64,000 nt of DNA from Bacilli bacterium (GCA_017405445.1 JAFRAK010000007.1:95689-159688); one strand, 5' to 3'. Shown: positions 1 through 64,000, counted from the stretch's first letter. The notes: generated from the sequence alone by a model not told the origin. Program-made: numbers and translations.

Positions 1-1
1 A

Positions 2-1825
2 CATAGAATCCTTTCCAATAATACGATAGGAAGATTAGTATTAGGTACCAATGATGACAGTATGACTTTTTCAGACGAAGCAAATTCTTCTGGAGATACG
101 GATTTAAAGAAATCATCTAGAATCTTCACTTCAACGATTGTAAAGGGTTTTTATAGAATCAATTTAATACCAGAAGATCAAAGAACAAATAGAGGAGATG
201 GAAAAGATCCTGCTGTTTACAATGAAAACCGTGTTTGTAAAGACATCGATGATGATATTTTAGCAGCTTATACAAGAATAGATGCAGAACCAGGAGAAAT
301 TATTGGTATGGTTACTGCTACTTGTGATAGTGATGCTTCGCCAGGATTTTTAAATTCTATCTGGACAGGAGCTAAAAAATTAACGGGTAGTACGAAATAT
401 GTATTTGCATATACTCCAGTTGTTTCAACAATTGTACCAATTGTATTTATCTTCATTTTATTAAGTTTTACAATTGATGTTGCAGTTCGTGCTGTAAAAC
501 TTGCAGTACTTCGTTTAATTGCTCCAATTCCTATAATTGCTTATATGGATCCAAAAGGATCAAAAGACTCAGCATTTAATGCTTGGGTTAAAGCATTAGT
601 TTCTACTTATTTAGATTTATTTATTAGACTTGCATCAGTATATTTTGTAATATTTATTATTCAAGATATGGTTGTAAATGGAGTAGGAATTAGTACCACA
701 TCAGGAAGTGGATTCTTACATACCTTATCTGCCATTATTATTTGGATTGGATTATTTATCTTTGCCAAACAAGCACCTAAGTTTATTAAACAAGTACTTG
801 GATTAAAAGACGATGGTGGAAAAATCTTCAGTGGATTTGGAGAAATTGGAACTGCTCTTGGAATAGGAGCAAGTATTCCAGGAGCAATTGGATCTGGTAT
901 TGCCAGTGCCAGAGCTTCTCGTATGTCAGATGAAACTAGACAAGCGTTTGGTGTTAAAGATGCATTTGGAAGAGAAATTGATCCAAATAGTTTCTTAAAT
1001 AGAGGAAAACATTTAGTTTCAGGTATTGCCGGAGGATTAGCCGGAGGATTTACAGGAGCAGCTGCAGCCATTGGAGCAAAAGATCACGCATTAAATGCTT
1101 CACTTGATGCAATGCGTAAACGTAATGCAGATGTTATCGCAAAAGGTGGAAGTGGTACAACATTCCTTGGACGTGTTGGTGCTACTGCACAAAATGTAGT
1201 ACTTGGTGAAACTACTAGTGATAGATTAGAAAGAGATATTTCTAGTTTGGAAACAAAACAAAAAGCATTGGATGCAATCAAGAAACGTGTATCTGGAGAA
1301 ATGGTCAAGATGGATTGGACAAAAGGTTCTGCCAAAGATGGATTTGTTGGACATGCTGGTAATAGCATGAGTGGAGCATCTGTAAGTATGAATGGTAAAA
1401 AATTCAATTACAAGCAATTTGTTGCGAATATGGCTGAAGCACAAGCTGGTGGAAGAGATTATGTTACTGTTACAGATGACACAGGAACTCAATTCACTTT
1501 AAGATATGCAGATGCTGAAATAATGAAAGGTCAAATCCTTCAAAATAACGAAAACGATTATATCCAACAAGTTACAGCTGGTAAACAAGCTGATATTGAA
1601 TTAATGTCACTTATTCGTGATGCAGAGCAAAAAGGTGCTGCTAGTGATACTATGACAAATGGTAAACCTAGAGTTATTCCTGGATATACTAGAAGTGTTA
1701 AAGGTAGAATTACTACTCGTAATGACTACACGAAGGTTAACGATAGCTTTGCTCAAGAAGCTCGTGAACTTAGCAGACAAAATGTTGTTCATAAAGCAGA
1801 TAATAGATTTGCAGCTAAAAAATAA
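2..1825 (+). CDS. Polytopic T4SS membrane protein, VirB6/PrgH/TcpH-like; the 5' end is probably outside the window
   Basis: The frame is open from nt 2, with no stop before the first ATG at 62. It has several hydrophobic helices (IVPIVFIFILLSFTI, VYFVIFIIQDMV, IIIWIGLFIFA) and then a Gly/Ala-rich, soluble C-terminal half. It sits directly upstream of the VirB3-like/VirB4/hydrolase genes. The family call rests on architecture and synteny only. Confidence 0.5.
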   Translation, partial: HRILSNNTIGRLVLGTNDDSMTFSDEANSSGDTDLKKSSRIFTSTIVKGFYRINLIPEDQRTNRGDGKDPAVYNENRVCKDIDDDILAAYTRIDAEPGEIIGMVTATCDSDASPGFLNSIWTGAKKLTGSTKYVFAYTPVVSTIVPIVFIFILLSFTIDVAVRAVKLAVLRLIAPIPIIAYMDPKGSKDSAFNAWVKALVSTYLDLFIRLASVYFVIFIIQDMVVNGVGISTTSGSGFLHTLSAIIIWIGLFIFAKQAPKFIKQVLGLKDDGGKIFSGFGEIGTALGIGASIPGAIGSGIASARASRMSDETRQAFGVKDAFGREIDPNSFLNRGKHLVSGIAGGLAGGFTGAAAAIGAKDHALNASLDAMRKRNADVIAKGGSGTTFLGRVGATAQNVVLGETTSDRLERDISSLETKQKALDAIKKRVSGEMVKMDWTKGSAKDGFVGHAGNSMSGASVSMNGKKFNYKQFVANMAEAQAGGRDYVTVTDDTGTQFTLRYADAEIMKGQILQNNENDYIQQVTAGKQADIELMSLIRDAEQKGAASDTMTNGKPRVIPGYTRSVKGRITTRNDYTKVNDSFAQEARELSRQNVVHKADNRFAAKK

Positions 1826-1845
1826 TAAAAGGAGTGTGATACAAA

Positions 1846-2169
1846 GTGGATCAACAATATTTGATTCCAGCAAATACAAAAAGAGGACAATTAATCTTAG
1901 GATTATTTCGACCTTTTGATTTGTATTTGTTTGGAGCAGGTGTATTAGTATCTTTCTTACTAATTGCATTCCTGCCATTAACAAGTACCGCTGTAACAGT
2001 ATTATGTGTAAGTCCAGCTATCATTACAGGATTCCTAGTAATGCCAGTTCCTTACTACCATAATATGTTAACAATAATAATAGAAGGATATGAATTTTTG
2101 ACAACTCGTCAAAAATATAGATGGAAAGGTTGGTGTTATAAAAATGTCGTCAAAAGAAAAAAGCACTAG
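1846..2169 (+). CDS. Small two-helix T4SS membrane protein, VirB3/PrgI/TcpE-like
   Basis: 107 aa with a GTG start after AGGAGTG. It has two hydrophobic segments (LYLFGAGVLVSFLLIAFL, VLCVSPAIITGFLVMPV) and lies immediately 5' of VirB4, overlapping the next ORF by 26 nt. Confidence 0.5.
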   Translation: MDQQYLIPANTKRGQLILGLFRPFDLYLFGAGVLVSFLLIAFLPLTSTAVTVLCVSPAIITGFLVMPVPYYHNMLTIIIEGYEFLTTRQKYRWKGWCYKNVVKRKKH

Positions 2170-2698
2170 TGGATTTACAGAAGATTGGTTACCAATAAGA
2201 GCTATTCAAAATAATATGATTATTACAAAAGATAATAGTAAAGTAAGTGGAGTAAAAATAACACCAAGAAACATTTTCATCTTAGATCCAGATTTACAAA
2301 ATAATATCTTAATTGCATTAAGAAATTTCTATAACACAATCGATTATGAATTCTGGTTAGTAGTAGCAGATAGACCAGTAGACATTTCTGTTTATATGTC
2401 ACAAATGCAATTATTATTAAATGAGACATCTTCTCCTGCTATTCGTAAATTGATTTTACAAGATATTGAAAAGGGAGAAAGATTTATTAGAAATAATGTA
2501 GTAGATACAGAATACTATATTCTATTTAAGACAAAAGATAGTGATTTGGTACAAAAGAGGGTTCGCCAATTAATCAATGGTTTAGCAACAGCAGGATTAA
2601 ATGCATCCTTAGTTAGTAATTCAGATTTAAGATTAATCATTGAAAACTTCCTAAATGGAGGTAATACAACAGAGTTTGGAACGGTGATGCCAGTATGA
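2144..2698 (+). CDS. VirB4-family ATPase, N-terminal domain encoded as a separate ORF
   Basis: 184 aa. The pattern DWLPIRAIQNNMIITKDNSKVSGVKITPRNIFILDPD...YEFWLVVADRPVDIS is typical of the N-terminus of Gram-positive VirB4 proteins (PrgJ/TrsE/Orf16). The stop overlaps the next start in ATGA (2695-2698). Confidence 0.6.
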   Translation: MSSKEKSTSGFTEDWLPIRAIQNNMIITKDNSKVSGVKITPRNIFILDPDLQNNILIALRNFYNTIDYEFWLVVADRPVDISVYMSQMQLLLNETSSPAIRKLILQDIEKGERFIRNNVVDTEYYILFKTKDSDLVQKRVRQLINGLATAGLNASLVSNSDLRLIIENFLNGGNTTEFGTVMPV

Positions 2699-4485
2699 GT
2701 ACAGGATTAAGAAGTCAGTTAGCCCCTAAGGGACTACAATTTAACTCTAGTGATTTCTTTATTAGCGATAAGTATGCAACAATTTTAACTGTTGTTTCTT
2801 ATCCAAAATATATATCACCAGGTTATTTAGCAACTTTAACAAATATGTCTGGAATTAAGGTAGTAGTAAAACATATACCAGTACCTTTCCAAGATATGCA
2901 AAAAATGTTAAATAAACAAGTTGCTGAATTAAGGGAAGATTATAAAAATGAAAAAGATCAAACAACAAAAGAAAAAATAAGACAAGATGCAGAAAGTTTG
3001 GAATACTTTATTTCAATGTTAGCAGCTTCTCAAGCAAGAATCTTTGATTTTCAAATGCATATAATGGTAGTTGCTGATACCAAAGAAGATTTAGAATTAA
3101 AGAAGTTAACTGTTAAAAACTATTTGGATTCAATGGATTTAAAAGCAGTTTCTTTAAGATTTGAACAAGAAAAAGCTCTCAAATCTATTCTTCCAGTATT
3201 CCCATCTCAAGATATTGAACAAAGAATTGGTACTCCAATTCCATCTGTGACAATCGCAGCTATGTATCCATTTATTTTTGATAGCATTAAAGATCCTGGA
3301 TTAAGTTGTTTACTTGGAGTAGATTTCTCAGGAGGAGTTGTTTTATTCAATCAATTCTTATATAAAATTAAAAAAGAAAATAATAGAAATAATGCCAATA
3401 TGATTATTTTAGGTACATCTGGTTCTGGTAAATCTACAGCTGCAAAATTATTACTACGTACCCATATCAGAAATGGATGCCAAATCGTAATAATCGATCC
3501 AGAAGATGAGTTTAGAGAAATTACCCAAACTTATGGTGGAGATACTGTGGATATTGGTAAAGGTGGAGAATTTGGATTAATTAATCCACTTGAAATTGTA
3601 ATAGATGCAGATGAAGAAGAGATTAAACAAGGATTGGGCTATACAGTTCTAACAAGAACTCTTCAATTCTTAAAGGCATTTATGAAATATTATGATCCAT
3701 CTATAGAAGAAGATGTACTAACAATGTTTTCTGAAATTGTACAGGATACTTATAAAAGATTTGGAATTGATTTTACTTCAGATTTTTCAAAATATACATC
3801 TGAAGACTATCCAACATTTAGTGATGTATATGCTACAATTAAAGGAAAATTAATGTCTATGACAGAACAAACACAAGAGCGAGATGTCATGGAAAGACTA
3901 GAATTAAAAGTTAGACCAATTACAAAAGAATTAAAATTCTATTTTGATGGACATACAACTATCCGTAAAGGTAGTGACTTTATGGTATTTAACATTAAAG
4001 AATTAATGAATAGCGATTCTACTGTTAAAAATGCATTGTTCTTTAATGTTTTAAAATATGCATGGGGATTATGTCTAGATTATAGTGTAGATACAGTAAT
4101 GATGGTAGATGAAGCACATGTATTATTAGGAGATAATAATGCATTAGGTGCTGATTTCTTAGCTCAAGTACAAAGACGTGCTCGTAAGTATAATACTGGT
4201 ACTGTTATTATTACACAACAACCAAGTGATTTCTCAGATCCTTCTGTAATAACACAAGGAAAAGCAATCTTTGATAACTCTTCTTATTACTTAGTAATGG
4301 GTCTTAGAAAACAAGCGGTAGAAGACTTAAGTTTATTAATTGACTTAAATGAAAGTGAAAAAGAAAGTATTAAACGTTATTCTCAAGGAGAAGCATTATT
4401 CGTATGTGGAAACAGACGTATGAGAATTAATGTTGCAGTTACACAAGATGAATTAGATTCCTTTGGTACAGGAGGAGGCTTCTAA
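2695..4485 (+). CDS. VirB4-family conjugation ATPase (central and C-terminal NTPase part)
   Basis: Walker A is ILGTSGSGKST and Walker B is VMMVDEAH. RKYNTGTVIITQQPSDF matches the VirB4/TrsE C-terminal motif. The N-terminal LAPKGLQFNSSDFFISDKYATILTVVSYPKY matches the mid-region of full-length VirB4 proteins. Confidence 0.85.
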   Translation: MSTGLRSQLAPKGLQFNSSDFFISDKYATILTVVSYPKYISPGYLATLTNMSGIKVVVKHIPVPFQDMQKMLNKQVAELREDYKNEKDQTTKEKIRQDAESLEYFISMLAASQARIFDFQMHIMVVADTKEDLELKKLTVKNYLDSMDLKAVSLRFEQEKALKSILPVFPSQDIEQRIGTPIPSVTIAAMYPFIFDSIKDPGLSCLLGVDFSGGVVLFNQFLYKIKKENNRNNANMIILGTSGSGKSTAAKLLLRTHIRNGCQIVIIDPEDEFREITQTYGGDTVDIGKGGEFGLINPLEIVIDADEEEIKQGLGYTVLTRTLQFLKAFMKYYDPSIEEDVLTMFSEIVQDTYKRFGIDFTSDFSKYTSEDYPTFSDVYATIKGKLMSMTEQTQERDVMERLELKVRPITKELKFYFDGHTTIRKGSDFMVFNIKELMNSDSTVKNALFFNVLKYAWGLCLDYSVDTVMMVDEAHVLLGDNNALGADFLAQVQRRARKYNTGTVIITQQPSDFSDPSVITQGKAIFDNSSYYLVMGLRKQAVEDLSLLIDLNESEKESIKRYSQGEALFVCGNRRMRINVAVTQDELDSFGTGGGF

Positions 4486-4511
4486 TTCGAGAAGAGTAAG
4501 GTGGTGGTAAA

Positions 4512-6881
4512 ATGGCATACGAAGCAAGAAAAAATGACGATCTAAGTAAAGAAGAACAAAAAGCAAGAAATGATGCCAATAACACCAATAACGTTAGAAA
4601 TGCAGCAGATGTTGCAATAGCAACAGGCAATCCATATGGAGTAGTTGCAGGTGCTGCTGTAAAAGGAGCAGATGCCGTAACTGGTGGAAAAGCTTCAGAA
4701 GCAATAGGAAAAGCATTAACAACAACAAACAATGTGGCTCCAGGTGGAAATAGAATGCAAAATGCTTCTAACAGATTAAATGAAAGTGGTGTTAGTGATA
4801 CTGCTGGAAAAGTAGCTAGAATAAAGAATAGTGCTGAAGGTGGAAAACAACCAAATACCACAACACAAGCATCAAAACAACCATCTGAAGGTAGTCAAAT
4901 TGTTAGTAAGATGCCTGATGGTAGTAATAAAAATTATGTACAACCATCACAACAAACAGTAAGTAATCAAGAAGGTAAAGGAAGAGAACAATCTCTTCCT
5001 TCTTCTAGTGAAAAAAAAGAAATAAAAAAAGAAAAAAGAACTCTTCCTCCAGAAGATGAAGTAGAAGAAAAAAATGGATTTGGAAAAGGTTTAACAAAGT
5101 TTCTAGCAACACAAACAATTATGACTGTAACATTTATCGCAGCACCAATAATCTTAATTGTATTATTATTTGTAGTTGCATTATCTTCTATTTCTGGATT
5201 ATTCTCAGAATATGAAGATGCCTTTGGTATTAGTTATGAAATAGGAGAAGAAACAGGAGGATTAGTAATTGAAGAACCAACAAAAGATCAAAAGAAATTC
5301 TATGAAAGAATTACTGAGGTGAAGCAAGAATATCAAACAACTGGAAAAATACTTGACCCTTTAAAGATTGTTGCGGTTCATCATGTATTAGATAGTGAAG
5401 GTGCTAATTTAGATTATAAAAAAGTAACAAAATCTGTGATAAAAGAATGGGCAGATGCCATGTTTTCTGGAAATATGTATAATGAAAGTCTTTTTAAACA
5501 GAATTTGATTAATACAATTATTCCTAAATATTTACCAAATCTAAGTCAAAAACAAAGAGAAGAACTTGCAGATGAAGTATTTGATTATATTGATAGATAC
5601 TATAATTTGATTGGAAAAGAAGCAAATTTATCATCTTGTGCATCAATTGGGAATTGTACTTATGAAATAAAAGGATTCTTTATTCCAAATAAAGGAAATG
5701 TCGTCATGAATATTCAAGTTAATAACTTGAAAGTACGTCTAATGGAATGTGGGGCTCCTTATGGAAATGGAAGTTATACAAAACCAATTGATCAAGATTT
5801 AGTGAATTTTGAAGATTATGTTGCAGGAGTTGCATATGCAGAAGTAGGACCTAATGCAGATCCTGATGTATTAAAAGCACAAATGGTTGCTGCTAGAAGT
5901 TTTGCTCTAGCAAGACCAACTGGAATGGGTTATTCTGCTGGAAAATCTTTAACACAAGAAAATGGACAATGGATTTTACAAATATCTTCCTGTGTAGCAG
6001 ATCAGGTTTTTTGTAATATAGATCAAGGCTGCTCCTACATGGGAGGAGGAGATGGTCAAGGAGGAATAGTCAGAAGTGGAATGCTTCCCAATGCATACAA
6101 AACAAGAGATCCAATTCCACAAGAACATCCTCTAAGAACTGCTGCTGCAGAAACTCAAGGAGAAGTTTTAGTAAATAAGCAAGGTTATATTATTGAAACA
6201 GGTTATACCAGTGTAGAACAAAATAATTGGGCTGCAATGGCAAAAAGTGGTTATAATTATAAACAGATGTTACTACAAACTTATAGTCAATCACCAAAGA
6301 ATTTTGGTGCATCCAACATAGAAAAAATGAGTTGTAGTACAGAAGATAATTCAAACTGTATTTCTACAGGAGAATTTGCACAATGGAAACAAACAGATCC
6401 ACAGTGGAGTAGTGTTCCGATGGGTGATAGTGGAAAAACAATAGGACAAATTGGATGTTTAGCAACTTCTATCGCAATTCAGATTGCGAAAAGTGGAGTT
6501 GATGTTGATCCTTCTATTAAACCATTTAATCCAGGAACATTTGTAGAATTCTTAAATAGAACGAATGGCTTTGCTCCAGGAGGAAACTTTGTCTGGGCAT
6601 CCGCAACTAAAGCAGCACCATCCTTTAGATATGCAGGAGAAATCTATTTATTAGGAATGGATAGAAGTCAAAAACTAAGAAGAATTCAAGAGGTAGTAGC
6701 ACAAAAAGGAGTTTATGCAGTAGCAGAAGTAAAAGGAAATACCGGTCAACACTGGGTTGCAATCGATAGTGTAGATGGATCTACTATTAATATGATGGAT
6801 CCATCATCAGATGCTACCGATATGTGGCAACAATATAATTGGGCCAATACTTCTAGAATTGTATACTTTCAGGTTGGATAG
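4512..6881 (+). CDS. Bifunctional T4SS cell-wall hydrolase (SpoIID-like lytic transglycosylase + CHAP/NlpC-P60-like peptidase), PrgK/TcpG/Orf14 analogue
   Basis: One TM helix (IMTVTFIAAPIILIVLLFVVAL). The SpoIID-type motif is YVAGVAYAEVGPNADPDVLKAQMVAARSFAL. The C-terminal Cys/His pair (GQIGCLATSIAIQ ... GQHWVAIDSVDG) is typical of CHAP/NlpC-P60 peptidases. Confidence 0.75.
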   Translation: MAYEARKNDDLSKEEQKARNDANNTNNVRNAADVAIATGNPYGVVAGAAVKGADAVTGGKASEAIGKALTTTNNVAPGGNRMQNASNRLNESGVSDTAGKVARIKNSAEGGKQPNTTTQASKQPSEGSQIVSKMPDGSNKNYVQPSQQTVSNQEGKGREQSLPSSSEKKEIKKEKRTLPPEDEVEEKNGFGKGLTKFLATQTIMTVTFIAAPIILIVLLFVVALSSISGLFSEYEDAFGISYEIGEETGGLVIEEPTKDQKKFYERITEVKQEYQTTGKILDPLKIVAVHHVLDSEGANLDYKKVTKSVIKEWADAMFSGNMYNESLFKQNLINTIIPKYLPNLSQKQREELADEVFDYIDRYYNLIGKEANLSSCASIGNCTYEIKGFFIPNKGNVVMNIQVNNLKVRLMECGAPYGNGSYTKPIDQDLVNFEDYVAGVAYAEVGPNADPDVLKAQMVAARSFALARPTGMGYSAGKSLTQENGQWILQISSCVADQVFCNIDQGCSYMGGGDGQGGIVRSGMLPNAYKTRDPIPQEHPLRTAAAETQGEVLVNKQGYIIETGYTSVEQNNWAAMAKSGYNYKQMLLQTYSQSPKNFGASNIEKMSCSTEDNSNCISTGEFAQWKQTDPQWSSVPMGDSGKTIGQIGCLATSIAIQIAKSGVDVDPSIKPFNPGTFVEFLNRTNGFAPGGNFVWASATKAAPSFRYAGEIYLLGMDRSQKLRRIQEVVAQKGVYAVAEVKGNTGQHWVAIDSVDGSTINMMDPSSDATDMWQQYNWANTSRIVYFQVG

Positions 6882-6889
6882 GTGATAGA

Positions 6890-7675
6890 ATGAAAAGTAA
6901 TAATAAAGTTTATATCGTTTTATTAGTAATACTATTCGTATTCTTTATTGTAATGTTTTTATTATTTGGAATAGATAATATAAAAAAAGAAAGCTATTCA
7001 TCAACAATTATTGTAGGAAACAGTTCTGTTTTTCAATATAAAAAAGAAAGATGGATGAATATTAGAATGAAAACATCTCTTGATGAATTAAGTTGGAATA
7101 CATTTAAAGTTTATCAAGATAAACAAGAACTAGGAGATTATGAATTATGGTATAGTGATAATAGATGGTATGCATTTGATCACAATCGTAATGCAATTAA
7201 TACAGAAGATTCTATTTTTGCATATGATGGAAATTATGATTTAAAAATTAATTATCCAGAAGAACAACAAGTATCAAATCTAGAATACGTTTATCAAGTA
7301 TTAATGGATAATAATATTTCTACCAGTGAAGAATTTACTTCTCTATATAAAATTAATTTTGATATTGATAACGATCATATAGAAGAAGAGTTTTATATTG
7401 TCTCTAATGCCTTTACAACAGGGTATACTCCAGAAAAAATATTTTCAATTGCATTTATGGTAAAAAATAATAGTATTTATCCAATTTATCAAGATATTAG
7501 AAATAATAACTATTACGATTCTTGTAAACCATATTATAATGTATTTTTAGATGTAAATAACGATAACCAATATGAATTCATTTTAAGTTGTGGAAAATAT
7601 AGTAATCAAGAACAAATCGATATTTTATATCAATTTGTAGAAAATCAATTTAAAATCTTAATTTCTAATCAGTAA
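6890..7675 (+). CDS. N-terminally anchored hypothetical protein; positional candidate for a VirB8-like (PrgL/TcpC) component
   Basis: AGGTGA RBS and an N-terminal TM helix (VYIVLLVILFVFFIVMFLLF) followed by a ~230-aa soluble domain. It occupies the slot after the hydrolase where VirB8-like genes sit in pCF10-type systems. No diagnostic motif was recognised. Confidence 0.4.
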   Translation: MKSNNKVYIVLLVILFVFFIVMFLLFGIDNIKKESYSSTIIVGNSSVFQYKKERWMNIRMKTSLDELSWNTFKVYQDKQELGDYELWYSDNRWYAFDHNRNAINTEDSIFAYDGNYDLKINYPEEQQVSNLEYVYQVLMDNNISTSEEFTSLYKINFDIDNDHIEEEFYIVSNAFTTGYTPEKIFSIAFMVKNNSIYPIYQDIRNNNYYDSCKPYYNVFLDVNNDNQYEFILSCGKYSNQEQIDILYQFVENQFKILISNQ

Positions 7676-7735
7676 TTAATGACAGTTTAATGAATTTAAG
7701 ATATAATATAAGAGAAAAAGAAGGGAAGTCTTGTC

Positions 7736-10141
7736 ATGAAGTTAAAATTTAGAGTAGATCCAGATGATTTATTAATCTTTGTTCTGTTTTGTATATTCTT
7801 ATTTTATATTGTATGTATTGCAGTAGCAAATGTACATTGCTTCGCAACAGAAGGCCATTTAAGTGGATTAAATCCTTTTTTAGCATTTGCACCAGATGTA
7901 ATAGGGTCAACTCTAGTACTTTATTTGGTTGCCTTTTTAGGGCTATTTGCTAGTGTAAATTCTATGTTCTTTGAAAGAGAAAAAGGATTTGGATTAACAA
8001 CTACAAAAAAAGATAAAGGTTATTCTAGATGGGCAAAAGATAAAGAAATAAAAGAAGAATTAACAATGGTTCCAATTCAACAAAGAAATTCAAAAGCAGC
8101 AGGAGTTCCTCTTATTTTAAATGATAAAGAAATGTGGGTAGATAATGGAGAATACCATTCATTAGTTATCGGAGCTACTGGTTCCGGAAAAACTCAAACA
8201 GTTATTTTACCTACAGTACATAGTTTAGCTAAAGCCAGAGAGTCCATGATTATTACAGACCCTAAAGGTGAAATATATGAAAAAACTTCTAACATGTTAC
8301 GTGCTAGAGGATATCAAATATTATTATTGAACTTCCGTGATCCTCAAAATGGTAATGCTTGGAATCCAATGTCTTTACCATATAGAATGTATAAGTCAGG
8401 AAATCAAGATAAAGCAATTGAGTTATTAGATGACTTAGCGTTAAATATCTTATATGATGAATCAAATAAGAATGCAGATCCATTCTGGGAAAAAACATCA
8501 GCAGATTACTTCTCAGGAGTAGCTTTAGGTTTATTTGAAGATGCGCAACCAAATGAAATTAATATTAATTCTATTTCTCTTGCAACAACAGTAGGAGAAG
8601 AAAAATTTGGTGGATCTACTTATATAAAAGAGTATTTTGCAGGAAAAGATCCAAATAGTGCAGCATCAATCAATGCATCTAGTACCATTATGGCTCCAAG
8701 TGAAACAAAAGGATCAATTCTTTCTGTATTTAAACAAAAAGTAAAATTATTCGCATCTCGTGAAAATTTATCAGAGATGTTAAGTTATTCAGATATTAAT
8801 CTTGAAAGTATCGGAGAAAAGCCAACCGCTGTATTTATTGTTATTCAAGATGAAAAGAAAACTTACCACTCTTTAGTAACTATTTTATTAAAACAAATCT
8901 ATGAAACATTAATTAGTGTTGCTCAAAGACATGGAGGAAAATTACCAATAAGAACAAACTTCTTACTAGATGAGTTTCCTAACATGCCACCACTTAAAGA
9001 TGTAACAACAATGATTACTGCGGCACGTTCTAGAAATATTCGTTTTACCATGATTATCCAAAACTTTGCACAACTAGATGATGTATATGGAAAAGAAGAA
9101 GCAGAAACAATACGAGGTAACTGTGGTAACATTATTTACTTAATCACAACAGAATTAAAAGCCTTAGAAGAAATCTCCAAAATGTGTGGAGAAGAAAAAA
9201 GTAAAAAAGATGATAAGACTGCATCAACTCCTTTAGTAACGGTATCCGATTTACAAAGAATGAAACAATTTGAAGTAATCATCTTACGTATGAGAAAACA
9301 ACCATTTAAAACAAAATTTACACCATACTTTAAAATTGATTGGGGAAAGAAATATCCTCCAGCAAAATATCCAACAAGACCTAAAAGAGAACTTCATACT
9401 TTTGATATAAAAGAATTTGTAAAAACACAAAAGAAGAAAAAATTATTAGAAATGATGAATGCAGCTGATCAAGAAGATAAAGCAAATGGACTTCCAATGG
9501 CACTTCCTAGAATGAATAGAGTTCATGAAGAATTACCTCCAGAACTACAACAAATTCGTGAAAGAAGAAAACAAGAAGCTGCTATCCCAGACTTCTTACA
9601 AAGAAGACCAGTAGAAGAAAAAGAAAAACTAACAGAAAAGAAAGAATCACGTGTTCCATCATTTGAAGAATTTAGAAGACAAATGGAAGAAGCAGATTCA
9701 TTTAATCCTTTTGAAGAGCATATAGAAGTTCCAATGAAGAAAGAACCATCAATCCCTGAAAGATTAGAAGATGATGATGATGACGATGACGGAGATGATT
9801 TGGGCTTCGATGTTGATGAATTAGTTCGTAAGATTGATGCTAAAATCGCAGAACTAGAAAAAGAAGAACAAAGAAATAAAGAAATTGAAGAACAAAGAAA
9901 ACAAGAGAATCAAAAAGAATCAGTAAAAGAAATAGAACCAATAGTAGAAGAAGAAACTGTAGAAGAATTAGATGGTGTATCTACTACAGAAGATAAACCA
10001 TATAATAGTATAGAAAATATCCATGAAGAAGAAAAAAAGAAACCAGAAGTTCTTGATGATATCAAACCTCTTCCTAATATAAGTCTAGATGATGATGACG
10101 ATGATGAGGATGATTTCTTTGATGATTTTTTTGATAATTAG
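7736..10141 (+). CDS. Type IV coupling protein (VirD4/TraG/PcfC family) with a long charged C-terminal extension
   Basis: Two N-terminal TM helices. Walker A is VIGATGSGKTQTVILP and Walker B is NFLLDEFPNMP. ARSRNIRFTMIIQNFAQLDDVYG is the TraG/VirD4 signature. The last ~240 aa are K/E/D-rich, with DDDDDDDGDD and DDDDDEDDFFDDFFDN. Confidence 0.85.
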   Translation: MKLKFRVDPDDLLIFVLFCIFLFYIVCIAVANVHCFATEGHLSGLNPFLAFAPDVIGSTLVLYLVAFLGLFASVNSMFFEREKGFGLTTTKKDKGYSRWAKDKEIKEELTMVPIQQRNSKAAGVPLILNDKEMWVDNGEYHSLVIGATGSGKTQTVILPTVHSLAKARESMIITDPKGEIYEKTSNMLRARGYQILLLNFRDPQNGNAWNPMSLPYRMYKSGNQDKAIELLDDLALNILYDESNKNADPFWEKTSADYFSGVALGLFEDAQPNEININSISLATTVGEEKFGGSTYIKEYFAGKDPNSAASINASSTIMAPSETKGSILSVFKQKVKLFASRENLSEMLSYSDINLESIGEKPTAVFIVIQDEKKTYHSLVTILLKQIYETLISVAQRHGGKLPIRTNFLLDEFPNMPPLKDVTTMITAARSRNIRFTMIIQNFAQLDDVYGKEEAETIRGNCGNIIYLITTELKALEEISKMCGEEKSKKDDKTASTPLVTVSDLQRMKQFEVIILRMRKQPFKTKFTPYFKIDWGKKYPPAKYPTRPKRELHTFDIKEFVKTQKKKKLLEMMNAADQEDKANGLPMALPRMNRVHEELPPELQQIRERRKQEAAIPDFLQRRPVEEKEKLTEKKESRVPSFEEFRRQMEEADSFNPFEEHIEVPMKKEPSIPERLEDDDDDDDGDDLGFDVDELVRKIDAKIAELEKEEQRNKEIEEQRKQENQKESVKEIEPIVEEETVEELDGVSTTEDKPYNSIENIHEEEKKKPEVLDDIKPLPNISLDDDDDDEDDFFDDFFDN

Positions 10142-10155
10142 AAAGGAGTAGTTAT

Positions 10156-11388
10156 ATGGATTCATTTAATTTAGTAAAAAAACCAAAAAAAGATGAAAAT
10201 GATTTTGATGATGAAGAAACAGAAGATATTCAACTAGAGGATGATTTAGATGATAGTTCTGATAGCTATGTTTCTAAATATGAAAACAAAAGAAAATTAA
10301 TACGTCTTGCGGGATTATTAATAGGTTTTATCTTGTTTTTATTCTTAATCTTATGGCTAGCATCAATATTTGGCGGAAAAAAAGCTTACACCTATGAAGA
10401 TGTAGAAAGTATTATGAAAGATGCATCAGTAAGATATTTTGCATCTCATCCAGAATATTTACCAAAAACAGAAAATGAAATTGTTGAATTAAACGTTATT
10501 AATCTAGTAAACGAAGGCTATATGAAAGATTTATCTGAGTATATTAAAACAGATACATGTTCCGGAACAATTCAAGTAGAAAAATTTGGTAATGATTACC
10601 TACATACTCCATATTTAAATTGTGGAGATAGTTACACTTCAGTAGAGTTATATCACAAAGTAGTAGAAGACAATCCAATCACAACAGGAGGAGATGGATT
10701 ATACTCTTTTGATAATAACTATGTATTTAGAGGAGAAAATGTAAATAACTATGTACAATTAGATAATTCTTTATGGAGAATTGTTAAGATTAATAATGAT
10801 GGAAATATAGTATTAATTAGTGAAAATGGAACAATTTATTCTAAGCCTTGGGATGATCGCTTCAATGAAGAAAAGAACTATGAGGCAGGAGTAAATAATT
10901 ATAGTGTTAGTAGAATTAAAGACTACCTACAACAAGTTTATACAGGTAATGTAGAATTTGATGATGAAAAAATACTATCAGATAAGGATAGATCCAAAAT
11001 AGTAAGTCATGATGTATGTGTTGGAAAAAGAACAGTAGATGGCTCATCTAAAAACAATGCAGAAGAATGTAAACAAAAAGTACAAGGACAAAAATTAGGA
11101 TTATTAACTTTATCGGATTACTTAAGTGCATCACTTGATCCAAATTGTAAGAGTGCAAGTACGAAATCTTGTACTAATTACAATTATCTAGTAACAGGTA
11201 CAGAATGGTGGCTAGCAACGGCAAATATTGCGAATGACTCAGAAGTATTCAAAGTAGATCAATGGGGAATTGTAACAGTAGATAATGCTGCTACATACGC
11301 AACAGTAAGACCAGTTATATACTTAAATACCAATACTAGATTTAAAGAAGGTAAAGGAACAAAAACAGAACCATATACCGTTAGGTAA
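10156..11388 (+). CDS. Membrane-anchored exported protein with a C-terminal WWL...VRPVIYL module
   Basis: Good RBS (GAAAGGAG). Acidic N-terminus, one TM helix (LIRLAGLLIGFILFLFLILWLASIF) and a Cys-containing extracellular domain ending in EWWLATAN...ATVRPVIYLN. Confidence 0.6.
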   Translation: MDSFNLVKKPKKDENDFDDEETEDIQLEDDLDDSSDSYVSKYENKRKLIRLAGLLIGFILFLFLILWLASIFGGKKAYTYEDVESIMKDASVRYFASHPEYLPKTENEIVELNVINLVNEGYMKDLSEYIKTDTCSGTIQVEKFGNDYLHTPYLNCGDSYTSVELYHKVVEDNPITTGGDGLYSFDNNYVFRGENVNNYVQLDNSLWRIVKINNDGNIVLISENGTIYSKPWDDRFNEEKNYEAGVNNYSVSRIKDYLQQVYTGNVEFDDEKILSDKDRSKIVSHDVCVGKRTVDGSSKNNAEECKQKVQGQKLGLLTLSDYLSASLDPNCKSASTKSCTNYNYLVTGTEWWLATANIANDSEVFKVDQWGIVTVDNAATYATVRPVIYLNTNTRFKEGKGTKTEPYTVR

Positions 11389-11401
11389 GGTTCTTTTTTT
11401 A
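11367..11401 (+). terminator. Rho-independent terminator (bulged hairpin + T7)
   Basis: AGAACC-ata-TACC gtta GGTA-a-GGTTCT followed by TTTTTTT, overlapping the stop of the 10156-11388 CDS. Confidence 0.55.
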
Positions 11402-11452
11402 TTTAAAAAAATTGAAAAGTATGTTATCCTATTAATAGAATAGGGTGATCAT

Positions 11453-13507
11453 ATGAAAAAGATATTTTATACATTACTAATAGTACTATTCTTAGTACCA
11501 GTAATAACTCATGCAGAAACAAAAAAACTTTATGATGTATTTAAAGAAGAAGCAGAAAGTGGAAGTGGATTAGTTCAGGAATATACTGAAGAACATCACG
11601 ATTCATTTACAGAAGAAGGTACAGAAAAAATCTATCATTGGTATGGCTCAAATGATACAAATGCAAATACAATCCTAGATAAATGGAATGTAGCATTTGG
11701 TGGTTTTTGCTGGCAAGCTTATCGTACAACAGACACAGGAGGAGTAAAGCTAATCTATAATGGATTGCCGACTAAGGTATATGATAAAGAATATATGAGT
11801 ATTGAAGAATATGAAACTAATCCTAAAATAGATACCTTTACTTTTGATTCAAATGATAACACTTGGAATTATGTAGTGGACGATGGTAAGGATCATAAAA
11901 TTGGTTTTACAGTACCTGCAGGAGATAATTATAATATGATAATAACTGGAACAACTGGTTCTTCATGTGGAATAGGTTTTACTATTTATAAAAATGGAAA
12001 TATTATAAATGGTGGTGGAGGTGGAGGAGGACAACCAATTAATTTTTCCTATTCTTATGGAACCCTTACTTCACAAGATGAAATAAAAGTAAGTATAAGT
12101 GGAACTTCAACATCATCAACTTGTTCAGCCACTTTAAAAATAAATATGCAACAAGATATAGAAAAAATAAAAAAAAGTGACTATAGTATGATAGTTGAAA
12201 AAGATAATGGTAAAAAAAGTTGCTATAATTCTGGGTCAGCTCAAGAAATAGCAAAGATATATGTTGGTAATGAAGAAAATAGAAAGCCAGATAGTTCCAT
12301 AGCATATGCAGGGTATATGTATAATCCTAATAATATAATGAATGAAGATTATTCTAACACAAATTCCGGATCTTTGTATGGAAATGATGTGGCTTATTCA
12401 TCTGGTAAATACACACTAATTGATACCACTACAGCATATGATGACTATCATCATTACACATGCAACAATACAACAGGAGAATGTGAGCAAGTTAGATATT
12501 ATTACTTTTCCAATAATTATTATACGCTTCTTAGTGATGGCAAAAACATTTTAAATATGTTAGAAGATAATTTATCTGCAAATGATGTTAATCAGACTGA
12601 CTCTACATTGAAAAGAATAATTGATGATTGGTATAGAAATAACTTGATTGATTATTCTGAAAAGATAGAAGATACAATTTATTGTAATGGAAGAGATATT
12701 TTGGATTTAAGTGGTTTTAATCCAAATGGAGGTTCAAGAGAACAAGATTTGAAATTTGCCAACTGGTATCAAAACAGTTCGGGACTAAACTGTGTAAACA
12801 TTACTGATAAATTCAGTACTAATAATCAATTTGCAAGATTAACCTATCCGATTGGTATGTTAACTGCACCAGAAGCTGATTTAATGGGAAATAATAATAT
12901 GCGAAAGACAGGTAATAATTATTGGCTATTATCAGCTGATAGTTTTGGAAATGGTGGTTTGAAAACAAGAAATGTGAATACTGATGGGTCTCATTATACT
13001 TCAAGGTCAACTGGTGTCATGGGAGGTGGTATAAGACCAGTTATTTCTGTAATGCCAGGCATAACTATAACAGGAGGAGATGGATCACGTTCAAATGTAT
13101 ATCTTATTAAAGACTGGGATGGTGGAGATATTGAAATAGAAGAACAAGAGGATGGTACCATAGAAATAGACAATTTAGAAACAATTCTTAAAAGCACTCC
13201 AGTTGTATTTAAAGTAATTCCAAAAGATGGATTCATTGTTGATAAGATAATAATCATAGATGAAGAAGGAAATGAAATAGTATATGACTCTACTGGTAAT
13301 GAAAATGAATATAAGTTCATTATGCCTTCTTCTAATGTTACTATAAAACCAATATATAAAGAAAAAGATATTCCTATATTACCTGATATTATTAATCCAC
13401 AAACTGGTACATTATTATTCTTTGCGCTAATTGTAGTTATGTTATTAGAAATAGGTACTTATCAATTAATTAAAATTAAAAAGAAAAGAATGAAAGAATT
13501 TGAGTAA
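11453..13507 (+). CDS. Cell-wall-sorted surface protein (NPQTG sorting signal)
   Basis: Signal peptide MKKIFYTLLIVLFLVPVITHA|ETK. It carries a hexaglycine tract, a YWLLSAD...GIRPVISV module and a beta-rich C-terminal repeat-like domain. NPQTG (13394-13408) is followed by a hydrophobic helix and a KIKKKRMK tail. Confidence 0.75.
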   Translation: MKKIFYTLLIVLFLVPVITHAETKKLYDVFKEEAESGSGLVQEYTEEHHDSFTEEGTEKIYHWYGSNDTNANTILDKWNVAFGGFCWQAYRTTDTGGVKLIYNGLPTKVYDKEYMSIEEYETNPKIDTFTFDSNDNTWNYVVDDGKDHKIGFTVPAGDNYNMIITGTTGSSCGIGFTIYKNGNIINGGGGGGGQPINFSYSYGTLTSQDEIKVSISGTSTSSTCSATLKINMQQDIEKIKKSDYSMIVEKDNGKKSCYNSGSAQEIAKIYVGNEENRKPDSSIAYAGYMYNPNNIMNEDYSNTNSGSLYGNDVAYSSGKYTLIDTTTAYDDYHHYTCNNTTGECEQVRYYYFSNNYYTLLSDGKNILNMLEDNLSANDVNQTDSTLKRIIDDWYRNNLIDYSEKIEDTIYCNGRDILDLSGFNPNGGSREQDLKFANWYQNSSGLNCVNITDKFSTNNQFARLTYPIGMLTAPEADLMGNNNMRKTGNNYWLLSADSFGNGGLKTRNVNTDGSHYTSRSTGVMGGGIRPVISVMPGITITGGDGSRSNVYLIKDWDGGDIEIEEQEDGTIEIDNLETILKSTPVVFKVIPKDGFIVDKIIIIDEEGNEIVYDSTGNENEYKFIMPSSNVTIKPIYKEKDIPILPDIINPQTGTLLFFALIVVMLLEIGTYQLIKIKKKRMKEFE

Positions 13508-13522
13508 TCAAATTCTTTTTTT
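13495..13522 (+). terminator. Rho-independent terminator
   Basis: Perfect 9-bp stem AGAATTTGA / TCAAATTCT, loop GTAA, then TTTTTT. Confidence 0.75.
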
Positions 13523-13549
13523 AACATTAAATATCTTGAGGTGAATAAA

Positions 13550-13786
13550 ATGATTATAGATATTCGATCAAAACTAGAATATGAATTAGGTCATATAAAA
13601 AATGCAATATGGATACCTTCCATAGAACTATATCATAATCCATCGAAATACTTAGATAAAAATAAAACATATAGGTTATATTGCAATTCAGGAAATAAAA
13701 GTAAAAAATTAGTTGAATACTTAAATAATCTTGGCTATCAGTGTCAAGATATTGTCGGAGGATATATGCATAACTTGTTAAGATAA
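13550..13786 (+). CDS. Single-domain rhodanese-like sulfurtransferase
   Basis: IIDIRSKLEYELGHIKNAIWIP is followed by the active-site loop YCNSGNKS. The ATG at 13550 is preferred over the GTG at 13541 because GAGGTG lies 7 nt upstream. Confidence 0.65.
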   Translation: MIIDIRSKLEYELGHIKNAIWIPSIELYHNPSKYLDKNKTYRLYCNSGNKSKKLVEYLNNLGYQCQDIVGGYMHNLLR

Positions 13787-13813
13787 TAGATTTATACTAT
13801 AATATAGTAGAAG

Positions 13814-14401
13814 GTGAAGAAAGTGGATTTACTACAAAGCTTTATTGATTTTAGTACAAACTTTATTTCAAAAGGAGGTATTCCTTTTGGATTCTTTTTA
13901 GTGATGTTAGAAAGCTTTGTACCAATACTACCACTAAGTTTATTTGTTGCTTTAAATGTAAATGCATTTGGTTTTTTAATAGGTTGTTTTATATCTTGGT
14001 TAGGAACTTGTATTGGTAGTTATTGTTGTTTCTTATTCTTTTCTTATTTAGAAGATAAATTTACCACAAAGTTTTTAAATAGAAAAATGATAAAAAAGAT
14101 TCATACTTCTATTGATAGATTTAAGAATATTAATTTTACAGAATTAGTATTAATACTTACCTTACCATTTACTCCATCTTTTTTAGTAAATATTTTATCT
14201 GGATTAACGAAGATGTCTCATAATAAATTTGTAAGTGCCTTATTAATTGGTAAATCCTTTACGATTATATTCTGGGGATATATTGGTAAAAGTATCATAG
14301 AAAGTATTACCGATTATAAATCAATTATATATATTGTGATTACTTTGGGAATATCTTATGGAATATCAAAATTAGTTAGTAAAAAATGGAATATTGAGTA
14401 G
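13814..14401 (+). CDS. DedA/TVP38 (VTT-domain) family membrane protein
   Basis: Polytopic protein. LESFVPILPLSLFVALNVNAFGFLIGCFISWLGTCIGS fits the VTT-domain pattern. The start is uncertain (GTG 13814 or GTG 13823). Confidence 0.55.
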   Translation: MKKVDLLQSFIDFSTNFISKGGIPFGFFLVMLESFVPILPLSLFVALNVNAFGFLIGCFISWLGTCIGSYCCFLFFSYLEDKFTTKFLNRKMIKKIHTSIDRFKNINFTELVLILTLPFTPSFLVNILSGLTKMSHNKFVSALLIGKSFTIIFWGYIGKSIIESITDYKSIIYIVITLGISYGISKLVSKKWNIE

Positions 14402-14409
14402 GTGAAGTT

Positions 14410-15489
14410 ATGGATTATATTATTATAGGATTGTTAGTTGTATTAATAATATTAGTAATTATTTCTTTAATGAAAAATATTAATGAAGCAAAGATTACAG
14501 AAAGAATAGGAAAACTAGAAATAGATATGATTAAAGAAATGAGCACATTTAAAAATGATTTTAGTCGTACAATTAATGGAGATTTTAACAAACTAAACGA
14601 AGTTGTGGAAAAAAGATTATTATTAATGAATGAAAAAGTGAATGAAAGATTAGATCAAAATTTTGAAAAAACAAATAAAACATTCTTAGATGTTATGGAA
14701 AGATTATCAAAAATAGATGAGGCTCAAAAGAAAATAGAAACTTTATCAGGAGATATTGTTTCCTTACAAAGTGTTTTAACCGATAAAAAGACAAGAGGTA
14801 TCTTTGGAGAAGTTAATTTAAAACATATCTTATCAAATGTATTTGGAGAAAAAAATGATAGTATTTATCGAATTCAATATACTTTATCAAATGGAACAAT
14901 AGCAGATTCGGTCTTATTTGCACCAGAACCTCTAGGAACAATTTGTATTGATTCAAAATTCCCATTAGAAAATTATCAAATGATGATTGATAAAAAGAAT
15001 AGTAGTGAGGTTAGGGAAAGTTTTACTAAATTATTTAAATCAGATATGAAGAAACATATTGATGCGATTAGTAGTAAGTATATTATTCCAGGAGAAACAA
15101 CGGATCAAGCAATTCTATTTTTACCTGCAGAAGCTATATTTGCAGAAATTAATGCCTATCATCCAGATATTATTGAATATGCTTATAAAAAACATGTATG
15201 GATAACATCTCCTACGACGTTAATCTCAACTCTTACTGTTATTCAAATGATTATTAAAAATATGGAAAGAGATAAATATACTTCTATTATTCATGATGAA
15301 TTAAATAAATTAGGATTAGAGTTCGAAAGATATCGTGAAAGATGGGATAAATTATCTCGTAGTATTCAGGCTGTTAATAAAGATGTAGAAAATGTATCTA
15401 TCACAACAGATAAAATATCAAAAAAATTTGAAAGTATTAATAAAGTTGATGTAGATCGACTATTAGAACAGAAAGAAGAAAGCATATAA
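14410..15489 (+). CDS. rmuC: DNA recombination protein RmuC
   Basis: N-terminal TM helix and coiled coil, then KTRGIFGEVNLKHILSNVFG...TICIDSKFPLENY and LFLPAEAIFAEI, the characteristic RmuC motifs. Confidence 0.85.
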   Translation: MDYIIIGLLVVLIILVIISLMKNINEAKITERIGKLEIDMIKEMSTFKNDFSRTINGDFNKLNEVVEKRLLLMNEKVNERLDQNFEKTNKTFLDVMERLSKIDEAQKKIETLSGDIVSLQSVLTDKKTRGIFGEVNLKHILSNVFGEKNDSIYRIQYTLSNGTIADSVLFAPEPLGTICIDSKFPLENYQMMIDKKNSSEVRESFTKLFKSDMKKHIDAISSKYIIPGETTDQAILFLPAEAIFAEINAYHPDIIEYAYKKHVWITSPTTLISTLTVIQMIIKNMERDKYTSIIHDELNKLGLEFERYRERWDKLSRSIQAVNKDVENVSITTDKISKKFESINKVDVDRLLEQKEESI

Positions 15490-15501
15490 GCTTTCTTTTT
15501 T
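15477..15501 (+). terminator. Rho-independent terminator
   Basis: AGAAAGC atataa GCTTTCT followed by TTTTT, overlapping the rmuC stop. Confidence 0.65.
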
Positions 15502-15514
15502 CATATATTGTAGT

Positions 15515-15703
15515 ATGTGGATATTATATATCATTAGTATTATATTAATGAGTACTGGACTTGTTTTTATATATAGTTATATGAATTTATTTTCTTTTGG
15601 TTATAACTTATTAGAATATTTAGAATTTGTATTTTCTAAAATAGAATGTATAAGTTTTTTAATCGGATTCATTCTTTTATTATTAATATCAAAAAAAAGA
15701 TAG
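15515..15703 (+). CDS. Possible small two-helix membrane protein
   Basis: 62-aa hydrophobic ORF with no recognisable RBS. Confidence 0.25.
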   Translation: MWILYIISIILMSTGLVFIYSYMNLFSFGYNLLEYLEFVFSKIECISFLIGFILLLLISKKR

Positions 15704-15725
15704 ATTATAATTCATAATCTATCTT
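15697..15725 (-). terminator. Terminator hairpin at the convergent gene ends (serves trpS)
   Basis: Perfect 12-bp stem AAGATAGATTAT / ATAATCTATCTT. The A-run on the + strand becomes a U-run after the hairpin on the - strand. Confidence 0.65.
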
Positions 15726-16712
15726 CATTGCTTTACGAACCTTTTTCATTGTTTCTTCTGCTTTTTCTTTTGCTTCACTAGTTCCTTTATGTAAAATTTG
15801 ATTAACTTCTTCAGGATGTTCATCATAATACTTTCTTTTTTCTCTAATTGGTTCTAAAAATTGATTCATGGAAGCAATTAATTCTTTCTTACAATCAACA
15901 CATCCTCTTAATCCTTGTTTACATTCTGAACATATATTATCTAAATTCTCTTGATTTACTAAATTATGATAATAATAAACCATACATTTACTAGGATCAG
16001 CAGGATCATCTTTCTTAATCTTATTAGGATCTGTAACAGCATTCATTATTTTTCGCTTAATAGTTTCTTCATCATCCACTAAATAAATTGCATTTCCTAA
16101 GCTTTTACCCATTTTTTCATTTCCATCTAATCCCTTAATTCTAGGAGTCTTTGATAATACTTGTTGTGGTTCTATTAAAGTTTCTCCATAAATTGAATTA
16201 AATTTACGTACAATTTCACGACATTGTTCAAGTAGAGGAAGTTGATCTTCTCCAACAGGAACACATTCTCCTTCAAAACAAGTAATATCTGCAGCTTGAG
16301 AAACTGGATATCCTAAGAATCCATAAGTAATTGATTCTCCATTATTTCCAAATAACTCTTTCTTTTGAGCAATTTCAGTTTTAACAGTAGGATTTCTTTG
16401 TAAACGAGATACAGTTACTAAATTAGAGTAAAAAACTGTCAACTCTGCAATTTCAGGAATTTTTGATTGAATAAAGAAATGGACTTTCTCTGGATCAATT
16501 CCTATTGACAATAAGTCTTTTGTAATTTCAAAAACATTTTCATGAACCTTATCTGGATTATTAAAATTATCTGTCAATGCTTGAACATCAGCAATTTCAA
16601 GGAAAAAGTCATATTCATCTTGTATTTCACGCCATGTTTTTCCTGCTCCAAAATAGTGTCCTAAATGTAAATTTCCAGTAGGACGTAAACCTGTTAAAAT
16701 CGTCTTTTTCAT
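15705..16712 (-). CDS. trpS: Tryptophan--tRNA ligase, with a C-terminal Cys cluster
   Basis: HIGH-type motif TGNLHLGHY, PVGEDQLPLLEQCREIVRKFN and KMGKS (KMSKS). Its 335 aa is TrpRS-sized, and GAGGAG lies upstream. The Cys cluster is KC-x17-CSEC-x6-CVDC. Confidence 0.85.
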   Translation of the reverse strand: MKKTILTGLRPTGNLHLGHYFGAGKTWREIQDEYDFFLEIADVQALTDNFNNPDKVHENVFEITKDLLSIGIDPEKVHFFIQSKIPEIAELTVFYSNLVTVSRLQRNPTVKTEIAQKKELFGNNGESITYGFLGYPVSQAADITCFEGECVPVGEDQLPLLEQCREIVRKFNSIYGETLIEPQQVLSKTPRIKGLDGNEKMGKSLGNAIYLVDDEETIKRKIMNAVTDPNKIKKDDPADPSKCMVYYYHNLVNQENLDNICSECKQGLRGCVDCKKELIASMNQFLEPIREKRKYYDEHPEEVNQILHKGTSEAKEKAEETMKKVRKAMKIDYEL

Positions 16713-16817
16713 AAAAATAATCTCCTCAAAAACATTTTATCATATTTTGTTTGATAATACTATTTTAAATTTGTAAAAATATTTAACGTAAACTAGTGTT
16801 AATTTGCTTATTTTTTA

Positions 16818-16846
16818 TAGACATCGTTTTTTCAAAAGTGTATAAT
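16818..16846 (+). promoter_or_regulatory. Sigma-A-type promoter of the surface-protein operon
   Basis: TAGACA (16818-23), a 17-nt spacer, then TATAAT (16841-46), about 40 nt upstream of the start codon. Confidence 0.5.
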
Positions 16847-16882
16847 TTATATAGAATTAGAAATAATAGAATATGAGAGGTT

Positions 16883-19800
16883 ATGTGTATGAGAAGGTTT
16901 TTTAGAAAGAAATTGAGGTCACTTTCAAAAGTAAAGATTAAAACAAAGAAATTAGGATTAATTTCTGTTTTTGCTGTTGCTATATTTGTGGTATCTATGA
17001 TAACTGCATTTGCTGATAGTGACGTTATACTAACTCTTACACCAACAATTTCTCCTGTTGGAGGCCATTATGTTTATCAACCTGGAGACACTGTTGAATT
17101 AACTTATTCTTTGAACTCTTCAAAAGCATGGAAAATAGCTGTCTTATCTATTGAATATGATTCTAATGTGTTTGAACATTTAGATGGTAATGTAACACAT
17201 GAAGATCCTGATACTGGAGACGATGTTGTTGATTATGGATTTGATCAAACAATTAGTGCAAGTAACTATAATATAATTCCAGCATTTGGTGATCCAGGTG
17301 TTTATCAGATGACTGTTCCTGTTATCTATAAATTAAATGATGCTAATGCAACAAAAGGAGCAGGTAATGTTACTTTTGGTAAGATTAAATTAAAAGTACG
17401 TGATGATGCAGTAGGTGGGGATACAACAATTAGTATTGTTGAAGGAAATAATAAAACATATGTATACGCCTTAGATGATACAGATTTATTTTCATACGAT
17501 GCAGATGATGTAACAGTAAGAATTGATGTTCCAATCGAAAGTTGGAGTCCAAATCCTACCTCACTTTCATTAGACTTAACAGCAAATTCTACTGGAAATA
17601 TTTCAATTGATTATTTACCTGTTACAGCATCAGAACCTGTACCTACTTTCCAATCAAGTAATACTAGTGTATGTACTGTAAATTCTACTACTGGTACAGT
17701 CACTGCAGTAGGAGTAGGAACATGTAATATTTCAGTTACAATAGATGGTGATACAACACCAAAAACTGTTCCAGTAACAGTAACAAATCATTTAACTAGT
17801 TTAACACTTGATAGTGAGTTAGAAACATTAAGTCAAGGAAATACTCATACATTTACAGTAACTACAACACCTGCAAATCCATCTGAAACAGCAAACCCTT
17901 CAGAAACTACTTATACTTATAATTGGGTAAGCAGTGATCCTTCAAAAGTTACAGTAACATCAACTAATGGAAATACTGCAACAGTTACAGCTACTGCTGC
18001 AACAGAAGTAGGACAACCTGTAACATTGACATGTTATGCAGTAATTAATGGAGTTCAATCTAGTACAATTTATACACAAGCAAATATAACTGTAATAATA
18101 CCATTAACTGGAGCTCATGCTCAAGATTCAAATATGACTTTAATAAAAGGTGTAGATGATGAAAAACAAATAGTAGTTGTATATGAACCAAGTGGAGCAA
18201 CTGAAAGACCAGAAATCACTTGGGAATCAGCTAATCCAAGTATCGTTTCAGTAAGCAACAGCGGTGTTATAACAGCAGTTACGAATAGTGGAGGAAATGC
18301 AATAACTGTTACTGGTACAATGCAAGCTTTAAATGGTAATACTTATACTGTTACGACAAATGTAACTGTTGAAGTACCACTTGAATCAGTAAGTGTAAAC
18401 CCATCAGAAGTAAATCTTTATGAAGGTCAATCACAATCTGTTGCAGAATCATATTTACCAGCTGATACATATCCACTTCCTGCATTAACATGGGCTACAA
18501 GTGATTCAAATGTTGCGACAGTATCTAATGGTACAATAACAGCAGTAAATGCTGGAACAGCAACAATTACTGCAACAAGAGGAACTGGTGCATCAGCAAA
18601 ATCTGCAACAGTTACAGTTCATGTATATACAGAAATTACAGGACTTGTAATGAGTGAACCATCTGCAACAATTTATACAAATGTCAATGGACAAAAAACA
18701 AAACAATTAACAGCTTCAATTCAACCTGCAGGAGCAGGAACAGATGCTGATAAAGTAATAACATGGACAAGCAGTGATGATAATATTGCAACTGTATCAA
18801 ATGGTTTAGTTACTGCAGTAGCACCTGGGTCTGTAACAATAACAGCAACAACAGGTAGTGGAGCTCAAGCAACAGCAACAATTACAGTTGAAAGAGTAGC
18901 AACTGCCTTTACAGTAACGAATGGTACTGATGTTATAGTAGAAAAAGGATCAACTCATACAATCCAAACTTCTATTTCAGGAAATCCTGATCCAATGCCA
19001 ACAATTACTTGGTCAGATCCAAGCACAAATCATGTAACAATCAATAAAACTACTGGTGAAGTTACAGCCGTTTCAAATGGAAATGCGACAATTACAGGAA
19101 CAATACCTAGTCAACCAAATCCATTAAGTGTAACAGTTAATATAACAGTAAGAACATCTCCTAATAGTGTAACAATTGATCAAGGAGATTATAAGAGAAT
19201 TAATAAAAATGAATCATTCACATTAACCGCAGTAAAAGATCCAGGAGATGCATCAGACAATATAGTTTGGTCATCAAGCGATTCTAATATAGTAAGTATT
19301 AATTCTTCAACTGGAGTTATTACTGGAGTTGCTATGGGAACTGCAACAATTACAGCAACATTAGGAAATAAAACTGATACAATTTCAGTAGAAGTATATG
19401 TACCAGTTCAAACATTTGAAATTAATGAAAATGATACAATTACAATTAATCAAGGTTCAGAAAAAACATTATCAAGAACAATTACACCTCAACCTTGTTC
19501 AGAAACTGTAATTACTTGGACTTCAAGTGATGATACAAAAGTATTAGTTGATTCTGATGGTAAGATTAGAGGAGTAGCAACTACATCTACACCAGTTACT
19601 ATTACAGGTTTAATTGGTGGAAAGAGCGATTCTATTCAAGTTAATGTTATCTTACCAGCTGATGGTATTACAATCCAAGGTGGAAATGAAATTGATGTTG
19701 AATTTGGAAGCAATCAACAATTAACAGCTCAAATAAGTCCTCCTGGAAGTACTGATACAGGAGTAACTTGGACATCAAGTAATCCAAATGTAGCAACAGT

Positions 19801-21571
19801 TGATCCAACAACAGGATTAGTTGAAACAGTTGCTACAGGATATACAATTATTACTGCAAGTGTTGGAACAGCACCTAATGTAGTTTCTGATACTATTAGA
19901 ATTAATGTAATTATTTCAATTAACTCTATTACTTTAAATGACGGAGAAACTTATTCAATTGCTAAAGATGCTGAGTATACTTTAGGTTATACATTAGATC
20001 CAAGTGATACAACATATCAAAATGTAACATGGACAAGTAGTGATTCAACAACAGTATCTGTAAACTCATCAGGAAAGATAAAAGGTCTAAAAAAAGGAAC
20101 TGCAACAATTACAGCTAAAGCAGGAAAATCTGGACAAGAAGTAACAGACTCCATTACTGTTACAGTATATATCTCAACATCTAGTATTAGTATTAATGGA
20201 GATTCAACTTTTACAATGACTAAAGGGTCAAATAAAACTCTAACTGCTACTGTAGAACCTTCAACCTCCGATCAAGATGTAACTTGGGAAACAAGTGATT
20301 CAACAATTGTTTCAGTAGTAAGAAATACAAGTAATCATAAGCAAGCAACGATAACTGCTAATAAAGTAGGAACTGCTACTATTACTGCTAGATCTGGTTC
20401 AAAAACTGCTACAGTAACCGTAACAGTAAACAATCCAGCTCAAACTGTAACAATCTCAGGTTCAGATTCAATTACAATCCATAGAGGATCTAATCAAAAC
20501 TTAACTGCTACAAAGATTCCAACTGATGCTGATGATCCTATTACATGGACATCAAGTAAACCTAGTGTAGCAACAGTAACTGTAATAAGTGAAGCAAATG
20601 GTGTTTCAACTGTAAGAGTAAATGCAGTTGGAAAAGGAGATACTGTAATTACTGCTAAATCTGGAAGTGCGTCAGATACAATAAATGTACATGTAGATGC
20701 TCCAATTACTGGTTTTGAATCAGATAGTTTGGAAGAAACAGTTCTAAAAGGTAAAAGCAAGCAATTATCATATCAAATTATTCCACAAGATACTTCAGAT
20801 ACAGTAAATATCACTTGGACAAGTCAAAATCCTGATATTGTTACTGTAAACAATGAAGGAAAAGTTACTGGAGTAAGTGCTGGAGAAGGAGTAGTAACTG
20901 CAACATTATCAGGATATACATTAACTTATACAATATCAGTAGGAACAATTCCAATTCAGTCAATTACTTTAGATAAAGATGATTTTAATTTAAGAAAAGG
21001 TTCTACTGAAAAACTAACATATACCGTTGTTCCTGAATCAACAACAGATCTATCAGATCCTGAATGGTTATCAAGTGATGAGTCTATCGTAACAGTTGAT
21101 GCAGATGGAAATGTAACTGGTGTAGTTGCGGGAGAAGCAACTATCACATTAAAAATGAATGGAACAACTTATGACCAAGTAACAATAACAGTAATAGAAA
21201 TTCCATTAACAGATATTACGATTACTACAGATTCTGGAGATGTAGATATTGGAGGACAAATGACAATTCATATTGTCGAAAACCCTGAAGATACTACAGA
21301 TGAAGTAGATTATACATTTGAATCAAGCGATGAGTCTATCGCAACAGTAGATGAAAATGGTGTCGTTAAAGGAATTAAAAACGGAACAGTAACAATTACT
21401 GTACATTCTTCGAATGGATTAGAAGATTCAATTCAATTAAATATTGTTACTCCACGAGATATCATAAATCCAAATACTGGAGTTAAATCTATTATTATAT
21501 ATATCATTAGTGGTATATGCTCATTACTAGGAGCAAGATTTATATTCAAGAAAAAGATTATGGTTAAATAA
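16883..21571 (+). CDS. Wall-sorted scaffold-like surface protein: N-terminal cohesin-like module + ~17 Big_2 Ig-like domains + NPNTG sorting signal
   Basis: Signal peptide ending AFA|DSD. Cohesin-like pattern: PGDTVELTYSL..KIAVLSIEYDSNVFEHL..GNVTFGKIKLKVRDDAVGGDTTISIV. Recurrent Big_2 signatures such as ITWTSSDDNIATVSNGLVTAVAPGSVTITAT. NPNTG (21467-21481) is followed by a TM helix and a KKKIMVK tail. The start could be ATG 16883 or ATG 16889. Confidence 0.75.
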   Translation: MCMRRFFRKKLRSLSKVKIKTKKLGLISVFAVAIFVVSMITAFADSDVILTLTPTISPVGGHYVYQPGDTVELTYSLNSSKAWKIAVLSIEYDSNVFEHLDGNVTHEDPDTGDDVVDYGFDQTISASNYNIIPAFGDPGVYQMTVPVIYKLNDANATKGAGNVTFGKIKLKVRDDAVGGDTTISIVEGNNKTYVYALDDTDLFSYDADDVTVRIDVPIESWSPNPTSLSLDLTANSTGNISIDYLPVTASEPVPTFQSSNTSVCTVNSTTGTVTAVGVGTCNISVTIDGDTTPKTVPVTVTNHLTSLTLDSELETLSQGNTHTFTVTTTPANPSETANPSETTYTYNWVSSDPSKVTVTSTNGNTATVTATAATEVGQPVTLTCYAVINGVQSSTIYTQANITVIIPLTGAHAQDSNMTLIKGVDDEKQIVVVYEPSGATERPEITWESANPSIVSVSNSGVITAVTNSGGNAITVTGTMQALNGNTYTVTTNVTVEVPLESVSVNPSEVNLYEGQSQSVAESYLPADTYPLPALTWATSDSNVATVSNGTITAVNAGTATITATRGTGASAKSATVTVHVYTEITGLVMSEPSATIYTNVNGQKTKQLTASIQPAGAGTDADKVITWTSSDDNIATVSNGLVTAVAPGSVTITATTGSGAQATATITVERVATAFTVTNGTDVIVEKGSTHTIQTSISGNPDPMPTITWSDPSTNHVTINKTTGEVTAVSNGNATITGTIPSQPNPLSVTVNITVRTSPNSVTIDQGDYKRINKNESFTLTAVKDPGDASDNIVWSSSDSNIVSINSSTGVITGVAMGTATITATLGNKTDTISVEVYVPVQTFEINENDTITINQGSEKTLSRTITPQPCSETVITWTSSDDTKVLVDSDGKIRGVATTSTPVTITGLIGGKSDSIQVNVILPADGITIQGGNEIDVEFGSNQQLTAQISPPGSTDTGVTWTSSNPNVATVDPTTGLVETVATGYTIITASVGTAPNVVSDTIRINVIISINSITLNDGETYSIAKDAEYTLGYTLDPSDTTYQNVTWTSSDSTTVSVNSSGKIKGLKKGTATITAKAGKSGQEVTDSITVTVYISTSSISINGDSTFTMTKGSNKTLTATVEPSTSDQDVTWETSDSTIVSVVRNTSNHKQATITANKVGTATITARSGSKTATVTVTVNNPAQTVTISGSDSITIHRGSNQNLTATKIPTDADDPITWTSSKPSVATVTVISEANGVSTVRVNAVGKGDTVITAKSGSASDTINVHVDAPITGFESDSLEETVLKGKSKQLSYQIIPQDTSDTVNITWTSQNPDIVTVNNEGKVTGVSAGEGVVTATLSGYTLTYTISVGTIPIQSITLDKDDFNLRKGSTEKLTYTVVPESTTDLSDPEWLSSDESIVTVDADGNVTGVVAGEATITLKMNGTTYDQVTITVIEIPLTDITITTDSGDVDIGGQMTIHIVENPEDTTDEVDYTFESSDESIATVDENGVVKGIKNGTVTITVHSSNGLEDSIQLNIVTPRDIINPNTGVKSIIIYIISGICSLLGARFIFKKKIMVK

Positions 21572-21629
21572 AAGGGTGGGAGAGGTCTTTCATCCTTTTT
21601 ACTCTATTTTAAGAACAGGAGGGATTATT

Positions 21630-24600
21630 ATGAAAAAGATCAGAAAAGTATTTTTATTGCTATTCTGTTTTTTTGCTTTCTTTCTATTTAATATGAATGT
21701 AGCACATGCTGATTCCACCCCTGTTTATTGGACTGTTTCTGGTTCTCCTATTACCACTGCATCAGGATTTACAAAAGTAGCTTTTGAAGATACATCACAA
21801 GTTCATACAACTATTTCATCATATACTTATTATAAAGATGCAACATGTGATAGCTTTATAACCCCATCTTATCAATTTTGTGATACGAATAGTGTACCAT
21901 TAGAGAATCACGTAATGATATATATTAGTAGTAATACATTATATATTCAGTTTAAAGGAACATTATATTTAAATGAAAATTCAACTAGTTTATTTTCTGG
22001 TTTAAGTCAAGGTAATGTTACTCAAATTACTGGTTTAGAATATGTTAATACTTCTAACGTAAAATCCATGGAAAAAATGTTTTATGCAAATAGAAAATTA
22101 ACATCTCTTGATTTGTCTCATTTTGATACTTCGCAAGTAACAAACATGAAAGATATGTTTGGTTATATGAGTACAATAACAACCTTAGATGTTTCTATGT
22201 TTGATACATCCAATGTTACCAATATGGAAGGAATGTTTCAAACACTTAAATCATTAACTACTCTTAAATTTTTTGATAATAATAATATAACTCATTTTAG
22301 TACGGCCAATGTAACGAATATGGCTAATATGTTTGCGGGATGTAATAGTTTAACATCTTTAGATTTAACCTTTTTTTCAACGGCAAACGTTGAAAATATG
22401 TCTTATATGTTTTGTGAAATGTCAGATTTAACATCATTAAACATCAGTAGTTTTAATACTTCAAATGTAACTGATATGTCTTATATGTTTGCTAAAATGT
22501 CTAGTATGACATCGATTCCGATTACTTATCTTACAACAGGTTCTGTTACAACAATGGAAGGAATGTTTCAAGATCTGACAAGTATAACTTCTTTGGATAT
22601 TTCTAGTTTTAATACTTATAATCTAGAAAATATGTCTCATATGTTCCAAGGAGATACTGCATTAACAAGCTTAAATCTTTCTGGTTTATATACCAATATG
22701 GTAGAAAATTATGAAAGTATGTTTGAAAATGTTACCAGTTTAACAACCTTAGATGTTTCAGGTTTTAATACAATTGGTGCGGAGAATATGTCAAGGATGT
22801 TTTATAACATGACATCTTTAACAAGTCTATCTGTGGCAAATTTTAATACTTCAAATGTTACAGATATGTCTTATATGTTTTATAATTTAATAGGTATTTC
22901 ATCTTTAAATGTTTCAAATTTCAATACAAGATATGTAACAAATATGGAAGGTATGTTTTCCAAATTACTAATTTCTACTCTAGATGTTTTGAATTTTAAC
23001 ACTTCAAATGTTACAAATATGAAAAGAATGTTTGAAGGAATGCCAAATATTCAAGTTTTAGATTTGAGTAGTTTTAATACTCGCTATGTAACAAATATGC
23101 AAGAAATGTTTGCCAATAATACTTCCCTTGAAACAATTTATGCTTCATCAACATGGACTACCTCTAGAATTTCAAGTTCTGGTGGTGGAAACATTTTCAT
23201 GGGGGATGTTAATTTAAAAGTTGCATACGGCGATCCTAGAGATCCATATCAAACTACATATAGTGCTGAAAAAGTGGATAAAAGATATGCTATTATAGAT
23301 TCCTTTAATACAGAAGGATATTTAAGTGTTCATTGGAGTATTTCAAGTTCCGTATATGAAATTTTATATTATGATGATTATGATTTTGATCAACCAGATA
23401 TGAAAGTAGATGCTTTACAAAATTATTTTGATACAAGTAATATTACATTTAATAATGTGACTCCATACTACAATTCGACAGAAGAATATCTATATGTTGT
23501 TTACAACAACTTAAATATCAGACGTTTTAAAGTAGTAAAACCAATTTTAGATATTGATATTTCACAAGGAGATATCTCAATCATCCGTGGAAGAACTCGC
23601 CAATTATCAGTAGATTTCGATCCAGCAGATACAACTTATGATAGAACAATTACTTGGGAAAGTGATGATACAAGTTTGCTTACAGTAGATGCAGATGGAA
23701 CAATTCATGCACTTCAAAAAGGAACGGTACATGTAACTGCAACATCAATAGATGGAAGAGTAATTGCAAACCCATATACTGGAGAAACAGATGATAGTAA
23801 ACAAGATACAATTGAGATTGAGATTTATATTCCAGTAGATACATTTGAATTTAAAGATGAGACTACTGTGGACTATCAAGGGGATGATGTGGTTGCGATT
23901 ATCCCAAGAGGGCATGGGGAAATCAATCCTTTTGATCATTATTCTTTTCAAAAACCAACACTTGAACCACATGATACAGTAGTTGATCCATTAGATGACA
24001 CAACAGAATCAACAAATATTACTTGGACAAGTGGAGATACAAGCATAGTAACAGTTGATCAAAATGGTACCATAACAGGTGTTTCACCAGGACATACAAC
24101 AATTACAGCATCTTTAGATAGTAACGCACGATATTTAGTTCCAAATACAGATGACGAAATACAAACAGGTTACTCCATTTCATATGATGTATGGGTTTAT
24201 ATCCCAATTGATACATTTACAATAGAACCATCCTATCGACTTTATTATGATGATTATGAATATAACCATCACCAATTAACAGAAGTACGTCAATCAGATA
24301 CTTATGATCATTATGAAGAACCAGGAACAATTACTTGGTCATCAAGTGATCCAACAGTAGTAACAATTGATCAAAATGGTAATATAACAGGTCTTAATAA
24401 AGAGGGTACTTCAACTATTACAGCAACAATTCCAAAAGGTTGGTCTAGAACTTCAACAGTAGATGTTAAGATTTTAGCTACTGGTTTAACTCTATCTATT
24501 AATGGAGAAGAACAAACAGTTAGTGATACAAAAACGTTAGAGTGGAAAGAATTCTTTACTTATGAAACAACTATTGCTCCTTCAAATTCATCTTATACAA

Positions 24601-27600
24601 ATATTACATGGGCATCCTCTGATACAAATGTAGCAACAGTAGATTCTAATGGAAAAGTAACTGCAACAGGTGCAGGAGATGCTGTTATAACGGCAACCCT
24701 ACATAATGCAGATAATGAAGGCTTAGCAAGAGATTTAAATATTTATGAATCAAGAAATATTCATGTTTTAAGACCAATTACAACATTCACAACAGCATTA
24801 GATCCAAATAGAAGTACTTTATATTTAGGAGACCCAGAAAATGAATATGATAGAGCACAATTAATACCAACATACAATAATGGAAATCCATATGATGTAT
24901 CAGGAGCATTAACACATACACTAACAAATAATCGTTTAACAATAGAAGAAATAAATTCACAAACTCATACAGCACAAATAATTGCAGTTTCAAAAGGATC
25001 AGAAAATATTCACACAAAAGTAGATCATTATCCAACATCATTTGATGATTCTGTATATGAAACTGATACAGCACTAACTATTAAGCAATTAGCTACGTCA
25101 TTTGCAATTACCAATCAAGCAGCAAATGAAACAAAAGAACTAGAATGGAAAGATACATTCACTTATACAACATCCATTTTACCGACAACATCAGATTATA
25201 CGAATGTTACATGGACATCATCTGATTCTAGTATTGTATCAGTAGATGCAAATGGAACAATAACAGCAGTTTCTCCAGGAACAGTAACAATAACTGCAAC
25301 ATTACATAATGCAGACGGAGAAGGCTTAGCAAGAGACTTAAACTTCTATGAAACAAGAACAGTAAAAGTACCAATACCAATTACAACATTCACAACAGCA
25401 TTAAATCCAAACAGAAATACTTTATATTTAGGAGACCCAGAGAATGAATATGATAGAGCACAATTAATCCCAACATACAATAATGGAAGCTCCTATGAAG
25501 TACCTGGAAATTTAACACATACACCAGCAAATGGTCGTGTAACGGTAACAGAAACAAGTTCACAAACTCATACAGCACAAATAATTGCTGTTTCAAAAGG
25601 ACAAGAAACGATTCATACAGATGTAACACATTATCCAACGTCATTTGATAATTCTGATTATTATACGGATACATCTTTAACAATCAAACAATTAGCAACA
25701 AGTTTTAATATTACCAATCAAGCAGCAAATGAAACAAAAGAACTAGAATGGAAAGATACATTCACTTATACAACGAGTTATTTACCAGCAACATCAGATT
25801 ATACGAATATAACTTGGGCATCATCTGATGATACGATTGTATCAGTAGATGCAAATGGAATGATTACTGCATTAGCACCAGGAACAGTAACGATAACAGC
25901 AACCCTACATAATGCAGATAATGAAGGTTTAGATAGAAATCTAAATCTAACACAAACAAGAACAGTAAAAGTACCAATACCAATTACATCATTTACAACA
26001 GCATTAAATCCAAATAGAAGTACTTTATATTTAGGAGATTCAGAATACGATCATTTAGATTTAGTACCAACATACAATAATGGAAATTCATATGAAGTAC
26101 CCGGAAATCTAACATGGACAACAACAAATAGTAATCTTATATCTATAATAGAAAAAAATTCACAAACTCATGTTGCAACAATTACAGCACTTAAAAAAGG
26201 AACAGATAATATTCATACAAAAGTAAATCATTATCCAACATCATTTGATGATTCTGTATATGAAACAGATACTGCAATTACTATAAAGCAATTAGCAACG
26301 TCATTTGAAATTACCAATCAAGCAGCTAATGAAACAAAAGAACTAGAATGGAAAGATACATTCACTTATACAACGAGTTATTTACCAGCATCATCAGATT
26401 ATACGAATGTTACTTGGACTTCATCTGATGATACGATTGTATCAGTAGATGCAAATGGAATGATTACTGCAGTTTCTCCAGGAACAGTAACAATAACCGC
26501 AACCCTACATAATGCAGATAACGAAGGATTAGAGAGAGACTTAAACTTCTATGAAACAAGAACAGTAAAAGTACCAATACCAATTACATCATTTACAACA
26601 GCATTAGATCCATCAAGAACAACATTATATATGGGAGATCCAGAAAATGAATATGATAGAGCACAATTAATCCCAACATACAATGGTGGAAGCTCCTACG
26701 AAGTACCTGGAAATCTAACATGGTCACTAACAAATGATCTTGTAACTGTAACAGAAACAAGTTCACAAACTCATACAGCCCAAATAATTGCTGTTTCAAA
26801 AGGACAAGAAACAATTCATACAAAAGTAGATCATTATCCAACAGCATTTGATGATTCAGTATATGAAACAGATACAGCACTAACCATTAAACAGTTAACA
26901 ACAAGCTTTAATATTACCAATCAAGCAGCAAATGAAACAAAAGAATTAGAGTGGAAAGATACATTCACTTATACAACATCAATATTACCGACAACATCAG
27001 ATTATACGAATGTTACTTGGACATCATCTGATGATACGATTGTTTCAGTAGATGCAAGTGGAACAATAACAGCAGTTTCTCCAGGAACAGTAACGATAAC
27101 CGCAACTCTACATAATGCAGATAATGAAGGTTTAGATAGAAATCTAAATCTAACACAAACAAGAACAGTAAATGTACCAATTCCAATTACATCATTTACA
27201 ACAGCATTAGATCCTTCAAGAACAACATTATATATGGGAGACCCAGAGAATGAATATGATAGAGCACAATTAATCCCAACATACAATAATGGAAATCCAT
27301 ATGAAGTATCTGGAAATATAACACACACCCCAGAAAATGATCATGTAACTGTAACAGAAACAAGTTCACAAACTCATACAGCACAAATCATAGCTGTTTC
27401 AAAAGGACAAGAAACGATTCATACAAAAGTAGATCATTATCCAACATCATTTGATGATTCTGTATATGAAACAGATACTGCAATTACTATTAAGCAATTA
27501 GCTACGTCATTTGAAATTACCAATCAAGCAGCAAATGAAACAAAAGAACTAGAATGGAAAGATACATTCACTTATACAACGAGTTATTTACCAGCAACAT

Positions 27601-30600
27601 CAGATTATACGAATGTTACTTGGGCATCATCTGATGATACGATTGTTTCAGTAGATGCAAATGGAACAATAACAGCAGTTGCTCCAGGAACAGTAACGAT
27701 AACCGCAACCCTACATAATGCAGATAACGAAGGATTAGAGAGAGACTTAAACTTCTATGAAACAAGAACAGTAAAAGTACCAATACCAATTACAACATTC
27801 ACAACAGCATTAAGTCCAAACAGAAATACTTTATATTTAGGAGATCCAGAGAATGAATATGATAGGGCACAATTAATCCCAACATACAATAATGGAAGCT
27901 CCTACGAAGTACCTGGAAATATAACACACACCCCAGCAAATAATCATGTAACTGTAACAGAAACAGATGTAGAAACTCATGAAGCACAAATAATTGCAGT
28001 TTCAAAAGGACAAGAAACGATTCATACAGATGTAACACATTATCCAACGTCATTTGATAATTCTGATTATTATACGGATACATCTTTAACAATCAAACAA
28101 TTAGCAACGTCATTCGAAATTACCAATCAAGCAGCTAATGAAACAAAAGAACTAGAATGGAAAGATACATTCACTTATACACCATCCATTTTGCCAACAA
28201 CATCAGATTATACGAATATAACTTGGACATCATCTGACGATACGATTGTATCAGTAGATGCAAATGGAATGATTACTGCATTATCACCAGGAACAGTAAC
28301 AATAACCGCAACATTACATAATGCAGATAACGAAGGTTTAGATAGAAATCTAAATCTAACACAAACAAGAACAGTAAAAGTTCCAATACCAATCACAACA
28401 TTCACAACATCATTAAGTCCAAATAGAAGTACTTTATATTTAGGAGATTCAGAATATGATCATTTAGATATAGTACCAACATATAATAATGGAGATTCAT
28501 ACGATATAGATGGAAGCTTGACTTGGACACCAGCAAATGGACATGTAACCGTAACTGAAAAAACACCAATTACGAATCAACATATTGCAACAATCCAAGC
28601 AATTACAAAAGGACAAGAAAGTATTAATACAAAAGTAAATCATTATCCTTCATCCTTTGATGATTCTGTATATGAAACAAATACAGCAATTACAGTTAAA
28701 CAACTTGCTTTAAGTTTAGAAATTAATAATCAAAGTAGTTCTACAACAAAGAATATGAAAGTAGGAGAGACTTTCTTATATCAAACAACGATTAGTCCTG
28801 ATTCTTCAGATTATACGAATATAACTTGGACATCATCTGATGATACGATTGTCTCAGTAGATGCAAGTGGAACAATAACAGCAGTTGCTCCAGGGGATGC
28901 TGTAATAACGGCAACCCTACATAATGCAGATAATGAAGGTTTAGATAGAAATCTAAATATAGAATTAACAAGAAATGTTCATGTAGTAAAAGAAATAAGT
29001 GAATTTACTTTAAATCCAACAAATTATACAGTTTATACAAATGAAAGTTTAGCTGGACATACTGTACAATTACAACCAACAATTGGACCAGTAGGATATG
29101 AAGAAACTCCACATATTTCATGGAGTAGTGCAGATGAAGATATCGCAACAGTTTCTCAAAATGGAACAGTCACTGGACACAATATGGGAAGTACTACTGT
29201 TACAGGAACACTAACTATTGATGATTCCACAAATGTCTTTACAGTAACTGCAAATATAACTGTTGAAACATTGATAGAAACATTTGAATTAGAATCACCA
29301 TCTTCTGTTACATTAGAATTAGGAGGATCTCATCATATTGTTACAGAGATTACTCCACAAATAACTTCAGAATCACAAGCAATAACATGGACAACAGGAG
29401 ATAGTAACGTTGCAACAGTTACAAATGGAGAAGTACATGCAGTAGGAGTTGGAACAACTTCAATTACTGGTACATTAATTTCTCAAGTATTAGGCACAAC
29501 AACAATAACAGTAGATGTTTCAGTAATGACATCGATTACAAGATTTGAATTGGATGTAGTGAGTCTTGAAACTTTAATACCAGGACAATCTCATCAATTA
29601 GTAGCTACAATAGAACCATCTAGTGCAACAAATAAACAAATTGAATGGTCTTCATCAAATCCTCAAGTTGCATCTGTAACAGATGGATTAGTAGTAGCAA
29701 ATACTGTTGGAACAGCAACAATTACAGCAACAATTAGAAATGCTACCTTAAATGGTGATAGATCTATAACAATACCTGTAAGAGTATTAAGAAAAATAGA
29801 TAGTATTTCAGTATCTCCATCAAATATTACTTTAGTATATGGTACAAGTGAAGCTGAAGCTAATCTAGAAGCAACAATTCTACCAGATAATGCAGAACAA
29901 GATAAAACGATTACTTGGAGAAGTAGCGATGATAGTGTAGTAACAGTTTCTCAAAATGGTAAGATTACTGCGGTAGCCAAAGGTACTGCAACGATAACTG
30001 CTAATTTATCAAATGGAATGGCAGCTACATGTGAAGTAACAGTCTTTGTACCAATTACTACTTATGAAGTAACAAATGGAACAGAAATCGAATTATATAA
30101 AGATCAAACTCATACAATTGAAACTAGAATTTTACCAAATGATCCATCAGTATCAAAAGTTATTAATTGGACATCAGATGATGATACTATTGCAACAGTT
30201 TCTTCAAATGGTACAGTAACAGCAGTAGGCTTTGGAACAACAACGATAAGAGGTACACTTGAAGATGATGAAGAAGTAACAGTATCTATAAAAGTAATTA
30301 GACCAATTAATAATGTTACAATTTCACAAAGAACATTAACTTTAGATAGAGGCGATTCACAAAATGATCATGCAACATTGAGCTTATCAATTGATCCTCC
30401 AGAAGCAGATGGAAACAAAACAGTTCAATGGAGATCAAGTGATGATACTGTCGCAACAGTAGATGAAAATGGATTAGTAACAGCAGTAGGAAATGGAACT
30501 GCAACAATAACTGGTTATATTGATAATGAGTATGTACAAGAAGAAAAGAGTGATTCTTGTGAAGTAACAGTAGTTGGAATAATCTCTAGTATCTCCATTT

Positions 30601-31298
30601 TAGAAGGTAGTGAGATTAATGTCACAAAAGGAAGAACAGTTCAACTACAAACTTCAATTTTCCCTGATAATCCTACTGAAACACCTACATTGACATGGTC
30701 TAGTACAGATACAAGTGTCGCAACAGTAAATTCCTACGGAGTAGTAACAGGAAAAGACAGAGGAGATGCAACGATTAAGGTAAAAGTAGGTAACACTCAA
30801 AATGCAGTAGAAGCAACAATTTTAGTACACGTAATTGTACCAATCACAAGATTCTCTATCTCACCAGTTGATTTTGATTTATTACCAAATGATACAAAAG
30901 AACTGAGAGTAACAATTACTCCATCTAATACAACAGAATTAAAGAATGTTTCTTGGTCTGTTGAAGATCCTAGTATCGCAACAGTAGATGAAAATGGAGT
31001 AGTAACTGCACAATCATTGGGAGAAACTACTATCACAGGAACATTACCAAATGGTATGTCTACAACTGTAACAGTTCATGTAACATTAACTCCTAGGTTA
31101 ACAAAAAGAGGAGACTTTAATCGAGATGATACTGTTAATTTAAATGATGTTGTCGTAGGTTTAAGAAAAATATTTGGTTATGTACCAATAGAAACAGACG
31201 ATTACGCTATAGGTGATTTAAATGGTGATGGAGTAATTAATATTTCAGACATTTATACTTTGTTACGTTATGTATTTGGATACATAGATAGTATTTAA
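21630..31298 (+). CDS. Giant (3222 aa) secreted adhesin: DUF285-type LRRs + many Ig-like (Big_2) domains + C-terminal type I dockerin
   Basis: ATG 21630 follows AGGAGGG, and the GTG-initiated extension from 21576 was rejected. Signal peptide MKKIRKVFLLLFCFFAFFLFNMNVAHA|DS. About 14 units of the LDxSxFNTSNVTxMxxMF repeat. Big_2 motifs occur throughout. The terminal GDFNRDDTVNLNDVVVGLRKIFG...GDLNGDGVINISDIYTLLRYVFG is a duplicated Ca-binding loop-helix (dockerin). There is no sorting signal and no TM anchor. Confidence 0.85.
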   Translation: MKKIRKVFLLLFCFFAFFLFNMNVAHADSTPVYWTVSGSPITTASGFTKVAFEDTSQVHTTISSYTYYKDATCDSFITPSYQFCDTNSVPLENHVMIYISSNTLYIQFKGTLYLNENSTSLFSGLSQGNVTQITGLEYVNTSNVKSMEKMFYANRKLTSLDLSHFDTSQVTNMKDMFGYMSTITTLDVSMFDTSNVTNMEGMFQTLKSLTTLKFFDNNNITHFSTANVTNMANMFAGCNSLTSLDLTFFSTANVENMSYMFCEMSDLTSLNISSFNTSNVTDMSYMFAKMSSMTSIPITYLTTGSVTTMEGMFQDLTSITSLDISSFNTYNLENMSHMFQGDTALTSLNLSGLYTNMVENYESMFENVTSLTTLDVSGFNTIGAENMSRMFYNMTSLTSLSVANFNTSNVTDMSYMFYNLIGISSLNVSNFNTRYVTNMEGMFSKLLISTLDVLNFNTSNVTNMKRMFEGMPNIQVLDLSSFNTRYVTNMQEMFANNTSLETIYASSTWTTSRISSSGGGNIFMGDVNLKVAYGDPRDPYQTTYSAEKVDKRYAIIDSFNTEGYLSVHWSISSSVYEILYYDDYDFDQPDMKVDALQNYFDTSNITFNNVTPYYNSTEEYLYVVYNNLNIRRFKVVKPILDIDISQGDISIIRGRTRQLSVDFDPADTTYDRTITWESDDTSLLTVDADGTIHALQKGTVHVTATSIDGRVIANPYTGETDDSKQDTIEIEIYIPVDTFEFKDETTVDYQGDDVVAIIPRGHGEINPFDHYSFQKPTLEPHDTVVDPLDDTTESTNITWTSGDTSIVTVDQNGTITGVSPGHTTITASLDSNARYLVPNTDDEIQTGYSISYDVWVYIPIDTFTIEPSYRLYYDDYEYNHHQLTEVRQSDTYDHYEEPGTITWSSSDPTVVTIDQNGNITGLNKEGTSTITATIPKGWSRTSTVDVKILATGLTLSINGEEQTVSDTKTLEWKEFFTYETTIAPSNSSYTNITWASSDTNVATVDSNGKVTATGAGDAVITATLHNADNEGLARDLNIYESRNIHVLRPITTFTTALDPNRSTLYLGDPENEYDRAQLIPTYNNGNPYDVSGALTHTLTNNRLTIEEINSQTHTAQIIAVSKGSENIHTKVDHYPTSFDDSVYETDTALTIKQLATSFAITNQAANETKELEWKDTFTYTTSILPTTSDYTNVTWTSSDSSIVSVDANGTITAVSPGTVTITATLHNADGEGLARDLNFYETRTVKVPIPITTFTTALNPNRNTLYLGDPENEYDRAQLIPTYNNGSSYEVPGNLTHTPANGRVTVTETSSQTHTAQIIAVSKGQETIHTDVTHYPTSFDNSDYYTDTSLTIKQLATSFNITNQAANETKELEWKDTFTYTTSYLPATSDYTNITWASSDDTIVSVDANGMITALAPGTVTITATLHNADNEGLDRNLNLTQTRTVKVPIPITSFTTALNPNRSTLYLGDSEYDHLDLVPTYNNGNSYEVPGNLTWTTTNSNLISIIEKNSQTHVATITALKKGTDNIHTKVNHYPTSFDDSVYETDTAITIKQLATSFEITNQAANETKELEWKDTFTYTTSYLPASSDYTNVTWTSSDDTIVSVDANGMITAVSPGTVTITATLHNADNEGLERDLNFYETRTVKVPIPITSFTTALDPSRTTLYMGDPENEYDRAQLIPTYNGGSSYEVPGNLTWSLTNDLVTVTETSSQTHTAQIIAVSKGQETIHTKVDHYPTAFDDSVYETDTALTIKQLTTSFNITNQAANETKELEWKDTFTYTTSILPTTSDYTNVTWTSSDDTIVSVDASGTITAVSPGTVTITATLHNADNEGLDRNLNLTQTRTVNVPIPITSFTTALDPSRTTLYMGDPENEYDRAQLIPTYNNGNPYEVSGNITHTPENDHVTVTETSSQTHTAQIIAVSKGQETIHTKVDHYPTSFDDSVYETDTAITIKQLATSFEITNQAANETKELEWKDTFTYTTSYLPATSDYTNVTWASSDDTIVSVDANGTITAVAPGTVTITATLHNADNEGLERDLNFYETRTVKVPIPITTFTTALSPNRNTLYLGDPENEYDRAQLIPTYNNGSSYEVPGNITHTPANNHVTVTETDVETHEAQIIAVSKGQETIHTDVTHYPTSFDNSDYYTDTSLTIKQLATSFEITNQAANETKELEWKDTFTYTPSILPTTSDYTNITWTSSDDTIVSVDANGMITALSPGTVTITATLHNADNEGLDRNLNLTQTRTVKVPIPITTFTTSLSPNRSTLYLGDSEYDHLDIVPTYNNGDSYDIDGSLTWTPANGHVTVTEKTPITNQHIATIQAITKGQESINTKVNHYPSSFDDSVYETNTAITVKQLALSLEINNQSSSTTKNMKVGETFLYQTTISPDSSDYTNITWTSSDDTIVSVDASGTITAVAPGDAVITATLHNADNEGLDRNLNIELTRNVHVVKEISEFTLNPTNYTVYTNESLAGHTVQLQPTIGPVGYEETPHISWSSADEDIATVSQNGTVTGHNMGSTTVTGTLTIDDSTNVFTVTANITVETLIETFELESPSSVTLELGGSHHIVTEITPQITSESQAITWTTGDSNVATVTNGEVHAVGVGTTSITGTLISQVLGTTTITVDVSVMTSITRFELDVVSLETLIPGQSHQLVATIEPSSATNKQIEWSSSNPQVASVTDGLVVANTVGTATITATIRNATLNGDRSITIPVRVLRKIDSISVSPSNITLVYGTSEAEANLEATILPDNAEQDKTITWRSSDDSVVTVSQNGKITAVAKGTATITANLSNGMAATCEVTVFVPITTYEVTNGTEIELYKDQTHTIETRILPNDPSVSKVINWTSDDDTIATVSSNGTVTAVGFGTTTIRGTLEDDEEVTVSIKVIRPINNVTISQRTLTLDRGDSQNDHATLSLSIDPPEADGNKTVQWRSSDDTVATVDENGLVTAVGNGTATITGYIDNEYVQEEKSDSCEVTVVGIISSISILEGSEINVTKGRTVQLQTSIFPDNPTETPTLTWSSTDTSVATVNSYGVVTGKDRGDATIKVKVGNTQNAVEATILVHVIVPITRFSISPVDFDLLPNDTKELRVTITPSNTTELKNVSWSVEDPSIATVDENGVVTAQSLGETTITGTLPNGMSTTVTVHVTLTPRLTKRGDFNRDDTVNLNDVVVGLRKIFGYVPIETDDYAIGDLNGDGVINISDIYTLLRYVFGYIDSI
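22027..23150 (+). repeat. Array of ~75-nt (25-aa) DUF285/BspA-like leucine-rich repeats (coding)
   Basis: The periodic consensus L(T/D)SLD(L/V)SxFNTSNVTxM(S/E)xMF is read about 14 times in the translation. Confidence 0.7.
24474..28990 (+). repeat. Coding tandem array: 7 full + 1 partial units of 600-615 bp (200-205 aa, two Ig-like domains each)
   Basis: The unit landmark (I/V)KQL(A/T)TSF recurs at 25089, 25692, 26292, 26895, 27498, 28101 and 28704, with a diverged first unit at 24474. Internal units are near-identical at the nucleotide level and the edge units are more diverged. Identical antisense pseudo-ORFs at 25390 and 27799 show a 2409-bp super-period. Confidence 0.9.
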
Positions 31299-31337
31299 AA
31301 AAGTACTTTGTTTTAGAAATATTTCAAAGTACTTTTT
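31299..31337 (+). terminator. Rho-independent terminator after the giant adhesin gene
   Basis: 12-bp stem AAAAGTACTTTG / CAAAGTACTTTT with a 14-nt loop, running into a T-tract. Confidence 0.6.
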
Positions 31338-31382
31338 GAATAATACTAATAAATAGAATTATAAATAGTAGTAGGTGATAAA

Positions 31383-32183
31383 ATGAAAAAATTATTTTTA
31401 TTGATATTATTTTATATCATATTAATTCCAAATGTTTATGCAGAAGAAAAAACAGTTTTTTCAATTGAAAGTAAAAACTCTGCACCAGGAAAAGAAGTGA
31501 CAATTAATGTAAGTATGCGTAATAATCCAAAATTTGAATTACTTAGTTTTCAATTACCAATTGATACAACACAAGTAGAATTCTTAGAATGTAATGTGAT
31601 AGGTTTAAAAAAAGCTACATTAAAAGGTTGCTCAATCAACCCTTATAATACCATAGTTTTTTATGCTCTTACGATGTATGCAGATGAAGATAAATTACTA
31701 ACGAATACCGGTAAAATTGCAGAAATTCATTTGAAAGTAAAAGAAGGAGCCAATAAAGATGTTCCATTAAGTTTAAATATAACAGATTATGGAAAAAGTG
31801 ATACCGAAAAATTAGATTATGAGATAGAAAATGGATATATCCGTATTGCAGGAGATATTAAAACAAAAGTAATTAATGAAAAAGAAGATTTGAGTAAAGA
31901 ACTCGGAAAAAATGTAGGAACTGAATCAATCACATGGGAAAGTAGTGATGAAGAAACCGCAACTGTAGATCCGGAAGGAAATGTAGAATTTAGAGGTTCT
32001 GGAAATGCTACTATAATCGCAAAAGATGTAGAAGGAAATATTGTTTATAAAAAGAATTATTTTGTCAATACAAAAGATAATCATATGAAAGAAATAAAAA
32101 TTGTAATTCCTATTGTATTAATCTCTTCTTTATTATTATTCTTTCTATTCAATAAGAAAAGGAAATTAAAAAATGAAAATTAA
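31383..32183 (+). CDS. Membrane-anchored cohesin-like protein (cohesin-like module + one Big_2 + C-terminal TM anchor)
   Basis: Signal peptide LIPNVYA|EEK. Cohesin-like pattern: PGKEVTINVSMRNNPKFELLSFQLPIDTTQVEFL...IVFYAL...GKIAEIHLKVKEGANKDVPLSLNI...ENGYIRI. Big_2: ITWESSDEETATVDPEGNVEFRGSGNATIIA. The C-terminal IVIPIVLISSLLLFFLF + NKKRKLK has no NPxTG motif. Confidence 0.6.
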   Translation: MKKLFLLILFYIILIPNVYAEEKTVFSIESKNSAPGKEVTINVSMRNNPKFELLSFQLPIDTTQVEFLECNVIGLKKATLKGCSINPYNTIVFYALTMYADEDKLLTNTGKIAEIHLKVKEGANKDVPLSLNITDYGKSDTEKLDYEIENGYIRIAGDIKTKVINEKEDLSKELGKNVGTESITWESSDEETATVDPEGNVEFRGSGNATIIAKDVEGNIVYKKNYFVNTKDNHMKEIKIVIPIVLISSLLLFFLFNKKRKLKNEN

Positions 32184-32919
32184 AAGAATATTACAATATA
32201 TTCTTTATTTTCTGTTTATTGGAATATTTATCTATTCTATTTATAATATTTATATCTTAGTAACAAATCATCACTCTAATAAAAAAGAAGTGGAAGAAAT
32301 ACAAGAAGAAGTTATTATCAATAAAGAAGAAATAAATAACATACCAACAGAAAAAAAAGAAGATGACGAATATCAATTACCAGAACTCGAATTAGATTTT
32401 AAAAAGCTAAAAGAATTGAATTCTGATACAGTAGGTTGGATTGAAATAAGAAATACAAATATTAATTATCCATTTGTACAGGCAAACGATAATGATTATT
32501 ATTTAACACATTCTTTTTATCGATATGAGAATGTGGAAGGATGGATTTATTTAAATTATTTAAATAATCCTAATCTAAGAGATCCCAATTCTATTCTATT
32601 TGGACATGATACTCATGGAAGGAATATGTTTAGTGATTTAAAAAAGTTATATGAAGGATTACTTGGAAATTATATTCCTATCACAATCTATTTAGAAAAT
32701 GAAACCTATCATTATGAAACAGTTGCGATATTCCTAGTAGAAGAACACGATAATCAGTTTTTAAAAGCAAAATTATCACAAAAAGATTTAGAAGATGCTT
32801 TATCAAAATCAAAATATGATTTTAATAAAAAAGTAGATACAACTAATCATTTTATTACTTTATCTACTTGCTATAACTCATCAAGTCAAAAAGTAATCTT
32901 AATTGCAGTACAAATATAA
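32173..32919 (+). CDS. srtB: Class B sortase
   Basis: N-terminal TM helix. DTVGWIEIRNTNINYPFVQANDNDYYLTHSF, NSILFGHD (catalytic His) and TLSTCY (catalytic Cys, codon 32869-71) closely parallel S. aureus SrtB (DIVGWIKLSGTSLNYPVLQ..., NTILYGHH, TLSTCE). It overlaps the upstream gene by 11 nt. Confidence 0.85.
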   Translation: MKIKRILQYILYFLFIGIFIYSIYNIYILVTNHHSNKKEVEEIQEEVIINKEEINNIPTEKKEDDEYQLPELELDFKKLKELNSDTVGWIEIRNTNINYPFVQANDNDYYLTHSFYRYENVEGWIYLNYLNNPNLRDPNSILFGHDTHGRNMFSDLKKLYEGLLGNYIPITIYLENETYHYETVAIFLVEEHDNQFLKAKLSQKDLEDALSKSKYDFNKKVDTTNHFITLSTCYNSSSQKVILIAVQI

Positions 32920-32947
32920 AAACAAGGCGTTGCCTTGTTTTATTTTT
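32920..32947. terminator. Bidirectional terminator between the convergent srtB and rhomboid genes
   Basis: AAACAAGGC gtt GCCTTGTTT, flanked by an A-run on the 5' side and a T-run on the 3' side. Confidence 0.7.
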
Positions 32948-33542
32948 AAAAGAAACTAGTATGTGTTAAAAAGAATATTCCAAATAATAATCCACAGATT
33001 GCTCCTATTAAATGTCCATCATGATATATTTTTGATTTTCTCTCAAGTAAAGATCCTTTTACTTCACCAATGACATAGAAAATACAGATTAAGATAACAG
33101 TAAGAGGTATTTTACCTTCAGAAATATTGGAAAAAGAACTAAGTACAATTAACATATAAACATTTCCACTTGCACCTAAAATAATATTATTATCAAAAAT
33201 AAGATTATAGAAAGCAATCACAAGAGAAGTGATTAAAAACATAAGAATTAAATTAACACTTCCATATTTTTCTTCTATCATAGGTCCTATTAATAAAATA
33301 TATAAAAAATTACTCACAAAATGATCCCAATCTTTATGACCAATACAATGGGTAAATAAACGAATATAAGTTAGTGGATTCCACCAAGAAGATCGATAAT
33401 TAGAAAACAATAATTTATTGGAAGAACCTCTCGTAATAAAGTTTAAAAACCAAGCTCCTAAACTAATAAACAAATAAGTTAAAATAACTTTAGAATTATA
33501 ATCAAATTGAAGACTATTAAAATCAAAATTCATAAACATCAT
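32946..33542 (-). CDS. Rhomboid-family intramembrane serine protease
   Basis: Polytopic protein. HCIGHKDWDHFVSNFLYILLIGPMIE (HxxxN region), the catalytic GASGNVY motif and the downstream HLIGAICGLLFG (His helix). Confidence 0.8.
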   Translation of the reverse strand: MMFMNFDFNSLQFDYNSKVILTYLFISLGAWFLNFITRGSSNKLLFSNYRSSWWNPLTYIRLFTHCIGHKDWDHFVSNFLYILLIGPMIEEKYGSVNLILMFLITSLVIAFYNLIFDNNIILGASGNVYMLIVLSSFSNISEGKIPLTVILICIFYVIGEVKGSLLERKSKIYHDGHLIGAICGLLFGIFFLTHTSFF

Positions 33543-33614
33543 CCTCTAGTATCATTATACTATATTGTTTGAGAAATTTGTAGAAATAAGTTATAATGAA
33601 ATTAGGAGAATAAT

Positions 33615-33980
33615 ATGAACAAACTAGATCAATATAAAATAGAAGAACTAAAGAATATACAAGAATTATTAATGAGTTTTAAAACAATAGAGGAAGCAAT
33701 AAAAACAATAGAAAATAAAATATTTCAAAAAGAAGAAGAACAAAAGAAATCCATAAACATAAGATTCAATCTAGAATTAATGGAAAAATTACAAATATTA
33801 GAACCATCAGAATTAAAACTAGTCAAAGAACAAGGAATAAAAAATCTTCAAGAATTATTAGAATTAGATCTAGATTCGATTCCAAACATATCTATTTCTA
33901 CAAAAAAAAGTATTGAAGAAAAAAGAAGATTTTATGATATGAGTACTTTTGAAGAAAAAAAGCATAATAAGAAGAGGTGA
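33615..33980 (+). CDS. Hypothetical charged protein with a possible helix-hairpin-helix segment
   Basis: AGGAG RBS. K/E-rich. LKLVKEQGIKNLQELLELDLDSIPNISISTKKSIEEK resembles HhH / RNAP alpha-CTD-like motifs, but only weakly. Confidence 0.4.
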   Translation: MNKLDQYKIEELKNIQELLMSFKTIEEAIKTIENKIFQKEEEQKKSINIRFNLELMEKLQILEPSELKLVKEQGIKNLQELLELDLDSIPNISISTKKSIEEKRRFYDMSTFEEKKHNKKR

Positions 33981-33984
33981 TATA

Positions 33985-35331
33985 ATGAAGAAGAAAACTC
34001 CTATATTTGGATATTTTTTACTATTATTCTTTATCTTTGTTGTTTTATTTACTCTACAACAATTTTTTATTAGACAGATTTCAATTAGTTTATTCTATTA
34101 TAAATTTGGAACAGAAACCATTTCTGAAATAATATGGGCAGGTCTAGTACTATTGATTGTATTACTATTTAAGAATAAATATATTTTTACACAAAAAAGA
34201 GAAGATTATTTTAAAAGTTTTAAATATATTGCTCCAGAATTAATACTATCAGGATTTTTCTTATTAGTAAGTATTTTATCGATAGTAACCAATCAAGGAA
34301 AAATAGATTCTTCTTCAATATTTAACGTAGCTCTATATTGTTTATTTATTGGAATCGTAGAAGAATTCTTATGTCGTGGGTGGATATTAAATGAATTCTT
34401 AGAAAGATATTCTGACAATAAAAAAGAGATTAGAATGTCTATTTTCTTTTCTGCCTTAATCTTTGGATTAATTCATTTGATGAATGTTGGTTCAACTCAT
34501 GGTATCGCAGAAGTTTTAGTACAAGTAATGAATGCAACTGCAGGAGGAATATTTTTAGCACTTGTCTATTATAAAACAAAAAATATATGGGTTGTGGTTA
34601 CATCTCATGCAATTTGGGATTTTTCTCTATTATTAGGAGATGTAAATTCATTAGGAGATTGCTTAGTTGGAACCCCATCTAATCAAATGATACTTTCAAA
34701 TATTATTAGTGGTATATTCTTAACAGTTGCTTATCTATGTTTATGTTATTGGTTATATTGTCAAACTGATCTTTATGAAGGAAAAGAAAAGAAGAGAAAC
34801 TATTTAATTATTATAGGAGTAGGAATCTATTTATTCTCATTATTCTTTGGAGGAGCTCCAGAAGAAGGATATTATACTTGTCCGAATTATCAATATAAAA
34901 GAATTGAAGATAATTTTAAAGCATCTTTCTATCAGTATGATAAATATACTTTAGAAGATGAGGGCTTAGAATTATATTTAGATGCTAATAATCATTTAGT
35001 ATTAAAAAACAAAAATAATGATAAAGTAGAATTACTAACAGATAATTTCTATAATTTCTTATTAATAGAAAATTCAGACACCTTTTCAATATTTATTCAC
35101 AAAGACTATAACGTAGTTTTATTTAATGAATTTCTAAAAGCAGATATCCAAGAAAGTAAAGACTATTTAGAGTCAATAAAAGAATCATTAGAAACATTTG
35201 TTACTACAGATATTGATGAAATAGGAGTATTAGAATATCAAAATTCTGAATACAAATATCCAATTATAAAAGATAAACAATATAATTATTTATATTTTGA
35301 TATTGATAAAAAATTATATATGAATCGATAA
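33985..35331 (+). CDS. CPBP (CAAX-type) intramembrane metalloprotease fused to a ~150-aa C-terminal soluble domain
   Basis: ATG 33985 follows GAGGTGA. CPBP motifs: EEFLCRGW (EExxxR), FGLIHLMN (FxxxH) and SHAIWDF (HxxxD/N). Two further TM helices are followed by a non-membrane tail of unknown family. Confidence 0.75.
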   Translation: MKKKTPIFGYFLLLFFIFVVLFTLQQFFIRQISISLFYYKFGTETISEIIWAGLVLLIVLLFKNKYIFTQKREDYFKSFKYIAPELILSGFFLLVSILSIVTNQGKIDSSSIFNVALYCLFIGIVEEFLCRGWILNEFLERYSDNKKEIRMSIFFSALIFGLIHLMNVGSTHGIAEVLVQVMNATAGGIFLALVYYKTKNIWVVVTSHAIWDFSLLLGDVNSLGDCLVGTPSNQMILSNIISGIFLTVAYLCLCYWLYCQTDLYEGKEKKRNYLIIIGVGIYLFSLFFGGAPEEGYYTCPNYQYKRIEDNFKASFYQYDKYTLEDEGLELYLDANNHLVLKNKNNDKVELLTDNFYNFLLIENSDTFSIFIHKDYNVVLFNEFLKADIQESKDYLESIKESLETFVTTDIDEIGVLEYQNSEYKYPIIKDKQYNYLYFDIDKKLYMNR

Positions 35332-35353
35332 AAGAGAATTATTTCTCTTTTTT
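35331..35353 (+). terminator. Rho-independent terminator
   Basis: AAAGAGAA ttat TTCTCTTT followed by a T-tract. Confidence 0.65.
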
Positions 35354-35385
35354 ATAGAATAATGTTATAATTACAATAGGAGAGT

Positions 35386-36780
35386 ATGGATATGAGAAAG
35401 AATAATAAACAAGTAACAACTTATTTTATCCTATTAAGTTTATTATTAATTGCGGTAGTCTATGCAATTCTCCAAGCAAATCTACAAATCAATGGTACTG
35501 CCAAAATAAAGGCAAATACTTGGGATATTCACTTCAACAACATACAAGTAAATGAAAACTCTGTATCAATCGGTACAGGAGATTCTCCAGCAACAATCGA
35601 TCCAAATAATAATTGTAAAGTAGATTTTGAAGTAACTTTAGGAGTTCCAGGAGACTTCTATGAATTTACCATTGATGTAGTAAATGCAGGAACTATTGAT
35701 GGAATGATAGGTACTATAAATAAAACGTTAATCGTTAACAATGAGCCAGTAGAAAGTATTCCAGATTATTTAGATTATATAGTAACATATTCTGATGGAA
35801 TAGAAATATTAGAAAATCATAAAATAGAAGCAGGAACAACAGAAACATATCTAGTACGATTAGAATTTAAAACAGATATCGAAGAATTACCAGAAACATC
35901 AACAATATCTACAAGTTTAGAACCACAGTATATCCAAGCAGATAGTAGTTCTATAATAAGACCTATTAGCTTTGAAAATAGTTCCTGGAATCGAATCATA
36001 GATGCATATAATTCTGGAGACATTTCCTCTCTTCAAACAGCAATGGAATCAGGAACAACAAGAGAAGTACAACTAGATATGGACTATGATGGAATACCTG
36101 AGACCATAGCGCATGTAAGAATTGCAAATTTATCAAAACCATCAGAATGTTCTACAGAAGGTTTTTCACAAACTGCCTGTGGTTTTGTCATAGAATTTGC
36201 TGATATCATCACAACACGCAGAATAAATCCATATTCAGGTGATGCAAGCAGAATTGGTTATGGAAACAAAGGAGGATGGGAACATTCTGATATGAGAGCA
36301 TATCTCAATAGCACAAAATATTTGGAAGGGACAACCGAAGAGATTGATTATACAACAATAGGTTTTTATAATATGTTACCAAATGATTTAAAAACTAAAG
36401 TGATTGATACGACTGTAATATCTGGATATGGGCCCAATGATTTTACTAATATTACTACAGAAGATAAAATATATTTTTTTGATCCAAAAGAGATATTTGG
36501 AACAAGCTATACAAATGGAAATAATTATTTAAAAGAATATGATACAGCGAAAAATCAAGAACGACAATTAGATTATTATATTATACAATACACTATAAAT
36601 CCAAGCACAAGAATAGCTATTAAGAAATCATTAGATAACACCATACTGAAGTGGTGGCTGCGTTCACCAAGTTATGATTTTGATTATTGTTTCTTTTATA
36701 TTCAGGAAAGTGGGTATGTTAGTCGTTACCAATCTGCAAATACTCTTGGCGTTTCGCCAGCTTTCCGAATTGCAGAATAG
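35386..36780 (+). CDS. N-terminally anchored or secreted surface protein with a C-terminal WWLRSP...GVSPAFRI module
   Basis: AGGAGAG RBS. Hydrophobic N-terminus TTYFILLSLLLIAVVYAIL. The C-terminal motif pair KWWLRSP ... LGVSPAFRIAE is shared with the 10156 and 11453 proteins. Confidence 0.6.
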   Translation: MDMRKNNKQVTTYFILLSLLLIAVVYAILQANLQINGTAKIKANTWDIHFNNIQVNENSVSIGTGDSPATIDPNNNCKVDFEVTLGVPGDFYEFTIDVVNAGTIDGMIGTINKTLIVNNEPVESIPDYLDYIVTYSDGIEILENHKIEAGTTETYLVRLEFKTDIEELPETSTISTSLEPQYIQADSSSIIRPISFENSSWNRIIDAYNSGDISSLQTAMESGTTREVQLDMDYDGIPETIAHVRIANLSKPSECSTEGFSQTACGFVIEFADIITTRRINPYSGDASRIGYGNKGGWEHSDMRAYLNSTKYLEGTTEEIDYTTIGFYNMLPNDLKTKVIDTTVISGYGPNDFTNITTEDKIYFFDPKEIFGTSYTNGNNYLKEYDTAKNQERQLDYYIIQYTINPSTRIAIKKSLDNTILKWWLRSPSYDFDYCFFYIQESGYVSRYQSANTLGVSPAFRIAE

Positions 36781-36782
36781 TT

Positions 36783-36811
36783 AATAATATGAAGAAATTC
36801 ATATTATTTTT
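36783..36811 (+). terminator. Rho-independent terminator
   Basis: 11-bp stem AATAATATGAA / TTCATATTATT, loop GAAA, then a T-tract. Confidence 0.7.
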
Positions 36812-36816
36812 GATTT

Positions 36817-36843
36817 TTAGCACTTTCATTTGACAAGTGCTAA
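36817..36843 (+). promoter_or_regulatory. CIRCE operator (HrcA binding site)
   Basis: TTAGCACTT-N9-AAGTGCTAA is a perfect 9-bp inverted repeat that matches the CIRCE consensus TTAGCACTC-N9-GAGTGCTAA at 16 of 18 arm positions. It overlaps the -35 box of the htpG promoter. Confidence 0.8.
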
Positions 36844-36858
36844 AAGAAGTGGTATAAA
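36830..36858 (+). promoter_or_regulatory. htpG promoter
   Basis: TTGACA (36830-35), a 17-nt spacer, then TGgTATAAA (extended -10, 36850-58). Confidence 0.6.
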
Positions 36859-36891
36859 TAAAATTGAGCCAATTGTTTAGGAGATGATTTT

Positions 36892-38772
36892 ATGGCAAAA
36901 AAAGAATTTAAATCAGAATCAAAGAGATTATTAGACTTAATGATTAATTCTATTTATACAAATAAAGATATTTTTTTAAGAGAATTAATTAGTAATTCTA
37001 GTGATGCACTTGATAAATTATATTATAGAAGCCTAACAGATAAAAAAGTTAAAGTTGATCGAGAAAAACTAGAGATTAATATTGCTTTTGATAAAGATAA
37101 AAGACTTCTAACAGTAACAGATAATGGTTGTGGAATGACGAAAGATGAATTAGAGTCTAATTTAGGTACAATTGCGAAAAGTGGTTCTTTAGCATTTAAA
37201 GAAAATATGTCTAGTGATGAAAAAACAAATATTATTGGACAATTTGGTGTTGGATTCTACGCATCATTTATGGTAAGTGATAAAGTAACTGTTACTTCTA
37301 AAAGTGTAGATGATGATAAAGCTTATGTTTGGGAAAGTGAAGGAGTAGATGGTTATACTATCAAAGAAGGAAAAAAAGAAGATACAGGTACTGAGATAGT
37401 ATTACATATTAAAGAAGATTCTGATGAATTTGAATATTCGAAATACTTAGATGAATATGAATTAAAAAAATTAATAAAAAAATATTCAGATTATATAAGT
37501 TTTCCAATTAAGATGGAAGTTACTCATCATGAATTAAAAGATGAAGAAAAACATGAATATGAAGATCATAAAGAAATAGAAACTATAAACAGTATGATTC
37601 CTATTTGGAAAAAATCAAAAGATGATGTTTCTGAAGAGGATTATGATAATTTCTATATGGATAAATTTAGTGATTATGATAAGCCATTAAAAGTAATATC
37701 ATCATCTGTTGAAGGAATGACTTCTTATAAAGCATTATTATTTATTCCATCTCATGCACCTTTTGATTACTATACACAAGAGTATGAAAAAGGATTAGCA
37801 TTATATTCTAATGGAGTCTTAATTATGGAAAAATGTGCAGATTTATTACCAGACTTCTTTAGTTTTGTAAAAGGGGTAGTTGATTCTGAAGATTTATCAT
37901 TAAATATATCAAGAGAATTACTACAAGAATCACAAAATTTAAAATTAATTGCTAAAAACATTGAAAATAAAATTAAAAAAGAATTAGAAAATATGTTAAG
38001 AGAAGATAGAGATACTTACATTTCATTCTTTAAAACATTTGGTGTTCAATTAAAATATGGTGTTTATAATAATTTTGGACAGGATAAAGATAAATTAAAA
38101 GACTTAGTAATGTTCTATTCTGCCAAACATGAAAAACTAATTACTATCTCAGAATATGTTTCTGAAATGAAAGAAGATCAAGATAGTATTTATTATGCAT
38201 CAGGTTCATCAATTGAAAAAATTGCATCTCTTCCTCAAGTAGAACAAGTACGTGATAAAGATTATGATATTTTATATTTAACAGATTATGTAGATGAATT
38301 CTGTATTACTGCAATTCAATCTTATGAAGATAAGAAATTTAAAAATGTTAGTGATGAAAATCTAGATTTAGAAACAGAAGAAGAAAAGAAAGAAACAGAA
38401 AAAGCAAATAAAGAGAATAAAGATTTATTAACAGAAATGAATGATTTATTAGAAGAAGTCACAGAAGTACGTTTCAGTAATAAATTAAAATCTCATCCAG
38501 TATGTCTAACGACAAAGGGAGATGTTTCTATTGAAATGCAAAAAGTATTTGATGCAATGCCTAATGATATGGGAATTAAAGCACAAACCATTCTAGAAAT
38601 TAATGAGAAACATCCAATTGCGAAAAAAATTCAAACACTTTATAAAAAGGATAAAGAAGAATTTAAAAAATATACTAAAATACTATATAGTGAAGCACGT
38701 ATGATTGCAGGTTTACCAATTGATAATCCTACAGAAATCAGTCAATTAATTTGTGAAGTTATATCAAAATAG
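36892..38772 (+). CDS. htpG: Molecular chaperone HtpG (Hsp90)
   Basis: FLRELISNSSDALDKLYYRS, DNGCGMTKDEL and GQFGVGFYASFMV are the GHKL ATPase motifs. The 626-aa length is typical of HtpG. Confidence 0.9.
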   Translation: MAKKEFKSESKRLLDLMINSIYTNKDIFLRELISNSSDALDKLYYRSLTDKKVKVDREKLEINIAFDKDKRLLTVTDNGCGMTKDELESNLGTIAKSGSLAFKENMSSDEKTNIIGQFGVGFYASFMVSDKVTVTSKSVDDDKAYVWESEGVDGYTIKEGKKEDTGTEIVLHIKEDSDEFEYSKYLDEYELKKLIKKYSDYISFPIKMEVTHHELKDEEKHEYEDHKEIETINSMIPIWKKSKDDVSEEDYDNFYMDKFSDYDKPLKVISSSVEGMTSYKALLFIPSHAPFDYYTQEYEKGLALYSNGVLIMEKCADLLPDFFSFVKGVVDSEDLSLNISRELLQESQNLKLIAKNIENKIKKELENMLREDRDTYISFFKTFGVQLKYGVYNNFGQDKDKLKDLVMFYSAKHEKLITISEYVSEMKEDQDSIYYASGSSIEKIASLPQVEQVRDKDYDILYLTDYVDEFCITAIQSYEDKKFKNVSDENLDLETEEEKKETEKANKENKDLLTEMNDLLEEVTEVRFSNKLKSHPVCLTTKGDVSIEMQKVFDAMPNDMGIKAQTILEINEKHPIAKKIQTLYKKDKEEFKKYTKILYSEARMIAGLPIDNPTEISQLICEVISK

Positions 38773-38796
38773 AGAATACTTTTCTCTATTTTTTTA
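38770..38796 (+). terminator. Rho-independent terminator
   Basis: TAGAGAA tactt TTCTCTA followed by TTTTTTT. Confidence 0.65.
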
Positions 38797-38806
38797 TTTT
38801 GTTTTG

Positions 38807-38815
38807 TGTTATAAT
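38807..38815 (+). promoter_or_regulatory. Extended -10 promoter element for xfp
   Basis: TGtTATAAT lies 25 nt upstream of ATG 38840. A near-identical TGTTATAAT recurs at 41197-41205 upstream of the next gene. Confidence 0.45.
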
Positions 38816-38839
38816 CTTTCTAGAATAGGAGAGTGTCTT

Positions 38840-41167
38840 ATGCCATTGTCAAAGAAAGAATTAAGTCAGTTAGATCGTTATTTTAAAGTATTAAACTATT
38901 TAAGTGTTGCTCAATTATATTTATTAGATAATCCACTTTTAAGAAGGCCATTACAAATTACTGATATAAAACCAATTGTAGTAGGTCATTTTGGAACAAC
39001 ACCTGGACAAAATTTAATTTATCTTCACTTAAATCGAATGATTCGAAAACATAATTTAAAAATGATTTACATATCTGGACCAGGTCATGGTGGACAAGCA
39101 ATGGTTGCGAATAATTATCTAGAAGGAGTTTATTCAAGAGCCTATCCAGATATTACAGAAGATGAAGAAGGACTAAAAAAACTATGTAAGCAATTTAGTT
39201 TTCCAGGAGGAATTTCTTCTCATGTTGCACCAGAAACACCAGGCTCTATTCATGAAGGAGGAGAACTCGGATATAGTCTTGCTCATGCAGCAGGAGCAGT
39301 TTTGGACAATCCTGATTTAATCGCCGCTTGTGTAGTAGGAGATGGAGAAGCAGAAACAGGACCTCTCGCAACTAGTTGGAATATTAATAAATTTTTAAAT
39401 AAAAAGAACGATGGAGTTGTTTTACCAATTCTTCATCGTAATGGTTATAAAATATCAAATCCAACAATATTTGGAAGAATGACTCAAGATGAATTAGAAG
39501 ATTTCTTCTATGGATATGGATGGAAACCATATTTTGTATCAACATCTAATACAATCAAAATACATGAAGAAATGGCTAAAGTATTAGATAAAGTATTAAA
39601 AGATATTAAAAGAATTAAAACAAAAAAAACTGGTAATTATCCTATGATTGTGTTGACAACACCAAAAGGATGGACTGCTCCAAAAGAAGTTAATTCTCTA
39701 AAAATAGAAGGTACATTCCGTTCTCATCAAGTACCAATTCCAATCTCAAGAGAACATCCAGAAAATTTACCATTATTAGAAAAATGGCTAAAGAGTTATA
39801 AGATTGATAAATGTTTTGATGAAAAAGGTAGATTAATTAAAGAATTAAAAGAACTTTGTCCATCTCCTGCAAAATGTATGGGATCAAGTCCTTATGCTAA
39901 CGGAGGAGTATTATTAAAAGAATTAGTTGTTCCTAACTGGGAAGATTATTGTCTAGATATTAAAAAACCAGGAAGTATTACTAGCCAAGATACAACAGAG
40001 TTAGGAAAATATATTAGAGATATATTTGTACTGAATAAGGCCAATAAAAATTTTAGAATGTTTGGACCAGATGAAGCATTATCTAATCGCTTTAATGCCG
40101 TATTCGAAGTAGAAAAAAGAACTTGGAATTATAAAACAATACCTTCAGATGAATATTTATCAAAAGATGGTAGAGTAATGGATGCTTATTTATCAGAACA
40201 TTTATGTGAAGGAATGTTAGAAGGTTATTTATTAACTGGTAGACATGGTTTTATTCATAGTTATGAAGCTTTCATAAGGATTATTGATTCTATGGCTAGT
40301 CAACATGCTAAATGGTTAAAAGTATGCAATCAAATACCATGGAGAGTGCCAATTGCATCCTTAAATATCTTATTGGTTAGTCATGTTTTTCAACAAGATC
40401 ATAACGGTTATACCCATCAAGATCCAGGTTTCTTAAATCATTTAGTAACCAAAAAAGCTGATGTTATTAGAATGTATTTACCTCCTGATACCAATTGTTT
40501 ATTATCTTGTTTTGATCATTGTATTCAATCAAAAAATTATGTAAATGTAATTGTTGCCTCTAAACATCCAAGACCTCAATGGTTAACAAAAAAACAAGCT
40601 AAAATTCATTGTACGAATGGACTAGGAATTTGGGATTTTGCATCCAATGATGAAGGAAATCCAGATGTAGTACTTGCTTGTTGTGGAGAAACTCCAACCC
40701 TAGAAATAATGGCCGCAGTAGATATATTAAGAAAAAGTGTAAAAGGAATCAAAATAAGAGTTGTTAATGTCGTTGATTTAATGAAATTACAATCTCCTGA
40801 TACACATCCTCATGGAATGAGTGATGAAGAATATGATCAAATATTTACAAAGGATAAACCAATTATCTTTAACTTCCATGGTTATCCATCTCTAATTCAT
40901 CAATTAACATATAAACGTCATAATAGAGATCTACATGTACATGGATATAAAGAAGAAGGAACTATTACTACAACCTTTGATATTCGTGTACAAAATGAAA
41001 TTGATAGGTTCCATCTTGTTATCGCAACATTAAGAGAAATTCCTAGATATCAAAAAAACAGTAAAGTATTAATTGATTGGTGTAATGAAATGTTACAAAC
41101 CCATAAAAACTATATTCAAGAATATGGAGAAGATATGCCATATATTAAGAATTGGCAATGGGAATAA
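38840..41167 (+). CDS. xfp: Xylulose-5-phosphate/fructose-6-phosphate phosphoketolase
   Basis: ATG 38840 follows AGGAGAG; the 29-codon upstream extension spans the terminator and promoter and was rejected. NYLSVAQLYLLDNPLL, GHFGTTPGQNLIYLHLNRMI, SGPGHGGQA and EGGELGY are typical of ThDP-dependent phosphoketolase. Confidence 0.9.
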   Translation: MPLSKKELSQLDRYFKVLNYLSVAQLYLLDNPLLRRPLQITDIKPIVVGHFGTTPGQNLIYLHLNRMIRKHNLKMIYISGPGHGGQAMVANNYLEGVYSRAYPDITEDEEGLKKLCKQFSFPGGISSHVAPETPGSIHEGGELGYSLAHAAGAVLDNPDLIAACVVGDGEAETGPLATSWNINKFLNKKNDGVVLPILHRNGYKISNPTIFGRMTQDELEDFFYGYGWKPYFVSTSNTIKIHEEMAKVLDKVLKDIKRIKTKKTGNYPMIVLTTPKGWTAPKEVNSLKIEGTFRSHQVPIPISREHPENLPLLEKWLKSYKIDKCFDEKGRLIKELKELCPSPAKCMGSSPYANGGVLLKELVVPNWEDYCLDIKKPGSITSQDTTELGKYIRDIFVLNKANKNFRMFGPDEALSNRFNAVFEVEKRTWNYKTIPSDEYLSKDGRVMDAYLSEHLCEGMLEGYLLTGRHGFIHSYEAFIRIIDSMASQHAKWLKVCNQIPWRVPIASLNILLVSHVFQQDHNGYTHQDPGFLNHLVTKKADVIRMYLPPDTNCLLSCFDHCIQSKNYVNVIVASKHPRPQWLTKKQAKIHCTNGLGIWDFASNDEGNPDVVLACCGETPTLEIMAAVDILRKSVKGIKIRVVNVVDLMKLQSPDTHPHGMSDEEYDQIFTKDKPIIFNFHGYPSLIHQLTYKRHNRDLHVHGYKEEGTITTTFDIRVQNEIDRFHLVIATLREIPRYQKNSKVLIDWCNEMLQTHKNYIQEYGEDMPYIKNWQWE

Positions 41168-41188
41168 GAATGCTTAAAGCATTCTTTT
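41166..41188 (+). terminator. Rho-independent terminator
   Basis: AAGAATGC ttaaa GCATTCTT followed by TT..TTTT. Confidence 0.6.
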
Positions 41189-41222
41189 CCGTTTTATGTT
41201 ATAATAGATATGAGGTGTTAAT

Positions 41223-41744
41223 ATGAATACTAGAAAGAGTATGAAATTACCAATTTTTATCACAATTTTTATTATTTGTGTCATTGTATATTTGTTCACA
41301 AATATTAAACAGACAACAGTAGTTTGTCATAAAACAAAAACATATGAATCCAATATCCAGTTATCAGAATCTATAACAGCATCAATAGAGAATAAAAGAA
41401 TAGAAAATATGGATATTGTAAAAACCATTACAGTTTTAGATAAGAATAAAAAAGAACAAAAACTAAATAAAATTAAAGATGCTTTGGATAACTCATTAGA
41501 ATATTTAGGAAAATCTTATAGTATTAAAATAACAGAGAATAGTGTAGTTGCCCGTATTCAAGTAAATGAAAAAGAATTAGTCCTTTTAGATAATATTGAC
41601 TTTTCTGATACAAATGGAGATCTTAATATTAAGATAGATGTTAATACAAAAAGTAGTGATGTAATCTCTCTAACAGTAGGAGATAACTATACAGATGGAG
41701 AATTAATGAAGCGCTTAAAAAGTAATGGCTTCACTTGTAAATAA
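41223..41744 (+). CDS. Hypothetical N-terminally anchored protein
   Basis: GAGGTG RBS. TM helix LPIFITIFIICVIVYLF followed by a ~140-aa soluble domain. No family was recognised. Confidence 0.55.
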   Translation: MNTRKSMKLPIFITIFIICVIVYLFTNIKQTTVVCHKTKTYESNIQLSESITASIENKRIENMDIVKTITVLDKNKKEQKLNKIKDALDNSLEYLGKSYSIKITENSVVARIQVNEKELVLLDNIDFSDTNGDLNIKIDVNTKSSDVISLTVGDNYTDGELMKRLKSNGFTCK

Positions 41745-42012
41745 TATGGAGTACGATATCGATAAATTAGTATCTGAGATGGATTTTACATCGAATCAGT
41801 TACAAAGAATCAATCAAAATATTTTACTAACGAATCACGAAATTGAAATACTAAGTCGTTATCATATAGAGTATCAAAAATGTAAAAGTCTAAAAGAAGT
41901 AATATGGGAAATAGAAAATATACTAGAGGATATGGATATTGTAGATGAAGATTTAGATCTTATATCTCAAACAATCTCAGAGAGAGATTATTATGAAAAT
42001 ACTAATAAATAA
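41725..42012 (+). CDS. Hypothetical small acidic protein
   Basis: 95-aa ORF overlapping the upstream gene. The start is uncertain (ATG 41725 or 41746) and no clear RBS is present. Confidence 0.4.
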   Translation: MASLVNNMEYDIDKLVSEMDFTSNQLQRINQNILLTNHEIEILSRYHIEYQKCKSLKEVIWEIENILEDMDIVDEDLDLISQTISERDYYENTNK

Positions 42013-42025
42013 AGCAAGGAGTATT

Positions 42026-42802
42026 ATGGAAGAATATTTAAAGTTTGCTTGTGAAATTGCAAAGTATGCCGGAAAAGAAATGTTAAATCATTTTGATGTG
42101 AATGAAGAATATGATTATAAAGAAGATAAAACGGTTGTAACTAAGTCTGATAAAGATATTAATCATTATTTAATAGAAAAAGTAAAAAAACACTATCCAT
42201 CACATTCTGTTATTGGAGAAGAAGAATCATATATTCAAGATTCTAATTATGCTTGGGTATGTGATCCAATTGATGGTACTGGAATGTTTATTGAAAGAAT
42301 CCCAGTAGCAGTTTTCTCTTTAGCATTAGTCATTGATGGAGTTCCTAAAGTAGCAGTTGTGTATGATCCATTTTTTGATAAAATGTATACTGCAATTCAA
42401 GGACAAGGAGCTTATTGTAATAATGAAAGAATTCATGTAAACAATAAAAAACTATATGATGAAGGATATCGAATGAATCTTGAAATGTGGAATAAAGCAG
42501 AATATGACACATTACTTCTAGCAAAAGAATTCATTGATAAAGCAGCTTTATCTCAAATAGGAAGTGTAGCAAGAAGCTGTATGGCTATTGCGAGTGGAGA
42601 TTTTAGTTGCGATATTTTTCCAGGAACCAAACATGCTAATTGTGATATTGCAGCATCTTGCTTAATTGTAAAAGAAGCAGGAGGAATGGTTACAAATATC
42701 TTTGGGGAAGATCAACGATATGATCAAGATATAAAAGGAGCTATTATTAGTAATGGAATATCTCATGAAGAGGTTCTATCTATTATAAAAAAGTGTTTAT
42801 GA
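42026..42802 (+). CDS. Inositol monophosphatase family protein
   Basis: ATG 42026 follows AAGGAG. The metal-binding motifs are SVIGEEES and WVCDPIDGTGMF. Confidence 0.75.
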   Translation: MEEYLKFACEIAKYAGKEMLNHFDVNEEYDYKEDKTVVTKSDKDINHYLIEKVKKHYPSHSVIGEEESYIQDSNYAWVCDPIDGTGMFIERIPVAVFSLALVIDGVPKVAVVYDPFFDKMYTAIQGQGAYCNNERIHVNNKKLYDEGYRMNLEMWNKAEYDTLLLAKEFIDKAALSQIGSVARSCMAIASGDFSCDIFPGTKHANCDIAASCLIVKEAGGMVTNIFGEDQRYDQDIKGAIISNGISHEEVLSIIKKCL

Positions 42803-42813
42803 TAAAGTAAACG

Positions 42814-42842
42814 AGAAGTTGAGTTATTCAACTTCTATTTTA
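42814..42842 (+). terminator. Rho-independent terminator
   Basis: AGAAGTTGA gttat TCAACTTCT followed by ATTTTA. Confidence 0.6.
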
Positions 42843-42895
42843 TGTAAAATGTCTATATTATTTGATATAATGAAAATGTTTTAAGGAGGTTATTT

Positions 42896-44020
42896 ATGAT
42901 TTATTTAGATTATAGTGCTACAACACCTGTAGATAAAGAAGTAATTGAAACTTATGCAAAGGTGTGTGAAGACTTTATTGGAAATCCAAATTCATTACAT
43001 AAACTAGGATTAGAAGCAAAAAAACTAATTGATGCATCTACTAGTCAAATTGCTAAAATATTAGGAGTAAAAGAATCAGAAATCATTTATACAAGTGGTT
43101 CTTCTGAATCAAATAATACTGCCATTAAAGGAGTATGTTTTAAATATCAAAATAGAGGAAAACATATCATTACAACAGAATTAGAACATTCTTCTATTAT
43201 TGCACCATTACAGTTCTTACAAAAACAAGGATATGAAATTGATTTTGTAAAATTAGATTCAAAAGGACAAGTAGATTTAGAAGATTTAAAAAATAAATTA
43301 AGAGATGATACTGTATTAGTTACAATTGCATCTGTAAATAGTGAAATTGGAATTAAACAAGATTTAGAAGCAATTAGTAAAATAGTAAGACAAAATCCTA
43401 AAACAATTTTTCATAGCGATGTAACACAAAGTATAGGAAAAGATAAAATTGATTTTAGTTTATTAGATATGGCATCTATTTCATGTCAAAAATTCTATGG
43501 TATGAAAGGAATTGGATGTTTAATTAAAAAAGAAGGATTACAAATAGAACCATTAATTCATGGAGGAAAATCTACTACAATCTTTAGAAGTGGTACTCCT
43601 GCTACTCCTTTAATTGCATCTTTCGCAAAAGCATTACGCTTAGTTTATGATAATTATGAAGAAAAAGAAGAAAGAGTAAGAGAGATTAATACTTATTTGA
43701 AAGAACAATTAAAAAAGACAAATGTATCAATTAATAGTAATGAAAAATGTATTCCTCATATTGTAAATCTTAGTATTCCAAATATTAAACCAGAAACAAT
43801 GCAACATGCTTTAGAAGAACATGATATTTATGTTTCTACTCAAACAGCTTGTTCTACTGGAGAATATTCTAAATCTGTTTATGCTATAACAAATGATGTA
43901 GATAAAGCTAGTCACAGTATTCGTATTAGTTTATCTTATAAAACAACTAAAGAAGAAATAGATGAATTTATGAAAGTGTTTAAACAGTTACTAAGTAGTT
44001 TAAATATTAAAGGTGAATAA
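42896..44020 (+). CDS. Cysteine desulfurase (NifS/IscS-like, class V aminotransferase)
   Basis: IYLDYSATTPV at the N-terminus, the PLP-Lys region SISCQKFYGMKG, and the active-site Cys loop STQTACSTG. AAGGAGG RBS. Confidence 0.8.
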   Translation: MIYLDYSATTPVDKEVIETYAKVCEDFIGNPNSLHKLGLEAKKLIDASTSQIAKILGVKESEIIYTSGSSESNNTAIKGVCFKYQNRGKHIITTELEHSSIIAPLQFLQKQGYEIDFVKLDSKGQVDLEDLKNKLRDDTVLVTIASVNSEIGIKQDLEAISKIVRQNPKTIFHSDVTQSIGKDKIDFSLLDMASISCQKFYGMKGIGCLIKKEGLQIEPLIHGGKSTTIFRSGTPATPLIASFAKALRLVYDNYEEKEERVREINTYLKEQLKKTNVSINSNEKCIPHIVNLSIPNIKPETMQHALEEHDIYVSTQTACSTGEYSKSVYAITNDVDKASHSIRISLSYKTTKEEIDEFMKVFKQLLSSLNIKGE

Positions 44021-44299
44021 ATGAAATTATTAAAAATAGGTGCCATCTGGTGTGGTGGTTGTTTAGTTATGAATAATGTTATTCAAAAAGCACTAAAAGA
44101 GTATTCATTTGAATATGAAGAATTAGATTTAGATATGGATGAAGATGAGGTTAAAAAATATAATCCTGGAGATAAATTACCCGTTTTTATCGTATTAGAT
44201 AATAATAAAGAAGTAAGTAGATTTGTAGGAGAATACAAATATGATGACTTTATAAAGAAATTAAAGGAGTTGGAAGTAATCAATGAAAAAGAGTGTTAG
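44021..44299 (+). CDS. Thioredoxin-like small protein
   Basis: 92 aa with a WCGGC redox motif near the N-terminus. The start abuts the desulfurase stop. Confidence 0.65.
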   Translation: MKLLKIGAIWCGGCLVMNNVIQKALKEYSFEYEELDLDMDEDEVKKYNPGDKLPVFIVLDNNKEVSRFVGEYKYDDFIKKLKELEVINEKEC

Positions 44300-45497
44300 A
44301 TTATTATTGTTTCTTTTCTTTATAATACCTGTATCTGTTTTTGCAAAAGAAGAAAACGATGTAACATTATATTTCTTTCATGGTGATGGATGTCCTCATT
44401 GTGCAGAAGAAGAAATATTCTTAAAAACACTCCCAGAGAAATATCCATATTTAACAATTGTTGATTATGAAACGTGGCATAATGAGGAAAATGATGATTT
44501 CTTAAAAAAAGACATAGGGAAAGCATTGGATATGGAATTTAGAGGAGTTCCTGTTAATATTATTGGAGAAAGTGTAATCCAAGGATATAATGCCAGTGCA
44601 GGTAGAGAATTAGAAAGAGCTATTCAATATTATCATGAAAATGAATATGAAGATATTGTAGAAGAAATAAAAAATGGTACTTATGTAAAAAAAGAAAAAG
44701 AAAAAGAATCATTTGAAGAAAAAGAAAAAGAACTAGATAAAGAATTATCTGTGGATATTCCTATCTTTGGACCTGTTAATTTAAAAAAATTCTCATTAGG
44801 AGCAGCTTCAGCATTAATTGGATTAATTGATGGATTCAATCCATGCGCAATGTGGGTATTATTATTTTTAATTAGTTCTCTAATAGGAATGAAAGATAGA
44901 AAAAGAATGTGGATATTAGGATCTATCTTCTTACTAACGTCTGCATTATTCTATTTACTAATTATGCTTTCATGGATTCAAATTGTTGTACAATTTACAA
45001 CAGTTGTGTGGATTAGAAATGTAATTGCATTAGTTGCAATTATTGGAGCATTTATTAATTTGAAAAGTTTCTTTAAAAGTAATGAGACAGGTTGCGATGT
45101 AGTCGATGAAAAGAAAAGAAAAAAGATTTTTACAAAAATAAAAAATTTCACAAAAGAAAAAAATTTGTTTCTAGCAATTATTGGAGTAATTACTCTAGCA
45201 ATATCTGTTAATATAGTAGAACTTGCTTGTTCTGCAGGACTTCCATTAGTTTTTTCAGAATTAATGGCAATCAATAATGTAACAATGATGAGTAAATTCC
45301 TTTATACGTTTGTTTATATTTGTTTCTTTTTAATTGACGATTTTATTGTTTTTATTATTGCAATGAAGACAATGAAAGTAACTGGAATATCTACAAAATA
45401 CAACAAGTATTCTCATTTAATCGGCGGAGTTTTAATGTTAGCAATTGGGATAATGTTACTAATAAAACCAGAATGGTTAATGTTTAATTTTAAGTAA
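44283..45497 (+). CDS. Exported thioredoxin-fold domain (CPHC) fused to a CcdA/DsbD-like thiol-disulfide transporter membrane domain
   Basis: Signal peptide IPVSVFA|KEE. FFHGDGCPHCAEEE is the redox motif. The polytopic C-terminal half carries the conserved Cys sites GFNPCAMW and ELACSAGLP. Confidence 0.55.
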   Translation: MKKSVRLLLFLFFIIPVSVFAKEENDVTLYFFHGDGCPHCAEEEIFLKTLPEKYPYLTIVDYETWHNEENDDFLKKDIGKALDMEFRGVPVNIIGESVIQGYNASAGRELERAIQYYHENEYEDIVEEIKNGTYVKKEKEKESFEEKEKELDKELSVDIPIFGPVNLKKFSLGAASALIGLIDGFNPCAMWVLLFLISSLIGMKDRKRMWILGSIFLLTSALFYLLIMLSWIQIVVQFTTVVWIRNVIALVAIIGAFINLKSFFKSNETGCDVVDEKKRKKIFTKIKNFTKEKNLFLAIIGVITLAISVNIVELACSAGLPLVFSELMAINNVTMMSKFLYTFVYICFFLIDDFIVFIIAMKTMKVTGISTKYNKYSHLIGGVLMLAIGIMLLIKPEWLMFNFK

Positions 45498-45505
45498 AAA
45501 TAATC

Positions 45506-45534
45506 TTTACTATTGTACCCTAGAATGATAAAAT
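45506..45534 (+). promoter_or_regulatory. Promoter of the A1/B1 cassette
   Basis: TTTACT, a 17-nt spacer, then TGaTAAAAT (extended -10). Confidence 0.45.
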
Positions 45535-45577
45535 AATGATATATAGTATTATAATTAATAGAAGGTGGAGATAATAA

Positions 45578-46243
45578 ATGAACTCAGAAGATTTTGAAAG
45601 ATATATGGCTAGTATTAGTGCTGATGATGTTAAAAAAACCCCATGGGTTAACAATGTTAGTAACATAAAGAGTATTGTTGAAGGACTTAATACAGATGCT
45701 TTTTCTAGATATGATACTTCCTCTATTTCTTCAACAATAAGTGAATTAGAAGATATTCATCAAAAAGTAATGCAAACAAATTATTTTTATACGCAAGATG
45801 ATGATACAAAACCAGAATTAATGGCTCGTATTCAAGAAAATATGAATAAACTTAAAGAATTAAAAACGCAACTTCAAACAGATAATCTTCCTTCTGATGC
45901 TGTTAAATATAATGACAATGTAGAAGAAGCACAAAAAGAATATTATAGAAGACAAATGAAGACGATGGCTGATGGATATAATGGCAGTAGTAATAGATAT
46001 CTATTGATGTCATATCCTACAGATTGTACTTGTCAACCTATGGAAGTATATAGATTAACAGAATCTGGTCCTCAAAAAATAAGTAGTACATATTACCCTG
46101 ATGGTCAAAATACATATGATTATATAAAATATTCTGATAGAGATTCCTTAGAAGAATTAGTAAGAAAGCTAAAAATGAGAGGCTTTTGTAAAACGTTTAA
46201 AGGTGTACAAAGACCATCTGATACTAAATTATCTTCATGGTAG
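45578..46243 (+). CDS. Hypothetical protein A1 (soluble, helical N-terminus, Cys-containing C-terminus); paralog of 47811-48566
   Basis: Strong RBS GAAGGTGGAG. No signal peptide or TM helix. It shares ELM(A/G)RI..., YNDN(V/L)E(E/A)A(Q/K)(K/E)(E/G)Y and overall layout with A2. Confidence 0.6.
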   Translation: MNSEDFERYMASISADDVKKTPWVNNVSNIKSIVEGLNTDAFSRYDTSSISSTISELEDIHQKVMQTNYFYTQDDDTKPELMARIQENMNKLKELKTQLQTDNLPSDAVKYNDNVEEAQKEYYRRQMKTMADGYNGSSNRYLLMSYPTDCTCQPMEVYRLTESGPQKISSTYYPDGQNTYDYIKYSDRDSLEELVRKLKMRGFCKTFKGVQRPSDTKLSSW

Positions 46244-46265
46244 TTAAGGGAAAGGAGATTATAAT

Positions 46266-47714
46266 ATGCCAACAGATCAAACAAACTCAGCAGGACAATA
46301 TAATGATTTTAATGTAGTTCCTAGTGAAATAGAAGAAATTGATAGACAACTTGGAGTAATTATAGATAGAGTTGCTAAAACTCCTGATGATTTATCAGAA
46401 GTAAGCAATTCAATGAGTAGAAATTATCCAGTAATGGCTGATTATGCTGTTAATAAAGTTATAAAAGCTCAAGAAATGGCTAATTTAGCAAGTGAAATTT
46501 ATTCTGATTTATGGAAATATAGACAATGGCTTAGTGAAGCACTTACAAGATTACAGAATATGGATAATCAGTGGGCTGCTGAAAATGATAATCAATTAGG
46601 TACTGAAGGAGATGTATCACCTGTACCAGATGGAGGTTCAGCAAGTCCAGAAGTTCCTAGTTGGGATACTAGTACATCTCCAATAGATACTATAACACCA
46701 TCTGATTTGACTATAACTCCAGTTCCTTCACCTTCAGTAACTCCAACACCAACAAAGACACCAACAAAGACACCAACCCCAACACCAACAAAAACAGCAA
46801 CTGTTACCCCAACAATTACAACAGATGATGTAACTCCAATTAAAACACCTACGGTAACAAGTACCATAAGCAAAGTTCCATCAATTACAAAGAATCCAAC
46901 ACCAACACGTACTTCACTTGTAGATCCAACCTTATCTAGTCAATCAACACTTAGTTCAATGGGACCTGAATATTCTTCACTTGCAACATTATCAACATTA
47001 TCAACATTAGGTAATGGAGACGGAACAGATGGAGGAAAGATAAAAGGTGGATCATCATTAGATGGAAAATCAAGTTTATTAAATGCTTTACAAAAAGGAA
47101 CATCAAAACTTGCTTCTAGATTATCTCCAACTGGTGGTTTAGCGGGACAAAAAAGTTTTGCTTCTGCTTCTCTTGCAGGAGCAGGTCTAGCACTTGGAGC
47201 AGCTGGAATTGCAGGAGGATTATTACTTGCAGGTAAATCAGGTTATTATACATTTACACCTGAAGATTGGGAAGAAACAGAAGATCAAGTAAAAGCGAAT
47301 ATTGAAGAGAACTTCAAGAGATATGGTATGACAGATGAAGAATTTGAAGCATTTAAAGTTTCAACATATCGTATTAAATCTTCTGAACTAAACGGACATA
47401 TTAAAAAGGTTGAAAAAGCATTCTCTATTAGTGAAGAAATAGTTGATGAATTCATTAATCAATATCACTATAGTATCTTCGATGAAGATGATGAAGTAGA
47501 TAAATATTTATTATTCTTAACAATGGCAATAGATGGTATGAATACAACAGATGAAGTGAATATTTATAATATTCTTAACCCATATTTTGAAGATGAAGAT
47601 GATGTTGACTTTATCTATACAGGAATTATTTTGGATGAATATCTATATGATGAAGAATATGAAGAAGTTGAAGAGTCTGAAGAAAATAATGAAGTTGAAG
47701 AATACGAAGAATAA
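46266..47714 (+). CDS. Hypothetical protein B1: helical N-domain + Pro/Thr-rich linker + single Gly/Ala-rich TM helix + conserved acidic C-domain; paralog of 48585-50273
   Basis: RBS AAAGGAG. The linker reads TPTPTKTPTKTPTPTPTKTATVTPT. The TM helix is LAGAGLALGAAGIAGGLLLAG. The C-domain GYYTFTPEDWEETEDQV...DKYLLFLTMAIDG...NPYFEDEDDVDFIYTGI aligns with B2. Confidence 0.65.
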   Translation: MPTDQTNSAGQYNDFNVVPSEIEEIDRQLGVIIDRVAKTPDDLSEVSNSMSRNYPVMADYAVNKVIKAQEMANLASEIYSDLWKYRQWLSEALTRLQNMDNQWAAENDNQLGTEGDVSPVPDGGSASPEVPSWDTSTSPIDTITPSDLTITPVPSPSVTPTPTKTPTKTPTPTPTKTATVTPTITTDDVTPIKTPTVTSTISKVPSITKNPTPTRTSLVDPTLSSQSTLSSMGPEYSSLATLSTLSTLGNGDGTDGGKIKGGSSLDGKSSLLNALQKGTSKLASRLSPTGGLAGQKSFASASLAGAGLALGAAGIAGGLLLAGKSGYYTFTPEDWEETEDQVKANIEENFKRYGMTDEEFEAFKVSTYRIKSSELNGHIKKVEKAFSISEEIVDEFINQYHYSIFDEDDEVDKYLLFLTMAIDGMNTTDEVNIYNILNPYFEDEDDVDFIYTGIILDEYLYDEEYEEVEESEENNEVEEYEE

Positions 47715-47719
47715 ATATA

Positions 47720-47746
47720 AAAAAGATAGGAAACTATCTTTTTTTG
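47720..47746 (+). terminator. Rho-independent terminator
   Basis: AAAAGATAG gaaa CTATCTTTT followed by TTT. Confidence 0.7.
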
Positions 47747-47810
47747 TTTACTTGAAAAAAGATAAATGATACAATATTATTGAAAATAGACGATAATGGA
47801 GGCGTTATAA

Positions 47811-48566
47811 ATGGCAGAATGTACTAATTTTGAAGATTCAATTAGAGAAGGAATAAGATGTGATGAAGCTGTTATGAGTCAACCCTATATTCCAAATTTA
47901 AAAGCAGGAATAGAAGATAGTATAAATCGTATGAAAATGGATAACTTTTATGCAAATGATAGTGGTACAATTACAAAATCAAAAGAAGATTTAGAAACTT
48001 TAGATAAGGCTGTACAAGATACTGGAATTCTTTATGAAATGTATCCTGAAAAAAAAGAGTTAATGGGTAGAATACTTCAAGAAATCGAAGATTTAAAGCA
48101 GACTAAAACTAATATGGATTCTTCCATTATTGCGAGAGATTGTGACACATATAATGACAACTTAGAAGCTGCAAAAGAAGGATATATGAACGTTTTATTA
48201 AAAAAAGGATGTCAAGAATATAATAATAATCCATGTCCATTAGAGTATACTTTCAGAAAAATACCACAAGCTAAAGTAAATGGACCTTTGGAGACTACTA
48301 CACAATATGCCTATGTAAGCGATGGTGTTCTTCATAAAAGGTCAGGAAGTGTTTATGCTCCTCATGGATACCAATTTGTAGAAGCAAAAACGAAATATGA
48401 TAAAATTAGTGAAGATCAAGCTAATCATCAGGGTAATAATATGACAGCTAGTATGACTGAAACGATTAAACAAGCAAATAAGTTTATGACTAAACAATTA
48501 AATGGAAGAGGTCTTCAAACACCAAGATCTGAAACACGACCAGATCATACTTATTATTATGGGTAA
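47811..48566 (+). CDS. Hypothetical protein A2 (paralog of A1)
   Basis: RBS GGAGG. No signal peptide or TM helix. It shares motifs with A1 (see 45578-46243). Confidence 0.6.
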   Translation: MAECTNFEDSIREGIRCDEAVMSQPYIPNLKAGIEDSINRMKMDNFYANDSGTITKSKEDLETLDKAVQDTGILYEMYPEKKELMGRILQEIEDLKQTKTNMDSSIIARDCDTYNDNLEAAKEGYMNVLLKKGCQEYNNNPCPLEYTFRKIPQAKVNGPLETTTQYAYVSDGVLHKRSGSVYAPHGYQFVEAKTKYDKISEDQANHQGNNMTASMTETIKQANKFMTKQLNGRGLQTPRSETRPDHTYYYG

Positions 48567-48584
48567 GGAAAGGAGAATGATAAA

Positions 48585-50273
48585 ATGACAAAATATGCCT
48601 ACTTTCATGGGGAACAAATACCAATAGAAGAGTCAGATACAACAACACAAACACAAACACAAACACCACCAACTCCTTCCACCCCAGAAACAGAAGAAAC
48701 AATAAAAGCACATTACCATGGAGAAGAAATTGATTTGGGAATACCTAAAAAAACTAAAACAGAACCAGAACAAACTTCAACTTCAGATAAAGAAGAAAAT
48801 CCATTATCTAATACAGATACATCAAAGAGTGAAACTGCAACAGATACTGCTGGAAGTTTACTTGATTTTAATTTAGATACTAGTAAATTAAATCCTTTAA
48901 TTGAGGAAGGTTACAGAATTGCTGACAGAATTCATACAATGGATGAATTTTATAGGCTTTCGCTAGAAACATTTCCAGAATTCACAAGAGATTATGTCAG
49001 AAATCTTTACCAAACAAGTAATCAACAAGAAGCAGCTTTACAATTAGAAAAAGATCTTAGAGAATATCTTGATTGGTATTCAGAAGCAGTTAAGAATATA
49101 CAAGACGTAGATAATACACTTGCTGATCAAGTAAATGATGATATTGGTAATATGGCAAATGAATTAGATAGCGGTGGTGTGCCTGTTGATTCATCTACAC
49201 CGGTAGATGCTGCTGCTCCATATAGTTCTAGTCCAGTGGGATCTTATAGTCCAAGTAGTTCTGGAGGAGGTGGAGGTGGTATCTCTCCATATTCTCCAGC
49301 TTCTTATGGAGGATATAATCCTTCAAGCTATAGTACAAGTTCTTATCAACCTATATCTTATACTCCTTCAAGCTATACTACATCAACTTATAGTACATCA
49401 ACTTATAGTACATCAAGAAATAGTACAGGCAATACTTCTTCTATTGGAAGATCACTAACAGATCCAACAAGATCTTTTGGTTCATCAAATTCTTATGGTT
49501 CAACAGGAGGTTATTCTGGAGGAGGAACACAAGAAATTCCAACAACTATTAATGGAGGAACTTCACAAGATAACTTAAAACCATTAGAAGAAGATTCTAA
49601 ATCATCATTATTATCATCACTTGAAGATGGGGTTAAAAAAACAGCTGCAAGATTAACACCTACTTTAAAAAATCCACTATGGGCTACAGGACAAACGGCA
49701 TTTGGTCAAAAAAGTTCTGCTAATGCTGCATTAGCTGGTGCCGGACTTGCAATGGGACTTGCAGGTATCGCAGGAGGTATTTATGCAGAAAGTAAAAACG
49801 GATATTATATATTTACACCAGATGATTGGAATGAAACAGAAGAAGAAGTACAAGAAGCAATTAAATGGTGCTTTAAAAAGTCAGGAATGGATGATACTGA
49901 AATAGGGGAATTTACTTCTTCAAGTTATAAAATAAAAGCAGATGATATTAACACCCATGCTAAAAAATTAAAAAAAGCATTAGAAATAAATGAAAAAGTA
50001 TCAGATGAGTTTATTGATACTTATAGATTTACAGTATTTGATGAAGATAATGAAGTTGATAAATATCTATTATTTGTTGTAATGTCAATTGATGGTAGAT
50101 ATGCTAATAATGAAGTTAATTTCTACGATATTATTAATCCATATTTTGAAGATGATGATGATATTGACTTTTTATATAGTGGAATTGACTATTTAGAGTA
50201 TCAGATAGATGATCTAGATTCAATTAGTGAATTAGATGAGATAGACAAATTAGATTCAGTAGAAGAATACTAA
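48585..50273 (+). CDS. Hypothetical protein B2 (paralog of B1) with a Ser/Thr/Tyr/Gly-rich linker
   Basis: RBS AAAGGAG. The N-domain LREYLDWYSEAVKNIQDVDN parallels B1 LWKYRQWLSEALTRLQNMDN. The linker reads SSYSTSSYQPISYTPSSYTTSTYSTSTYSTS. The TM helix is LAGAGLAMGLAGIAGGIYA. The conserved C-domain is GYYIFTPDDWNETEEEV...DKYLLFVVMSIDG...NPYFEDDDDIDFLYSGI. Confidence 0.65.
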   Translation: MTKYAYFHGEQIPIEESDTTTQTQTQTPPTPSTPETEETIKAHYHGEEIDLGIPKKTKTEPEQTSTSDKEENPLSNTDTSKSETATDTAGSLLDFNLDTSKLNPLIEEGYRIADRIHTMDEFYRLSLETFPEFTRDYVRNLYQTSNQQEAALQLEKDLREYLDWYSEAVKNIQDVDNTLADQVNDDIGNMANELDSGGVPVDSSTPVDAAAPYSSSPVGSYSPSSSGGGGGGISPYSPASYGGYNPSSYSTSSYQPISYTPSSYTTSTYSTSTYSTSRNSTGNTSSIGRSLTDPTRSFGSSNSYGSTGGYSGGGTQEIPTTINGGTSQDNLKPLEEDSKSSLLSSLEDGVKKTAARLTPTLKNPLWATGQTAFGQKSSANAALAGAGLAMGLAGIAGGIYAESKNGYYIFTPDDWNETEEEVQEAIKWCFKKSGMDDTEIGEFTSSSYKIKADDINTHAKKLKKALEINEKVSDEFIDTYRFTVFDEDNEVDKYLLFVVMSIDGRYANNEVNFYDIINPYFEDDDDIDFLYSGIDYLEYQIDDLDSISELDEIDKLDSVEEY

Positions 50274-50280
50274 TATAAGT

Positions 50281-50313
50281 AAAATACTATCGTAAAATGA
50301 TAGTATTTTTTTT
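50281..50313 (+). terminator. Rho-independent terminator
   Basis: 11-bp stem AAAATACTATC / GATAGTATTTT, 7-nt loop, then a T-tract. Confidence 0.75.
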
Positions 50314-50377
50314 ATAAATATTTACTTATTATTAAAAAAAAGATATAATATAAATTAGAGTAAAAGGAGTTTTTGCT

Positions 50378-50638
50378 ATGGATAAGAAAAAGGTCACAAT
50401 TGAAAATAAAGATGGTACTACAAAAGAAGTAGAATTAATCACATACTTAGTAAGTGAAGACCAGAAAAAACACTATATTGTGTATTCCAAAGGAGAAGCT
50501 GCGGGAAATGATGGAGATGAAATCATTTATATATCAAGAATTGTGAATAATAATAATACAATACTAATTGAAGAAATTAAAGATGATGCAGAGTGGAGTG
50601 CAGTACAATTATTATTAAAGAAAATAGCAAATTCATAG
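50378..50638 (+). CDS. DUF1292-like small protein
   Basis: 86 aa. The pattern ENKDGTTKEVELITYLVSEDQKKHYIVYSKGE...IYISRIV...LIEEIKDDAEW resembles the DUF1292 family layout. AAAAGGAG RBS. Confidence 0.45.
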   Translation: MDKKKVTIENKDGTTKEVELITYLVSEDQKKHYIVYSKGEAAGNDGDEIIYISRIVNNNNTILIEEIKDDAEWSAVQLLLKKIANS

Positions 50639-50650
50639 GCGGTGATAAAA

Positions 50651-52360
50651 ATGTTTACAGAATATGTATTTGAAAATAGAAAATATGATATTGCTTTACG
50701 TGATGTAAAGTCTATTTTGTTTGATATTGTAATGTCAGAGCAAGAAAAAGTAACATCTATAATTTCAAAAGTAAGAACAACAGGAAATGAAGAATTACAA
50801 GAAAAATTAATTACTTTATGTAATGAACAAGGAGAATGTTTAAGAAACTTACTAGAAATAAGTAATTCTTTTAGTGAAAATTTGCAATTATTAGATTCAT
50901 ATTCACGCGAACTTAAGAAAATTGAAAACAAAAACATTGCCAGTATTATTTCTGAAATGAGAAGTGAAAATGCAAATGCTAGAAAAAAGAAAAAAGCAAA
51001 AGTAGAGGAAAACACTGAAAATAATATTCAGCAAGCAGAACCAGTTATAGAAACTGAACAAGTAGCTCAACCAGAACCAGTCGTACAAACTGAACAAATA
51101 GTTCAATCAGAACCAGTTGCACAAACTGAACAAGTAGCTCAACCGGAACCAGTTGCAGCTCCAGAAGAACCTACTGAACAACCTGTTTTAGAACAACCAC
51201 CTGTTGAAGGACAAATGGAAGCAACAGAGCAAAAACCTGCAACGGAAGGAGATCTTAAATTAAACATACCACCAGAGTTATTGGGAAAGAAACTAACATT
51301 TAAGAGTACAGCAAAACCAGTACAACCAGAAGGAGAAACTCAACCAACAGAAGCTCAAACATCACAAACTCAAACACCTGAGCAATCAACACCAGCAGAA
51401 CCACAACCAGAACCAGTTACTGCACCTGCAACTCCAGCTGCTGAAAAAGCAGAAAATTCTGCAGAAGATGGAGAGAAGAAAGAAATTAATTTGGGAGATC
51501 TTAAATTAGAGATACCACCAGATTTAATGGGAAAGAAAATCACATTTAAGAGTACGGCAAAACCAGTAGAGCCAGAAGGAGAAACTCAAGCAACAGAAGC
51601 TCAAACATCTGAACAACCAACTCCAGCGGAGCCACAACCAGTTATGGAAGAGGCAAAAAAAGAACCAGCAAATGAAATAAAGACTGAAACACCAACTGAG
51701 ACAACACCAGTACAAGATAATCCAACGAATCCAGTTACTCCAGTTATAGAACCGGAAGGATCTACACCAGTAAAAGCAGAACAACCAACACCTGCAGAAA
51801 AAACCACTGAATCTCAACCTGCAGAAGCAAAACCTGTTGAAAATGTTAATGAAGTAGAATCAAAACCATTGCTTCCATTAATTCCAGAAGAGCCTGTAGT
51901 AGAGTCTACACAACCTCAAGAAAAAACTATTTCAGAAACTACAACGCCTCAAACGACAACGCCTCAAGCTGCAACAACTCAGACTCAACCAGAAAATCAA
52001 AAAATCACAACAATAAAAAAAGAAAATACAGATGATGCAAAAGCAATTATTACTTCTGCAAAGCAAACAGAAAGTTTAAGAAATTCACTTGGTAATCAAG
52101 AAACATTACTAAATTCAAGCGGATTCTTTCAAAATAATACCAATACTGCAGCACAAAGTGATGAGAATCTAGAAAAAAATTTAATTCAAAACGGATTATT
52201 ACCTCAAGAAAGTATTGATTTACAAAAACAAGTAGAACAAAAAATGGCAGAAGCAAATAAATTATATGCTGAAGGGAAAATGGAAGAAGCACAAAAAATA
52301 TTTGATGAAATAAATACTTTAGGTAATACAATACAACCACAAGAAGCTGTTACAAAATAA
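50651..52360 (+). CDS. Hypothetical protein with a helical N-domain and a long Pro/Glu/Thr/Gln-rich repetitive region
   Basis: The start is ATG 50651 or GTG 50642. No TM helix or signal peptide. (E)QVAQPEPV(V/A)QTEQ occurs four times, and a ~50-aa module is duplicated (see repeat 51248-51640). The C-terminal tail is helical. Confidence 0.6.
   Translation: MFTEYVFENRKYDIALRDVKSILFDIVMSEQEKVTSIISKVRTTGNEELQEKLITLCNEQGECLRNLLEISNSFSENLQLLDSYSRELKKIENKNIASIISEMRSENANARKKKKAKVEENTENNIQQAEPVIETEQVAQPEPVVQTEQIVQSEPVAQTEQVAQPEPVAAPEEPTEQPVLEQPPVEGQMEATEQKPATEGDLKLNIPPELLGKKLTFKSTAKPVQPEGETQPTEAQTSQTQTPEQSTPAEPQPEPVTAPATPAAEKAENSAEDGEKKEINLGDLKLEIPPDLMGKKITFKSTAKPVEPEGETQATEAQTSEQPTPAEPQPVMEEAKKEPANEIKTETPTETTPVQDNPTNPVTPVIEPEGSTPVKAEQPTPAEKTTESQPAEAKPVENVNEVESKPLLPLIPEEPVVESTQPQEKTISETTTPQTTTPQAATTQTQPENQKITTIKKENTDDAKAIITSAKQTESLRNSLGNQETLLNSSGFFQNNTNTAAQSDENLEKNLIQNGLLPQESIDLQKQVEQKMAEANKLYAEGKMEEAQKIFDEINTLGNTIQPQEAVTK
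51248..51640 (+). repeat. Intragenic duplication, 246-nt period
   Basis: GDLKLNIPPELLGKKLTFKSTAKPVQPEGETQPTEAQTS at 51248 and GDLKLEIPPDLMGKKITFKSTAKPVEPEGETQATEAQTS at 51494. Confidence 0.7.
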
Positions 52361-52395
52361 TAATTCAGAATCAATAGTAGGAGGGAAAGAATAGT

Positions 52396-53415
52396 ATGCA
52401 TAAAGAAATAAAACAGAACAAAGCTACTTTTTATGCAAAAATACTAATAATCATTTCCATTTTGCTAATGATTACTGGATTTTTTTTGGATTATTCTAGT
52501 AAAACACGCTTAATAAATCCAAAAACTGATATTAAAGAATCTACAAATAATGATATAAAAGGAACAGAAAGTACAATTGAGATTCATCATCCAATAGGAA
52601 ATGTTCCAATAGAAATTGAAACAATTTATGGAAGTCCAGCAGCAGCAGAAGAAGAATATACAACTTCCACTCAAACCGATTATTCTGTTGAATATTCTTC
52701 TGAGTCAACTGATATTGGATCAATAGATGAATATAACAATTCACTTAGAAATAAACTACAAGATGAATATGGAATAACAATAAAGTATGGGGCAGAAACA
52801 GAAGGCTATGAAGTTGGAGATTTAACCACAATTTCCATTTCTAATGCAAATCTAGTAAATTCAACATTAACAAAATTAGAAGAAGCTTTATCTTTATATC
52901 CAGAAGGAATCTTTAAAGAAATAAGAGATGGAGGTATTCCCTTAACCCTTTATTTAGTAGATAGATATTCTACTACTGGAGTAACAGGAGTAACAGATTC
53001 TAACGTATATTTTGCCCATATGTCTATTGCTGTTGCTTATCCATTTGAAGAATCTTTTTTCCATGAGTCTTATCATTATTTAGAAAGATATATGATTGAT
53101 CGAAAGAATTACTCATTTACCAGTTGGGAAGCCTATAATCCTCCAGGATTTAGTTATGGAACATATAATTATGAGTTATCTTATGCTTCAAATGGAAAGA
53201 AAGAAGATTCTTATTTTGTCAACAACTATGCCCAAACATCAGATGCAGAAGATAGAGCATCAACATTTGAATATATGATGGACATAAATAAAGTAGCATG
53301 CTTAAACAAAAATCAACCAGTATGGAAAAAGGCCAAAGTAATGAGTCAAGCGATAGATGCTACATTCAATAGTTGTAGTCCTTATATAACAGAATACTGG
53401 GAAAGATTCTTATAG
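52396..53415 (+). CDS. Membrane-anchored putative zinc metallopeptidase (HExxH)
   Basis: RBS GGAGGG. TM helix ILIIISILLMITGFFL. The extracytoplasmic domain carries FFHESYHYLE (HExxH). The family was not identified. Confidence 0.45.
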   Translation: MHKEIKQNKATFYAKILIIISILLMITGFFLDYSSKTRLINPKTDIKESTNNDIKGTESTIEIHHPIGNVPIEIETIYGSPAAAEEEYTTSTQTDYSVEYSSESTDIGSIDEYNNSLRNKLQDEYGITIKYGAETEGYEVGDLTTISISNANLVNSTLTKLEEALSLYPEGIFKEIRDGGIPLTLYLVDRYSTTGVTGVTDSNVYFAHMSIAVAYPFEESFFHESYHYLERYMIDRKNYSFTSWEAYNPPGFSYGTYNYELSYASNGKKEDSYFVNNYAQTSDAEDRASTFEYMMDINKVACLNKNQPVWKKAKVMSQAIDATFNSCSPYITEYWERFL

Positions 53416-53427
53416 AAGGTGCATAAT

Positions 53428-53946
53428 ATGAAAGAAATAATTATTAATGATAATCATTTGTTAGATAGTGATATAGAAAAAGAAGTAGTTCGTGTAAAAG
53501 GATTAATCATTAATTCTCACGGAAAAATATTACTTGCTCACAATAACAATACATTCCAATTCCCTGGAGGACACTTAGATGAAGGGGAAGATATGAATGA
53601 ATGTATTACTCGTGAAATAGTAGAAGAAACTGGAATTCATGTTATCTTAAAAGAAGAACCATTTCTATGCATTAAGACATATGATAATGACTATTTTGGT
53701 ACTGGAAAGAAAGTATTAAATTCAATCTATTATTATCGCTTTTTTACAGATGAATTACCAAACTTTGAAGAAACACATTATGATGAATTAGAACTCGCAA
53801 CAGAATTTGATTTATTCTACATTCCATTTGTAGATTTAAAAAACTTTCTTCAAAAATGTATAGAAGATGAAAAAATAGATCCAAATATTGGAAGAGAAAT
53901 GATTCATGTCGTTGAAATATACAATGAAATATATAATACAAAATAG
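53428..53946 (+). CDS. NUDIX hydrolase
   Basis: Complete Nudix box GGHLDEGEDMNECITREIVEETGI (GX5EX7REUXEEXGU). ATG 53428 follows GAAGGTG. Confidence 0.85.
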   Translation: MKEIIINDNHLLDSDIEKEVVRVKGLIINSHGKILLAHNNNTFQFPGGHLDEGEDMNECITREIVEETGIHVILKEEPFLCIKTYDNDYFGTGKKVLNSIYYYRFFTDELPNFEETHYDELELATEFDLFYIPFVDLKNFLQKCIEDEKIDPNIGREMIHVVEIYNEIYNTK

Positions 53947-53957
53947 GATGTGATACT

Positions 53958-56141
53958 ATGAAGAAAATAATATTATTCTTCATTCTTTTCTTTATGCCTT
54001 TTGTAGTATTTGCAAAAGAAGACGTTACTATAAAAGACTTAGTTTTAAAGAAAACTACTGGATATACAGAAGTATTAAATGATGCTGAAATTATAAATAA
54101 TAAAATAGTATTAGACTTAAAAATGTATGAAGTAGAAGACTCTGTAGAATATCAATTTATGGTAGAGAATAATACTACAAAAGATTATCAATTAGATTCT
54201 AGTAACTTAATAAATAGTAATAATACAGTAGAATATCAAATTATAAGTGAAGATAAATCTAGTCTTGTAGAAAAAAATAGTTCTAAGAAATTTAAACTTA
54301 TTGTTACATATAAAAATGAAGTAGATAAAACTCTATTTAAAGCTGGTAAATATGATTCTTCTTCAAAATTAATATATGAATTAAAAAAACATCATTTGAT
54401 TAATCCAGAAACAGGAAGTTTTTTTGTAACGATTTTATTTATTATCTTGTTTGTATCAATAGGATTTATAAAATTAAAAAATAGTAAAAACAAAACATAC
54501 TTATTATTGTCTTTATTCTTAATTCCATTCTCTGTTTTCGCACTTGAAGAATATGTAATTGAACTAGAATCCAATATTATAATTGGATATGTAACTCCAA
54601 ATCCATGTACTTTTGATGGAGATTTAGTACAAGGAGCAGAATATACAAATGGACAATATACATATCGGTATATGCAGGAATCTAAATATAATAATTCTAC
54701 TAGTTTATATGAATGGCAAAATATAGAAAATGATGGGTGGGGAGTACGTTTATCAGACTCTTCTTCAACAGATCCAGTAACTACAATATTATGTACTTCT
54801 ATCAATGATAAACCAATTGTTTCTATGAGTTATATGTTTTATAACAGTAAAACAACAAGTATTGATACTAGTAGTTTTGATACGAGTAATATCATTAAAA
54901 TGAATAATATGTTCTATAATAGTTATAATTTAGAAGAAATTGAAGTATCTAATTTTGATACTAGTAATGTAACTAGTATGTATGAGATGTTTTTTGGATG
55001 TAGTAGTTTAACAGAATTAGATTTAAATGGTTTTGATTTAAGCAATTCTAATTCATTTAGTGCAATTGCAGCAGGATTTTTTAACAAAACATTTTCTTTA
55101 AAAAAATTAAATCTTAGTAATATGAAACTTCCGGCAGATATGGCTAATGCTATTTTTAGATTTGGTGCACTAACTTATTCTCCAATTGAAGAAATTGATG
55201 TAACAGGATGGGATTTAAGTAATACTACAAATGCATTAGGAATGTTAGGTGCAAATGGATCTAATGGATTAGGAGGAACAGGTTTAAAAAGAATAATAGG
55301 ACTAGATACATGGGATACTTCTCATATAACAGATATGAATAATATGTTTGGGAATCTTTCTTCCCTAATAGATTTAAACTTAAGTAGTTTCGATACTTCT
55401 AATGTTACTGATATGAGATGGATGTTTCAAGATTGTAGTAGCCTAGAAGAATTAGATTTAAGTGGATTTGATTTAAGAGGTGGAAGTTCTTTTAATTCAA
55501 TTGCAAATGGTATTTTTCAAGGAACTTCTTCTTTAAAAAAATTAAATCTAAGTAATATGAAACTTCCAGTTGATATGTCTCATTCCATTTTTAGATATGG
55601 TGCAATGAATTCATCACCAATTGAAGAAATTGATGTCACAGGATGGGATTTAAGTCATACTACAAATGCAATGGGAATGTTGGGTGCTTATAATAGTAAT
55701 CCTGATAATTATAACCAAGGATTAGGAGGAAATGGTTTAAAAACTATTAAAGGATTAGATACTTGGGATACTTCTCACATTACAGATATGTCTCAAATGT
55801 TTCTAGGATTATCTTCTTTAACAACACTTGATTTAAGTAATTTTAACACATCAAATGTAACTAATATGATGAACATGTTTAATGGATGCAGTAGTTTAAC
55901 TTCATTAGATTTAAGCAGTTTTGATACATCTAATGTAACTACTATGCAGTCAATGTTTTCTTATTGTAGTAGTTTAACAACATTAGACTTAAGTAGTTTT
56001 AATACAACAGTTACAAATACAGATTATATGTTTTATGGATGTATTTCATTATCTACTGGTTATGCTAGAACTCAAGCAGATGCTAATAGATTTAATAGTG
56101 CTAGTGAAAATCCAAGTAATATAAACTTTGTAGTAAAATAA
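53958..56141 (+). CDS. Composite surface-protein ORF: small NPETG-sorted domain fused in frame to a DUF285-type LRR protein that has its own signal-peptide-like segment
   Basis: The first part is complete on its own: signal peptide FMPFVVFA|KED, a ~120-aa domain, NPETG (54402-54416), a TM helix and KLKNSKNK. Without any stop, SKNKTYLLLSLFLIPFSVFA|LEE follows, then WDTSHITDMNNMF / FDTSNVTxMxxMF repeats. Confidence 0.7.
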   Translation: MKKIILFFILFFMPFVVFAKEDVTIKDLVLKKTTGYTEVLNDAEIINNKIVLDLKMYEVEDSVEYQFMVENNTTKDYQLDSSNLINSNNTVEYQIISEDKSSLVEKNSSKKFKLIVTYKNEVDKTLFKAGKYDSSSKLIYELKKHHLINPETGSFFVTILFIILFVSIGFIKLKNSKNKTYLLLSLFLIPFSVFALEEYVIELESNIIIGYVTPNPCTFDGDLVQGAEYTNGQYTYRYMQESKYNNSTSLYEWQNIENDGWGVRLSDSSSTDPVTTILCTSINDKPIVSMSYMFYNSKTTSIDTSSFDTSNIIKMNNMFYNSYNLEEIEVSNFDTSNVTSMYEMFFGCSSLTELDLNGFDLSNSNSFSAIAAGFFNKTFSLKKLNLSNMKLPADMANAIFRFGALTYSPIEEIDVTGWDLSNTTNALGMLGANGSNGLGGTGLKRIIGLDTWDTSHITDMNNMFGNLSSLIDLNLSSFDTSNVTDMRWMFQDCSSLEELDLSGFDLRGGSSFNSIANGIFQGTSSLKKLNLSNMKLPVDMSHSIFRYGAMNSSPIEEIDVTGWDLSHTTNAMGMLGAYNSNPDNYNQGLGGNGLKTIKGLDTWDTSHITDMSQMFLGLSSLTTLDLSNFNTSNVTNMMNMFNGCSSLTSLDLSSFDTSNVTTMQSMFSYCSSLTTLDLSSFNTTVTNTDYMFYGCISLSTGYARTQADANRFNSASENPSNINFVVK

Positions 56142-56151
56142 TAAATGAAAA

Positions 56152-56177
56152 AGCGAGTATTATTACTTGTTTTTTTA
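56152..56177 (+). terminator. Probable terminator (stem with two G-U pairs + T-tract)
   Basis: AGCGAGTA ttat TACTTGTT followed by TTTTTT, 11 nt after the stop at 56141. Confidence 0.4.
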
Positions 56178-56198
56178 TTTGCTTTTATAACTACTATC

Positions 56199-56227
56199 TT
56201 CACAAAAAAGGTAAAATATGATATAAT
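56199..56227 (+). promoter_or_regulatory. Sigma-A-type promoter
   Basis: TTCACA, a 17-nt spacer, then TATAAT. Confidence 0.45.
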
Positions 56228-56255
56228 AACGAACTTGAAGGGGCGAGTAGATATA

Positions 56256-56777
56256 ATGAAAAAATATTATTGTATTCCAATAACAAATAGTTATGTATTT
56301 CATAGTGGATTATCTTTAAAAGATCATTTAATGATAGTAGATTACCCACTATATATTCGTGATGCTAGTTTTAAAGAGTTTTTTTATGGAAGAATATATT
56401 GTGATATTCCAACAAATCAAGAATTTGAGAATATGATTAATAAAGAAAAAGAATATATGAGTGAAGCATTTAAAGAAAAGAATCTTCCTGAATCAATTAT
56501 CGCTGTATCAGAAGGTAATGATTTATATGAAATATCATCAAAAGAAAAACTACAAAGTACAAGTAGTCTACTAGATATGACATTTGGAATAACAGAAGAA
56601 AAGGCAAAAGAATACTTAATGGATAATCCTGATTACGGAGTTAAAGTAAGAAACTTCTTTGAAAAATATTATAATAAAAGAATGAATTATAAAGAGGATA
56701 ATCAAGAAGAGAAAAAAGAAGAAAATAATAAACAAAAAAAACTTCTCTTCATAAAAAATAAGAATAAGAATAAGTAG
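56256..56777 (+). CDS. Hypothetical protein with a K/E/N-rich C-terminus
   Basis: The longest ORF starts at 56145, but its first 37 codons cover the terminator and promoter. ATG 56256 is therefore preferred, with GAAGGGG 12 nt upstream. Confidence 0.45.
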   Translation: MKKYYCIPITNSYVFHSGLSLKDHLMIVDYPLYIRDASFKEFFYGRIYCDIPTNQEFENMINKEKEYMSEAFKEKNLPESIIAVSEGNDLYEISSKEKLQSTSSLLDMTFGITEEKAKEYLMDNPDYGVKVRNFFEKYYNKRMNYKEDNQEEKKEENNKQKKLLFIKNKNKNK

Positions 56778-56806
56778 TTGTTTTCACAAAAAAAATCTTG
56801 TATAAT
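56778..56806 (+). promoter_or_regulatory. tig promoter
   Basis: TTGTTT, a 17-nt spacer, then TATAAT. Confidence 0.45.
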
Positions 56807-56825
56807 ATAAGCGTTGGAGGAAATT

Positions 56826-58139
56826 ATGGCAAAGAAAGTAGAAAAAGAAGAAAAAATCGAAAAAACAGAAAAAGAAGAAAAAAAATCTAATAGACATAAT
56901 ATAGAAATTAAAATTGAAGGAGATTCTTGGAAAGATGCTTTAGAAAAAGCTTTTAAAGAAAAGCAAAAAACAGTCAAAGTTGATGGCTTTCGTCAAGGAA
57001 AAGTTCCAAGAAGTATTTTTGAAAAGAAATTTGGAAAAGAATCTTTATATTTAGATGCTGCTGACAAAGTAGTTGATGAAGCTTATATAAAAGCAATGGC
57101 TGATTCTAAATTAATACCTATTGTAAAACCTTCTGTTGAATTAAAAGACATTAAAGAAGATGGTTGTGTATTTACCTTTACGATTATTACTAAACCAGAA
57201 GTTAAAGTAAAAAAATATAAAGGATTAAATGTTAAACCTAAAAAAATTGAAGTAACAGAAGAAGAAATAGAACACGAAAAAGGACATATTTTAGAAAAAT
57301 ATACAGAACTTGTTTTAAAAGATGAAAAAAGTAAAGTAGAAAATCATGATATTGCTATTATTGACTTTGAAGGATTTAAAGACGGAGTTGCTTTTGATGG
57401 TGGAAAAGGAGAAAACTATTCTTTAGAAATTGGTTCTAATACATTTATTCCTGGTTTTGAAGAACAATTAATTGGAATGAAAGCAGGAGAAGAAAAAGAT
57501 CTTAAATTAAAATTTCCTGAAGAATATGGTGCAAAAGATTTAGCTGGACAAGATGTTGTATTTAAAGTTAAAGTAAATGAAATTAAAACAAAAAAAGCTA
57601 GAGAATTAGATAAAGACTTTTTTGAAGATTTAGGAATTGACGGAGTAGACTCAGAAAAGAAACTAAATGAATATATTAAAGATATGATTACTCATAGAAA
57701 AGAAATGGAAAATGAAAATGATTATATCGATGAATTATTAGATACCGTTGCTAAAAACGTCGAAGTTGATGTTCCAGAAGAATTAGTAGAAGAAGAAGTA
57801 GATCGTTTAATGGAAAGATTTGAACAACAGGTAAGATCTCAAGGACTTTCATTAGAACTATATTATCAATTCTCTAATTCAACAGAAAAAGATTTAAGAA
57901 ATCAAATGGAAACAGAAGCTTATAAAAATGTATTATATCGTCTAATGCTTGAAGAGATTTGTGCTCAAGAAAAAATTGAAGTAACAGATAAAGAAATAGA
58001 AGAAGAAACAGAAGAACTTGCCAAAAGATATAATGTAACAAAAGAAGAATTTCTAAAAGAATTTGGTGGAGACCAATATGTAAAATATGATTTAGAGATT
58101 CATAAAGTAATTGAATTATTAAAAGAATTAAACAAATAA
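56826..58139 (+). CDS. tig: Trigger factor (with a ~25-aa K/E-rich N-terminal extension)
   Basis: ATG 56826 follows GGAGG. The ribosome-binding region is GFRQGKVPRSIFEKKFG. The FKBP PPIase core is IDFEGFKDGVAFDGGKGENYSLEIGSNTFIPGFEEQLIGMKAGE. Confidence 0.9.
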   Translation: MAKKVEKEEKIEKTEKEEKKSNRHNIEIKIEGDSWKDALEKAFKEKQKTVKVDGFRQGKVPRSIFEKKFGKESLYLDAADKVVDEAYIKAMADSKLIPIVKPSVELKDIKEDGCVFTFTIITKPEVKVKKYKGLNVKPKKIEVTEEEIEHEKGHILEKYTELVLKDEKSKVENHDIAIIDFEGFKDGVAFDGGKGENYSLEIGSNTFIPGFEEQLIGMKAGEEKDLKLKFPEEYGAKDLAGQDVVFKVKVNEIKTKKARELDKDFFEDLGIDGVDSEKKLNEYIKDMITHRKEMENENDYIDELLDTVAKNVEVDVPEELVEEEVDRLMERFEQQVRSQGLSLELYYQFSNSTEKDLRNQMETEAYKNVLYRLMLEEICAQEKIEVTDKEIEEETEELAKRYNVTKEEFLKEFGGDQYVKYDLEIHKVIELLKELNK

Positions 58140-58140
58140 A

Positions 58141-58166
58141 AAGGCTTATGACAAGTCTTTTTTTTA
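58141..58166 (+). terminator. Rho-independent terminator
   Basis: AAGGCTT atgac AAGTCTT (one G-U pair) followed by TTTTTTT. Confidence 0.55.
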
Positions 58167-58236
58167 ATTCTATAAATAAGTATTTTTTATATTATTATTG
58201 TTTGCTATAAAAACAATAAAAAATAAGAATATAATG

Positions 58237-58264
58237 TTGAAAAAAAATGAAAAGGATATATAAT
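58237..58264 (+). promoter_or_regulatory. lon promoter
   Basis: TTGAAA, a 16-nt spacer, then TATAAT. Confidence 0.45.
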
Positions 58265-58298
58265 AAAAACCATCATTCAAAAATTGGAGGTGGACCAT

Positions 58299-60599
58299 GT
58301 GAAAAAAGTTTTAGTATTAGTAATCAATGATATGGTAATATTTCCAAATAATGAAGTTCGAATCGAATATGATAAGAATTATGATACACAAATGGATGAA
58401 ATCGTAAATAGGATTGGAGATAATCAAATGATTATCGTGAATCCCATTGACGAAGGAGAAATCAGTGTAACATCTTTTCCAAAATATGGTGTATTAGGAA
58501 GATTGAAATTAAAAATGAATGTTCCTAATGGTAAAACAAGAATTGTTCTTGAAGGATTGGAAAGAGTAGAAATAAAAGGATTAACGGAAAACAACCATTA
58601 TTTTGAAGCAGATTATTCAGAAGTTGAGATTCCAAAAGAAAAAGATGAAAAGTCTTATTTTAAAGTATTAATAAAATCAGTTGAGAATTATATTAATAAA
58701 GTTCCAACAATGGGAAATGCAATCATGAGTCAATTAACGAATGTGGATTCTTTAAATGATTTATGTGATTTAGTCGCAAGTTTTATTCCAATTCGTTATG
58801 AAGAAAAGAAGAAGTATATCCTAACAATCGATCCAATTACAAGAGCAAAATACTTAATTGAAGATATTAATCGTGATCTAAAATTAGCTGAGTTAGAACA
58901 AAAAATAGAAAATGAAGTAGAAAGAGAATTAGAGAAAACTCAAAAAGAATATTTTTTACGTGAAAAAATAAAATTAATGCAAAAAGAAATTGGAGAAGAA
59001 AACAGTAAAGATGTAGACGTTGAAAGAATCTCCAAAAAAATTAGTAAATTAAAATGTAATAGTAAAACAAAAGAAAAAATCAAAAGAGAATTATCAAGAT
59101 ATTCTAATTTGAATAGTAATTCTCCAGAACTAGGAATGATTAGAGAATACTTAGACTGGATGATTAATCTTCCTTGGAATCAATATACAAAAGATACTAA
59201 TGATTTAATTAGAGTAAAAGAAATACTAGATTCTTCTCATTATGCCCTAGAAGAAGTAAAAGATAGAATACTAGAGTATCTCGCTGTAAAACAAAATACC
59301 AATAATCTGAGAAGTCCTATATTATGTTTAGTAGGTCCTCCTGGAGTTGGTAAAACATCGCTTGCCTTAAGTATTGCGAAAAGCTTAAATCGTAAATCTG
59401 CCAAAATTAGTGTTGGAGGAATTAACGATGAAGCAGAAATAGTTGGACATAGAAGAACTTATATTGGGGCTAATCCAGGTAGAATTATTCAAGGAATTAG
59501 AAAAGCAGGAACAGCAAACCCAGTCTTTATTATTGATGAAATTGATAAAATGACCAAAGATATAAAAGGAGATCCTGCTAGTAGTTTATTAGAGGTGTTA
59601 GATCCAGAACAAAATAGTAAATTCTCTGATCATTATATTGAAGAAGAATTCGACTTATCAAATGTAATGTTTATCGCAACAGCAAACTATGTAGAACAAA
59701 TTCCATATGAATTAAGAGATCGTCTAGAAATCATCACAATTTCTAGTTATACAGAATATGAAAAATTAGATATTGCCAAAAAGCATTTAATTCCAAAAGA
59801 ACTAGAACAGCATGGACTATCTCCATTACAAGTACAAATTGATGATGATGCTATTATGACAATCATTCAAAATTATACAAAAGAAGCGGGAGTTCGTGAA
59901 TTAGAAAGAATGATCGCAACATTATTTAGAAAGATTGTTAAAAATATTTTATTAAATAAAGACCAATATTTTTATAAAATTGATCAAAAAATAATAGAAG
60001 AATTTTTAGGAAAAAAGAAATACTTTTATATGGAAAATGATATTCAAAATGAATATGGTGTAGTAAATGGTATGGCTTATACTATTTTTGGAGGAGATAT
60101 TCTTCCAATAGAAGCAACTTTATTCAAAGGAAAAGGGAACTTAGTGCTTACGGGTTCCTTAGGAGAAGTTATGCAAGAATCATGCCATATTGCCTTAGAC
60201 TATATTAAAGCCAATAGTTCAAAATTTAAAATTGACAGTAAGTTATTAGAAGAAAATGATATTCATATACATGTACCAGAAGGAGCAGTAAATAAAGATG
60301 GACCTTCCGCAGGTATTACTATAACGACAGCACTAATAAGTCTATTTAAGAAAAAATGTATTAATAAAAAAATTGCCATGACTGGAGAAATTACTTTAAG
60401 AGGAAGAATCCTCGCAATTGGTGGATTAAAAGAAAAAGTAATTGGAGCACACCGAGCTAATATCAAAAAAGTTTTTATTCCAAAAGAAAATGAAAAAGAT
60501 CTGGATGAAATACCAGAAGAAATTAAAAAAGATATAGAGTTTATTAGCGTAAATAAATATTCAGAAATGTATAAGTATTTATTCAAGAAAAGAGGTTAA
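58299..60599 (+). CDS. lon: ATP-dependent Lon protease
   Basis: GTG 58299 lies 5 nt after GGAGGTGG. Walker A is GPPGVGKTS and Walker B is VFIIDEIDK. The proteolytic Ser motif is NKDGPSAGITITTAL, followed by the Lys region MTGEITLRGRILAIGGLKEK. Confidence 0.9.
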   Translation: MKKVLVLVINDMVIFPNNEVRIEYDKNYDTQMDEIVNRIGDNQMIIVNPIDEGEISVTSFPKYGVLGRLKLKMNVPNGKTRIVLEGLERVEIKGLTENNHYFEADYSEVEIPKEKDEKSYFKVLIKSVENYINKVPTMGNAIMSQLTNVDSLNDLCDLVASFIPIRYEEKKKYILTIDPITRAKYLIEDINRDLKLAELEQKIENEVERELEKTQKEYFLREKIKLMQKEIGEENSKDVDVERISKKISKLKCNSKTKEKIKRELSRYSNLNSNSPELGMIREYLDWMINLPWNQYTKDTNDLIRVKEILDSSHYALEEVKDRILEYLAVKQNTNNLRSPILCLVGPPGVGKTSLALSIAKSLNRKSAKISVGGINDEAEIVGHRRTYIGANPGRIIQGIRKAGTANPVFIIDEIDKMTKDIKGDPASSLLEVLDPEQNSKFSDHYIEEEFDLSNVMFIATANYVEQIPYELRDRLEIITISSYTEYEKLDIAKKHLIPKELEQHGLSPLQVQIDDDAIMTIIQNYTKEAGVRELERMIATLFRKIVKNILLNKDQYFYKIDQKIIEEFLGKKKYFYMENDIQNEYGVVNGMAYTIFGGDILPIEATLFKGKGNLVLTGSLGEVMQESCHIALDYIKANSSKFKIDSKLLEENDIHIHVPEGAVNKDGPSAGITITTALISLFKKKCINKKIAMTGEITLRGRILAIGGLKEKVIGAHRANIKKVFIPKENEKDLDEIPEEIKKDIEFISVNKYSEMYKYLFKKRG

Positions 60600-60600
60600 A

Positions 60601-61242
60601 ATGACACAAGAATTAAAAGAATACCAAAATCTATTAAATTTAAAAAACCATCTGATATGTTTAAGTGAAAAAGAACTCGAAAATATCTATCAAGATATGG
60701 ATTTTTACTTAGCTTTTATTCAAACTGTTTTTTCTTTGATTGAGAACGAGGGAGGAATGCTATTACTAGATGAAGACTATATTAAGAAAGTTTTATCAGT
60801 ACTACAAATTCATCGCTTTGATTGCCCTAATAAAGAAGTAAAAGAAGACATTAACGGAATCATACAGTGCCTCAATGGAGTTAAAGCATATCCAGATAGT
60901 TTAAAAAATGGTTTAAAAAATGCCTATTTAGCTTATCAAGAAGAACAAAGAGAAATAACTTTTAATACGAAGGAAGCTTTTGCTGCATCTCTATCTTATG
61001 ATGCCATAGTTTTTAATGCTATACAAAATGGACAAGAAGAAGATATTAAACATGACAAGTATTACGTAATGAGTCTAAATTATTTATTAAAAACTTGTCC
61101 AGAATTATTTGATGAAAAAGAAAAAGAAACCGCAATAGAAGTTTTAGATAAGTTTGAAAAAAAAGCAAAACTATTTAGTTTTAAAAGAAAGTTTGTTCGA
61201 AATGCTAAAAAATCAGTAAAAGAGCTAAAAAAGGAAGAATAA
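60601..61242 (+). CDS. Hypothetical protein
   Basis: The ATG is 1 nt after the lon stop, with AGAGG 7 nt upstream. The protein is soluble and helical. No family was recognised. Confidence 0.55.
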   Translation: MTQELKEYQNLLNLKNHLICLSEKELENIYQDMDFYLAFIQTVFSLIENEGGMLLLDEDYIKKVLSVLQIHRFDCPNKEVKEDINGIIQCLNGVKAYPDSLKNGLKNAYLAYQEEQREITFNTKEAFAASLSYDAIVFNAIQNGQEEDIKHDKYYVMSLNYLLKTCPELFDEKEKETAIEVLDKFEKKAKLFSFKRKFVRNAKKSVKELKKEE

Positions 61243-61281
61243 AACTTCTTTTTTTTCATAAGCATTATTAGGAGGTTAATT

Positions 61282-61971
61282 ATGAATAAAAATATTAAAA
61301 TACAGAAAACAATACCTTTTCCCAAGATGATAGGTGAAATAACAGCTATATCATTAGAGAAAAGTATTGAAAATGTATCATCTGATAGCATTAGTGGAAA
61401 ACTAATTTTATCTGGTAAATATAAAACAACTACAGCTTCTCAAATAGAAGAAGATTTTTATTTTGAATTACCATTTGATATACATTTTACAGAGAATTTG
61501 GATGTTGATAGTATTCAATTAGAGATAACTGATTTTGTTTATGAAATTACGGATACGGATTCTATGAATTGTGATATAGAATTAAATGTAGAAGGAATAG
61601 AATTATTAGATGATAGAGAATGTGATGGAGATCCAATAGAAGAAAAAGAAATAGAATTTCCACATATCGAAGAAATAAATGTAATAGAAGATAAAAATGA
61701 GTTGAAAAAAACAATAGATCCAGAAAGAGATGAAGATTTAGAAGAAGTTATAGAAGAGGATGATGGAACTAGTTATATCTTTGGTGTAAATGAAAAAAAT
61801 GAAGTATATGGAACTTTCATTGTTTATATTGCACAAGAAAATGAAACTTTAAACCAAATCATAGAAAAATTTCATACTAGTTTAGAAGAAATAGAAAAAT
61901 ACAATAATATTAAAGAAATAACATCAGGAACAAAAATAATTATTCCATATCCAAATGAAGAAAATTCCTAG
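61282..61971 (+). CDS. SpoVID/SipL-like protein (SPOCS-like N-domain + acidic linker + C-terminal LysM)
   Basis: AGGAGG RBS. The N-terminal IGEITAISLEKSIENVSSDSISGKLILSGKY resembles the SpoVID N-domain pattern. The C-terminal YIAQENETLNQIIEKFHTSLEEIEKYNNIKEITSGTKIIIP is a LysM motif. Confidence 0.5.
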   Translation: MNKNIKIQKTIPFPKMIGEITAISLEKSIENVSSDSISGKLILSGKYKTTTASQIEEDFYFELPFDIHFTENLDVDSIQLEITDFVYEITDTDSMNCDIELNVEGIELLDDRECDGDPIEEKEIEFPHIEEINVIEDKNELKKTIDPERDEDLEEVIEEDDGTSYIFGVNEKNEVYGTFIVYIAQENETLNQIIEKFHTSLEEIEKYNNIKEITSGTKIIIPYPNEENS

Positions 61972-62761
61972 AGAAATCTATCATGATATTGGACCAATTC
62001 ACAAAATAACTTATTACAAAAATGATGCTATTTTAGAGAGTGATAAAAAGAATTATATATATCATAATAATGATTTGTATGAAATAGAGGAAGTCTGTAA
62101 TCATAAAGTCCTATGTTTAAAAGACCTATACCAAAAAACAATAGAGACAGTTATTTATTCTGATATTCAAATAAACAATATTTATCAAAGATTAGTTCAT
62201 GATAGTGATATTTTATTATCTTTCTTTTTTAAAAGACAGGATCAAATAGAAGAACAATTATATCCAAATTATAATGATTATTATCTGTTATTAAATATTA
62301 GTAAAATCTATCATATGATATCGATTGGAAGATATTTTTTAGAAGAATGGATTAAAACACAAGAAGGAAAATATCAAAATGTTTTTTGGATAGAAAATGA
62401 TACAATTAATCCATTTTTATATTATAAGGTTAATATAAACAAAGAAGTAGTCAAAGATAATTTGTTATTTTCTTTGGCAAACTATTATCAGTCTTTCTAT
62501 TATGAAAAAGATATAATAAAAGAATTAGAAGAACTATTTTTAGATTTTTCAATGAATGATTATGAAAAATACTTATTCTATTCTTTAATATCTCTTCCAA
62601 TTAATAAAGATAATAATCAGGAGAAAGTTAAAGAATTAGTTGAATATACAAACAAGACATTATCTTATTTATCAGAAAAATATAAAGAAAATCAAGAAAC
62701 CAAGGAAACAATGCTCAAAAAACAACAAGAAGACATTGAACTTGGTAGTAATAAAGAGTAG
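61955..62761 (+). CDS. Hypothetical protein (occupies the ysxE-like position after the spoVID-like gene)
   Basis: 268-aa ORF overlapping the upstream gene by 17 nt. No diagnostic motif was seen. Confidence 0.45.
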   Translation: MKKIPREIYHDIGPIHKITYYKNDAILESDKKNYIYHNNDLYEIEEVCNHKVLCLKDLYQKTIETVIYSDIQINNIYQRLVHDSDILLSFFFKRQDQIEEQLYPNYNDYYLLLNISKIYHMISIGRYFLEEWIKTQEGKYQNVFWIENDTINPFLYYKVNINKEVVKDNLLFSLANYYQSFYYEKDIIKELEELFLDFSMNDYEKYLFYSLISLPINKDNNQEKVKELVEYTNKTLSYLSEKYKENQETKETMLKKQQEDIELGSNKE

Positions 62762-62807
62762 TATGAGTAATTGATAAAAAATAATAATTATAGAAACTAA
62801 GATAGCG

Positions 62808-62840
62808 AAAAGAAAAAATGAATTATTTTTTCTTTTTTGT
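62808..62840 (+). terminator. Rho-independent terminator
   Basis: 12-bp stem AAAAGAAAAAAT / ATTTTTTCTTTT, loop GAATT, then a T-tract. Confidence 0.6.
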
Positions 62841-62980
62841 TTACAAGAGTTACATCTACAGAATAATTTATGTTTTGAGTTCATCAAAATCACCTATAGT
62901 ACTATATTCTAAAAGAAATATTATGTTCTATTTTATTTTTGATTTTTTTATGTTATACTAAACTAGAAATAGGAGGATTT

Positions 62981-63523
62981 ATGGAATTAAAAGGAAGTAA
63001 AACAGAACAAAACTTAATGGCTGCATTTGCAGGAGAATCACAAGCAAGAAATAAATATACATACTTTGCTAGTAAAGCAAAAAAGGATGGATATGAACAA
63101 ATAGCTGCAATTTTTGAAGAAACAGCAAACAATGAAAAAGAACATGCAAAAATGTGGTTTAAGGAATTACATGGAGGAGAAGTTCCATCTACAATAGAAA
63201 ACTTAGAGGCTGCAGCTGATGGAGAAAACTATGAATGGACAGATATGTATGAAGAATTCGCCAAAACAGCTGAAGAAGAAGGATTTAAAGCTATTGCTGC
63301 TAAATTTAGGGCAGTAGGTGCAATAGAAAAACATCATGAAGAAAGATATCGTAAACTATTAGAAAATGTAAAAGGAAATCTAGTATTTAGTAAAGATGGA
63401 GATCGTGTATGGATTTGTCGTAACTGTGGACACATTTGCGTAGGAAAAGAAGCTCCTAAAGTATGCCCAGTATGTGCCCATCCTCAAAGTTATTTTGAAG
63501 TAAAAGCTGAAAATTATATGTAA
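62981..63523 (+). CDS. rbr: Rubrerythrin
   Basis: ATG 62981 follows AGGAGG. The ferritin-like diiron motifs are [19 protein letters not shown] and NEKEHAKMW. The C-terminal rubredoxin motif is CRNCGH...CPVCAHP. Confidence 0.9.
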
Positions 63524-63546
63524 AAAAGAGGGAAACCTCTTTTTTT
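63524..63546. terminator. Bidirectional terminator between convergent genes
   Basis: AAAAGAGG gaaa CCTCTTTT, flanked by A- and T-runs. Confidence 0.65.
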
Positions 63547-63916
63547 AATTAAATGCAATTTCTTGATCTAAATTTTCATCATTTAGAATAATATAAAAAA
63601 ATATAATACCAGATAATAATACTGCACTAGTCCCAATAAAAGACAAAATGTCATATTGATGAATAGAAAAAGATTTCTTTTGAAATAAAGATTCCAATGC
63701 ATCCTTTTCAAAGTAAGAATAAATGATTATTAATACTGCAAAAATAGAAGCATTAATTTTACGATATTTTTCTTTACTATAAATATTATGATTTAAAAAA
63801 TAATCTTTTTCTAATTTATTTCCATAAAAAGAAAATCCAATGATAAAGAAATAAATAATCCATATATGATTCTCTATATCAATTTGTTGTAATCTTTTTT
63901 TTATTGTCTCATTCAT
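63545..63916 (-). CDS. Hypothetical small membrane protein
   Basis: 123 aa with 3-4 hydrophobic helices. No clear RBS. Confidence 0.4.
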   Translation of the reverse strand: MNETIKKRLQQIDIENHIWIIYFFIIGFSFYGNKLEKDYFLNHNIYSKEKYRKINASIFAVLIIIYSYFEKDALESLFQKKSFSIHQYDILSFIGTSAVLLSGIIFFYIILNDENLDQEIAFN

Positions 63917-63971
63917 ACTATAATATATTCGACATTTGTGCTATAATATGATTGATTTTGGAGTGAAGAAC

Positions 63972-64000
63972 ATGAATAAAAAAGAATTATTAGTACCTGT
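63972..64000 (+). CDS. 5' end of an unidentified CDS that runs out of the window
   Basis: ATG 63972 lies 6 nt after GGAGTGA, and TGCTATAAT is about 30 nt upstream. Only 9 codons are visible. Confidence 0.3.

What the first reader, a model, noticed from the sequence alone, without database searches (positions are those of the whole stretch)
16818..32947. Cohesin-dockerin surface assembly without any glycoside hydrolase, co-encoded with a class B sortase
Seen in sequence: four co-directional genes follow the promoter at 16818-16846, with a hairpin terminator (31299-31337) after the second gene. (i) 16883-21571 encodes a signal peptide, a ~170-aa N-terminal module with a cohesin-like pattern (PGDTVELTYSL..KIAVLSIEYDSNVFEHL..GNVTFGKIKLKVRDDAVGGDTTISIV), about 17 Big_2 domains and a C-terminal NPNTG + TM + KKK sorting signal. 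(ii) 21630-31298 encodes a 3222-aa LRR/Ig adhesin with no anchor of its own. It ends in a duplicated Ca-binding loop-helix (DFNRDDTVNLND.. and DLNGDGVINISD.., nt ~31105-31295), which is the type I dockerin signature. (iii) 31383-32183 encodes a second cohesin-like module, one Big_2 domain and a C-terminal TM anchor without a sorting motif. (iv) srtB overlaps (iii) by 11 nt. Inference: the giant adhesin is held non-covalently, through its dockerin, on a wall-anchored and/or membrane-anchored cohesin. That would be cellulosome-style plug-and-socket display of an adhesin. Established knowledge: cohesin/dockerin modules occur outside cellulosomes, and in Ruminococcus flavefaciens the sortase-anchored ScaE cohesin holds the dockerin-bearing adhesin CttA. 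A dedicated operon with one multi-kb LRR/Ig cargo, two alternative anchors and a class B sortase has, to my knowledge, not been characterised.
Basis: partly seen in the sequence, partly recalled or inferred. Interest (0 to 1): 0.8.

Follow-up and report, generated by a model that had tools for sequence, protein, structure and literature searches.

The report
Cohesin-dockerin display of a giant adhesin
An uncultured low-GC gut bacterium encodes a compact plug-and-socket kit (two cohesin "sockets", one dockerin "plug" on a 3222-residue adhesin, and a class-B-type sortase) that most likely mounts the adhesin, not an enzyme, on the cell surface; this is a new variant of the cellulosome principle, not a new principle.

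Summary

**Domain evidence**
- Protein C (31383-32183) has a cohesin (Pfam 30.7 bits; the top 48 PDB matches to its AF2 model are all cohesins), one Big_2 domain and a TM anchor.
- Protein A (16883-21571) has a divergent N-terminal cohesin. It scores 25.0 bits only when scanned alone, but all 3 orthologues hit the Cohesin model. It also has about 15 Big_2 domains and an NPNTG sorting signal.
- Protein B (21630-31298) is a DUF285-LRR/Big_2 giant ending in a two-repeat type-I-like dockerin.
- Protein D is a SrtB-like sortase.

**Comparative evidence**
- In every related locus whose contig covers the neighbouring genes, the cohesin-TM gene overlaps the sortase gene and a dockerin-tailed gene lies directly upstream.
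- The cargo body is swapped between loci while the dockerin is kept.
- No carbohydrate-active enzyme carries a dockerin in any locus.

- The sortase is probably not dedicated to this operon, because other NPxTG signals occur in the window.
- A positionally conserved hairpin separates A-B from C-srtB.
- Which cohesin binds the dockerin is unresolved, and binding itself is untested.

**Verdict:** new variant of a known kind. The closest known system is the sortase-anchored ScaE cohesin holding CttA in Ruminococcus.

The parts
16818..16846 (+). Sigma-70-type promoter-like site TAGACA-17-TATAAT upstream of gene A
   Evidence: Joint best match (11 of 12) in 16600-33700. It is a consensus match only, and such sites are not enriched over shuffles.
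16883..21571 (+). Gene A: wall-anchored stalk scaffoldin (signal peptide, N-terminal cohesin, about 15 Big_2 domains, NPNTG sorting signal). The start is more likely ATG 16889.
17012..17545 (+). Divergent cohesin module of A (aa 44-221)
   Evidence: Pfam Cohesin 25.0 bits against a cut-off of 24.1 when scanned alone. All 3 orthologous modules hit Cohesin, best E 2.2e-8. A profile of the module hits PDB cohesin 5g5d at E 0.0017. The AF2 model has pLDDT 58.7 and its top 13 Foldseek hits are cohesins, with TM-scores of only 0.28-0.55.
21467..21568 (+). Cell-wall sorting signal of A: NPNTG, hydrophobic segment, RFIFKKKIMVK tail
   Evidence: Orthologues carry SPNTG (L007) and SPKTG (L010).
21570..21599 (+). 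Stem-loop overlapping the stop codon of A; a possible partial terminator between A and B
   Evidence: 13 pairs; -14.4 kcal/mol, z -2.7.
21630..31298 (+). Gene B: 3222-aa secreted cargo (signal peptide, DUF285 LRR head, Big_2/Ig array, C-terminal dockerin) with no anchor of its own
   Evidence: The same 3222-aa length occurs in two independent assemblies.
25083..28700 (+). Six tandem 200-201-aa (about 603-nt) repeat units inside B, 78-92% nucleotide identity
31110..31295 (+). Type-I-like dockerin with two Ca-loop/helix repeats (DFNRDDTVNLND... and DLNGDGVINISD...), each followed by FGY
   Evidence: Dockerin_1 scores 24.1 bits alone and 18.8 bits in the full-length protein. The family profile hits 1ohz_B at E 1.6e-7, and 27 of 30 PDB hits are dockerins. 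It is the only dockerin in the 64-kb window.
31298..31337 (+). A+T-rich stem-loop plus U-run directly after B; a terminator or attenuator before C-srtB
   Evidence: -13.4 kcal/mol, z -4.7. A stem-loop occupies the same position in L005, L007, L009 and L010 although its sequence differs.
31383..32183 (+). Gene C: membrane-anchored cohesin protein (signal peptide, cohesin aa 26-146, Big_2 aa 176-215, TM plus basic tail, no sorting motif)
32173..32919 (+). Gene D: class-B-type sortase, overlapping C by 11 nt. It has His145 and Cys233 (TLSTC), with Lys240 where the catalytic Arg is expected.
32919..32941 (.). Bidirectional terminator-like hairpin between srtB and the convergent rhomboid gene
   Evidence: -11.8 kcal/mol, z -4.3.

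Best explanation
This is a self-contained, non-enzymatic cohesin-dockerin surface-display system.

Shown here: the domain identities, the gene order and its conservation, and the portability of the dockerin between unrelated cargo bodies.

Inferred mechanism:
- The SrtB-type sortase D cleaves the NPNTG signal of protein A and links it to peptidoglycan. A then stands as a stalk of about 15 Ig-like domains with a cohesin at its distal N-terminal tip.
- Protein B is exported by Sec and has no anchor. Its C-terminal Ca-binding type-I-like dockerin plugs into a cohesin, so its DUF285 LRR head points outward as the adhesive end.
- Protein C offers a second, membrane-proximal cohesin. Its gene is translationally coupled to the sortase gene. 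C serves either as an alternative anchor or as a loading dock where cargo is captured at the membrane.

The actual binding, the partner choice (A, C or both), the Ca dependence, the sortase activity and the ligand of the LRR head are all inferred.
For: Domain identities:
- Pfam hits for the cohesins, the dockerin, Big_2, DUF285 and the sortase.
- The AF2 model of C gives cohesin-only top hits in the PDB.
- The dockerin family profile aligns gap-free to 1ohz_B.

Sortase and its substrate:
- D's best solved relatives are the SrtB enzymes of B. anthracis, C. difficile and L. monocytogenes.
- A and its orthologues carry [NS]PxTG signals of the kind class B sortases use. PMC5118464 and PMC4155245 cover (S/P)PXTG and NPKTG.

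Conservation across loci:
- The cohesin-TM gene overlaps the sortase gene in all five loci.
- A dockerin-tailed gene is directly upstream wherever sequence exists.
- An A-type anchor with cohesin, Big_2 array and sorting signal precedes the cargo in all three complete loci.

Cargo swapping:
- The cargo is a 669-aa protein with no Pfam domain in L007.
- In L010/L011 there are four to five different small dockerin proteins.
- No dockerin-bearing protein in any locus has a carbohydrate-active domain.
Against: - No binding data exist, and no complex prediction was possible with these tools.
- A's cohesin is borderline: 25.0 bits against a cut-off of 24.1, not reported in the full-length scan, and pLDDT 58.7.
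- A-type and C-type cohesins barely match each other by profile comparison.
- The dockerin falls below the Pfam cut-off in the full-length protein.
- The sortase lacks the canonical Arg; an invariant Lys sits in its place.
- The sortase scores below the TIGR03064 equivalog cut-off.
- Only one dockerin is visible for two cohesins in the window.
- The rest of the genome is unseen.
Confidence: 0.65

Rival explanations
1. The dockerin of B binds only the membrane cohesin C, the invariant partner of the sortase gene. A is an independent sortase-anchored fibrillar adhesin whose cohesin-like tip binds an external ligand or dockerins encoded elsewhere.
For: - C-srtB is the invariant overlapping core of all loci.
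- Between the window and L007 the dockerin (59% identity) has diverged about as much as C (54% by BLASTP, 50% in the alignment) and much less than A's cohesin (32%).
- A's cohesin call is marginal.
- Tip domain, stalk and sortase signal together form the standard fibrillar-adhesin layout (established knowledge).
Against: - An A-type anchor precedes the cargo in all three complete loci, which span distant lineages.
- All three A-type tips hit the Cohesin model.
- A related two-copy module co-occurs with a dockerin in P0006.
- C reaches only cohesin plus one Big_2 from the membrane. The small cargos of L010 would therefore stay within the wall if C were their only socket (inference).
Confidence: 0.2
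2. The locus is one visible piece of a larger enzyme-bearing cellulosome- or amylosome-like system. Dockerin-tagged glycoside hydrolases encoded elsewhere in the genome use the same cohesins.
For: - Only 64 kb of the genome is visible.
- The source is a ruminant-gut-type metagenome.
- Dockerin proteins in rumen organisms are mostly enzymes or of unknown function (PMC6487960).
Against: - Only one dockerin occurs in the window.
- None of the seven dockerin proteins seen across the loci has a CAZyme domain.
- The L010/L011 island carries four to five dockerin proteins, none of them an enzyme of that kind.
- There is one cohesin per scaffold protein, so there is no multi-cohesin enzyme integrator.
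Confidence: 0.12
3. The system is a mobile-element accessory whose role is cell-to-cell aggregation for conjugation, like PrgB-type adhesins, not adhesion to host or feed.
For: - In L010/L011 the whole system lies between a TM-M23 peptidase and a sigma70_r4 protein, two tyrosine recombinases and uvrB.
- The window has T4SS genes at 62-10141, followed by an NPQTG-anchored protein.
Against: - In the window, L007 and L009 the operon lies in a chromosomal setting. trpS is upstream in the window and L007 (90% identical), and a rhomboid gene is downstream in all three (78% identical, window against L007).
- The operon is separated from the T4SS genes by DedA, RmuC-like and trpS genes.
- Housekeeping genes follow downstream.
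Confidence: 0.1
4. The cohesin-like and dockerin-like modules do not pair. The dockerin is a Ca-dependent stabilising EF-hand cap, and B is simply secreted or shed.
For: - All module scores are close to the Pfam cut-offs.
- EF-hand families also give weak hits on the tail.
Against: - The tail is retained on unrelated cargo bodies, always next to cohesin genes.
- The profile matches true dockerins over the full two-repeat length, well ahead of EF-hand proteins.
Confidence: 0.06

Closest known systems
Ruminococcus flavefaciens ScaE cohesin holding CttA and ScaB (also R. champanellensis XDoc:CohE)
   Same: - A single-cohesin protein is covalently wall-anchored by a sortase.
- It holds a non-enzymatic, substrate-binding protein through that protein's C-terminal dockerin.
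- The genes are clustered (PMC2930009; PMC7456326).
   Different: - ScaE uses LPXTG. Here the signal is NPNTG, with a SrtB-type enzyme encoded in the locus.
- CttA and ScaB carry type III dockerins with an X-module. Here a Big_2 domain abuts a type-I-like dockerin and there is no X-module.
- ScaE is part of an enzyme-bearing cellulosome in a Clostridia member. Here no enzymes are seen, and the one reference-genome relative is labelled Bacilli.
- Here the scaffold has a stalk of about 15 Ig domains, and a second, membrane-anchored cohesin is present.
SIGN-LRR-Doc proteins of R. flavefaciens FD-1
   Same: Secreted leucine-rich-repeat proteins that end in a dockerin (PMC2930009).
   Different: - They are small components of a large cellulosome inventory of dockerin-bearing proteins.
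- They are not a 3222-aa DUF285/Big_2 fibre paired with its own cohesins and sortase.
Single type I cohesin anchoring proteins of C. thermocellum (OlpA, OlpC)
   Same: A one-cohesin cell-surface protein that holds individual type I dockerin proteins directly on the cell. Their cohesins are among the good structural matches to C (3ul4 and 4dh2).
   Different: - They are anchored non-covalently by SLH domains (own knowledge).
- Their partners are enzymes.
Non-cellulosomal cohesin/dockerin modules (rumen metagenome survey; C. perfringens and A. fulgidus cohesins)
   Same: - Cohesin-dockerin pairs are used outside fibre degradation. Most dockerin proteins in the rumen survey were not CAZymes (PMC6487960).
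- The C. perfringens and A. fulgidus cohesins appear among the fold matches (2w1n, 2jh2 and 2xdh).
   Different: None of the papers found or read here describes this architecture: stalk scaffoldin, giant adhesin, membrane cohesin and SrtB.
Class B sortase systems (C. difficile SrtB; B. anthracis SrtB/IsdC)
   Same: - D's best solved homologues are these enzymes.
- It has the TLSTC motif.
- Its putative substrates carry [NS]PxTG signals (PMC5118464; PMC4155245, listed).
   Different: - An invariant Lys replaces the catalytic Arg.
- D scores below the TIGR03064 equivalog cut-off.
- Its gene is translationally coupled to a cohesin gene.

Membership tests
Cohesin (Pfam PF00963), protein C | Score above the family gathering cut-off | tested here: met
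   30.7 bits in the whole protein and 32.9 bits for the module alone, against a cut-off of 24.1.
Cohesin (Pfam PF00963), protein C | Nine-strand beta jelly-roll fold like solved cohesins | tested here: met
   The AF2 model has pLDDT 82-96 over the module. The top 48 PDB matches are all cohesins, with TM-scores up to 0.81 (normalised to the target) and rmsd 2.4-3.5 A for the best matches.
Cohesin (Pfam PF00963), N-terminal module of protein A | Score above the family gathering cut-off | tested here: met
   25.0 bits against 24.1 when scanned alone, but not listed in the full-length scan. All 3 orthologous modules hit Cohesin, best E 2.2e-8. P0008 has a precomputed PF00963 hit.
Cohesin (Pfam PF00963), N-terminal module of protein A | Cohesin fold | tested here: inconclusive
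   The model has mean pLDDT 58.7. Its top 13 Foldseek hits are cohesins, but with TM-scores of 0.28-0.55 and rmsd 6-8 A.
Type I dockerin (Pfam PF00404) | Two about 22-residue repeats, each with a Ca-binding loop (Asp/Asn at positions 1, 3, 5, 9 and 12) and a helix | tested here: met
   The repeats are DFNRDDTVNLND and DLNGDGVINISD. The profile aligns gap-free over 56 positions with 1ohz_B.
Type I dockerin (Pfam PF00404) | Score above the family gathering cut-off | tested here: inconclusive
   18.8 bits (below 22.9) in the full-length protein and 24.1 bits (above) for the tail alone. Dockerins of the L010 relatives score 25.6-37.3 bits.
Cohesin-dockerin pair | Ca-dependent, high-affinity binding between the two modules | not testable with these tools
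   No multimer prediction or experiment was available. Only gene linkage supports it.
Type II/III (X-module) dockerin, as in CttA and ScaB | An X-module immediately N-terminal to the dockerin | tested here: not met
   A Big_2 domain (aa 3072-3149) runs up to a short linker before the dockerin at aa 3161.
Cellulosome or amylosome | Dockerin-bearing carbohydrate-active enzymes assembled on multi-cohesin scaffoldins | tested here: not met
   Only one dockerin occurs in the window, and it is on an LRR/Ig protein. No CAZyme domain occurs on any dockerin protein in the related loci. Each scaffold has a single cohesin. The rest of the genome was not seen.
Class B sortase (TIGR03064 / Pfam PF04203) | Family score cut-offs | tested here: inconclusive
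   Pfam Sortase scores 38.8 against 26.6, which is met. TIGR03064 scores 134.9 against 153.75, which is not met. All 15 PDB hits are sortases, nearly all of them named SrtB.
Class B sortase (TIGR03064 / Pfam PF04203) | Catalytic His-Cys-Arg triad | tested here: inconclusive
   His145 and Cys233 (TLSTC) are invariant. No Arg follows the Cys. Invariant Lys240 lies at Cys+7 and is the ninth residue from the C-terminus, as Arg217 is in C. difficile SrtB. The equivalence rests on position only, because the HMMER alignments stop at the Cys.
Sortase substrate | C-terminal motif, then a hydrophobic segment, then a basic tail | tested here: met
   Protein A ends in NPNTG-VKSIIIYIISGICSLLGA-RFIFKKKIMVK. 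Protein C has the TM and basic tail but no conserved motif.

The most novel reading that the evidence does not exclude
A two-piece, swappable fibrillar adhesin.

- A sortase-anchored universal stalk carries a cohesin socket at its tip. Interchangeable dockerin-tipped heads plug into it, from a 3222-aa LRR fibre to small unknown proteins.
- This would give composite fibres well over 100 nm long.
- The membrane cohesin C, translationally coupled to a Lys-variant SrtB, would act as the loading dock during assembly.
- The whole kit evolves as a hypervariable island and can ride on an integrative element into human-gut relatives.
Probability: 0.3. Interest if true: 0.75.

Novelty: new variant of a known kind. 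Interest (0 to 1): 0.6.

Why it matters
If binding is confirmed, this would be a clean natural example of the cellulosome plug-and-socket principle used purely for adhesin display, in a lineage outside the classical cellulosome producers.

- **How very long adhesins can be built.** A covalently anchored stalk extended by a non-covalent module suggests one route. It also suggests how the adhesive head could be exchanged without touching the anchor, which fits the cargo swapping seen between close relatives.
- **Protein engineering.** It provides a small orthogonal cohesin-dockerin pair, and a SrtB variant with Lys in place of the catalytic Arg.
- **Spread.** The presence of the kit on an integrative element in a human-gut relative hints that such display systems can move horizontally.

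Tried and rejected
- **Word-indexed homologue search with A's N-terminal 232 aa.** It found nothing, not even the protein itself. The reason is unknown; possibly the 90% cluster representative lacks this N-terminus.
- **Exhaustive HMMER search of A's module against 1.84 billion representatives.** It gave three hits. P0005 and P0007 are spurious repeat proteins. Only P0006 (two cohesin-like modules, a coiled coil and a dockerin) is meaningful.
- **Profile-profile comparison of A-type and C-type cohesins.** It was weak (E 0.012 over 38 columns), so they cannot be called close paralogues.
- **Structure prediction of A's module with the L007 and L010 orthologues.** The accepted 4-row alignment gave only pLDDT 58.7.
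- **Seeing how known SrtB enzymes align past the catalytic Cys.** The attempts failed because the HMMER alignments end at TLSTC. The Lys-for-Arg statement therefore rests on position counts and PMC5118464.
- **Rfam and tRNA scans.** Both were empty.
- **Tandem Repeats Finder.** It found nothing because the repeat period (603 nt) exceeds its limit. The repeats were measured by script instead.
- **Genome and metagenome scans with the C alignment.** Each returned one locus, and both are from the same species, so the comparative set stays small.
- **Peer et al. 2009 on non-cellulosomal cohesins.** The paper is not held in the library.
- **A dedicated sortase.** Rejected because other NPxTG signals exist in the window.
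- **The operon being inside the neighbouring T4SS element in this lineage.** Considered unlikely because trpS synteny with L007 is conserved.

Full report
**What is there**

The region holds four co-directional genes at the stated coordinates.

- **Gene A** (16883-21571, probably starting at ATG 16889) encodes a signal peptide, a 178-aa N-terminal module, about 15 Big_2 domains and an NPNTG + TM + KKK sorting signal.
- **Gene B** (21630-31298) encodes a 3222-aa secreted protein. It has:
  - a DUF285 LRR head (267 bits);
  - 19 Pfam Big_2 stretches;
  - six tandem 200-201-aa units with 78-92% nucleotide identity;
  - a C-terminal tail with two Ca-loop/helix repeats.
- **Gene C** (31383-32183) encodes a signal peptide, a cohesin, one Big_2 domain and a TM plus basic tail, with no conserved sorting motif.
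- **Gene D** (32173-32919) overlaps C by 11 nt and is a sortase.

An identical protein C is found on contigs of ruminant-gut-type metagenomes. B has the same 3222-aa length in two assemblies, so the giant ORF is not a one-off assembly artefact.

*Protein C.* The cohesin call is firm. It scores 30.7 bits against a cut-off of 24.1. The AF2 model has pLDDT 82-96 across the module. The 48 best PDB matches are all cohesins, and the best of them are type I cohesins (1aoh, 4uyp, 5nrm) with TM-scores of 0.77-0.81 normalised to the target.

*The dockerin.* The call is firm at family level.
- It is borderline in Pfam: 18.8 bits in the full-length protein and 24.1 bits alone, against a cut-off of 22.9.
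- A profile of six tails from related loci aligns gap-free to the canonical C. thermocellum Xyn10B type I dockerin 1ohz_B (E 1.6e-7). Of 30 PDB hits, 27 are dockerins.
- No X-module precedes it.
- The two repeats resemble each other, and each ends in FGY. This is the kind of internal symmetry associated with dual binding modes in known dockerins (read from the sequence; the link to dual binding is inference from established knowledge).

*The tip module of A.* This is the weakest call.
- It scores 25.0 bits, and only when scanned alone.
- It gives one PDB cohesin hit at E 0.0017.
- Its profile match to the C family is weak.
- The structure model is low-confidence (pLDDT 58.7), although its top 13 matches are cohesins.
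- In its favour, all three orthologous tips (window, L007, L010) independently hit Cohesin and share no other family.
- The only meaningful distant relative in 1.84 billion representatives, P0006, has two copies of the module plus a bona fide dockerin.
- I accept it as a divergent cohesin.

*Protein D.* Its best solved relatives are the SrtB enzymes of B. anthracis, C. difficile and L. monocytogenes. It falls short of the TIGR03064 equivalog cut-off (134.9 against 153.75).

**Comparative evidence**

This is the strongest argument for the proposed mechanism.

- Protein C has only three relatives among 5.8 billion proteins. Its alignment found one locus among 185,579 species genomes, L010, a 'Bacilli bacterium' MAG. 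It also found one metagenome locus, L011, which is the same species from a human gut.
- In every related locus the cohesin-TM gene overlaps a sortase gene.
- In every locus whose contig reaches that far, the gene immediately upstream ends in a dockerin.
- In L007 the cargo is a 669-aa protein with no Big_2, DUF285 or other Pfam domain. A Gly/Pro linker joins it to a dockerin 59% identical to that of B.
- L010/L011 carry four to five different dockerin proteins around the same A-type anchor (cohesin, Big_2 array, SPKTG), the C-type cohesin and SrtB. One has only a half dockerin and one has a weak CAP-like match. None has a carbohydrate-active domain.
- The dockerin therefore behaves as a portable tag that keeps company with these cohesins. 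That is what a functional cohesin-dockerin pair predicts.

**Evolutionary setting**

- Between the window and L007 the flanking genes are well conserved: TrpRS is 90% identical and the rhomboid 78%.
- The operon between those flanks is far more diverged. SrtB is 62% identical, C 54%, A 35%, and the cargo body is replaced altogether.
- This is a hypervariable surface-protein island at a fixed chromosomal site.
- In L010/L011 the system lies between a TM-M23 peptidase and a sigma70_r4 protein, two tyrosine recombinases and uvrB. This looks like the accessory slot of an integrative element.

- *The sortase is probably not dedicated to this operon.* A 684-aa protein (11453-13507) ends in DIINPQTG + TM + KKKR. 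The ORF at 53958-56141 contains INPETG + TM + basic.
- *The four genes are probably not one plain transcription unit.*
  - The hairpin after B scores -13.4 kcal/mol with z -4.7. It has positional counterparts in all four other loci, followed by U-runs in three of them, although the sequences differ.
  - A second stem-loop overlaps the stop codon of A.
- *Big_2 count.* Pfam supports about 15 Big_2 domains in A, not 17.

**Mechanism proposed**

- SrtB anchors A to the wall through NPNTG. This is inferred from the signal and from the specificity of class B sortases (PMC5118464; PMC4155245, listed).
- A's tip cohesin, C's membrane-proximal cohesin, or both hold B through its dockerin, so the LRR head points outward.
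- The data do not resolve which cohesin is the partner. Gene order (A, then cargo, then C-srtB) and the conservation of A-type anchors favour A. The tight C-srtB coupling, and the similar divergence of C and the dockerin, favour C.
- At the usual size of Ig-like domains, A and B joined end to end would form a fibre well over 100 nm long. This is my estimate, not a computed result.

**Comparison with what is known**

- The closest system is the R. flavefaciens ScaE cohesin, which is LPXTG sortase-anchored and holds the cellulose-binding CttA. SIGN-LRR-Doc proteins in the same organism are also close (PMC2930009; PMC7456326).
- Non-enzymatic dockerin proteins are known to be common in the rumen (PMC6487960).
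- What differs here:
  - the nearest reference-genome relative is labelled Bacilli, not Clostridia;
  - the dockerin is type-I-like and lacks an X-module;
  - the NPxTG signal is paired with a SrtB-type enzyme encoded in the locus;
  - the scaffold is a long Ig stalk;
  - a second cohesin is membrane-anchored, and its gene is translationally coupled to the sortase gene;
  - no enzymes are present.
- Full-text searches for sortase B with cohesin and dockerin, and for dockerin with fibrillar adhesin, found no description of such a system. The library covers open-access papers only.

**Verdict**

This is a new variant of a known kind, and binding and partner choice still need experiment.

Noticed in passing
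window 32173-32919 (aa 233-248 of the sortase): The five orthologous sortases keep His145 and Cys233 (TLSTC) but have no Arg after the Cys. An invariant Lys240 lies at Cys+7 and is the ninth residue from the C-terminus. That is where C. difficile SrtB has its catalytic Arg217. This may be a Cys-His-Lys sortase clade.
   Followed up: partly
window 53958-56141: One ORF encodes a signal peptide, a domain of about 120 aa and a complete INPETG + TM + KLKNSKNK sorting signal. It then continues without a stop codon into a second signal-peptide-like stretch and a DUF285 LRR protein. It could be a gene fusion, a lost stop codon or an internal start.
   Followed up: no
window 11453-13507: A 684-aa secreted protein with no Pfam or NCBIfam match ends in DIINPQTG + TM + KIKKKR. 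This is the same 'IINPxTG' context as protein A, so it is probably another substrate of the same sortase.
   Followed up: partly
window 62-10141: A conjugation/T4SS gene set lies about 6 kb upstream of the operon: TrbL_4-like, VirB4-like ATPase, SpoIID-domain protein and type IV coupling protein. It is followed by a DUF6273 protein.
   Followed up: partly
L010 126-18031 and L011 171-20236: In the human-gut and GTDB relative the whole cohesin-dockerin-sortase kit, with four to five dockerin proteins, lies between a TM-M23 peptidase and a sigma70_r4 protein, two tyrosine recombinases and uvrB. This suggests carriage on an integrative element.
   Followed up: partly
L010 8268-9809: A 513-aa cargo ends in only one dockerin repeat (GDMNNNGKLDLNDVIILLKKVLGII*), a naturally truncated dockerin. 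In L011 the longest ORF at this position is only 402 aa, starting at an internal GTG.
   Followed up: no
window 45578-50273: A duplicated gene pair (221 + 482 aa and 251 + 562 aa) has no Pfam match. The longer partner in each pair has an N-terminal helical region, a Pro/Thr/Ser-rich linker, a Gly/Ala-rich TM and an acidic C-terminal domain. A 572-aa Pro/Glu/Thr-rich repeat protein follows at 50642-52360.
   Followed up: no
window 32946-35331: A rhomboid-family protease gene converges on srtB and keeps this position in L007 and L009. A 121-aa ORF and a CPBP/Rce1-like intramembrane protease follow. Whether either protease processes the TM-anchored cohesin C is unknown.
   Followed up: no
window 25083-28700: Six tandem 603-nt units inside gene B have 78-92% nucleotide identity. 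This is a likely site of repeat-number variation and of assembly collapse in other metagenomes.
   Followed up: partly
P0006 (528 aa, from the representative library): A protein from an unrelated, Ala-rich organism has two tandem copies of the A-type cohesin-like module, a long coiled coil and a C-terminal Dockerin_1 (39.6 bits). It is the only distant relative of A's tip module found.
   Followed up: partly
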